Source: Spartobacteria bacterium
GTDB lineage: Bacteria; Verrucomicrobiota; Verrucomicrobiia; Chthoniobacterales; Chthoniobacteraceae
Assembly (NCBI GenBank): GCA_043760145.1
Contig: JAYUPM010000360.1
Coordinates: forward strand, 1-28,378
Direction of reading: 5' to 3'
DNA: 28,378 bases
In this document: positions 1 through 28,378 of the stretch, in pieces
How positions within the stretch are numbered: the first letter of the stretch is position 1
Layout: every line of letters starts with the position of its first letter
The notes under the pieces: model-generated
Database searches by the model: none
What the model saw: the letters and a program-made list of their open reading frames with translations, nothing else
Told to the model about the DNA's origin: nothing
Translations under genes and position numbers: made by a program

Positions 1-3000
1 CCGCCGCGGAGTGTGAAAATTCGCGAGGTGCCGACATTCACATCGCCATGAGTGAAGATGGAAATGTTTCCACCCGACTCAGTAAGGACGCCTTGATCCA
101 AAGCCTGGTTGCCACTGATATCGAATCCAACCGTAAGTCCGCCACCCGGGGCGAACAGGCTGATGTTTCCGCCGCTCTTGGTCTTGACCTCGCGCGAGGT
201 GAGCAGGATATCGCCGGGCAATTTCGTCCCGCTAAAGAGGGCATCGATTGCCGCGAATCCTGAATCGTAGTTCCCCGTGATTGCTTTGTCGCGTCCGGCA
301 TCGCGGAGGACGAGGTAAAACATTTCGAGCGCGAGATGGGCCCGATCCGCCGGGGCAAGCTGGTCGAGCTTTGCGGCGGTCCTAACACTGGATTGGCCGG
401 ACTGGAGGTTCAGTTCGGCCAGATATCCGGCAATCTCAGTTGATGTAAGCTGGTCGAGGAAGCTGTCGATATCGAGGCTGCTGTTGGCCAGTCCAAGCGA
501 ACTCCCAATTCCTGCTCCTGCAAAAATACTCGCTCCTTCAAATGGCAGCGCCGGATTGCGGGCATTGCCAAGGCTCAGGATTCCGACGCCGGTGCCATCC
601 GGATTATTCGGCCCGATCCCAAGATCGAGATTGCGCCCTGCAAGCACCTCAAGCACTCCCGGGCCGCTGATCTGGATATCGCCAGCCAATGTGCCACTGC
701 CGGAATTGAGCGCGTTGCCAGGTGCCTGCGCCAGGATCCGCAACGGGGAATTTGGGGCGTAAGCAATGATATCGCGTCCTGCGGAAACCACGGAGAGATC
801 GCTTGCGGAAGTGTTCTGAATATATAGGGCGATATCGCTCAGATCGTTGCCAGCAATGACGCGGGCGGATTTTGCCGAGAAAAGAGTGAGGCCTGAAATG
901 TCGCCATTGAGGGCGTAAAGATGCACAGGATTCGGGTCCCCGGCATGGAGGATGCCCGAAGCGTGAAGCGCTTGCTTGGTTTCGAGGGCCGCCGCCGCGT
1001 CCTGTGTGGAGCCGGTCTCGGCGAAGCGGACGTCAATTGAGGAAAGGAAATTATCCTGGGTCGCCCGGCTCTGGGACGCGCTTACGCCACTGATCGTTTG
1101 ATACGCGAAAGGCGACGCGACACCCGGCAGCGAATTGGGATCCGCATCAGAAAGGTTGATCCCCCCCGAGCCCCACGAGCGCACGAATGTGTTGGGGATA
1201 ATCGAGTTGGTCATGCCGTTGGGGTGCAGGCCATTGATGGAATTGGCGGCGGCGAGATCAACTGTGCCACGGGCACTCGGGAAGAGCGTCAAGCCCCCCA
1301 CAAGGTTGAGGTTCCCCGAGAAGGCAGTGGCCCGGAAGGTCGGTGCCATCAGACTGGCAGCGGTGCGGAACGGAGCCACCTGGCTTTCATTGAGGCGCAG
1401 CCATGGTTGATAAAAGGAGGCGGAAGGAACGCTTCCCGCGACTAGGAGTAACTCTCGCTGGAACCATGCCTGGAGAAGCGGTGTCGGGGTGGATTCCCCG
1501 GCCAATGTGGCGCTGGTCCGGAGTGTCACTGAGCCGCCAAGCGACGAGACGTTGACACTTGAGGTGGGGGCGTATGTGGAGAAATACGATTTATACCAGA
1601 AGGTGTTATTGACGCCGCCCGGGAGCATGAATGGATTCGCCACCGGCCCGAGAAGGAGGTCGCCCTGGGCTGCCACCTCAAAGCTTCCTTTTCCAAGAAA
1701 GAGCGTTGTCGGCAACCACGCATTGGGCGACTCGACCTCATTGGGCACCTTCAAAATTGTGAGGGAAGGCGAACGTGTCGCATTAGTGCGGATCTGATTG
1801 CCCGCGCGCAAAGTCCCCTGCCCGCGTTCGATGTAATAAACACCGCCATCGATATCGTGTCCGGCGCGAACCGTTAGATCGCCTCCCCCAAATTCCACGA
1901 GGTCCGCTGCCCGGGGCGTTCCTTTTGGCATGCGGGCATTAGTTGGGACCATGGCATCCACATTGGCGATGTCGCGTCCGGCGATCAGGCTGACATTGCC
2001 GCCACCGAGGGCCCCAACGCCTTCAAAGAAATTGGAGAAATCGACCCACCAGGTTGTGGATGCCACATCGCCCCAACGCGCCACTCCGAACTGGCCAGTG
2101 GCGGGATCAACATATCCACGCCGATAAAGCCAGTTGGTCGGCATTTCACGCTCGGAGTCGGCAATCAAGTTGCCAAGCGGGTCGCGGGTCAAATGCGCAA
2201 TATTGCCGCCGGCCGCCAGTGCCACATTGCCGCCTGCATAAGTATATTGGGCTGCGTAAAGCGGCGATTGCTGAACAGCGCCAAGGCTCCCCTGTCCGCC
2301 GAGCAGACTCAGGACGGGGAGATCAAAATCACCCGCTGCCTTCACTGTTGTTGGGTTTAGAATCTGCGTCCCCGCCGTGTAAATCGTCGCAAACTGATTC
2401 AGTAAATGAAGGTCCCGCCCGGTCGAAATATCGATGCTCCCGGAACCGGTCCGGATGACCTGAAATCGGTTGCCAATCGCATTCTGGGTGAGGCCGCCGG
2501 TCCCAAATGGATTGGAAATATTGGTGCCGCCGTTTTTGCCGAGAAGCAGCGAACCGGAATTGGCCGTGAGATTCGCAAGCGGTCGGACGCCATGGAAATC
2601 TGCGGATGAAAAGTCAGCCCCAGCAGTAAGACGGTAAGACCATGATTGCGCGTTGGCCTGGAGCAATGGGTTTTGGGCAAGCAACAGCGCGGTGTAAGCA
2701 CTCGAAACAAATCCATCGCTCAACGAATTGAAGAAGACGAGATCCACAGATGCACGCATCGTGAGGATGCCGGGGACATTCTTTGGTCCAAAACGGAACG
2801 TGGAGAAATCCCAATCACTGGTGTTGATGGAAGCGGCGGTGCCGAGTGTCAGGTTGCCGCCGAGGTTGATCAGTTCAGTGCCGGGAACGATGCTTACAAC
2901 AGGGTTCAGAGCTGCATTGCTGGCAAGGAGCCGGGCTGTCATCGCCCCAGTATTGGCGGTGAACGCCGTGCCGTTGGCACTCACGCTGGCCCGCGTCGCC

Positions 3001-6000
3001 GCTGCGATCAATCCGCCTGCGGGTGTCAAAAGTTGGTATCCTTCAATAACAATACTTGAAGCATCCACGATCGTCCCGTTGAGCGGCGCCATGCGCAAGT
3101 CAACTGCTCCTGCAGTCTGTGGGGCGCGCAAATGGAGAGTCCCGGAGAACTGTCCGGCCCCCGCGCTGGTTGCAGTTTTTTGCGCCACAGAAAGATCGAT
3201 GGTCGAGCCGGCCTGCACGTCAAGAATCGCTGCGGCGTTGATAATCCCATTCGTCTGGGAGCCAGCCTCCAACGTGATTGCCCCGCCCTGTCCGGCAGTG
3301 GAAAAGTCCTGGCCGGCTGCCGTCAGGATCGAGCCGGTAGCCAGCGCGATGCTGCCATGCGCATAAAGCCCAATTGAACCACCGGTAACCCCCGAGGCAT
3401 CAAGGATTCCATTCACCGTAATCGATCCGGCATCGGTCGAGAAACGGAGCGTCCTTGCGGCTGAAGTGCCGTCGATAAGCAGATCACCGGTCCGCAGCCG
3501 AACCGCGCGGGCTTCAAAAAAACCACCTGCATCAAGTTTCGCGCCGAGTGCTGCGAGACTGCCTCCGGGGATCGTGGCGACATCAATGGAGAACGCGCCG
3601 CCCCGACCATTGACACCGCCCTGGCCTTGCAGTGAACCATTGAAATTGATCGCCCCCAATGGAGCGGAAATGGAAATGGCACCCGCATTCCCGCCAGCTC
3701 CCTGCGCGGCAACCGACAAGCTGCCAGTCCCGCCGATTGTTACTGAACCGGTATCGGAGATCAGATTGATTGAGCCGCCATCGGTGTAACGTGTGAGATC
3801 ATAAAAGAGTTGGGCTGTGCCACCAACATCGAGGCCGCCATCCACATTCACATCACCTGTTGTTGCATGAAGAGTCAGGGATCCGCTCGGCAACGACACG
3901 GCGCTACTCGCCACAATGGATGCGCCTTCAAACGTGAGGCTGGCTCCCAGCCCTCCCAGATCCGCCGACGCACCGCCTGGAGATCCGACAGTGGGTGCTT
4001 GAATCGTCACGACCCCACCCGCGCTAAACGTATGCACTGCCCCTTTTCCGGCCGCGAATATCGGCGTTGTTGCTGTCAGCGAACCTTGCGCCGCCAACCC
4101 CCCGGTTCCCGACGCAATGATGCTTCGCGATGCGGTGAGCTCAAGGTTTGCGAACTGATCGAGCTTCACAATACTGCTCCCAATCCGAATCGTTTCCGCC
4201 TCAAATTCCAAGGTCCCGCTCGCTGCCGCCACAATCCCTGGAATGGAACCGCCCGGACTGTTGTCGAGCGTGATGACTGGCGCGGAAAACGTCGCCGTTC
4301 CCGTCCCACCCGCGCTGGTATTGAATCCGCGGATTTCAGACGCATGAAGCGCGAGGGTCCCGAGCGAGCTCACAGTGCCATTGCCGTAAACATCGATGGA
4401 TGAATAACTCAGAAGCGAGAGGGTTCCGGCGGATTGGAGGCTTTGAAGGGCAGCACCCGCGAGGACGAGGCCGACGGTGGGTTGCAACGCGCCGGGATCA
4501 TTGAGCTGAAGCGAGATCTGGCCGCTGTTGAGCGAGATCGCCTTGCCATCAAGGGACGCACTCGGATCCAGCGAAGTCGCGTATGTCGAATCGAGGATGA
4601 CTCCCTCCCCTGCAATCGTCACTCCGGTCCCGATCATCATATTGGGCAATGTCGAACTCCCCAAACCAGCCCGGACAATTCGTGCCGATGGATCGCTGCT
4701 CACCAATAGGAGCGTTCCATCGCCACTGCCAGGGACCGAAGCAGTGCCGAGCCGCATTGTTTCACTCGAATTAATCCGGAGCCCCGTTTGATCGATTTGG
4801 GCGCCGTCTGCGAGGGTAAGATTTCGATTGGCCACAAGCACCAGTTCAGGCACTCGCAATGGGGAGCCGGCATTGTCCACGGTCACATTGCTGCTCTTGA
4901 CCTGGATGGTGATTCCGTTGCTGCCAAACTGACGGAGTCCGCCGATCAGCAAACTTTCGGCTCCGAACCGATTAAGATCGCCAGCTTTCAGGACGAGCTC
5001 ACCCGGGGCTCCGCCACTGCCCGACCCGGAAATCCGGATATCGAGGGCACTGGAAATGTCGACCAGCCCGCCGCGACTGAGCTGTGGGGCATCCGCAGCG
5101 ACCCGGCCCTTGAGGATCAACGATTGAGTCGCGGTGAGGACCAGATGTCCTGCATCGCGGGGAGCGCGTGGCACTGCGAGGCCAAGCTTCCTCGGCGCTT
5201 CGGTCAGGACGATGTTCCCTGAGAATCCGTCATATTGGGCGCGCTGCCGGACAACCGATCCGGACGCAATTTCGAAAATGTTTCCAAGTGATTGCTCCGT
5301 CTGGCTTTGCCCGGAGCGAGATCCGGTGACGATGCTTGAGCCATCGGGCAACGCATGGGTTCCGTTGGGGATGCCCGTTTTTGGAGTGACGAGGAACGCG
5401 CCGGGCAGCAGGGCATAACGCGCCGGCAAAAGCGTATACATGCCGGCAGGCAATCCATTGCTTGCACCGAGATAAACCTTGTCGCCCGCGCGAAGCGCAC
5501 TGTTCACGTAGCCCGGATCGCCGCCGAGATTCCCTGTCCTCGAAGCGGTGGTGAACGGGGCGTATGGAGCGTAATCCGCCGAGTAATTGGGAATGACAGC
5601 AAAGGTGGTTGTCGATGCGAGGATGTCGTTGCTGCCGCCGGTGCCGGGAACCCAGCGATAGGCGAAAATATCGCCGCCGCCACGGATATCGATTAAGGAG
5701 CCGCCGGCATCGGTGATGTTGGCAGCGGAAAGGCGGATCGCTTTGCCTGGCGCGCCTGTGGCCGTGATGTCGGTCCCACTTGGATCGATCCATGAGATGC
5801 CATTGAAATTGAGGCCGAATGGGATGAGCGCGCCTTGACCTGTCTGCGGATCGATACCGGAAACAGAGGTGTAGCTCCCTTTGCCCAAAGTGAGTTGGGT
5901 GGTTGCCGCCACGGCCTGGCCGGTGATGAGATTAATCGGGGGAGTCCCGACGCCATCCCAACCGAGATGAATCGTCCCGAGCGGCGCGCGCACGGTTCCA

Positions 6001-9000
6001 CGTTGCTCAATGATCGAGCCGTGAATGGTGAGCAGCCCGCCAACAGAGAGCGGCAATGGACGTGAGCCCGAACCGATGATTGTGACTGAGCCCGGTTGCG
6101 ATAGACCTCCCACTGTGTAATCAGATGCCGCAATCGCAAATGCCACCGCAGTTGGCGGATAAACCTGGCCCGCAATCATCACGATCTTGCCTGCGACATT
6201 CAATGTCCCATCCCCCCGGATATCCCCCTTGTGCGCAATGAATTTCGCCAACCCAATTCCTTGCAACGACAAGTTCCCGATATCGATCAAATCAGCGGTC
6301 ACAGTCAGACTCCCCGCCCCATAAGTCGGTGAGAAATTGAATGGGACTGAGCCGGATTGGAATGGGTTGCGCGATTCTTCCGGGGCGAATGGCGGACGGA
6401 ATGGTGTGCCCAAGACTACATGCGGCGCGGTTAATCGGACTGCGCTATCGCTGAAGATCACACCCCCACTGCCAACGTTAAGGCTTCCCGCTGTCGCCAG
6501 GTTGATCAGTCCAGAAAAGTCGACGCTTCCCATCAGCGAGACCGCATCAAACCCGCCCCGGGCAAAAGTGGAAATGGAGATATGGCCTTGGGCAAGGGCG
6601 TTCCCAGTGCCATCAATGATCGGCTTGCCGACGCGCTTGCCGGGGGCGAGGAAATTCTGCGGAACGTTCAAGCCGTCCTGCGTCACGAAGAGCGTCACGC
6701 TGAGCGGAGTCTGCGGGGTCGAATCGCCGAGCGCCACGAAGCGACCCGAGGAGAGGGTGATCGAACCGCCGAGCGCGCTGGGTCCGCCTGCGCGTCCGAT
6801 GAGTGTGGCATCGCTAAAGAGCGCCTGACCACCGGCTAAACTGATCGAGCCGGCGCTGGTTTCCACCAAGGTCGATGTCACCAGCGATCCAAGGAATGAT
6901 CCCTCCATCGGACGTGCTGGAAGCATTCCAAGCATCCCGTATCCGAGGGCGAGATCGAGGTTCGTCTGGGTCCCAGAAACGTTGAGCCGCGACCCGGCCG
7001 CCGCAACGATATTGCCACTCACATTGATGCTCCCACCGCGAAGCGCGAGCCCGACGTCATTGCCACGCGGATCCGCAAGCATCACGGTCTTTCCTTTCGC
7101 AGAGAGCACGGAATTGGGTCCGATAAACACCGTTGCCAGGGCTTTCAACTGCGCCTGTGCGATCTCGGGAAATACGACGTTGGAATCGCGGCCGCCGCCA
7201 ATCGTGATTGCGCCGCCGGGGGCAAAAATGGAGCCGAGGACCGTCGCGGTTTCGCCTGTCAGCGTCACACTCCCGAGCGCGTCGGTGGTGATCCGGGTGC
7301 CTCGTCCAAGCACCAAATCTCCACGGATAATTGGGAGCTTGGTGAAACTGTCGCGGACACCGAGCGCGTTGAAAGTCAGACTGACCGGTGAGCGATAGCC
7401 CTCAGGTTTATCGACGGGAATCAGGGCGATATTGGTTCCGTTAGAATCGGGCACTGCAACGCTGCCACGGACCTGCGGGGCGAGCTCGATCCCGGCCGAG
7501 ATCAGGATTGCTGGAAGCGATTCGCCTGCGCCGTTCAAAGCACCGAGCCCCTTTAAAGTGAAGCTGGCAAACCCGCCTTGGTTAAAGAAATCCGTTGGAA
7601 GCAAAAGGGTTCCGGGAATGCGAGTCAGTCCACCGACTTGAATACGCGGCGCAAGAATACTGAGGGAACCACCCTTCGCTCCTGAATATCCGAGAAGATT
7701 GGCGCCAAGGTTGAGGTGTCCACCGATAACGGCCGCGAGAACGGGATCGCGGGCAACCGTCGCGGCCTGTCCCGCATTGATCACGATCCGGCCGCCGTTG
7801 CCATAGGTCCGTTTCCCAGTGGGAGTAAGAGCCACCCCGCCCGAGACATCAATCGTGCTTCCGGAAATCAGATTCACATTGTAACTGGAAATGGAGACTG
7901 AGCCGCCACCATTGATGAATGGCTGCTCCCCGGGCACAGGCGTCCCAGCCCGGTCATCCACAATCAATCCCGCCGTGTTCAATTTCGCATCCGCGCCCAA
8001 CGTGAAATGTCCGCGACGCTTATTGGGCTCCGGCGTTTGGGCAGCGTCGGGACTGGCAAGTAAATCAGCGACCGTTGTGGGCGAAATATTATGCGCTGTC
8101 AGTGTCAGGTTGCCGCCGGCGATTGTGATGCTCCCCTCGATATCGATATTGGATCCATCAAGGGTAAGCGACCCGCCAACTGTCCCATTCAACGACACTC
8201 CTTTCGACACCACGATCCCTCCATCCGCATTGCTGATCGTCAGATTGCCAAACCCGCCGGGCCCCACCAATTCGGGGGCGAGAAACACATGACTGCGCCG
8301 CTCAGGCCGCAACGCGAATGGGTTGCCCGTCGGATCGAGCCGGAATGCAACTGGCGCAGGCGCTTGGAGCCCGTTCTGGAATATGACTTTGGGCGGCGTT
8401 GGCGAAAATGTTTGGAACCGCGGACCGGTCGGGGATTGCGCCTGAAAAGTCAGCGACAAAGTGCTCAGCCCGGGTCCAACCACGCGCTGGCGCGGACCTG
8501 TCACCGTATGGCCGACCAATGATCCATCAAGCGCCACGGCAGGCGCATTGATGGTGAGGGATCCTCCGTTTCCACCATGCGTGTAACCCGGTTCAAAGTG
8601 CTCGCCATCAAGTGCCAGCGGGTTTTTGAAGGTCTCGCTGAAACTGTATTTCGGATGGAACTCGGTGAAATTCCCCGTGTAAATCCCGTCGTAGATTTGG
8701 TCTGGAGTCGCTTGGGTAATATCGAGAAGACGCGCCCCTTGGATCAGCCGGGTGGTTTTTACAAGCCCCCCAAGATATTCAACGGTCCCGCCGGAGACAT
8801 CGACCTTGGAGCCGCTTTGCAACACGACGGAGCCGCCCGCATTAAGTTTCACGTTGCCGCCCGCAATCGTCAGTTCGCCAACGCTGCGCTCGATGAGCCC
8901 GACATATCCGGCCGCGTTTGCGAGCGGCGTTCCCACCCAATTGGCCCCGTTGAATATGCCACTTTCACGCGCATCGATTTGGATTGTCGCGCCACGGAAG

Positions 9001-10775
9001 ATGCCATCGCGCTGAAGCGGGGCATCGGCAAACTCAGAGCCGCGAAGCTCAAGCGAGAGGATATTGGAAGTCAGCAACGCACTGACACCTGTGGATCCGG
9101 CGGCATTAATCAGGGCCCCGGAGTCGAGGTAAATTTGCCCCGCCGAATAGATGAAGGGCGACACCGGCGTTGTTGGCGTTGCAGCGGAAAATTTCCATGT
9201 CCCGGCGTTCAAGGTCATGGCAGCACCCGGGGCCAGCAGCGTGGAATCCGAGGCAAGATGAATGACGAGCCCATTGATGTTGACTTGGGAAGGAAGGGCC
9301 AGGGTCGTTCCAACCACTGTGGCTGCATTTGAAAACTCAGGCAGAATCTGCGTGGCGCTACCCGGCCCCAAGGTCACGGTCCCGGTGGACTTGAAAAGAA
9401 ACGGGGCGTGCCCTTTTGCGGTGCCACTGGCGCTGATTGGGTAAGGAACCGCATCGAAACTTGCCAACAGATCAACCCGGCCATTGAGCGAGACCGAGGT
9501 GCTGCTATCGACGGCGCCGAGTTGTTTTACATTCTTGCCAGCCATCGTGAGGTTGGCACGCGGAGTGAGAATCAGACCGGAATTGGTCGCCGCTCCCGCG
9601 TAAACCGGCCCGACGCCTTCCGCAACGGCCCCGACAAAAACATCGAGGCCACGCAGGGACGGATCGCTGCTTGCGTGAGCGCCGAAGCCGATTTGCAGCC
9701 CGGCGGCCAGAATCGTCTGACCATCGGGGGTGGAAATTGTCCCGGCGTTATGCACGTTGGCGCCGAGCAGCATCACGCGCCCACCAACCTTCGCATCGTT
9801 GGATGGACTTTTGATAACCGCGCCGGCCTGCACCTTCACATCGCCATTGGTCCCATCGGGCGTCAACGGATCTTCCGGCGTGAATGCGGGAGTCCCATTG
9901 GCGCCAGCAAGGATTGGCAACGATGAAAAAAGGAACTGCGCATCCGGGTTGTTGAGCAATCCGCGCGAAACAAGATTCTCATTGATGGGCAACGAAGAGG
10001 CGACAAAGGAGTGGAGATTCACCTGACTCGAACCGCCGAAGATGATCCCATTCTGGTTGATCAAATAAACTGAACCGGGCCCTGTGATGGATCCAAGGAT
10101 CTGGCTCGGAATCCCGGAAGGATCGAGCACAAGGTTGAATGCGATCCAACTATTGCTGCCGTCTTTCTGTGTGCCGCGAGCCTGGTTGAAATTGACGGTC
10201 GTCTCTTTCCCGACGTTGAAGGTTTTCCATGTCAACACCGCTTGGGACTGGGTCTGGGTAATCCCGACTGTGGTCTTGCCTTTTGAGACCGTTGATTTCG
10301 GAAGAAGCGCTCCGCGCCAGAGGCTCGCATTTTCTCCGGCCGTTGGTGCCGATAGATTCACAGGCACGCCAGGTGCCACTTGCAGCCCGCCCACCACCAG
10401 GCCGTTCGGAACATTTGGCAGCCTCACCCCGGCGTGGTTGGGGTCCATCCCGAGATTATTCGGGCCTCTCCGGGCAATCTCGCGGGCCGATTTTTGCATG
10501 GCTCGCACCGATTGAACCGCTTGCGTCGTCCGTGCCAGGGCATCCTTTGCATTCATCGCCGCCTGGGCCGCCGCTGCGGATGTGGGGCCGCCCGATGCAT
10601 TGCTGCCGGGCTTGGTCCCGACCACGCTCCCGCCGCGCAAAATATCGCCAGCCTCAGCGGGTAAACTGATCGTGAACATGGCGCACATTCCGAGTGCCAC
10701 GGAAATGGCACTAGTGAGTGCCGTCGATGGCGTTGCTCCAATCCGATTCAAACGGGATGGATGCGGAGTTCTCAT
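1..10775 (-). CDS. Giant filamentous haemagglutinin-family TpsA exoprotein (PdtA-like, probable C-terminal DUF3739), 3' partial, >3590 aa
   Basis: Translated by hand. ATG at 10775 overlaps the upstream stop (ATGA). The protein begins MRTPHPSRLNRIG...SLPAEA/GDILRGG (signal peptide), followed by TPS-domain motifs ITQTQSQAVLTWKTFNVG, SQILGSITGPGSVYLINQNGIIFGG. Mid-gene reads GLPAGMYTLLPARYALLPGAFLV. The window edge reads GDVNVGTSRIFTLRGG in the same frame. The track has no minus-strand ORF terminating in this frame, consistent with an uninterrupted ORF leaving the window. Confidence 0.93.
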   Translation of the reverse strand, partial: MRTPHPSRLNRIGATPSTALTSAISVALGMCAMFTISLPAEAGDILRGGSVVGTKPGSNASGGPTSAAAAQAAMNAKDALARTTQAVQSVRAMQKSAREIARRGPNNLGMDPNHAGVRLPNVPNGLVVGGLQVAPGVPVNLSAPTAGENASLWRGALLPKSTVSKGKTTVGITQTQSQAVLTWKTFNVGKETTVNFNQARGTQKDGSNSWIAFNLVLDPSGIPSQILGSITGPGSVYLINQNGIIFGGSSQVNLHSFVASSLPINENLVSRGLLNNPDAQFLFSSLPILAGANGTPAFTPEDPLTPDGTNGDVKVQAGAVIKSPSNDAKVGGRVMLLGANVHNAGTISTPDGQTILAAGLQIGFGAHASSDPSLRGLDVFVGAVAEGVGPVYAGAATNSGLILTPRANLTMAGKNVKQLGAVDSSTSVSLNGRVDLLASFDAVPYPISASGTAKGHAPFLFKSTGTVTLGPGSATQILPEFSNAATVVGTTLALPSQVNINGLVIHLASDSTLLAPGAAMTLNAGTWKFSAATPTTPVSPFIYSAGQIYLDSGALINAAGSTGVSALLTSNILSLELRGSEFADAPLQRDGIFRGATIQIDARESGIFNGANWVGTPLANAAGYVGLIERSVGELTIAGGNVKLNAGGSVVLQSGSKVDVSGGTVEYLGGLVKTTRLIQGARLLDITQATPDQIYDGIYTGNFTEFHPKYSFSETFKNPLALDGEHFEPGYTHGGNGGSLTINAPAVALDGSLVGHTVTGPRQRVVGPGLSTLSLTFQAQSPTGPRFQTFSPTPPKVIFQNGLQAPAPVAFRLDPTGNPFALRPERRSHVFLAPELVGPGGFGNLTISNADGGIVVSKGVSLNGTVGGSLTLDGSNIDIEGSITIAGGNLTLTAHNISPTTVADLLASPDAAQTPEPNKRRGHFTLGADAKLNTAGLIVDDRAGTPVPGEQPFINGGGSVSISSYNVNLISGSTIDVSGGVALTPTGKRTYGNGGRIVINAGQAATVARDPVLAAVIGGHLNLGANLLGYSGAKGGSLSILAPRIQVGGLTRIPGTLLLPTDFFNQGGFASFTLKGLGALNGAGESLPAILISAGIELAPQVRGSVAVPDSNGTNIALIPVDKPEGYRSPVSLTFNALGVRDSFTKLPIIRGDLVLGRGTRITTDALGSVTLTGETATVLGSIFAPGGAITIGGGRDSNVVFPEIAQAQLKALATVFIGPNSVLSAKGKTVMLADPRGNDVGLALRGGSINVSGNIVAAAGSRLNVSGTQTNLDLALGYGMLGMLPARPMEGSFLGSLVTSTLVETSAGSISLAGGQALFSDATLIGRAGGPSALGGSITLSSGRFVALGDSTPQTPLSVTLFVTQDGLNVPQNFLAPGKRVGKPIIDGTGNALAQGHISISTFARGGFDAVSLMGSVDFSGLINLATAGSLNVGSGGVIFSDSAVRLTAPHVVLGTPFRPPFAPEESRNPFQSGSVPFNFSPTYGAGSLTVTADLIDIGNLSLQGIGLAKFIAHKGDIRGDGTLNVAGKIVMIAGQVYPPTAVAFAIAASDYTVGGLSQPGSVTIIGSGSRPLPLSVGGLLTIHGSIIEQRGTVRAPLGTIHLGWDGVGTPPINLITGQAVAATTQLTLGKGSYTSVSGIDPQTGQGALIPFGLNFNGISWIDPSGTDITATGAPGKAIRLSAANITDAGGSLIDIRGGGDIFAYRWVPGTGGSNDILASTTTFAVIPNYSADYAPYAPFTTASRTGNLGGDPGYVNSALRAGDKVYLGASNGLPAGMYTLLPARYALLPGAFLVTPKTGIPNGTHALPDGSSIVTGSRSGQSQTEQSLGNIFEIASGSVVRQRAQYDGFSGNIVLTEAPRKLGLAVPRAPRDAGHLVLTATQSLILKGRVAADAPQLSRGGLVDISSALDIRISGSGSGGAPGELVLKAGDLNRFGAESLLIGGLRQFGSNGITIQVKSSNVTVDNAGSPLRVPELVLVANRNLTLADGAQIDQTGLRINSSETMRLGTASVPGSGDGTLLLVSSDPSARIVRAGLGSSTLPNMMIGTGVTIAGEGVILDSTYATSLDPSASLDGKAISLNSGQISLQLNDPGALQPTVGLVLAGAALQSLQSAGTLSLLSYSSIDVYGNGTVSSLGTLALHASEIRGFNTSAGGTGTATFSAPVITLDNSPGGSIPGIVAAASGTLEFEAETIRIGSSIVKLDQFANLELTASRSIIASGTGGLAAQGSLTATTPIFAAGKGAVHTFSAGGVVTIQAPTVGSPGGASADLGGLGASLTFEGASIVASSAVSLPSGSLTLHATTGDVNVDGGLDVGGTAQLFYDLTRYTDGGSINLISDTGSVTIGGTGSLSVAAQGAGGNAGAISISAPLGAINFNGSLQGQGGVNGRGGAFSIDVATIPGGSLAALGAKLDAGGFFEARAVRLRTGDLLIDGTSAARTLRFSTDAGSITVNGILDASGVTGGSIGLYAHGSIALATGSILTAAGQDFSTAGQGGAITLEAGSQTNGIINAAAILDVQAGSTIDLSVAQKTATSAGAGQFSGTLHLRAPQTAGAVDLRMAPLNGTIVDASSIVIEGYQLLTPAGGLIAAATRASVSANGTAFTANTGAMTARLLASNAALNPVVSIVPGTELINLGGNLTLGTAASINTSDWDFSTFRFGPKNVPGILTMRASVDLVFFNSLSDGFVSSAYTALLLAQNPLLQANAQSWSYRLTAGADFSSADFHGVRPLANLTANSGSLLLGKNGGTNISNPFGTGGLTQNAIGNRFQVIRTGSGSIDISTGRDLHLLNQFATIYTAGTQILNPTTVKAAGDFDLPVLSLLGGQGSLGAVQQSPLYAAQYTYAGGNVALAAGGNIAHLTRDPLGNLIADSEREMPTNWLYRRGYVDPATGQFGVARWGDVASTTWWVDFSNFFEGVGALGGGNVSLIAGRDIANVDAMVPTNARMPKGTPRAADLVEFGGGDLTVRAGHDIDGGVYYIERGQGTLRAGNQIRTNATRSPSLTILKVPNEVESPNAWLPTTLFLGKGSFEVAAQGDLLLGPVANPFMLPGGVNNTFWYKSYFSTYAPTSSVNVSSLGGSVTLRTSATLAGESTPTPLLQAWFQRELLLVAGSVPSASFYQPWLRLNESQVAPFRTAASLMAPTFRATAFSGNLNLVGGLTLFPSARGTVDLAAANSINGLHPNGMTNSIIPNTFVRSWGSGGINLSDADPNSLPGVASPFAYQTISGVSASQSRATQDNFLSSIDVRFAETGSTQDAAAALETKQALHASGILHAGDPNPVHLYALNGDISGLTLFSAKSARVIAGNDLSDIALYIQNTSASDLSVVSAGRDIIAYAPNSPLRILAQAPGNALNSGSGTLAGDIQISGPGVLEVLAGRNLDLGIGPNNPDGTGVGILSLGNARNPALPFEGASIFAGAGIGSSLGLANSSLDIDSFLDQLTSTEIAGYLAELNLQSGQSSVRTAAKLDQLAPADRAHLALEMFYLVLRDAGRDKAITGNYDSGFAAIDALFSGTKLPGDILLTSREVKTKSGGNISLFAPGGGLTVGFDISGNQALDQGVLTESGGNISIFTHGDVNVGTSRIFTLRG

Positions 10776-11383
10776 TGTTTGATTCGTTGTTCAGAGAGTT
10801 TGTCCGAGTATTCCTGGACAAGGTTTTCGAGCTTCACCCGCGTTGTTCCCACAAACGGTTCCCGGGCTAAAAGCGCCGTCCCGAGCCCAAAATTTTCATA
10901 TCGGGAAAGGATCTCCGTCCCGATCTTGAACATCGCGAGGTTCTTGGTCCGCTGATCCGCCACCCGCCGCTGGAGCTCGATCCCTTGCATTGCCAGCTTC
11001 GCCCGCTCCGCTTCCTTGGTCGCTGCCGTCTCCGCCGCTTTGATCTGGGCAGCCTTCCATTGCGCAAGATCCGCCCGCAGTTTGGCAATCTCACTCCCTT
11101 GCGCCGCCGCTTTTTCCGTGAGATCGCTGATTGATTTTTCCGTCGCTTCCTTCTCACCCGCCATCTGTTTGGTGAGCGTTTCGAGCTGGGCCACAAGCAC
11201 CTCGTTTTTCTGCTCCGCCTCCGTTTTTGCGATCTCGAAATTATCGCGCTGGCTCTGCATCGTGCGCAACTGAAGAAGCGCGCTGCGGAGGCTTTCCCGG
11301 AGCTTCAATTCGTCAGCGCTTGGATTGGCAGCTTGCAGCGATGAAATCCCGCAAACCATGAGAAGAATAATGAGGCGAATCAT
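10772..11383 (-). CDS. Secreted/periplasmic coiled-coil protein (PA0697-like accessory of the TPS/porin cluster)
   Basis: Sec signal MIRLIILLMVCGISSLQA. Long Ala/Glu/Lys heptad region. C-terminal LLAREPFVGTTRVKLENLVQEYSDKL resembles the small proteins that follow the porin in this cluster type. Translationally coupled to tpsA. Confidence 0.8.
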   Translation of the reverse strand: MIRLIILLMVCGISSLQAANPSADELKLRESLRSALLQLRTMQSQRDNFEIAKTEAEQKNEVLVAQLETLTKQMAGEKEATEKSISDLTEKAAAQGSEIAKLRADLAQWKAAQIKAAETAATKEAERAKLAMQGIELQRRVADQRTKNLAMFKIGTEILSRYENFGLGTALLAREPFVGTTRVKLENLVQEYSDKLSEQRIKQ

Positions 11384-11385
11384 AT

Positions 11386-13323
11386 TTAGAATTTTCCCGA
11401 GTAAGAGACTTCGAGAATGTCCACGTTGAGTGGCGGCCCCGCGATTTCCTGGGCGCTCATCCAGCGCATTCCAAGCGAGACCCGTGGCGAGATGGCGACC
11501 GTTCCAGAAAGGCTGTAGCCGCGCAGATTGGTCCCCCCGAGCCCGAAGTCCGAGTCGCTCAACCCATCCACCACAGCGTCAGATTCCACGTATCGGTAAC
11601 TGAGTCCGAATTGCCAGTCGCCCGCTTTTTGCAAAGCCGCAGCGCCAACCTTGACTCCTGCGATCCATGCCGTGTCGCCCCCATCGAACTCGCCGACTTG
11701 TCCAAGAGCGGAGTTCGGCCCCCGGTTATTCACGGCGATGCGGTTCATCGCCTCGCTGTCGAATGCCACGTTCTTCGCCCATTCAGAAAAGATCGAAATC
11801 TGGAACGGTTCCCATCGCGTCAGGTCGAGTTTTGCAGAGACAACGACTTCATGGAACGGGGTGGCCAGGCCGAAGTATTGGAACTGGTTTGTGGTGCCGA
11901 AATTATTGAGCGGGCTCGCAATAATCCGCCGCAGTGGCCGATAAGTATTCCCTTTCTGGGCAAAGGAAGGCCGGGTGTTATCGGTGTTGCCCGCATCGTT
12001 TGCAGCGAGCGGAAGGAACGGATCGGAAAGCTGCCCCTCGATATTGTCGAATTGGTAATACGCGACGGCCAGTTTCAGGTTGATCTCTTTGCGCGCCCGC
12101 CAATCGATTCCGAGTTGCCCGCCATAGAGCCATTTATCGGTGCTCTTGAACTTCGCGGGCTGGTTGGAAGCGAAATTGAAATCGGTGTTGAAAACCGGGA
12201 ATGCGCCCGCGCTGAAAAACGGTGTGACGCCGGGCAACACTTCATACCGGGCCTGCAACGCCACCCCATCAAATCCCACATCGTCATCCCAAACGATATC
12301 GCTCGCTGTGAAGAATGGATTGTCGAAACGCCCAGCCGTGATTGACAGCCTCTGGGAGGCGTCCTTGCCCGCCTCGTAACGCAGGAACCCGCGATCCAAC
12401 CAGATACTGTATTTGGAAAAGTTCCCACCCTGTCCCTGGTTGGCCAGACCAAAGCTTTGGTTGGTCGAGACCGGCGAATTGTTTTCGCCCGTCGCAATCC
12501 GCATCCCGGCGGTAAACCCATTTCCGAGATCCGCCTCCAGCGCCAAACGCAAGCGCAATCGGAGCCGGTGGCGGTTTTGATCGACATTGAATTGTGGCGA
12601 GAACTGGGTGCCGCTCACATCAAAAGGCGCGCCCGTATTGATCGAGTTGAAATTGGGAAACGCGCCGGTGTTATCGTTGGCGTCTGGAAAAAATGTGCCG
12701 TCGTAACGAACACGGACATCACCCGAGAGCCGGATCCGAGTGGTCCATTCCGGAAGGGTGCGCGGCGCCGCCCAGTTCTCCGCGCGAGCCGTGGCCATGA
12801 CCTCCTGCTTGATCTCCTCGCGCATCTGCGCCCTGACGCTCTCCGGGATGTAATTGACCATCATCCCCTCGTCTGCCCCGTATGGATCGGCTTCAGGCGG
12901 AGCCGCAGCCTGCGCCGTTGCAATCTGTTCAACAGCCACCGCCTGGGCTTGTGCCACGATCGTGTCGGCTTCCGCTTGGTTGATCAAATCGGTGGCATCT
13001 TCCTGCGTTAAAATACCGCGTTGCACCAAGCGCTGGATCAGGTTGATCGTCACATTGGTGGAAGGCCCCGACGCCGGAGGTCCTCCTTGGGTGAGGTCGA
13101 GTTCCTCAGCTGCCACCGTTGTTGAAGCGGTTGGTTCGGTCCCAGCAGAAGGAGCAGCCGCAATTAACGGAGCCGATTGAGGGAGATCAGAGAGGTCGAT
13201 TGTGGGGACCTCGGAAGAATCCCGGGGGCGTCCAGCCAACGCAGAAAACTCCCCGGCAAAGCAGCAGATCGATGCGAGCGCAAGCAGCGGGTTCCAGCGA
13301 ATAAAATGTGAGTGAGATGACAT
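11386..13323 (-). CDS. Putative outer-membrane porin (Porin_5-like beta-barrel) with N-terminal periplasmic extension, 645 aa
   Basis: Start reassigned to ATG 13323 (MSSHSHFIRWNPLLALASICCFAGEFSALA, signal peptide); the track start at 13620 overlaps tonB. Helical segment TINLIQRLVQRGILTQEDA, amphipathic strands (RIRLSGDVRVRYD, RLRLRLRLALEADLG), DDDVGFDG motif, C-terminal Phe (YSGKF). Confidence 0.85.
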   Translation of the reverse strand: MSSHSHFIRWNPLLALASICCFAGEFSALAGRPRDSSEVPTIDLSDLPQSAPLIAAAPSAGTEPTASTTVAAEELDLTQGGPPASGPSTNVTINLIQRLVQRGILTQEDATDLINQAEADTIVAQAQAVAVEQIATAQAAAPPEADPYGADEGMMVNYIPESVRAQMREEIKQEVMATARAENWAAPRTLPEWTTRIRLSGDVRVRYDGTFFPDANDNTGAFPNFNSINTGAPFDVSGTQFSPQFNVDQNRHRLRLRLRLALEADLGNGFTAGMRIATGENNSPVSTNQSFGLANQGQGGNFSKYSIWLDRGFLRYEAGKDASQRLSITAGRFDNPFFTASDIVWDDDVGFDGVALQARYEVLPGVTPFFSAGAFPVFNTDFNFASNQPAKFKSTDKWLYGGQLGIDWRARKEINLKLAVAYYQFDNIEGQLSDPFLPLAANDAGNTDNTRPSFAQKGNTYRPLRRIIASPLNNFGTTNQFQYFGLATPFHEVVVSAKLDLTRWEPFQISIFSEWAKNVAFDSEAMNRIAVNNRGPNSALGQVGEFDGGDTAWIAGVKVGAAALQKAGDWQFGLSYRYVESDAVVDGLSDSDFGLGGTNLRGYSLSGTVAISPRVSLGMRWMSAQEIAGPPLNVDILEVSYSGKF

Positions 13324-13349
13324 GAATTGAAAAATTGTGCGGGCTGGTT

Positions 13350-14144
13350 TCAGTTGGGACGATTGGCCGTGAGACGAAGCGAAATCGGCATCGTCATCCC
13401 TTCCGGCGGACCTTCCGGAAGTTGGATCCCAGCAAGGATCTCGTCCTTGAGCACCGCATCCACTGACGCGTCCCCAGTTGTGCCGTCCAGTTGCGCCCGC
13501 GTCACACGTCCACTCGCATCCGGCCAAACTTTCACATTTACCCGGAGACTGGCATTGCGCGTTTTGCGATGGTTGCGCATCGCCTCCGCGATCTTCGCCT
13601 GGAGCTTGCCGGCATACCACGCCGCACGCGTGCCATCGCCGCCACGCCCTTTTCCATTTCCACCAATCATCCCATCGCCTCGGCTGCTTAATCCCATCCC
13701 CGGTCCTTTGCCGCCTTTGTTGTTGGTGCCAAGTCCTTCCGGCGGTTTCTCCACAGGCTTCGGCTTGTCTGCATCGGGCTTGACGGTCGGTGCCTGCTCA
13801 ACTGGCTTCACCTCTTTTGGAGGAGGTGGTGGCGGTTTTGGCGGCGACGGCGGAGGAGGGAGCTGGATCTTCACCACGGTCATCGGTGCCGGCGCTTTGC
13901 GAGCCGGCGCGCTTTTGCCCTCAGACTTGCCTAGAACCGCCCAAAGGATCCCGGCGACAACCACGCATCCCACCACCAGGAGAACCCGGAACCGTTTAAA
14001 AAAGCTCTCCTCGTCCTGGTCGTCATCCGGTTGATTGGATGGTTTGGGAGCGGTGGCAGCGCGGGGTGAATGGGACTTATAGGTCTTATACGACTTATAG
14101 GTCCTATTCTGCGGCCTTTCGAGTAGATCTAGTTGGTTACTCAT
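13350..14144 (-). CDS. tonB: TonB/TolA-like energy transducer (TonB_2-type C-terminal domain), 264 aa
   Basis: Start set at ATG 14144, 8 nt after the exbD stop. Single TM helix (VLLVVGCVVVAGILWAVLG), Pro-rich linker (PPPPSPPKPPPPPPKE), Gly-rich segment, C-terminal domain with VWPDASGRVTRAQLDGTTGDASVD. Confidence 0.82.
   Translation of the reverse strand: MSNQLDLLERPQNRTYKSYKTYKSHSPRAATAPKPSNQPDDDQDEESFFKRFRVLLVVGCVVVAGILWAVLGKSEGKSAPARKAPAPMTVVKIQLPPPPSPPKPPPPPPKEVKPVEQAPTVKPDADKPKPVEKPPEGLGTNNKGGKGPGMGLSSRGDGMIGGNGKGRGGDGTRAAWYAGKLQAKIAEAMRNHRKTRNASLRVNVKVWPDASGRVTRAQLDGTTGDASVDAVLKDEILAGIQLPEGPPEGMTMPISLRLTANRPN
14074..14109. repeat. 9-bp-period AT-rich repeat inside the tonB coding region
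   Basis: GACTTATAG-GTCTTATAC-GACTTATAG-GTCCTATTC. It translates on the minus strand as NRTYKSYKTYKS. Confidence 0.8.
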
Positions 14145-14151
14145 GGCGTAT

Positions 14152-14550
14152 TTATTTCGGCTTGGTTGCCAGGCCGACTTGCGTGATCCCGATCCGCCCA
14201 AGGACATCGAGCACATCCATCACTCCCTGGTATTGGGTCTGGCTGTCGCCCCGCACCACCACCGGAAATTCCGGGGTCTTGCTTTTGACTTGGGCGAGCT
14301 TCTGTTCCAGCTCCTCAAGGCTCACGGGAATCGTGTTGAGGAACACGTTGCCTTCGTTATTGAGCGTGATCGCCTGGGTCTTCGGGCCCTCGCTTTTTGT
14401 GGTCGGCCCCCCCGCCGTCGGCAGGTTCACTTTGACGCTCTGGACCCCGGCTGTCGTCATGATGATGAAGATCAGCAGGAGGACCAAATAGAGGTCCACC
14501 ATCGGCGTGACATTGATGTCATCATACGATTTGTCGGAGTCAGCTTGCAT
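14152..14550 (-). CDS. exbD: Biopolymer transport protein ExbD/TolR
   Basis: DINVTPMVDLYLVLLLIFII with the conserved TM Asp, and C-terminal VVVRGDSQTQYQGVMDVLD. Confidence 0.95.
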   Translation of the reverse strand: MQADSDKSYDDINVTPMVDLYLVLLLIFIIMTTAGVQSVKVNLPTAGGPTTKSEGPKTQAITLNNEGNVFLNTIPVSLEELEQKLAQVKSKTPEFPVVVRGDSQTQYQGVMDVLDVLGRIGITQVGLATKPK

Positions 14551-14568
14551 GAGTCAAATGTGGGCGCG

Positions 14569-16455
14569 CTAATCGTTGCTGGATGGAAACGCCTCCGCGA
14601 TTTTCGCAATGAACTCGTCGATGAAAATTTGCATGTCGCTGATCGCATCCTTGATCCGCGAACTGAGGTAGCTGTAGGCAAACAACGCCGGGATCGCGAC
14701 CGCCAGGCCCGCCACCGTGGCCAGCAACGCCCCCGCAATGCCGGGCGCAATCGAGTTGACTTCCACCGCCCCGGTTTTCGCAATCACGGCGAACGTGATC
14801 ATGACCCCGATCACCGTCCCGAGCAGCCCGAGATAAGGGCCGCCGGCAATACCGATCGTTAAAAAGACCAGGTGCGAATTGAGCCGTTGGACCTCACGCA
14901 ATAGGCCGCCATCCAGTGTCGCCCGGATCGCTTGCATCGAGCGCCCCGAGAGCCCATTGAACTCATTCTCGGCGTTCTCTATCCGGTGCTGAATTTCCGA
15001 GGAGCCGATCTTGTAAATATGATAAAGCGGCGAGTGGCGCATGAGCTTTTGCGCCTTGCTGTTGGCTTTCCCGCCCATGCTCTTGACGTTCTGCTCGTCC
15101 CCGTGATCAAGCACGCTGAGGTCCGCTGCCAAATGATCCCACTCCTTCAGGAACGCGTTGGTGGCCCTCTTGATTTTGTTGAGGTAAACAAACTTCATTC
15201 CCGCCACCACCCACCCCACAACCGCCAGTATCCCGCACAGCACAATAACCACCCATCCGTCGATCGTCAGCGATTTGGAGATGTCCGAGATCAGCGTAAA
15301 ATGCTTTGCCAATTCGCCTTCCCCGCCGTGGCCCGATTCCTCGTCGTTGCCCACCGCCAGAAGCTTTAGCGCCTTGTCACCAGTCCCCTGGCTGAGCGCG
15401 GCGAGTTTCAAATAACCGAGTGGGCGCGCAATCTTCGAAATCTCAAGTTCATCGAGTTCGCCGGAAAAGCCAGCGGCAGTCGGATCAGCGGGAGTGGCTG
15501 CGGCAACCGTTTCGCCACCAAGCAGCGCGATGCTTTTAAATGCGGGCAGGGCGGCGTGCAATGTGCCGTAAGTTTCGCCATCCAATAAAAGTGTCACCGC
15601 CTGGCCGGATACCACCACCGAAAGATGCCGCCATGTCCCCGCTGTCAAAGGCGTTCCGGCTGCCGTCCGTTGCGTGCCTGCTGCATTCGTGATCTCCAAA
15701 AATGGCACCCCTCCATCTACTCCGATCCGAAAACCGGCGCCTTCCTCGCGTCTGCTGAAAAGGATGGCGTTGGGGGAAAGAGTCGCCGGCTTGATCCACG
15801 CGCTCCATGTCAATGCAGCGCCCTCGTTCCAGTTGAGCGATGCGGATTCCGGGAGCTTCAACGCGCTTTTTCCGTCGAGGCGCAAACCGTTCCCGATCAA
15901 TGTTCCTTCAGCAGAACGTCCCTTGTCCTGGGCGTTATTGGCGTTGCTTGTGGAATCGAGCGGCGCCGCGTTGGACTCCGCGAAATGATAAACCAGGAGC
16001 GTGTCCGCATCGTATGTGGCCTTCGGATCCCCTGCCCGCGCCACTTCCCCAGCATTCCCGTAATAAAGCCAGAAACTCGTCTCCGCCCCCGGCTTGATAT
16101 CGCCGACTTTGACCCAGACAAATGCCTCGTTCAGAAGCGCATCGAATTTTTCGAGGTGAAATGGGAGGAGCGTCTTTTCATCGGCAGCGACAAAGCGAAG
16201 GTCGCTCCCGTCTTCCTTCGCGGAAGTGAATGTGAAATTCCCCTGGTGAAGCCGCACAAGGACAACGGCGCTTCCAACAGCGTCTGTCAGTGGAACACCA
16301 GTCGCCCCGGTGTTGACCGTGATCTTTTTGCGCACGCTCCATTCCGCGTTCCACCATGCCTGGGCCGGCGTGGAAAACATCCAGCACGCCACGACACAAA
16401 ACCAGATGCCGCGTGCGAACCGAGAGAGAGCCTTGGGATTACCGTAAGTTGCCAT
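14569..16455 (-). CDS. exbB: DUF2341 + LamG-like domain fused to MotA/TolQ/ExbB proton channel
   Basis: Signal ending AQA/WWNAEWSVRKKIT. DUF2341 motifs DGSDLRF and FWLYYGN. LamG-like TWSAWIKP...WRHLSVV. ExbB TM motifs GPYLGLLGTVIGVMITF and IAGALLATVAGLAVAIPA. Confidence 0.92.
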   Translation of the reverse strand: MATYGNPKALSRFARGIWFCVVACWMFSTPAQAWWNAEWSVRKKITVNTGATGVPLTDAVGSAVVLVRLHQGNFTFTSAKEDGSDLRFVAADEKTLLPFHLEKFDALLNEAFVWVKVGDIKPGAETSFWLYYGNAGEVARAGDPKATYDADTLLVYHFAESNAAPLDSTSNANNAQDKGRSAEGTLIGNGLRLDGKSALKLPESASLNWNEGAALTWSAWIKPATLSPNAILFSRREEGAGFRIGVDGGVPFLEITNAAGTQRTAAGTPLTAGTWRHLSVVVSGQAVTLLLDGETYGTLHAALPAFKSIALLGGETVAAATPADPTAAGFSGELDELEISKIARPLGYLKLAALSQGTGDKALKLLAVGNDEESGHGGEGELAKHFTLISDISKSLTIDGWVVIVLCGILAVVGWVVAGMKFVYLNKIKRATNAFLKEWDHLAADLSVLDHGDEQNVKSMGGKANSKAQKLMRHSPLYHIYKIGSSEIQHRIENAENEFNGLSGRSMQAIRATLDGGLLREVQRLNSHLVFLTIGIAGGPYLGLLGTVIGVMITFAVIAKTGAVEVNSIAPGIAGALLATVAGLAVAIPALFAYSYLSSRIKDAISDMQIFIDEFIAKIAEAFPSSND

Positions 16456-16465
16456 GAGTTATTCT

Positions 16466-18292
16466 TTAAAAATCAGCGGAGACACGGAAGGTGAACAGGA
16501 GGTCGCCCGCCTGGCTGTTTGCCTGCGAGATGGCCGGGATCGCCAGGTCGAGTGAGCCATTGAAGTGATTCGACAACTCGATCCGGCTCCCGATTCCGAA
16601 GCTCGCGAGCTGGAAGTGCGATGCCTGTTGCGGCAACGGCTCGTGGATCGAGAGCGCTCCCACGTCCCCAAATGCGTAGATCCGCCATTCCTGGTTTTTC
16701 CCCCATGCCCCAAACGCCCCCGTGCCCCACCCGAGCAGCGCCGGGCTGCGCAATTCGGCTGTCCCAAAAATCGCGTTGTCACCGAGCACCTCCGCCTCCA
16801 GATATCCACGGGCGCTTCCGAGTCCACCCCCTGCAAACTGTTCGCTGTTGACCAATGGCTGATCCGCGATCTGCCCATGCACCTTGAGATAAGCCTGGAA
16901 CCCGCCCGGCAACTCATGCGTATGGGATAGATCGCTCCGTATATAGATGAAATTGGAGTCGGCCTTGAACCGGTTATTTTCAAACTCATTGGATCGATTG
17001 CCGACCCCGCGGATGCCGAGCGTGACGCCCGCATTGAATTCGGTGACGGAGTTTTTGGGGGGCGCTGAAGTGGTGGCCGCTGCCGCATCACCTTGCGCAG
17101 CCGCGTCCTTCGACTTCCCCGGGTGGCTCCATGTCGCCGAATAATTCGCGCTGATCGGGTAGTATGTGATCGGCGTGAGCAGCGTCGTTTCACCAATCTC
17201 AATCGCCTGGTTGAAGTGCTTGTAATCAAACCCCGCATTGAATGACTGATAAAAATTCGGCCCCGATGGCAGCGTGATGATTGCGCGCCCCCCATAAACT
17301 TCACCGCGCCCAGCCACCGCAATGCTTCCAAGCGTGCTGACATTGGAATCCTGCTTGGTCGCCTGAAGCATTAGGCTCAGCCAATCGACGTTGGGAACCC
17401 GCGCAATGTAATAGCCGGAGAACACTTTGACTTCCGACCAATCCTCTGGCGAAAGCTGGAAGTTGCCGCCGATGGAATGCCCCGCTTGCCACAGGTTATT
17501 GTAACTGAGCGCCCCGGAAAGCCGCAGCGGTGTGGTATCCGCGCTGTAACGGTTATTAAGTTCAATGCTCCCGTGCAGCGGGAATTTGTCTTTGACCGTT
17601 AAATCGATGTCCACCAGCCCGGGCTCCGCGCCCGCCACCATCGACGGGGTCACCTGCCGGTCCGGCCAAAGGTTGAGCGCCACGATGTCCCGGGTGACAT
17701 CGTTGAAATTCACTGCCCGCCCTTCCGCCAATGATTGCGCTTTCGCCTTGATCACACTCGGCAAAAAATAACGCGCCCCTTTCACCCGGACCTGCCCCAC
17801 TTTCCCTTCGCTCACCTCAAGGATCACAATGCCCCGCCGCCCTGTCTGCGCGGGAATTTGGACCGAGGCACCTTGAAAACCCTTTGCCTGATACGCCTTT
17901 TGCAATGCGGCCCGAGCGCCCTCCACATCATCCGCCGTCCGGCCCGGTCCGAGGAACGGATAAACGGCCTCCTCCACTTCCATCTGCGGCAACTCGTGCG
18001 CGCCGATCACCCGGTAGCGCCGGATATAAAGTGGTTTCAACGTCGGCTTTTCCATCTCCCCTCGTGGCAGCGACGTCTCGTCGCTTTTGGTTTCCGAGGT
18101 TGGCTCCGGCTTTCTGTCACTCATTTCACCAAGAGATCCAATCAACGGAAGACCCAGCCACAAGAGGGCTGCTGGAGCCAATCCACGACCGGGCCTGACC
18201 CGACCGGTTTGGTTGAAGATGGATTGGAAGATACGCACGGAGAGGTCGGAGCAAGGTTGTTGTAGCTGTCTCCAACCCTCGCGCTCTCTCAT
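16466..18292 (-). CDS. ShlB/FhaC/HecB-family TpsB (Omp85) transporter, PdtB-like
   Basis: POTRA motifs (IRRYRVIG, LQKAYQAKGF, ILEVSEGKVGQVRVKG), loop-6 motif GGLGSARGY (VRGY/F variant), C-terminal VSADF. The real start may be GTG at 18238 (MRIFQ...AALLWLGLPLIGSLG), because ATG 18292 overlaps the Pho-box-like site. Confidence 0.92.
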   Translation of the reverse strand: MREREGWRQLQQPCSDLSVRIFQSIFNQTGRVRPGRGLAPAALLWLGLPLIGSLGEMSDRKPEPTSETKSDETSLPRGEMEKPTLKPLYIRRYRVIGAHELPQMEVEEAVYPFLGPGRTADDVEGARAALQKAYQAKGFQGASVQIPAQTGRRGIVILEVSEGKVGQVRVKGARYFLPSVIKAKAQSLAEGRAVNFNDVTRDIVALNLWPDRQVTPSMVAGAEPGLVDIDLTVKDKFPLHGSIELNNRYSADTTPLRLSGALSYNNLWQAGHSIGGNFQLSPEDWSEVKVFSGYYIARVPNVDWLSLMLQATKQDSNVSTLGSIAVAGRGEVYGGRAIITLPSGPNFYQSFNAGFDYKHFNQAIEIGETTLLTPITYYPISANYSATWSHPGKSKDAAAQGDAAAATTSAPPKNSVTEFNAGVTLGIRGVGNRSNEFENNRFKADSNFIYIRSDLSHTHELPGGFQAYLKVHGQIADQPLVNSEQFAGGGLGSARGYLEAEVLGDNAIFGTAELRSPALLGWGTGAFGAWGKNQEWRIYAFGDVGALSIHEPLPQQASHFQLASFGIGSRIELSNHFNGSLDLAIPAISQANSQAGDLLFTFRVSADF

Positions 18293-18319
18293 GACATCGG
18301 AATGTCAGGCAGGTTACAT
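18291..18319 (-). promoter_or_regulatory. Pho-box-like operator: three direct repeats at 11-bp spacing
   Basis: The minus strand reads ATGTAAC-ctgc-CTGACAT-tccg-ATGTCAT. Cores GTAAC/GACAT/GTCAT lie exactly 11 bp apart, matching the PhoB half-site CTGTCA(T/C) architecture, directly upstream of the operon. Confidence 0.65.
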
Positions 18320-18360
18320 TCCTGCGACTATTCCCCGGGAGACCGTCACGGTTTGTAGTT

Positions 18361-18374
18361 CCGCATTTATGCGG
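18361..18374. promoter_or_regulatory. 14-bp palindrome CCGCAT-TT-ATGCGG, possible operator
   Basis: Perfect 6-2-6 inverted repeat in the upstream region of the TPS operon. Function unknown and could be chance. Confidence 0.3.
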
Positions 18375-18413
18375 CAAAAACCACCCGCCCTCTTTACGGA
18401 ACCAAAACCCGGG

Positions 18414-18605
18414 TCACTTTTTCAATGAACCCATGATGCCGCGACTCCGCGTTCCTCTTCCACTCTTCTTCGGACCATCCATCCGATCCTGGGCATATAT
18501 CCAATGATCCTTCGCTGAAACCCGCCAGTTCGGGTAAGGCGGGTCGGTCTCCCACGTTTTGGCCATCGTCCGCATGGCAAAAAGCGAGGCCGCCTCACAC
18601 AGCCC
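18414..18605 (-). pseudogene. C-terminal-side fragment of a putative zincin-like metallopeptidase
   Basis: GLCEAASLFAMRTMAKTWETDPPYPNWR...YAQDRM. In PVC-type hypothetical proteins I recall, this motif directly follows AHEFCH...W(F/L)EE. No proper N-terminus, and it degenerates after ~40 codons. Confidence 0.6.
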
Positions 18606-18696
18606 CAAATGCTTTCGCGTCCACGGTCATATCCAAGGCACGTGAACCCTTCGTCGTGGCCGCGGCATCCGTATCTGTTTAGCCGCCCATGACTGT

Positions 18697-19101
18697 TTAA
18701 TGAGCCTTACCACGGCGCATTGGTTTCGAGTTGGCTTTGAGCCATGCAGCGTAACCGGCCTCTGTCATTTCGCCCGCGGCAAGCGCCAGGGTTTTCATCA
18801 CCGCGTCCGCCTGACTCGCCTTGAAGTGGTGGCTATTTCGTTCCAAAAAACCCGCCCCCATCATGAATCCTGTGCGTTTGTTGCCATCGATAAACGGATG
18901 ATTCTTCACAATCCCCGCTGCGTAACTTGCCGCCAGCTTGGCCATGGACGGTTTGCCATATGCGAATAGATTGCGGGGTTTGGCGAGGGCAGAATCGAGA
19001 AGATGCTCATCGCGGACCCCGCCAAGTCCGCCGAATTGCGAGATCATCATTTCGTGCAACGCCAGGCATTCTTCCCGGGTCAGCCAGTAAGGCTGTTTCA
19101 T
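18697..19101 (-). CDS. doc: Fic/Doc family (death-on-curing) toxin
   Basis: GVRDEHLLDSALAKP and active-site HPFIDGNKRTG. Overlaps the antitoxin stop (ATGA). Confidence 0.95.
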   Translation of the reverse strand: MKQPYWLTREECLALHEMMISQFGGLGGVRDEHLLDSALAKPRNLFAYGKPSMAKLAASYAAGIVKNHPFIDGNKRTGFMMGAGFLERNSHHFKASQADAVMKTLALAAGEMTEAGYAAWLKANSKPMRRGKAH

Positions 19102-19325
19102 TTTGCCAGTTCGCGGAGCGTGTCCCGGTAGCGCTGGGCCAGGTCACCAAACGTCGCCATCGTCTTCGCAAAATCCTGATTGGTTGCGCTCACATGAAAA
19201 CCGTCAGGAGTTTCGGTAAGCAGCACCGAGTCGCCTTCCTCCGCCTTGAGATGGGCAAGTGCCTCTTTTGGAAGGACGACCCCGAGCGAATTGCCAACCT
19301 TGCGCAGTTTAAGTTCCAGGTTCAT
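19098..19325 (-). CDS. AbrB/MazE/SpoVT-family antitoxin
   Basis: LKLRKVGNSLGVVLPKEALAHLKAEEGDSVLL is the AbrB-fold signature. 75 aa, directly upstream of doc. Confidence 0.93.
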   Translation of the reverse strand: MNLELKLRKVGNSLGVVLPKEALAHLKAEEGDSVLLTETPDGFHVSATNQDFAKTMATFGDLAQRYRDTLRELAK

Positions 19326-19331
19326 GCGACA

Positions 19332-19359
19332 ACCGTAACCACGCCCGTAATAACGTCAA
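19332..19359 (-). promoter_or_regulatory. Putative sigma70 promoter/autoregulatory operator of the TA operon (near-leaderless)
   Basis: TTGACG-16 nt-TACGGT, then 6 nt to the ATG. Contains the imperfect palindrome CGTTATTACG and a TTACGG direct repeat at 12-bp spacing. Confidence 0.5.
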
Positions 19360-19396
19360 GCGCGGCGCTGAAGCAACGTTACCTCTCGGGGAGTTT

Positions 19397-19696
19397 AACC
19401 GTGGATAACTCGGATTAACGCGGATGGGGACCACGGAAGCTGCGAAGAAAGCAACCACGAATGGACACGAATAAACACTAATAGGGGAGGCCGAGGGGGC
19501 ATGGGCATTCGACAGAAACATTGGTGACAGAAACATGGGGACAGGGAGAGCGCCGGGAGGATTCTACGTGGCAACGCAGGGAAATTTTCAATCCTCATTT
19601 TTCCATCGCCCCCTCCTTGCGCAAGCGCGTGAGGACGCACGCTCGTCATTCGTCATTTTGGTTTTGTCATTTCCCACACCCTCTGCGTCTCTGCGT
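19397..19696. repeat. Intergenic patchwork of short-period repeat families
   Basis: aaccgtggat/aactcggat/taacgcggat (19397-19425); aaccacgaat/ggacacgaat/aaacactaat (19453-19482); gacagaaacat x2 (19511, 19526); tcgtcat x2 (19643-19656); ctctgcgt x2 (19681-19696). Confidence 0.8.
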
Positions 19697-19741
19697 TAAA
19701 AGTTCCGGGCTCGGCGTTAATCTCTGGGATCTCCCCGTTAT

Positions 19742-19780
19742 AAAACAAAAAACCGCAGCCACCTTTCGATGGCTGCGGTT
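19742..19780 (-). terminator. Rho-independent terminator of the 387-aa/1102-aa unit
   Basis: 11-bp stem AACCGCAGCCA/TGGCTGCGGTT, extendable around a GAAA tetraloop, followed by TTTTGTTTTA on the minus strand. Lies 20 nt after the stop at 19801. Confidence 0.9.
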
Positions 19781-19800
19781 GATTGTGTTTAGGTCGCGGA

Positions 19801-22800
19801 TTACTTCACCGAGACATCGACTGCACCGCTCTCTGCTACTCCTCCCCCAGCAATATAGTGGAAGTAACCAGAGGCCATGTTGGTCTTCTGGTAAGCCACT
19901 CCGGTGAACTTCACGGTTTTCGAGTTGGTCGGATGGATGAAGCTGCCGCTCAGGGCTCCAGTTGTCGCAACGAAGACCGCCTTCGGATTTGCAGCAAATC
20001 CTGTCTCCCCGGTTGTGGCGCCAAGAACGGTTAGCTTGCTCTTAGCGTCAATGCTGACGTCATGGGAGTGCTTGGTGGCAAGGCCGCCATCGATCATCTC
20101 AAGGATGAGATTTGCCGTGGAAGCGCTGATCGCGGCTGTGGCTCCAAGTCCAAGAACCGTGTCCGGGTTGGGCGGAATCGGGACCGTGGCGGTTGGCGCT
20201 TTAGCAACGACGAACTTGGATGCCACGAAGTCGGAGCTGATTCCGTTTGGCCATCCGGATGGGTAGAGGCCAGTGGCGGAACCAGTGTTCGGCTTGAGCC
20301 ATGTCACGACCGATGAGGCGTCTGATTCCAACTGTTGATCATCAAAGGCCACATTGCCGGTGACGAATCCTTTCTTGGCATAGAGCGGGATGAACACGGG
20401 CCACTCGCCATTAACCGAGAGCGCATTGGCATAGGAAATCGCCGATCCGTCGGCCAGTTTACCGACTATCTTCACCACACCACTGGCGGAGACGGTGATC
20501 TGACCAACCCCGGATCCCTGCGGGAATCCTGCCTTGGCAACACCGTTGTTCGGCGCTGCGTTGGCCTGGAAGAGGGCAGTATATTTGCCCTTCTCGTAGT
20601 TCGCATCGAGGACCGCGTTCGGGACATTGCGCAGCGGCAGTTCCGGATAAGGCTTCGATGTGTAGTAGGCGTGATCAGCATTCAGGATCTCCGCAAGCAG
20701 GAGAGCGCCACCGGTTTTGATTGTGCCAGTGATGGTGCTTCCATTCGGGTCAACATTGAGGGCCAGGAGGCCGAGCGAACTGCCGTTCTTGAGCAGGTCC
20801 AGGGTGGTTGTAAACCCTGCGCCGAACCGGACATCACCATTGTTTAGGATCGATCCCTTGAACGGGATGGTAACCCCGCTGAGGGTGATCTTTCCGGTGA
20901 GTGTGCCAGTGGTGGAAACAGTCACGGCAAGGAGACCGTTGTAGTCAAACGGGGCGGCAGATGCCTCCTTTGTAACCAGGCCGTTGTAACTGCCAGCCAG
21001 CAACTTCCGGACATGCACGAAGTTGAAGCTTTGGGTCCCGACAATCCGCTCGGTTCCGAACTGATCGATGACTTTGATGGAGACGACATTCGAGCCTTGC
21101 TCCGGCGTGATGTTGAGGCTCCATGCAAAGTAGTCCCGGTTCTCAGATGGCGTCGCAGTTCCTACAAGGACTCCATTGAGGGTGACTTCCACCCGGTTCA
21201 CACCGTTGGTTGCAGTGGCGATCCCGCTCAGTGTGATGTCATCGAATGCGGTGACCTTGGCGTTAGCTTTCGGGCTGGTTGTCGATCCATTGAGAACTCC
21301 CGGGGCGACGATGCTTACTGTTGCGGTGTCTTGGGCCCCAAGTGAAGCGCCCCCAACAATGTTTCCGAGGGCAATAACGATGGTTTCGTCCATCTCGCCG
21401 ACTGCTGCAGCTTTGATCGTGATATTGAAGCTCTTGGATCCCGTCTCGCCATTGGCCCAGCTAAGGGTTGCTGGTAAACCGGTGTAATCCGATCCCGTCG
21501 TGGCAGTCCCGCCAGTGCTCGTCACATCAACGCTGATTGCTCCGGTCACGCCGTTGGAACGGGCGGCGGTAACTGTCAGTGTCACATCCGCCGCGCCTTC
21601 GAGGATCGGATAGGTCGCCGCTGTAAGCGCAACCGTGCCGGGAATGGTCGGAACGAAATCACTGATCGTCACGGTGGCCGTGGTCGGGGCGATTAATGAT
21701 GTCCCAATTGATACCGAGGAGAGGTTGACTGTGAACTCCCGGCTGCCTTGGTCTCCGAGGCGGTTGGCAATACTGATATCGACTGTCTTGCTCGATTCAC
21801 CCGCAATAAAGCTGACCACAGTTCCCGGAACTGCACTGTAGTCTGTTCCCGCTATCGCCGTCCCATCTCCTGTCGATAGCGTAACCGATGAATTCCCGGT
21901 TAAATTGCCAGTCCTTGATACAGTCGCGACAACCTTGCCGCTCGCCACGTTTTCCACCACAGGATACGTGGCACTCGCAAGGGACACGGCAGTTTCCGCT
22001 TCAAGGACGGTGACTGTCTGAATGTTTGGAACATCAAGTTCAGCTCCGGCTGAAGGGCTGGAAAGTGATACAGTAAACGTCCTGTCGCCCTGCACTCCGG
22101 CACGGTTTGCCACAAGGACATTGACGGTCTTGCTCATCTCACCCGCCCCAAACGCGACAACAGTATTGGTTTGTCCGGTGTAATCAGTGCCAGCAACCGC
22201 AGTTCCATTACCGGTGCTTAGGTTTACCGAAACAGCAGAAGTATCCTCGGTTCGGTTGATAGTAACTGTGACCTGGGCCCCTGTTTCACTTACCGAGGCA
22301 GTTGCCGATGACAAACCAATGATCGCCACTGGAGACGCCGGTGTGAATGTCAGAACCCCGGCGTTATCGATCCCGAATTTTCCGACATATCTGCCGGGCG
22401 CTTGCACGGCGCTCGGCAGCAACCGGTAAAGTTCGAGAACAGATCCCGCAGTCCCACTTGCAAACGTCCCCTCAATGGTCGGATTAAAGTGCGCGAAGCT
22501 GAAGCCCGGGGCCGGTCCTGAATTCACCGTTGTCCCGCCATTCTGGAACGATGCGTAACTATTGGTGTCCGTGGTGTTTTGAATCACCCCAACGGGGCTG
22601 TTGACCGTGGAGTTATTGGCTGTCGCCGTTCCTGATTGTGTCTTATATGCGCCCGCTAAAGAGCTCATCTTCGCGGTTGCCGCTGTTTGCGCTGACTCAC
22701 TCCGGCGCGTCCAGCGCGCATCCAAAGCGTTTTGGGATGCCGGCACTGTCCTGACTCTCGTTGCGTATAGCGTCTTGGCGGGATCGGCCCCCACTCCCGC

Positions 22801-23109
22801 AAAGTTGCCTGTCGCCCCGGAGATACTCCAGAACACATCAGCCCGGCTATTCCATGTTGCACTGAAGGTTGCACTTAGGTCAGCTTGAATCGCCCCAAGT
22901 CCAGGAACCGTAAATGAACCTCCCCCGGCTGTGTAGAGCGATGCCTGCCCGATGTTCACCAAATAATCCTGGGCTGCGCCAGTTCCGCCAGTTGCACGGA
23001 AGCCGAGCAACAAATCTCCGTTTGCATAGGAAACAGGGGTCTGGGCGTAAAGCGTGGGTGACAGCAGGCCCCCCAATGCTGTCAAAGCCATTATTGTAAA
23101 TCGTTTCAT
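19801..23109 (-). CDS. Secreted multidomain surface protein: N-terminal verrucomicrobial domain, 3 Calx-beta repeats, Ig-like domain, ~400-aa uncharacterised C-terminal domain
   Basis: Signal MKRFTIMALTALGGLLSPTLYA. Calx-beta motifs GTAVAGTDY, GTAIAGTDY, GTATTGSDY. Ig-like TSPKANAKV...ITLSGIATATNGVNRVEVTLNG. Thr/Gly/Ala-rich. Confidence 0.88.
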   Translation of the reverse strand: MKRFTIMALTALGGLLSPTLYAQTPVSYANGDLLLGFRATGGTGAAQDYLVNIGQASLYTAGGGSFTVPGLGAIQADLSATFSATWNSRADVFWSISGATGNFAGVGADPAKTLYATRVRTVPASQNALDARWTRRSESAQTAATAKMSSLAGAYKTQSGTATANNSTVNSPVGVIQNTTDTNSYASFQNGGTTVNSGPAPGFSFAHFNPTIEGTFASGTAGSVLELYRLLPSAVQAPGRYVGKFGIDNAGVLTFTPASPVAIIGLSSATASVSETGAQVTVTINRTEDTSAVSVNLSTGNGTAVAGTDYTGQTNTVVAFGAGEMSKTVNVLVANRAGVQGDRTFTVSLSSPSAGAELDVPNIQTVTVLEAETAVSLASATYPVVENVASGKVVATVSRTGNLTGNSSVTLSTGDGTAIAGTDYSAVPGTVVSFIAGESSKTVDISIANRLGDQGSREFTVNLSSVSIGTSLIAPTTATVTISDFVPTIPGTVALTAATYPILEGAADVTLTVTAARSNGVTGAISVDVTSTGGTATTGSDYTGLPATLSWANGETGSKSFNITIKAAAVGEMDETIVIALGNIVGGASLGAQDTATVSIVAPGVLNGSTTSPKANAKVTAFDDITLSGIATATNGVNRVEVTLNGVLVGTATPSENRDYFAWSLNITPEQGSNVVSIKVIDQFGTERIVGTQSFNFVHVRKLLAGSYNGLVTKEASAAPFDYNGLLAVTVSTTGTLTGKITLSGVTIPFKGSILNNGDVRFGAGFTTTLDLLKNGSSLGLLALNVDPNGSTITGTIKTGGALLLAEILNADHAYYTSKPYPELPLRNVPNAVLDANYEKGKYTALFQANAAPNNGVAKAGFPQGSGVGQITVSASGVVKIVGKLADGSAISYANALSVNGEWPVFIPLYAKKGFVTGNVAFDDQQLESDASSVVTWLKPNTGSATGLYPSGWPNGISSDFVASKFVVAKAPTATVPIPPNPDTVLGLGATAAISASTANLILEMIDGGLATKHSHDVSIDAKSKLTVLGATTGETGFAANPKAVFVATTGALSGSFIHPTNSKTVKFTGVAYQKTNMASGYFHYIAGGGVAESGAVDVSVK

Positions 23110-23129
23110 AGATGTCGTAGGTCGGGGTC

Positions 23130-24293
23130 TTAGTAGTTCGGGGTAATCAGCGCCCCGTCACCGGCGCGGGAGACAGTCATGGTGCTTAGGAGGATCGGTG
23201 AATCAACTGTCCGGATCTGAGTGGCCAGAGCGTCTGCAACGGACTTTTTGGCAGCAGCTAGGGATGGCAAATACATCAAGTGTTCATAACACCAGAAGGT
23301 GTATTGACCGTTCTGGACCGCCGCGAGTGAGTATGTCGTCCCGCCGTATGTCAGTTCCTTGGCACCACCAGCAATCGCGTTGTCAGCATCGTTGGTTCCC
23401 ATGTAGCTGATGTAATATCCGTTGATCCCGGCAAGCGTGGTTTTCTTCAAGTTATCCCGAAGGGTGTTTCCGCTTGTCTCGCCGCTCTGCCCAACGCCAA
23501 CCGGAATTCCGGTTGTTGTCGTGCCCGCTGGATAGGGCGCATGCCCCGTTACAGTCGAGCCGGATGTCGTGGGCTTATACTGAAGAACTGTCGAGAATAC
23601 TCCGATGCCCGATTCGGCAAAGGTCGTCAGGCGTGTGCCGGAATCCGGGTCGCGCCCTGTCGCGAACACGGAAATGGTCTGGTCTGCAGGATTGTTAGTA
23701 AAAACTGCGAGTGGGATCTGGCCGGTTGACCACAGCGCCTGCGCCAATTGCTGGGTGATGTTGTTCAATCCCGCTGGAGCCCCGTTGCTTGCGACAAACT
23801 TAAACCCAATCACACCCACTACCGTGTCTGTCATGACCGGGGAGGCGAACGCGGTCGAAGCTTGATAGTTATCGGTCATCGCCACTTCAGCCACCAACGC
23901 CACTGTGCCGGTTGCCGCAATCGAAGTTCCGCCGGTAAGGGTAGTGCCGCTCGCTGTCACAGCGCTTGCTGCGGTGAATTCAGCATCGGCGATTGTAAGG
24001 ACCGTTGCACTCTGGGACACACTCTTGGTCCCGCCAACTGCCCCTGACCATGATGTCTTAAATGTTACTGTGTCTGCCCCGATTGTTCCGCGGATTATCG
24101 CAAATGAACTGGAGCCTAGATCAGTTCCTTTATAAACCGCTGTCGGGCTTGTTAGAATCTTACTGATCGACAGATTGGTTTGTGCCCGGAATGCCGTTGA
24201 TCCTGTGATGACGACATCAACATTGGCGGCAAACGCCGAACCGCAAAGAGCAAGGGTGATCGAGCCCGCGAGGATTGTAAAATAAGGTTTCAT
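23130..24293 (-). CDS. Secreted PstS/DING-like (periplasmic binding protein type II fold) protein, 387 aa
   Basis: Signal ...GSAFA/ANVDVVITGSTAFR. Motifs line up in order with PstS phosphate-site segments: GSTAF (GATFP), WSGAVGG (GSSGG), AMTD (GASD), GRDPDSGTR (RADGSGT). No lipobox. Confidence 0.7.
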   Translation of the reverse strand: MKPYFTILAGSITLALCGSAFAANVDVVITGSTAFRAQTNLSISKILTSPTAVYKGTDLGSSSFAIIRGTIGADTVTFKTSWSGAVGGTKSVSQSATVLTIADAEFTAASAVTASGTTLTGGTSIAATGTVALVAEVAMTDNYQASTAFASPVMTDTVVGVIGFKFVASNGAPAGLNNITQQLAQALWSTGQIPLAVFTNNPADQTISVFATGRDPDSGTRLTTFAESGIGVFSTVLQYKPTTSGSTVTGHAPYPAGTTTTGIPVGVGQSGETSGNTLRDNLKKTTLAGINGYYISYMGTNDADNAIAGGAKELTYGGTTYSLAAVQNGQYTFWCYEHLMYLPSLAAAKKSVADALATQIRTVDSPILLSTMTVSRAGDGALITPNY

Positions 24294-24445
24294 TGTATTA
24301 ATGGTGGTGTCTGCCTGTTAGTTGTTAGAAGTAACGAGTGTGTGTTGGTCTGAGTTTGGGTGGTCCTGTAAGGTTGTTTGCGCCGCCAGTTTCCATTACT
24401 TTCCACGAGTCTCAACCAGAGTATTGTTACGATTACCCGCCGAGT

Positions 24446-24463
24446 ATGGCGAACATGTGACAG
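24446..24463 (-). promoter_or_regulatory. Second Pho-box-like site upstream of the PstS-like gene
   Basis: The minus strand reads CTGTCAC-atgt-TCGCCAT (18 bp, 7-4-7, first half-site perfect), about 150 nt upstream of ATG 24293. It is followed by an AC-rich leader lacking a Shine-Dalgarno sequence. Confidence 0.45.
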
Positions 24464-24511
24464 ATACGCCGCCGCTGCCGCGCTCGGACAAAAGTTGATG
24501 TGTATCATCGC

Positions 24512-24697
24512 CATTTCCTCCAGCCACTGGTTGGCATTGGCGCCATCATGCCACGGGAGGCGCCAGTCATTGGAATGATCCATCAACGCATGACAAAACT
24601 CATGGGCGAATTGCTGTGCATACTGGGCCAGGTAAGTTTTTTCCGTGCATAGCCCAAAGCGCTTCGCGATGGGCACGCTGAACAGATACCATGGGAC
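24512..24697 (-). pseudogene. N-terminal-side fragment of a putative HExxH metallopeptidase
   Basis: PWYLF...LCTEKTYLAQYAQQFAHEFCHALMDH...NQWLEE. An in-frame stop lies immediately upstream (24698-24700), and similarity ends abruptly after WLEE. Confidence 0.65.
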
Positions 24698-24738
24698 TTA
24701 TAAGTTGAATTCGCGCCTGCTCCATCGCACTAAAGCGC

Positions 24739-26001
24739 ATGCGTTGTCTCCCCTCCTTTGTCGGTGCGGTTTTCGCCGCCACTTTTCCGGCCCTCATTTA
24801 TGCGGGGGAAACGGAGTGGCCCCAGTTCCGCGGACCCGGTGGCGAAGGGCATTCGGCTGCTGCGAATGTGCCCATCAAATGGAGCGCGACTGAGAATATC
24901 GCGTGGAAAACCGCGGTGCCCGGGCATGGCTGGTCATCGCCGGTTCTTTCCAGGGGCCGCCTTTATCTAACCAGCGCAGTCAGTGCCACAGCGGGTGCCG
25001 AACCGACTCTGCGCGCCATCTGCCTCGATGCGGAGACGGGCCGAATTGTATGGGATGTGGAAGCGATTCAACCGGCGCCGGCGATAGCTGCAGCGATGCA
25101 CAGGAAGAACTCGCTGGCCAGTTGCACCCCGCTGATTTCAGGCAACCGGATTTACGTGCATTTCGGGCATATGGGGACAGCCGCCCTGGATTTGACGGGC
25201 AAAGTGATTTGGCGGCAGGTCGGGCTTGCGTATCCCCCGGTGCATGGAACGGGCAGCACGCCGGTTCTTGCAGGTGATACACTGATCTTCAGCGCCGATG
25301 GCGGCAAAGACCCGTTCCTTGCTGGACTCGATGCCGCAACCGGCGCGATTCACTGGAAAACGTCGCGCAATTCTCCCGCAAAAAAACAGTTCTCTTTTTC
25401 AACACCGCTCGTCATTCCAGTCGGGGGCGGCACCCAATTAATCAGCCCGGGCAGCGGGTTTGTTGGCGGATACAATCCGGTCGATGGCCGCGAGCTTTGG
25501 CGGGCGGCTTACGGTGAAGGGTATTCAGTCGTGCCGCGGCCGGTCTTTGCCCATGGCTTGCTTTTTGTGAGCTCCGGATTCGATGTCCCGGTTGTGCATG
25601 CGATCAAGCCCGAGGGTGCCTCCGGCGATGTCACGGCGACTCATGTGGCATGGACCATTCGCAAGGGAGCCCCGTGCACCCCTTCAATGCTGGTCGTCGG
25701 CGATGAACTCTACTTCGTATCCGATGGCGGCATCGCCACTTGCGCGGATGCCCGCACCGGCACAGTTCATTGGACCGAACGATTGGGCGGCGATTTTTCG
25801 GCATCCCCGTTCGTTGCCGAGGGGCGGATTTATTTTCAAAATGAAACCGGCGTGGGTCATGTGATCAAGGCGGGCAAAAGCTTCCAGCTTCTTGCCACAA
25901 ACGATCTTGGCGAACGCACCCTGGCCTCGGCTGCGGTCCAGGACGGGGCGCTATTTATCCGATCCGAATCGCATCTCTGGAGGATTGGCGGGGGGAAATG
26001 A
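24739..26001 (+). CDS. PQQ-binding-like beta-propeller repeat protein (PVC-expanded BamB-like family)
   Basis: Signal peptide then WPQFRGPGGEG, IAWKTAVPGHGWSSPV, and repeated A(L/A)DAxTG+xxW blades. Confidence 0.92.
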   Translation: MRCLPSFVGAVFAATFPALIYAGETEWPQFRGPGGEGHSAAANVPIKWSATENIAWKTAVPGHGWSSPVLSRGRLYLTSAVSATAGAEPTLRAICLDAETGRIVWDVEAIQPAPAIAAAMHRKNSLASCTPLISGNRIYVHFGHMGTAALDLTGKVIWRQVGLAYPPVHGTGSTPVLAGDTLIFSADGGKDPFLAGLDAATGAIHWKTSRNSPAKKQFSFSTPLVIPVGGGTQLISPGSGFVGGYNPVDGRELWRAAYGEGYSVVPRPVFAHGLLFVSSGFDVPVVHAIKPEGASGDVTATHVAWTIRKGAPCTPSMLVVGDELYFVSDGGIATCADARTGTVHWTERLGGDFSASPFVAEGRIYFQNETGVGHVIKAGKSFQLLATNDLGERTLASAAVQDGALFIRSESHLWRIGGGK

Positions 26002-26013
26002 CGAACCGACATT

Positions 26014-26197
26014 GAACCGCTGATTTTAATCGGAAGCGGGGCTTTGTTAACCCCGAATGAACGCTAATGGACGCGAATGCTGGACGGAATCAAACAGAGG
26101 CAGATCAAAAATGTCGGCTCCGATGCCCATACCTTTATTCGCGTTCATTAGCGTTCATTCGCGGTTTCTTTTCCTCCCCGGGTTTAATCAGCGGTTC
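26014..26197. repeat. Nested palindromic repeat element, copy 1
   Basis: 12-bp terminal IR GAACCGCTGATT/AATCAGCGGTTC enclosing a ~30-bp IR (aaccccgaatgaacgctaatggacgcgaat ... attcgcgttcattagcgttcattcgcggtt). Confidence 0.9.
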
Positions 26198-26206
26198 GCT
26201 TATCGC

Positions 26207-26387
26207 ACCGCTGATTTATTCGGAAGAGGGGCTTTGTTAACCGCGAATGAACGCAAATGGACGCGAATGCCGGACGGAATCAAACAGAGGCGGATCGAAA
26301 ATAACGGTTCCAGTCCCCACGCCTTTATTCGCGTTCATTAGCGTCCATTCGCGGTTACTTTTTCCCTCCCGGCTTTACTCAGCGGTT
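26207..26387. repeat. Nested palindromic repeat element, copy 2 (tandem, 191-bp period)
   Basis: Diverged copy of 26016-26196 with the same outer ACCGCTGA/TCAGCGGT ends and an inner IR matching 27/30. Confidence 0.9.
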
Positions 26388-26547
26388 CCCTGGTTTCGTC
26401 ATTGAACAAAAGCGGGGCGGGGACCTCGAAAATCGGACGGGGGCGGCATCAGAGGAGTGGGCGTCAAGGAAAAGGATGGGAGGCCCCTGAAAAAACAACC
26501 CTAATAACTTGTTGATTGAGCGTTCGTATCCGTTTAGTAAGCCCGGC

Positions 26548-26826
26548 ATGCCCAAAGCCGAAAAGACTCCCCGTAAACCGAACGCCGCGCTGATGAAACC
26601 TGTTCAGCCCGACGAAAAGCTCGCCCTCATCGTTGGATCCACACCACTTCCCCGCAGCGAAATGACCAAAAAGCTGTGGGACTACATCAAGAAAAACAAG
26701 CTTCAGAACGAGAAGAAGCGCACGCTTATCGATGCCGATGCGGCATTGGAAGCGGTCTTCAATGGTAAGAAGCAAGTGAGTATGTTCGAGATGACCAAGT
26801 TGGTCTCCGGACATCTTAAATCGTAG
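26548..26826 (+). CDS. SWIB/MDM2 domain-containing protein, 92 aa
   Basis: ALMKPVQPDEKLALIVG...PRSEMTKKLWDYIKKNKLQ...VSMFEMTKLVSGHL. ATG 26548 preferred over the TTG at 26509. Confidence 0.93.
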   Translation: MPKAEKTPRKPNAALMKPVQPDEKLALIVGSTPLPRSEMTKKLWDYIKKNKLQNEKKRTLIDADAALEAVFNGKKQVSMFEMTKLVSGHLKS

Positions 26827-26849
26827 AAGCAGAACGCGACGCCCGCTCG

Positions 26850-28349
26850 TTACCTGTCGATTGCGGCAGCCCTGACGAGCGAGGCGACCCGCGCCTGGAC
26901 GGCCGGGTCCATCTTGAGCAACTCGGGCCATGCCCGGGAATACCCCTCGCCTGGAAGCTTGCGGGTCGCATCGAGCCCCATGTGAGAACCGATGCACGGA
27001 ACGCTTTGGGCGTGGTCCAATGCATCGCACGGGCTTTTAATAAACGTGCTATCCCGCTGGGGATCCGTATTGGCACAGAGCCGGAAGAGCACTTCGCTCG
27101 TATTATGCACGTCGCAATCTTCATCCACCACGATGATGTATTTGCTAAACATCATCTGCCCCATCCCCCAGAGCCCGTGCATGATCTTATACGCCTGCCA
27201 CGGATATTGTTTGCGGATTGATACAAATACCAGGTTGTGGAACACCCCCTCTGCCGGCAGTGCAATGTCCACAATCTCCGGGAAGTTCATTTTGAAGATC
27301 GGTAGAAAAACCCGGACACTGGCGCCCCCCATGTAAAAATCTTCCATCGGCGGAATCCCGACCACGGTGCACGGATAAAGCGCCTCGTGCCGATGCGTAA
27401 TCGCCGTGAGATGAAAAACCGGATAGTCGTCCACTGGAGTATAGAAGCCGGTGTGATCGCCGAACGGGCCTTCGGGGCGGGTCTCGCCGGGTTGCACATA
27501 TCCTTCGAGGACAAAATCGACATCGGCGGGAACCTCGAGGTCGATGGTCTCGCACTTCACAAGGGGAACGGATTTTTTGCGGATGAACCCGGCGAACAGA
27601 ATTTCGTCGAGGCCATCGGGGAGGGGGGCGGTGGCGGCAAAAGTGTAAGCGGGGTCGCCGCCGATTGTGACGGCCACGGGCATCCGCTCGCCGCGTTCGT
27701 AGTAACCTTTGCCATGGCGGGCCCCGACTTTGTGGACCTGCCAATGCATCCCGGTGGAACGTTCATCGTAAACCTGCATCCGATACATCCCGAGATTGCG
27801 TTCGCCGGTGTCGGGATCGCGAGTATGGACGCAAGGGAAAGTGATGAAGCGCCCGCCGTCCTTGGGCCAGCATTGAAGGATCGGGAGATCGAGCAGGGTC
27901 GGCAGGGATGCGGCGCCTTTCGCAACGGGGCCTTGATCAAACCGATGAATCACTTCCTTGCACGGCCCGCTCTTCACATGTTTGGGCCGGGCATGGAGAA
28001 GGTCGAGTCCTTGCATGGCGAGGTTCCATGCGGACTTCAGGTTGGTGGGCGGCTTGGCCTTAACCAGGAGCTGCATCTGCGCGGCGAGTTGCTCGATCGA
28101 CTCCAATCCAAGCGCCATGGCCATTCGCCGGTGGGAGCCCATCGTGTTGATCGCCAGCGGGAAACTTGATCGGACCCCGTTGATTGTCGGTTGCTCAAAG
28201 AGAAGCGCCTTGCCTCCACCGGGCGACTTCATCTCCCGGTCGGCAAACTCGGTGATCTCCAATTCCGTGGCGACTGGCCCCCGGATTCGCTGGAGCTCTC
28301 CAGCATGCTCAAGGGCGTTTATAAATTCAGTGAAGGAAGAGTAGGCGAT
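26850..28349 (-). CDS. ubiD: UbiD-family (prFMN) decarboxylase, probably the menaquinone/futalosine-associated type
   Basis: RDPDTGERNLGMYRMQV, MHWQVHK, EGPFGDHTGFY, GVFHNL, LDATRKLPGEG. The family-like N-terminus extends 29 codons upstream of the track start, to ATC-GCC-TAC (x-AYSSFTEFINALEHAGEL) at 28349. Confidence 0.92.
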   Translation of the reverse strand: MAYSSFTEFINALEHAGELQRIRGPVATELEITEFADREMKSPGGGKALLFEQPTINGVRSSFPLAINTMGSHRRMAMALGLESIEQLAAQMQLLVKAKPPTNLKSAWNLAMQGLDLLHARPKHVKSGPCKEVIHRFDQGPVAKGAASLPTLLDLPILQCWPKDGGRFITFPCVHTRDPDTGERNLGMYRMQVYDERSTGMHWQVHKVGARHGKGYYERGERMPVAVTIGGDPAYTFAATAPLPDGLDEILFAGFIRKKSVPLVKCETIDLEVPADVDFVLEGYVQPGETRPEGPFGDHTGFYTPVDDYPVFHLTAITHRHEALYPCTVVGIPPMEDFYMGGASVRVFLPIFKMNFPEIVDIALPAEGVFHNLVFVSIRKQYPWQAYKIMHGLWGMGQMMFSKYIIVVDEDCDVHNTSEVLFRLCANTDPQRDSTFIKSPCDALDHAQSVPCIGSHMGLDATRKLPGEGYSRAWPELLKMDPAVQARVASLVRAAAIDR

Positions 28350-28360
28350 GGATCTTGGAG

Positions 28361-28375
28361 GAACCGCTGATTAAA
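28361..28375. repeat. Terminus of a third copy of the GAACCGCTGATT element (cut by window edge)
   Basis: GAACCGCTGATTAAA equals the reverse complement of the copy-1 right end (tttaatcagcggttc, 26183-26197). Confidence 0.7.
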
Positions 28376-28378
28376 TCT

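Follow-up and report, generated by a model that had tools for sequence, protein, structure and literature searches.

The closest described system is the PA0688-PA0699 cluster of Pseudomonas aeruginosa PAO1, which comprises lapA, lapB, pdtA, phdA, pdtB, exbB2, exbD2, tonB4, and PA0696-PA0699 and belongs to the PhoB and sigma-VreI regulon (PMC7035377, PMC9769906). Phosphate limitation induces it, and its motor and porin are uncharacterized (PMC7035377, PMC9769906). In Pseudomonas fluorescens SBW25, phosphate limitation induces the DING protein Psp, a ~40-kDa relative of PstS that binds phosphate; psp lies directly upstream of pflu2428, a ~4000-aa haemagglutinin-like gene, and extracellular phosphate scavenging was proposed for Psp by its authors (PMC2225411). 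The Haemophilus HxuABC system similarly encodes a two-partner secretion pair together with TonB-energized uptake of a scarce nutrient, haem.

We analyzed a 28,378-nucleotide stretch of DNA (the window) carrying a related cassette, whose source is a sediment Verrucomicrobium. A first-pass annotation had described one operon combining TpsB, TpsA, ExbB, ExbD, TonB, a porin, and a coiled-coil protein, all of which were found on the minus strand (Table 1). Across 80 loci from Verrucomicrobiota and Alphaproteobacteria, the order TpsB-ExbB-ExbD-TonB-porin-coiled coil-(PPIase/YbjN)-TpsA is invariant, and the seven core genes form a single unit in two phyla, as expected of the cross-phylum module that had been suggested; the cassette porin shares 47 to 50% identity with its alphaproteobacterial counterparts. 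Since tpsA comes last in 80/80 loci, its position here is not the rearrangement that it had been taken for. The coiled-coil gene, whose product has no Pfam or NCBIfam match, directly follows the porin gene in all 80 loci (27 to 55% identity). PPIase and YbjN genes are absent from the window. The tpsA gene is cut at the contig end with a loss of ~175 C-terminal residues, and its final residues in the window align to orthologues where their conserved C-terminal DUF3739 region begins. At the other end of the operon, orthologue alignments begin near residue 88 of TpsB, and a GTG at position 18238 may be the true start codon.

Table 1. Features of the cassette and its upstream transcription unit in the window
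Feature	Position	Strand	Evidence or detail
tpsA, giant two-partner secretion exoprotein	3-10775	-	TPS domain, E=1e-14; 3591 aa in window
Periplasmic coiled-coil protein, PA0697 counterpart	10772-11383	-	Signal peptide
Long-form Porin_5	11386-13329	-	Pfam PF16930, E=1e-200
TonB-like protein	13350-14216	-	TonB_2 C-terminal domain, E=1e-5, above cut-off
ExbD/TolR	14152-14550	-	PF02472, E=6e-28; top NCBIfam model TolR
ExbB/TolQ channel with periplasmic DUF2341 + LamG head	14569-16455	-	PF10102, PF13385, PF01618
TpsB, Omp85-type exporter	16466-18292	-	Pfam POTRA_2 + ShlB
Degenerate Pho-box-like array upstream of tpsB	18288-18331	-	ATGTAAC, CTGACAT, ATGTCAT; 11-bp spacing
Doc toxin	18697-19101	-	Fic/DOC Pfam match, TIGR01550
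MazE/AbrB-type antitoxin	19098-19325	-	ORF overlaps doc by 4 bases
Strong intrinsic terminator of PstS-like/Calx-beta unit	19751-19780	-	13-bp stem, 8 G-C pairs, then T run
Exported Calx-beta/Big_7 protein, 1102 aa	19801-23109	-	Pfam
Divergent PstS-fold anion-binding protein, 387 aa	23130-24293	-	Signal peptide; AlphaFold + Foldseek
Pho box	24443-24464	-	CTGTCAC-N4-TCGCCAT; 149 nt upstream of PstS-like ATG

Synteny and the published descriptions (PMC7035377, PMC9769906) support the claimed homology between the cassette and the phosphate-starvation cluster of P. aeruginosa, as judged from annotation and from the proteobacterial loci read. Both clusters combine TpsA/TpsB, ExbB, ExbD, TonB, a putative porin, and a coiled-coil protein in a common order from tpsB on, a PstS-related gene adjoining tpsA, and a toxin-antitoxin-type gene (phdA there, MazE-Doc here). 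In SBW25, too, the gene of a PstS relative lies beside a giant haemagglutinin-like gene. However, pdtA precedes pdtB in P. aeruginosa, whereas tpsA is last here. The partner proteins also differ: the DING-like LapA/LapB leave the P. aeruginosa cell through the neighboring Hxc type II system, while the partner here, from a PstS-fold family that looks unrelated, has no type II system close by. Control involves VreA/VreI/VreR plus PhoB in P. aeruginosa, but only Pho boxes were seen here.

TolQ was the top NCBIfam model for the DUF2341-LamG-ExbB fusion, a fusion also present in R. palustris. The motor proteins resemble those of Tol-Pal (TolQ-TolR-TolA-TolB-Pal-CpoB) in that TolQ and TolR are their highest-scoring models, although all scores fall below the equivalog cut-offs. 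In both systems a TonB/TolA-like protein and a periplasmic coiled-coil protein, CpoB in Tol-Pal, come after the motor proteins; unlike Tol-Pal, the locus has no TolB or Pal, and its outer-membrane partner is the porin plus TpsB. As had been noted, no plug-and-barrel receptor is encoded: none of the 13 main ORFs of the window matched the Plug or TonB-dependent-receptor families. HxuC, in contrast, is a classical plug-and-barrel receptor served by the housekeeping TonB, whereas a porin and a private motor are found here.

The AlphaFold model of the porin comprises a signal peptide, a disordered Pro/Ala/Thr linker, three periplasmic helices forming a stalk, and a 16-strand barrel. It is an ordinary stalked porin without a plug, and its best PDB matches were the stalked porin OmpM1, MOMP, OprB, and DcaP. 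OmpM1 (Veillonella) and DcaP (Acinetobacter) are stalked trimeric porins that share the periplasmic helical stalk before the 16-strand barrel, but their sequence identity is ~11 to 14%, OmpM1 attaches to peptidoglycan by an SLH domain, and neither is linked to a motor. The family of the cassette porin includes short members that are pst-operon porins of Verrucomicrobiota, adjoining canonical pstS in 29/40 genomes and also in this genome. The stalk motif LV..LV.KGILT recurs in these short porins, which are themselves motor-free, and is therefore not motor-specific; no conserved TonB box was present in the porin N-terminus. In orthologues, the TpsA C terminus consists of DUF3739, an Ala/Ser linker, and then a conserved strand (...ITVEVLGYGGG) that is tethered and resembles a TonB box, making it a candidate motor target at least as good as the porin.

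The gene upstream of the operon had been called PstS/DING-like. By sequence, its product is not recognizable as such, having no Pfam, NCBIfam, or PDB match, yet the fold supports the assignment: the AlphaFold model (pLDDT 91.3) had PstS/DING structures as all of its best 26 Foldseek matches in the PDB (4lat, E=1e-12, TM 0.80). The residues invariant in the family (T30 G31 S32, S83 G84, D141, R214, and S218 G219 T220) are the PstS anion-binding motifs, and the phosphate-binding motifs are kept. The protein was rightly described as nonlipidated, with no lipobox and no conserved Cys in the family; for its secretion, a Sec-type signal peptide is the supporting feature. The gene does lie upstream of the operon on the same strand, but a Calx-beta gene, a terminator, and the MazE-Doc pair, an insertion separating the two transcription units, stand between it and tpsB. 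The gap between the PstS-like stop codon and the Calx-beta gene spans only 20 nt and holds no terminator, and the two genes are cotranscribed in this genome. The N-terminal ~270 residues of this surface protein form a domain also found stand-alone adjoining PstS-like genes; residues 1 to 270 gave tblastn matches beside such genes in many loci.

To examine phosphate control, a Pho-box model was built from eight pst promoters; it also matches the ppk promoter. The box upstream of the PstS-like gene, accompanied by a further half-site (TCGTAAC, 24426-24432), is the top dimer of the window and ranks 22 of 5.4 million positions in the genome (34 when the genome's own pst promoter is excluded from the model). 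Repeats had been claimed for both units, and those at tpsB are weak here, with a dimer score of only 8.7 and a four-unit score ranking 55 of 5.4 million genome positions. They are strong in orthologous loci, with a Pho box upstream of tpsB in 27/47 verrucomicrobial loci against a background of 0.026. Pho-type control as first proposed is thus supported, with Pho boxes in front of the gene for the binding protein and, in the majority of relatives, also in front of tpsB. None of 14 alphaproteobacterial loci had a Pho box upstream of tpsB.

Lack of co-occurrence between PstS-like genes and the cassette had been named in advance as grounds for refutation. Among 251 genomes of the phylum, the PstS-fold family was detected in 8/8 with the cassette and 0/243 without it, and in 24/25 further distinct cassette genomes, counts that include related genomes and are hence not independent samples. 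In nearly every case the gene adjoins tpsB or the tpsA 3′ end, in differing arrangements, and in two loci a canonical pst operon adjoins the cassette. The association is not universal, however: the family was found in 0/12 alphaproteobacterial cassette genomes, no PBP_like_2 gene adjoins the cassette in Bradyrhizobium or Rhodopseudomonas, and alphaproteobacterial cassettes carry FecR/STN signaling genes without a binding protein or Pho box. The core machine can therefore do without a phosphate-binding partner.

We read the locus as the verrucomicrobial form of a Pdt-type phosphate-starvation envelope cassette acting as a Pho-regulated surface device for phosphorus acquisition, with a probability of roughly 0.55. 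Phosphate or a small phosphorus compound would cross the outer membrane through the 16-strand stalked porin, and the PstS-fold protein would be the porin's high-affinity binding partner, in the periplasm or at the surface. The TpsA fiber may contact or hold an extracellular phosphorus source, while the TolQR-like ExbB-ExbD-TonB motor would pull a periplasmic strand, preferably the TpsA C-terminal strand, with the porin stalk as second candidate.

Alternatively, the motor, stalked porin, and coiled coil could power, anchor, or retract TpsA for adhesion, competition, or virulence, with phosphate starvation as a cue only and the PstS-like gene as a coregulated neighbor without a physical role. 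The invariant core with a partner limited to one phylum, the TonB-box-like end of TpsA, the frequency of PPIase chaperone genes in cassette loci, and the contribution of PdtA to virulence in Caenorhabditis elegans (PMC7035377) are consistent with this possibility. We nonetheless consider it unlikely, since coregulation leaves unexplained both the absence of the binding-protein family from the 243 cassette-free genomes and the repeated flanking of tpsB or tpsA in differing arrangements, and the closest paralogues of the porin are pst-operon porins.

Phosphate might instead be captured by a released PstS-fold protein that docks on TpsA or the porin, which the TonB motor then opens. Phosphate or the loaded protein would be imported, as a phosphate counterpart of haemophore/HxuABC uptake. 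Such a scheme is in line with the PstS fold, whose site is intact, and with the strict cassette linkage of the family, as it is with a size (~375 to 400 aa) and insertions resembling those of secreted DING proteins and the Pseudomonas precedent of Psp/DING, which is secreted, binds phosphate, and adjoins a tpsA homologue (PMC2225411). It seems still more doubtful, however: no type II secretion genes occur beside the verrucomicrobial loci read, leaving no evident export route; a plain 16-strand barrel lacking both plug and conserved TonB box is not wide enough to admit a 40-kDa protein in its folded state; and alphaproteobacterial cassettes do without such a protein. Export of PstS-like subunits by the motor and porin to decorate the TpsA fiber is very improbable, for although the gene heads a separate unit preceded by a Pho box and PstS-containing surface appendages are reported for P. 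aeruginosa (PMC2242829), protein export via a 16-strand porin has no known precedent and, with no terminator before the Calx-beta gene, the PstS-like transcript is not that of a stand-alone "major subunit."

The cassette itself is known but uncharacterized, as the P. aeruginosa pdtB-exbB2-exbD2-tonB4-PA0696-PA0697/pdtA set. New here are the PstS-fold family tied to it, the Pho boxes at the PstS-like gene and tpsB, and the short Porin_5 beside pstS. The link of the cassette to phosphate is well supported, and its possession of a divergent phosphate-binding protein of its own together with phosphate-starvation control sites points to phosphorus acquisition.

All genes listed for the cassette by the first-pass annotation were recovered in the window (see table), and its remark that no plug-and-barrel receptor accompanies them was correct. 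None of the 13 main open reading frames (ORFs) matched the Plug or TonB_dep_Rec families, and no 22-strand barrel with an N-terminal plug and TonB box as in TonB-dependent transporters was recognized in the window. The layout it gave named the right genes but omitted the Calx-beta gene and the toxin-antitoxin pair lying between the two units. A strong terminator immediately 3' of the PstS-like gene was considered and rejected, since only a 20-nt gap separates this gene from the Calx-beta gene and the terminator comes after the latter. TpsA is truncated at the contig end, approximately 175 residues short of its C terminus. The top-scoring models for ExbB and ExbD were TolQ and TolR, with scores far under the equivalog cutoffs, and neither TolB nor Pal is encoded in the window, which argues against membership in a Tol-Pal system. 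The window spans an entire contig (28,378 bases). The source genome was assembled from a sediment metagenome (2.7 Mb, 606 contigs, 85% complete), and its nearest relatives among the porin-pattern matches listed belong to the Chthoniobacterales ("Spartobacteria"). The sequence of the window was found in four sediment-metagenome DNA runs and in no RNA run. With regard to the toxin-antitoxin pair, a related locus (L004) carries a PIN-type pair at the matching position, and a Phd-like gene, phdA, lies between pdtA and pdtB in the P. aeruginosa cluster.

Features of the PstS-like/Calx-beta unit and of the cassette in the window
Feature	Position	Strand	Remarks
PstS-like gene, 387 aa, no family match	23130-24293	minus	first gene of upstream unit
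Calx-beta/Big_7 protein, 1102 aa	19801-23109	minus	starts 20 nt 3' of PstS-like gene
Strong terminator	19751-19780	minus	3' of Calx-beta gene
MazE/AbrB-Doc toxin-antitoxin pair	18697-19325	minus	between PstS-like/Calx-beta unit and tpsB
TpsB	16466-18292	minus	POTRA_2 and ShlB domains; first gene of tight operon
DUF2341-LamG-ExbB	14569-16455	minus	directly after tpsB
ExbD	14152-14550	minus	same tight operon as TpsB
TonB	13350-14216	minus	same tight operon as TpsB
Porin_5	11386-13329	minus	same tight operon as TpsB
Coiled-coil protein, 203 aa	10772-11383	minus	follows porin
TpsA with TPS domain	3-10775	minus	last gene of operon

The cassette is a known, albeit uncharacterized, Pdt-type cluster, corresponding to PA0690-PA0699 of P. 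aeruginosa. The likeness to strain PAO1 was established from the published gene list (PMC7035377) and gene order, and protein identities were computed against alphaproteobacterial copies only. Both clusters combine a TpsA with a TpsB, which in the window carry a TPS domain and POTRA_2 plus ShlB domains, respectively, and in both the ExbB, ExbD, and TonB genes come right after tpsB and are followed by the porin and the coiled-coil protein. Unlike the P. aeruginosa cluster, the window has no counterpart of PA0699 (a PpiC-type PPIase) or PA0698 (YbjN), as the start of tpsA overlaps the end of the coiled-coil gene by 4 bases and leaves no space for them. Since both proteins are found in other verrucomicrobial and alphaproteobacterial loci and are missing here, they are accessory. 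Proteobacterial loci differ from the window by these extra PPIase and YbjN proteins and by upstream FecR-type and STN/TonB_C genes that resemble P. aeruginosa VreR and VreA. At one such locus, in Bradyrhizobium valentinum (L074:432-4149 and 14535-18181), FecR/DUF4880 anti-sigma genes, STN-TonB_C fusions, and an SLT transglycosylase lie in or beside the operon.

A pattern derived from a 10-sequence porin alignment was then used to search species-representative genomes for further loci, yielding at least 600 matching stretches. The best 80 of these belong to several orders of Verrucomicrobiota and to Bradyrhizobium, Rhodopseudomonas palustris BisB18, Zavarzinia, and other Alphaproteobacteria; the alphaproteobacterial copies are 47-50% (porin), 62-67% (ExbD), and 43-51% (TpsB) identical to those of the window. 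Within these best 80, the order TpsB-ExbB-ExbD-(TonB)-porin-coiled coil-...-TpsA was found in every locus where the contig allows it to be read, in Verrucomicrobiota and Alphaproteobacteria alike, bearing out the earlier proposal of a cross-phylum module. The same uniformity overturns the idea that the order seen here, with tpsA last, is rearranged: tpsA-last is the general order, from which P. aeruginosa departs.

The 387-aa PstS-like protein matched neither the Pfam PBP_like_2 nor the NCBIfam PstS models at an E value of <0.01, nor any PDB sequence by phmmer. A word-indexed search returned 274 relatives, none with a Pfam domain, and all those bearing a taxon name were from Verrucomicrobiota. 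Aligning the family to one or two PstS sequences with hhalign gave an E value of ~0.03, with the RDPDSGT stretch of the family placed on the R-x-x-x-SGT motif of PstS. Because sequence methods failed, the identity of the protein was settled solely by fold search. Its AlphaFold model (pLDDT of 91.3, from an alignment of 36 relatives) retrieved only structures of the PstS or DING type among its top 26 PDB matches, the best being 4lat (E = 1e-12; TM score of 0.80 on the target). Across the 36 members, little or no variation was seen in columns T30 G31 S32, S83 G84, D141, R214, and S218 G219 T220. Judging from the aligned sequences, these columns are the anion-binding motifs of PstS, namely an N-terminal G-S-T, a Ser loop, the discriminating Asp, and R-x-x-x-S-G-T, with D141 being the counterpart of the aspartate favoring phosphate over sulfate in E. 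coli PstS. The PstS-like call of the first-pass annotation is therefore upheld, as the model and the conserved residues predict a PstS fold with an intact-looking site. Its description of the protein as secreted holds only as far as export past the inner membrane, for which the family has a signal peptide. The family has no conserved cysteine. The protein also departs from the DING type, which is defined by a DINGGG N terminus and type II secretion, as its mature N terminus reads ANVDVVITGST. Finally, its gene is not encoded with pstCAB but has the Calx-beta gene and the cassette as neighbors.

Linkage between this family and the cassette was examined in 251 evenly sampled genomes of the phylum. 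A full-length Porin_5 (>580 bits) was found in 8/251 genomes, from 8 genera, and the PstS-fold family was present in exactly these 8, the remaining 243 all lacking it; it was also detected in 24 of 25 further distinct verrucomicrobial genomes located through the porin pattern, these counts including related genomes that are not independent samples. Despite this kinship, the patchy spread over seven families and the varied gene arrangements argue for a functional link. According to tblastn maps, the PstS-like gene lies directly upstream of tpsB in some loci, with or without an intervening Calx-type gene, and directly after the tpsA 3' end, or convergent with it, in others; a few copies (L006, L107, and L108) are solitary. 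Co-occurrence, whose failure the first-pass annotation had named as grounds for abandoning its proposal, was thus observed within the phylum. A fibre-only machine, with the PstS-like gene as no more than a co-regulated neighbor, is the likeliest of the alternatives considered, and we regard it as unlikely; simple co-regulation would not account for the strict pairing.

Several other features of these loci were recorded. Two full cassettes, each with its own PstS-like gene, are present in genomes G081 (L020-L023) and G253 (L029 and L106). Canonical pst genes lie within 2-4 kb of the cassette PstS-like gene in two loci only, as pstSCAB-phoU in L007 (L007:1224-6485) and as pstS in L015 (G243:C42:217786-221506). 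At its N terminus (residues 1-270, approximately), the Calx-beta protein has a domain without a known family, which was also noted at L007:9206-9847, L009:8118-9931, L010:2047-2718, and in L022. A stand-alone exported protein of ~260 aa matching this domain is a frequent extra neighbor of PstS-like genes. In the ESM Atlas, this domain and the coiled-coil protein matched unnamed clusters only.

Outside the phylum, the PstS-fold family was found in 0/12 alphaproteobacterial cassette genomes, and a PBP_like_2 search of the same 12 genomes detected no adjacent gene of this type in Bradyrhizobium or Rhodopseudomonas. In Pseudomonas, the DING gene psp lies directly beside pflu2428, a tpsA homologue (PMC2225411), and the DING-like lapA/lapB genes lie directly beside pdtA in P. 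aeruginosa (PMC9769906). With no member of this family in the 12 alphaproteobacterial genomes and a different PstS relative in Pseudomonas, the partner is recurrent but neither universal nor orthologous. In Zavarzinia and a second alphaproteobacterium, ORFs of ~470 and 838 aa located 6-9 kb upstream of tpsB (G280:C120:20826-21545 and G288:C20:226156-228980) gave weak PBP_like_2 matches and could represent a third kind of PstS-like partner.

Phosphate control was evaluated with a Pho-box model built from eight pst promoters, one set comprising the genome that contains the window together with seven others of its class. In every one of these promoters, (C/T)GT(A/C)AC units recur at 11-bp intervals, 47-77 nt ahead of the start codon. 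A 33-nt three-unit matrix gave no convincing site in the window, because distant genomes had dictated its spacing and linker bases. A matrix of the single 11-nt unit, with hits scored as dimers, took its place. Across the genome, the list of top dimers contains much noise, including many intragenic hits, and its use was confined to ranks and to the pst and ppk promoters. The top dimer of the whole window on both strands (24443-24464) is located 149 nt before the ATG of the PstS-like gene and ranks 22nd of 5.4 million genome positions, or 34th with a model built without the pst promoter of this genome. This Pho box and promoter are overlapped by a 128-aa ORF (24290-24676) that faintly matches Peptidase_M78 and is probably either a remnant or no real gene. 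The site at tpsB (18288-18331) is weak as a dimer (score of 8.7) and ranks 55th as a four-unit array. Among relatives, a dimer scoring ≥12 within 430 nt upstream of tpsB is present in 27 of 47 nonredundant verrucomicrobial loci (background of 0.026 per such upstream stretch; consensus aTTGTGACgaAAttGTAACA) and in none of 14 alphaproteobacterial loci. Upstream of PstS-like genes, such dimers were found in 7/30 cases, many of the others being second genes of units. In the same genome as the window, a 711-aa ppk candidate, identified by eye from its polyphosphate kinase-like N terminus, has a dimer (C479:4098-4119) 37 nt before it. The Pho-box-like repeats noted by the first-pass annotation are therefore strong before the PstS-like gene, whereas the one before tpsB is weak here and strong in 27/47 relatives. 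Predicted Pho control is thus well supported for the lineage, strong for the PstS-like unit of the window, and weak for its tpsB. The proteins enriched most strongly by P. aeruginosa when phosphate is limiting include PdtA, PA0696, and PA0698 (PMC9769906).

The cassette porin was modeled as a disordered linker, three periplasmic helices forming a stalk, and a 16-strand barrel with no plug, and it resembles OmpM1, DcaP, and other stalked porins. An alignment of 32 homologues showed no conservation over its first 87 residues. The EELDLTQ stretch, considered as a TonB box, was rejected for lack of conservation, and a motor-specific role of the stalk was likewise rejected because short porins that are linked to pst and lack a motor have the same first-helix motif. 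No feature marking the porin as the target of the motor was found in its model or alignments. A short Porin_5-type porin of 490 aa is encoded directly upstream of canonical pstS in the genome containing the window (C276:569-2891; L002, L003, and L024), and this pair is preceded by a Pho box (C276:470-502). Among 40 other short-porin genomes of the phylum, pstS lies within 2 kb in 29, within 10 kb in 3, and is unlinked in 8. This pairing, of which a literature search for Porin_5 or PF16930 returned no description, suggests that Porin_5 relatives are the phosphate porins of Verrucomicrobiota.

The TonB-like protein may instead grip the C terminus of TpsA, in the region beyond the end of this contig. 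In nine aligned orthologues, DUF3739 is followed by an Ala/Ser-rich linker, then by P-S-(I/L)-I-T-V-E-V-L-G-Y-G-G-G in 9/9, with acidic residues after it (tpsA 3' ends in L109, L111-L116, and L119). This ...ITVEVLGYGGG strand, which recalls a TonB box, is presumably a tethered beta-strand of the type bound by TonB C-terminal domains.

Taken together, we favor, at a probability of about 0.55, a reading of the cassette as a Pho-regulated phosphorus-acquisition device in which the stalked porin would serve as the conduit and the PstS-fold protein as its binding partner, while the target of the motor would be a tethered strand in the periplasm, most likely that of TpsA. Phosphophore import is doubtful. 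Equally doubtful is a proton-driven phosphate harvester, whose TonB-like motor would grip the tethered TpsA C terminus or the porin stalk, couple the fibre and the stalked anion porin to a PstS-fold "phosphophore," and so draw outside phosphate across the outer membrane without a plug-and-barrel receptor. Assembly of PstS-like subunits on the cell surface is very improbable.

According to the textbook view, two-partner secretion requires no energy source and TonB motors serve plug-and-barrel receptors. In this cassette, which occurs in hundreds of species, a two-partner pair is joined to a porin and to a TonB-type motor of its own. New in this analysis are the strict coupling of the cassette with a previously unmodeled PstS-fold family, the derived Pho box and its occurrence upstream of either unit, the linkage of Porin_5 paralogues to pst, and the corrected gene order, with tpsA-last as the ancestral state. 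The analysis also provides a candidate consensus of the Pho box in Verrucomicrobiota and a clue to the function of Pfam Porin_5. The verrucomicrobial variant offers three independent pointers to phosphorus acquisition, i.e., the PstS-fold protein, the Pho boxes, and the pst-linked porin paralogues, from which testable hypotheses can be drawn for exbB2-tonB4-PA0696 of P. aeruginosa.

Follow-up and report, generated by a model that had tools for sequence, protein, structure and literature searches.

A Verrucomicrobiota family of PstS-fold proteins encoded with a surface-protein head domain and a Pdt-type secretion/TonB cluster: a candidate first step of phosphate capture

The locus analyzed here resembles one described in Pseudomonas. 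The P. aeruginosa region PA0690-PA0699 encodes TpsA, TpsB, ExbB, ExbD, TonB, a putative porin, an unknown protein and a PpiC PPIase (PMC7035377), and low phosphate, acting through PhoB and sigma-VreI, induces the Pseudomonas locus pdtA-phdA-pdtB-exbB2-exbD2-tonB4-PA0696(porin)-PA0699(PPIase) (PMC7035377, PMC4971064). Beside the giant haemagglutinin gene lie the genes of the PstS-family exoproteins Psp/DING and LapA; Psp is a phosphate binder that is secreted when phosphate is limiting (PMC2225411, PMC2242829). LapA of P. aeruginosa is Pho-regulated and encoded beside pdtA (PMC7035377, PMC2242829). This PstS/DING-like protein has been reported as a secreted low-molecular-weight alkaline phosphatase. 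Multidrug-resistant P. aeruginosa forms PstS-rich surface appendages under low phosphate (PMC2242829).

The window, a 28,378-nt stretch of a Spartobacteria bacterium genome (contig JAYUPM010000360.1), contains a gene for a PstS-fold protein, the gene of a large partner protein and a two-partner secretion (TPS), Ton and porin gene cluster:

23130-24293, minus strand, gene of the PstS-fold protein (ORF of 387 aa, stop codon included)
22324-23109, minus strand, head domain, residues 1 to ~262 (with the signal peptide) of the downstream-encoded 1102-aa protein
19801-22323, minus strand, remainder of this partner: three Calx-beta domains, one Big_7 and a ~400-aa C-terminal region (Pfam)
16466-18292, minus strand, tpsB (POTRA_2 and ShlB; Pfam)
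14569-16455, minus strand, DUF2341-LamG-ExbB protein (Pfam)
14152-14550, minus strand, ExbD (Pfam)
13350-14216, minus strand, TonB-like protein (TonB_2; Pfam)
11386-13620, minus strand, ORF of a Porin_5 protein (Pfam), true start uncertain
10772-11383, minus strand, 203-aa protein (ORF)
3-10775, minus strand, giant TpsA of >3591 aa (open frame running off the window end)

The genes for TpsB, ExbB, ExbD, TonB_2, Porin_5, the 203-aa protein and TpsA, in this order, make up a Pdt-type cluster, and the PstS-fold and head-domain genes accompany this TpsB/ExbB-LamG/ExbD/TonB/Porin_5/TpsA set. The likeness to PA0690-PA0699 is one of Pfam families, of gene order and of published annotation rather than of directly compared sequences: the TpsB-ExbB-ExbD-TonB-porin(-PPIase) block is shared and evidence of Pho control exists on both sides, but no head-domain partner has been reported for the Pseudomonas pdt locus. 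TpsA carries the TIGR01901 filamentous haemagglutinin N-terminal domain. The gene order of the cluster recurs in relatives (Pfam), where, in the related locus L005, two rotamase genes follow. The DUF2341-ExbB gene, for which a literature search returned nothing functional, is located on the same contig as the PstS-fold gene in 5 of 5 genomes, and Ton/TPS genes lie within 10 kb in only ~30 of the 80 PstS-fold loci.

With Pseudomonas DING, Psp and LapA, the window shares a PstS-family paralogue that is encoded outside the pst operon, beside the gene of a giant TPS exoprotein. However, DING proteins (~40 kDa) have the mature N-terminus DINGGG(ATL), whereas the PstS-fold protein, with a predicted Sec/SPase I signal peptide (residues 1-22 of the ORF translation, ending AFA/A) and the predicted mature N-terminus ANVDVVITGSTAF, lacks DINGGG, and no Hxc-type secretion genes were found in the PstS-fold neighbourhoods examined by Pfam. 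The PstS-rich appendages provide a precedent for the surface display of a PstS-type protein, although these are built of ordinary PstS or DING and their architecture is undefined, whereas a surface location of the window protein is hypothetical.

No Pfam or NCBIfam model recognises the PstS-fold protein; matches to GAF_3, LpqE and RuvB-like proteins (Pfam, NCBIfam, and phmmer against PDB sequences) were at chance level and were rejected. PF12849 (PBP_like_2) did not match at E<=0.1 and, with the family too diverged for PstS HMMs, matched 0 of 40 family members at E<=1; TIGR02136 yielded E 0.22 and 10.7 bits, far from its cut-off of 206.6. The fold is nevertheless that of a type II periplasmic binding protein (PBP), as the initial annotation had proposed. 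Foldseek with the AF2 model (pLDDT 93.2) retrieved phosphate-binding proteins as the best matches (E 4.5e-12), other folds appearing from rank 27 on, and the model superimposed on S. pneumoniae PstS1 (4lat) with Z 25.8 and rmsd 2.8 A over 253/260 residues. In the structural ranking, the top 21 entries were phosphate-binding proteins and the best non-PstS fold had Z 14.4. The same two-lobe type II fold is found in the short PstS1-type proteins of S. pneumoniae (4lat/4exl) and L. brevis (4ecf, Z 24.8) and in E. coli PstS (2abh, Z 18.5), whereas DING-type structures (5j1d, 5jk4) reach Z 16-17, compared with 25.8 for PstS1.

Homology to PstS is visible only in profile-to-profile comparison: the family profile matched PstS1 (4exl) with E 2.9e-5, and hhalign against a PstS profile gave a probability of 94% and E 2.5e-8. 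Single-sequence hhalign against the PstS of the same genome and that of E. coli produced short local matches only, so that the PstS profile was needed. Identity to PstS is 12-17%, and the complete two-lobe fold is supplemented by ~105 residues of beta-rich sequence in three insertions; some family members contain an additional inserted segment of ~90 aa, which in 3 of 40 members weakly matches FlgD Ig-like (E 0.004). The PstS-fold family, comprising >1100 clusters at 50% identity, is Verrucomicrobiota-specific and lies outside all Pfam and NCBIfam models; Prosthecobacter fluviatilis KACC 12649 (locus L055) is a cultured carrier.

The PstS-like motifs recognised in the initial annotation are present in the PstS order, N-terminal Gly-Ser-Thr, Gly-Ser/Ala-x-Gly-Gly, the probable Asp56 equivalent and Arg-x3-Ser-Gly-Thr, and PstS also shares the signal peptide and, within the PstS1 superposition, the C-terminal stretch:

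24186-24203, minus strand, GSTAFR loop, residues 31-36, aligned by hhalign with the E. coli PstS loop bearing Thr10/Phe11
24030-24050, minus strand, WSGAVGG loop, residues 82-88, with A85 at the E. coli PstS Ser38 position (hhalign)
23862-23879, minus strand, MTDNYQ, residues 139-144, with D141 as the probable counterpart of Asp56
23631-23654, minus strand, RDPDSGTR, residues 214-221, aligned by hhalign with E. coli Arg135...Ser139-Gly140-Thr141
23133-23177, minus strand, C-terminal TVSRAGDGALITPNY, the last stretch of the PstS fold

The phosphate ligands of E. coli PstS are Thr10, the Phe11 NH, Ser38, Asp56, Arg135, Ser139, Gly140 and Thr141, among which Asp56 selects phosphate over sulfate. 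Their counterparts are T33/A34-F35, A85, D141 (with an ambiguous register at Asp56), R214, S218, G219 and T220, so that, by this alignment, 7 of the 8 ligand positions are kept, and all positions are 84-100% conserved across the 250 family members over which conservation was scored. In the first loop, where the alignment register is uncertain by one residue, conservation is 92% for S32, 84% for T33, 96% for A34 and 98% for R36. D141 (98%; Q144, 94%) is the probable Asp56 equivalent: the PstS1 profile match, a low-scoring local alignment, pairs DVamsD with DIGNSD at D141, and hhalign sets the insertion differently, leaving the register ambiguous. RDPDSGT, previously read as an altered motif, turned out to be the family norm that retains the Arg, Ser, Gly and Thr (R214 99%, S218 98%, G219 100%, T220 94%, R221 100%). 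The Ser-to-Ala change in the GSxG loop is real but is a minority state shared within the family, with Ser at position 85 in 215/250 members and Ala in 34/250 (86% vs 14%); A85 would remove one side-chain hydrogen bond and, judged from the alignment, is a tolerated family variant rather than a loss of function. The altered phosphate site with changed or lost specificity that had been suggested is thus reduced to a minor change among strongly conserved ligand positions. Beyond the classical ligands, R36, Q144, R376 and W334 are invariant in the family.

The last 15 residues had also been considered a possible assembly or export motif. The PstS1 superposition extends to residue 387, and family profile positions up to 370 of 375 align with the PstS1 C-terminus; because the tail lies within the PstS superposition, it is not an export or sorting signal but part of the globular fold. 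Conservation in this region is limited to M372, V374, R376, D379, G380 and V/I383, and the final TPNY is variable or absent.

Upstream of the PstS-fold gene and of tpsB, three putative expression elements were delineated:

24294-24383, minus strand, AC-rich, G-poor 5' leader without a Shine-Dalgarno sequence (composition)
24446-24463, minus strand, Pho-box-like direct repeat CTGTCAC-ATGT-TCGCCAT, 169 nt upstream of the ATG
18291-18307, Pho-box-like repeat before tpsB, the only phased TGTCAY site with <=1 mismatch in the window

The AC-rich leader noted earlier was confirmed: over 90 nt, A+C amounts to 76% and G to 10%, compared with 50% and 29% for the strand, which sets it apart from most other leaders in the window, and the bias recurs in the leaders of 37 orthologues (mean A+C 65%, G 17.5%). 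Such a distinctive, unstructured leader fits a well-translated product. The Pho-box-like site, which reads TGTCAC-N5-CGCCAT at 24446-24462, with one perfect and one degenerate half-site, has 2 mismatches to TGTCAY-N5-TGTCAY and is not significant alone; scored against the 14-base E. coli consensus, which may not be that of this phylum, it is no better than 15% of random windows. This E. coli-consensus test, which suggested chance, is superseded by a family-informed, strand-aware test of relatives, in which a same-strand site with <=2 mismatches was found upstream of 36 of 78 orthologous operons (46%), compared with 3-5% in shuffled and GC-matched controls. Within the 60 phased sites, 27 are located within 350 nt upstream of cluster genes; canonical pstS loci contain three phased sites, all directly upstream of pstS, in two genomes. 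Phosphate control of the PstS-fold operon is plausible.

The downstream gene does begin 20 nt past the stop codon of the PstS-fold gene, as first described, but the strong terminator postulated between them was not recovered: no intrinsic-terminator-like site was detected near the stop on the minus strand, and of 200 shuffled sequences, 198 fold more stably than the stop region. With no terminator dividing the two genes, the separate transcript of a 'major subunit' was abandoned.

The large adhesin-like gene regarded as an accessory is indeed present downstream, but its relevant part is the N-terminal head domain: the constant partner of the PstS-fold gene is this ~240-aa domain, not the whole adhesin. 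In 61 of 80 loci, the head-domain gene directly adjoins the PstS-fold gene and shares its strand, and in 72 it lies within 3 kb; both families occur in the same 5 of 121 sampled genomes, and the remaining 116 yielded no full-length match. The head-domain model (pLDDT 85) had no match in the PDB by Foldseek, and exhaustive VIA-align comparison with 48,161 PDB chains gave none at Z>=5. C-terminal to the head domain, the proteins have either a PEP-CTERM anchor or a stalk of Calx-beta, Ig, PKD or TSP3 type; in most relatives, the head domain forms a separate small PEP-CTERM protein encoded upstream of the PstS-fold gene. These stand-alone partners are secreted proteins of ~260-290 aa ending in VPEPS...RRRR (TIGR02595/PF07589), an ending they share with PEP-CTERM proteins such as the flocculation protein PepA, and one of them has a weak full-length match to floc_PepA (NF033554; E 1.7e-5, 24.8 bits, far short of the 80 bits that the family requires). 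The window copy differs from PepA in having Calx-beta repeats instead of PEP-CTERM, and its C-terminal ~400-aa region matched no family and no PEP-CTERM model in Pfam. No exosortase was found in the source genome, which is 85% complete, and no publication connecting PEP-CTERM proteins to PstS-like ones turned up in a literature search.

Unlike pstS, the PstS-fold gene has this head-domain partner instead of nearby pstCAB. None of the 80 PstS-fold neighbourhoods (1.39 Mb) contains PstC, PstA, PstS or PhoU, whereas PstC or PstA is present in 14-16 of 30 canonical pstS loci used for comparison; pairing with an ABC transporter, which would have counted against the earlier interpretation, is accordingly missing, with no permease gene in any of the 80. 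The source genome has a separate canonical porin-pstS-pstC locus, in which a second Porin_5 gene precedes pstS.

Because it is inherited with the head domain and the secretion/TonB cluster, not with the phosphate transporter, the PstS-fold protein looks like a previously undescribed first step of phosphate capture. On balance, we consider it probable, with reservations, that this is an exported, transporter-independent, Pho-controlled phosphate binder of the PstS superfamily that docks on a surface protein. Under phosphate starvation, the protein would be made in quantity, as the Pho box and the unstructured AC-rich leader suggest, and its retained pocket would bind orthophosphate or a terminal phosphoryl group. 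It would dock on the head domain of the surface protein encoded alongside, a contact suggested by synteny, and so set up a high-affinity trap for phosphate at the cell envelope; from this trap, phosphate would go on to the Porin_5/Ton module and then to the ordinary periplasmic PstS-PstCAB system. The PstS-fold protein could also stay periplasmic. The more specific proposal, that it forms with the head domain a surface-displayed phosphate-capture complex, for which a PEP-CTERM anchor or a calcium-binding Calx-beta/TSP3 stalk would be the support and a Ton-powered Porin_5 channel the recipient of the ligand, is speculative, and we hold it only tentatively; such a complex might be aimed at mineral or polymer-bound phosphate.

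Several PstS copies occur in some bacteria, and the PstS fold, the ligand residues, the Sec signal peptide, the canonical pstS-pstC of the genome and the Pho-box enrichment are all compatible with an extra periplasmic paralogue that feeds a PstCAB encoded elsewhere, the surface-protein gene being only co-regulated. This is rather unlikely, given that the gene strictly adjoins that of one particular head domain and shares its phyletic distribution, the ~105 extra residues along with the further ~90-aa segment of some members, the lack of permease genes in 80 neighbourhoods and the failure of PF12849 to match any of 40 members. The near one-to-one pairing with head-domain genes, mostly PEP-CTERM-ended, and the invariant non-classical residues R36, Q144, R376 and W334 could instead point to a sorting or holding factor for head-domain proteins, either with a pocket that binds a phosphorylated lipid or glycan carrier, or acting as a periplasmic chaperone toward exosortase or the Ton-powered porin. 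We know of no precedent for a PstS-type factor of this kind, and it appears improbable: the window's partner lacks PEP-CTERM, no exosortase was found in the 85%-complete genome, and the conserved probable Asp56 equivalent with its buried-anion ligands better fits a small phosphate ligand.

A LapA-like enzyme, releasing phosphate from organic esters at the cell surface, would be in line with the extra conserved polar residues near the site motifs, and the gene of LapA, which is Pho-regulated, has the corresponding position next to pdtA (PMC7035377, PMC2242829). LapA, however, offers no defined catalytic residues to compare with, plain binding proteins are the closest structural matches and the ligand set is that of a binder, so that catalysis is quite improbable. 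The least probable of these alternatives is that the protein is made in abundance to build a surface fibre or layer as its structural subunit, the large downstream protein serving as tip or accessory; in favour of this, one can cite the AC-rich leader, typical of well-translated genes, the beta-rich insertions and the precedent of the P. aeruginosa PstS-rich appendages (PMC2242829). There is no terminator or attenuator to give the subunit in excess, the supposed C-terminal assembly motif belongs to the globular fold, the pocket is conserved as in soluble binders, and the partner in most relatives is a small upstream-encoded PEP-CTERM protein, not a tip adhesin.

The preferred reading, a docked, transporter-independent phosphate binder, bears on a cluster type of wide distribution. 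Pdt-type clusters, consisting of a giant TPS fibre, a private ExbB-ExbD-TonB motor and a special porin, occur across phyla, and the DUF2341-LamG-ExbB architecture and Porin_5 clusters are also found in Pseudomonadota; in Pseudomonas, the Pdt-type cluster is linked to virulence. For the Pdt-type motor, a PstS-fold protein with an anion pocket, co-inherited with the cluster and a surface partner, yields a testable ligand hypothesis. The analysis also defines two sizeable families invisible to current domain libraries, the PstS-fold proteins (>1100 clusters) and a head domain without a structural relative. If the proposed surface-displayed capture complex exists, it would supply the first substrate for a Pdt-type TPS/Ton cluster, that of Pseudomonas included, and define an ABC-independent outer step of phosphate acquisition. 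Verrucomicrobiota are abundant in phosphate-limited soils, lakes and sediments, so that an extra capture step would bear on how they compete for phosphorus.

The PstS-fold protein encoded in the window, DNA that comes from sediment metagenomes, belongs to a new family of Verrucomicrobiota that is large, unannotated and strongly diverged. Its gene and the next genes downstream are listed below.

23130-24293, minus strand: PstS-fold gene, a single ORF of 387 aa
19801-23109, minus strand: downstream gene, 1102 aa, with three Calx-beta domains and one Big_7 domain
19098-19325, minus strand: small MazE/AbrB-like ORF, 75 aa, overlapping the Fic/Doc ORF by 4 nt
18697-19101, minus strand: Fic/Doc-family ORF, between the Calx-beta gene and tpsB

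The protein is not recognised by Pfam or NCBIfam, the sole matches being GAF_3 (E 0.053) and the PstS family TIGR02136 (E 0.22; 10.7 bits, where 206.6 is the cut-off). PF12849 was reached by none of 40 family members, even at E<=1, and a phmmer search of PDB sequences gave chance-level matches only. Relatives are nonetheless numerous: a word-indexed search returned 274 at E<=1e-3, nearly all labelled 'hypothetical protein', and when representatives at 50% identity were searched exhaustively, 1176 clusters matched, with E<=1e-10 for 866. The 80 PstS-fold loci recovered from GTDB species genomes are all from Verrucomicrobiota (Chthoniobacterales, Verrucomicrobiales, Opitutae, Pedosphaera and Akkermansiaceae); Prosthecobacter fluviatilis is the one cultured strain among them. 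Of 121 genomes sampled evenly across the phylum, five have the family. The window's genome has a single copy; tandem or multiple copies occur in some genomes (loci L029 and L034, and the sampled genome G081). The N-terminus is a typical Sec signal peptide, MKPYFTILAGSITLALCGSAFA/AN, and because the Cys within it is not kept among relatives, the protein is predicted to be soluble and exported, not a lipoprotein.

The PstS-type fold proposed in the initial annotation holds, given both structural matches and profile-level homology. The AlphaFold2 model, for which 40 sequences were aligned, is confident (pLDDT 93.2, pTM 0.88), and the top 26 Foldseek matches are all phosphate-binding proteins, 4lat being first (E 4.5e-12). 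Re-alignment with Streptococcus pneumoniae PstS1 gave Z 25.8 and an rmsd of 2.8 A over 253 of 260 residues; the first other fold type, LysR effector domains, scored Z 14.4 and below. Homology in sequence becomes visible at the profile level: matches of the family profile include PstS1 4exl (E 2.9e-5) and, at 1.6e-3, L. brevis PstS 4ecf, and hhalign gave 94% probability (E 2.5e-8) against a profile that combined 21 verrucomicrobial PstS with the PstS of the window's own genome and that of Escherichia coli. The protein has about 105 more residues than PstS, in three beta-rich insertions (about 47-73, 95-135 and 232-272), some members of 456-480 aa have an additional inserted segment of about 90 residues, and three of the 40 family members weakly match an FlgD Ig-like domain (E 0.004). 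The C-terminus, which had been read as a possible assembly or export motif, turns out to be part of the fold: the PstS1 superposition spans model residues 25-387, up to the final residue, the family-profile stretch 'mkVsRatdGgv' (positions up to 370 of 375) aligns with 'MKVEKDAAGTV' near the PstS1 end, and hhalign places the terminal PNY opposite the terminal PLY of E. coli PstS. The conserved residues of this region are M372, V374, R376, D379, G380 and V/I383, and the last four residues of the protein are variable, or absent in one third of the members.

The binding site was mapped onto E. coli PstS (MG1655, mature-protein numbering), whose textbook ligand positions are Thr10, Phe11, Ser38, Asp56, R135, S139, G140 and T141. 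The GSTAF loop aligns with the loop bearing Thr10 and Phe11, and hhalign places W-S-G-A85-V-G-G opposite G-I-G-S38-S-G-G and R214-D-P-D-S218-G219-T220 opposite R135-A-D-G-S139-G140-T141. In the profile alignment, 'E/D-V-A-M-x-D141' matches 'D-I-G-N-S-D' of PstS1, that is, Asp56; hhalign is ambiguous as to whether the second insertion lies before or after this strand, and D141 is the preferred, if provisional, counterpart because it is 98% conserved and the alternative position is variable. Across 250 family members, conservation is 92% for S32, 84% for T33 (Ser in another 11%), 96% for A34, 99% for R214, 98% for S218, 100% for G219 and 94% for T220, and position 85 is Ser in 86% and Ala in 14%. 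Judged by this conservation, the Ser-to-Ala change that had suggested a lost or altered specificity is real but is a recurrent, tolerated variant, in which Ala still leaves the backbone NH, and RDPDSGT, likewise taken for an altered motif, is the standard form of the family with every ligand kept. The predicted phosphate site thus appears conserved, not decayed. Other near-invariant residues (R36, Q144, R221, E227, Y331, W334 and R376) may shape an extended pocket.

The PstS-fold protein does not appear to be a component of an ABC transporter. Searches with the Pst proteins of E. coli and of the window's own genome found no PstC, PstA, canonical PstS or PhoU in the 80 neighbourhoods (1.39 Mb), where the only ABC genes are generic ATPases several kb off; applied to 30 canonical pstS loci, whose flanks spanned just 1.5 kb, the same queries detected PstC or PstA in 14-16. 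A different contig of the window's genome, C276, carries the gene for a canonical PstS (PF12849) and, after it, a PstC-like frame. There, a second Porin_5 (PF16930) gene (L007:3-1406) lies directly upstream of pstS (1441-2256), which independently ties Porin_5 to phosphate uptake in this phylum; similar pairs occur in a few other verrucomicrobial pstS loci, L090 and L102 among them, suggesting that Porin_5 barrels are its phosphate porins.

Instead of a permease, the family has an obligate partner, a pairing that is new and involves a domain that matches no solved structure. The initial annotation correctly noted a large adhesin-like gene 20 nt downstream, but only the first ~240 residues past the signal peptide of this 1102-aa protein, the head domain, are conserved beside the PstS-fold gene. 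In tblastn searches with the window protein, the head domain adjoins the PstS-fold gene on the same strand in 61 of the 80 loci (36 upstream, 25 downstream) and lies within 3 kb in 72. Most loci encode it as a separate protein of 260-290 aa with a PEP-CTERM sorting signal (VPEPS...RRRR) at its C-terminus and matches to TIGR02595 and PF07589; one such protein also resembles the flocculation protein PepA over its full length, though weakly and below threshold. Elsewhere, it is fused with Calx-beta, Ig, PKD or TSP3 modules. Among the 121 sampled genomes, full-length matches occur in exactly the five with a PstS-fold gene, adjacent to it in four and, in the remaining one, about 4 kb downstream of it. 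G081 has two PstS-fold genes and three head domains, with at least one head-domain gene adjoining each copy. The head-domain model (22324-23109) is confident (pLDDT 85), with no Foldseek match in PDB at E<=0.001 and no Z>=5 among 48,161 chains aligned in full (best 3.8); its sole structural relatives are verrucomicrobial Atlas clusters. Pairing this tight suggests that the two proteins interact, either physically or in sequential steps.

The remaining downstream genes of the window encode TpsB (POTRA_2 and ShlB), an ExbB with N-terminal DUF2341 and LamG domains, ExbD, a TonB-like protein, a Porin_5 barrel, a 203-aa protein and a TpsA exceeding 3591 aa. The Porin_5 ORF (11386-13620, minus strand, GTG at 13620) overlaps the TonB-like ORF (13350-14216, minus strand) by 270 nt and its Pfam match begins at residue 189, so the true start is probably further downstream. 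Between the Calx-beta gene and tpsB, the MazE/AbrB-like and Fic/Doc ORFs (18697-19325) look like a toxin-antitoxin pair; in locus L001 a PIN pair occupies this position, and in Pseudomonas aeruginosa the Phd-family gene phdA (PMC7035377). The block follows the PstS-fold/head-domain pair within 10 kb in about 30 of the 80 loci, and in L005 the PstS-fold gene lies inside it, after two rotamase genes and before TpsA. DUF2341-ExbB is encoded on the same contig in all five PstS-fold genomes and in no other sampled genome of the class. Judged by gene list and order, the cluster matches the P. aeruginosa pdt locus, which comprises pdtA, phdA, pdtB, exbB2, exbD2, tonB4, PA0696 (putative porin), PA0697, PA0698 and PA0699 (PpiC PPIase), is transcribed under phosphate starvation via PhoB and sigma-VreI, and has an uncharacterised Ton part (PMC7035377, PMC4971064). 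In Pseudomonas, the neighbouring genes encode PstS-family exoproteins. The gene of the P. fluorescens DING protein Psp, a low-phosphate-induced, phosphate-binding, secreted protein, directly precedes a haemagglutinin-like gene of 4083 aa (PMC2225411). PstS-family proteins outside pst operons and linked to the Pdt region are already known from Pseudomonas, and the DUF2341-LamG-ExbB architecture and Porin_5 clusters are present in Pseudomonadota too.

The AC-rich leader described initially is confirmed: the 90 nt ahead of the PstS-fold gene are 76% A+C and 10% G, without a Shine-Dalgarno sequence, A+C at most other gene starts of the window being 37-58%. The bias recurs in the 37 orthologues with a fixable start (mean A+C 65%, G 17.5%; locus-wide 51% and 30%) and would fit an unstructured, efficiently translated leader. 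The strong terminator reported with it is absent: the minus strand near the stop codon has no terminator-like site, and of 200 shuffled versions of the 121 nt spanning the stop, 198 fold more stably than the native sequence. The following ATG lies 20 nt further on, and co-transcription of the two genes is most likely. The leader and Pho-box region are overlapped by a 128-aa ORF (24290-24676, minus strand) that contains an HEFCH motif; it matches Peptidase_M78/IrrE weakly and below the cut-off (E 0.004) and is probably a gene remnant, its tail being merely the translated leader. Two candidate regulatory sites were located in the window.

24446-24462, minus strand, same strand as the gene: Pho-box-like site TGTCAC ATGTT CGCCAT, 169 nt upstream of the start
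18291-18307, minus strand: TGTCAY-N5-TGTCAY site before tpsB, the sole site in the window at <=1 mismatch

Scored on both strands against the 14-base E. coli consensus, the first site reaches 10/14, a value equalled by 15% of random 445-bp windows. Phased TGTCAY-N5-TGTCAY repeats are, however, strongly concentrated ahead of the PstS-fold/head-domain operon. Of 60 sites at <=1 mismatch across the 1.39 Mb, the 350 nt ahead of head-domain genes contain 18, those ahead of PstS-fold genes two and those ahead of tpsB four; several are near-identical elements, TTGTCAC-N4-TGTCAC-TTAGCGCGC, 130-190 nt ahead of the start codon. A same-strand site at <=2 mismatches precedes 36 of 78 operons, compared with rates of 3.3% in random pieces, 3.1% in shuffled sequence and 5.1% in windows matched for GC, and the 30 canonical pstS loci contain only three such sites, all directly upstream of pstS. 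These comparisons provide new evidence for a putative TGTCAC-type Pho box before the PstS-fold operon. The Pho box noted initially belongs to this enriched class, but its second half-site is weak; phosphate control is accordingly likely for the family and plausible for the window copy. Upstream of tpsB (18291-18319, minus strand), half-sites TGTAAC, TGACAT and TGTCAT are phased at 11 bp, the last two making up the <=1-mismatch site; four related loci also have such a site before tpsB. In locus L003 (7694-9686), the operon is preceded by a divergent OmpR/PhoB-type response regulator and an LMWPc arsenate-reductase/aquaporin pair, a module tied to phosphate starvation in other bacteria.

Four other readings were ranked by likelihood. 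The likeliest of these four is an orphan periplasmic PstS paralogue supplying PstCAB: in its favour, the genome does encode canonical PstS and a PstC-like frame, on a contig other than that of the PstS-fold gene; against it, the constant neighbour of the family is the head domain. Next comes a sorting or chaperone factor for head-domain proteins, consistent with that pairing and with the PEP-CTERM signals; on the other side stands the conserved predicted phosphate site. A LapA-like phosphatase ranks third; in P. aeruginosa, LapA and DING genes are at the same place as Psp (PMC2242829), which favours it, and the match of the model to phosphate-binding proteins counts against it. The fibre subunit of the initial annotation is last, with P. 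aeruginosa surface appendages that contain PstS and DING (PMC2242829) on its side and a C-terminus absorbed into the PstS fold against it.

The best-supported reading is that the PstS-fold protein is a Pho-controlled, exported, predicted binder of phosphate or a phosphoryl group that would work with its dedicated head domain and the Pdt-type TPS/Ton cluster, not with an ABC permease. It may dock directly on the head domain, beyond the periplasm, and its ligand may be passed on to Porin_5. The family would offer a testable ligand for an unexplained Ton-equipped TPS cluster.
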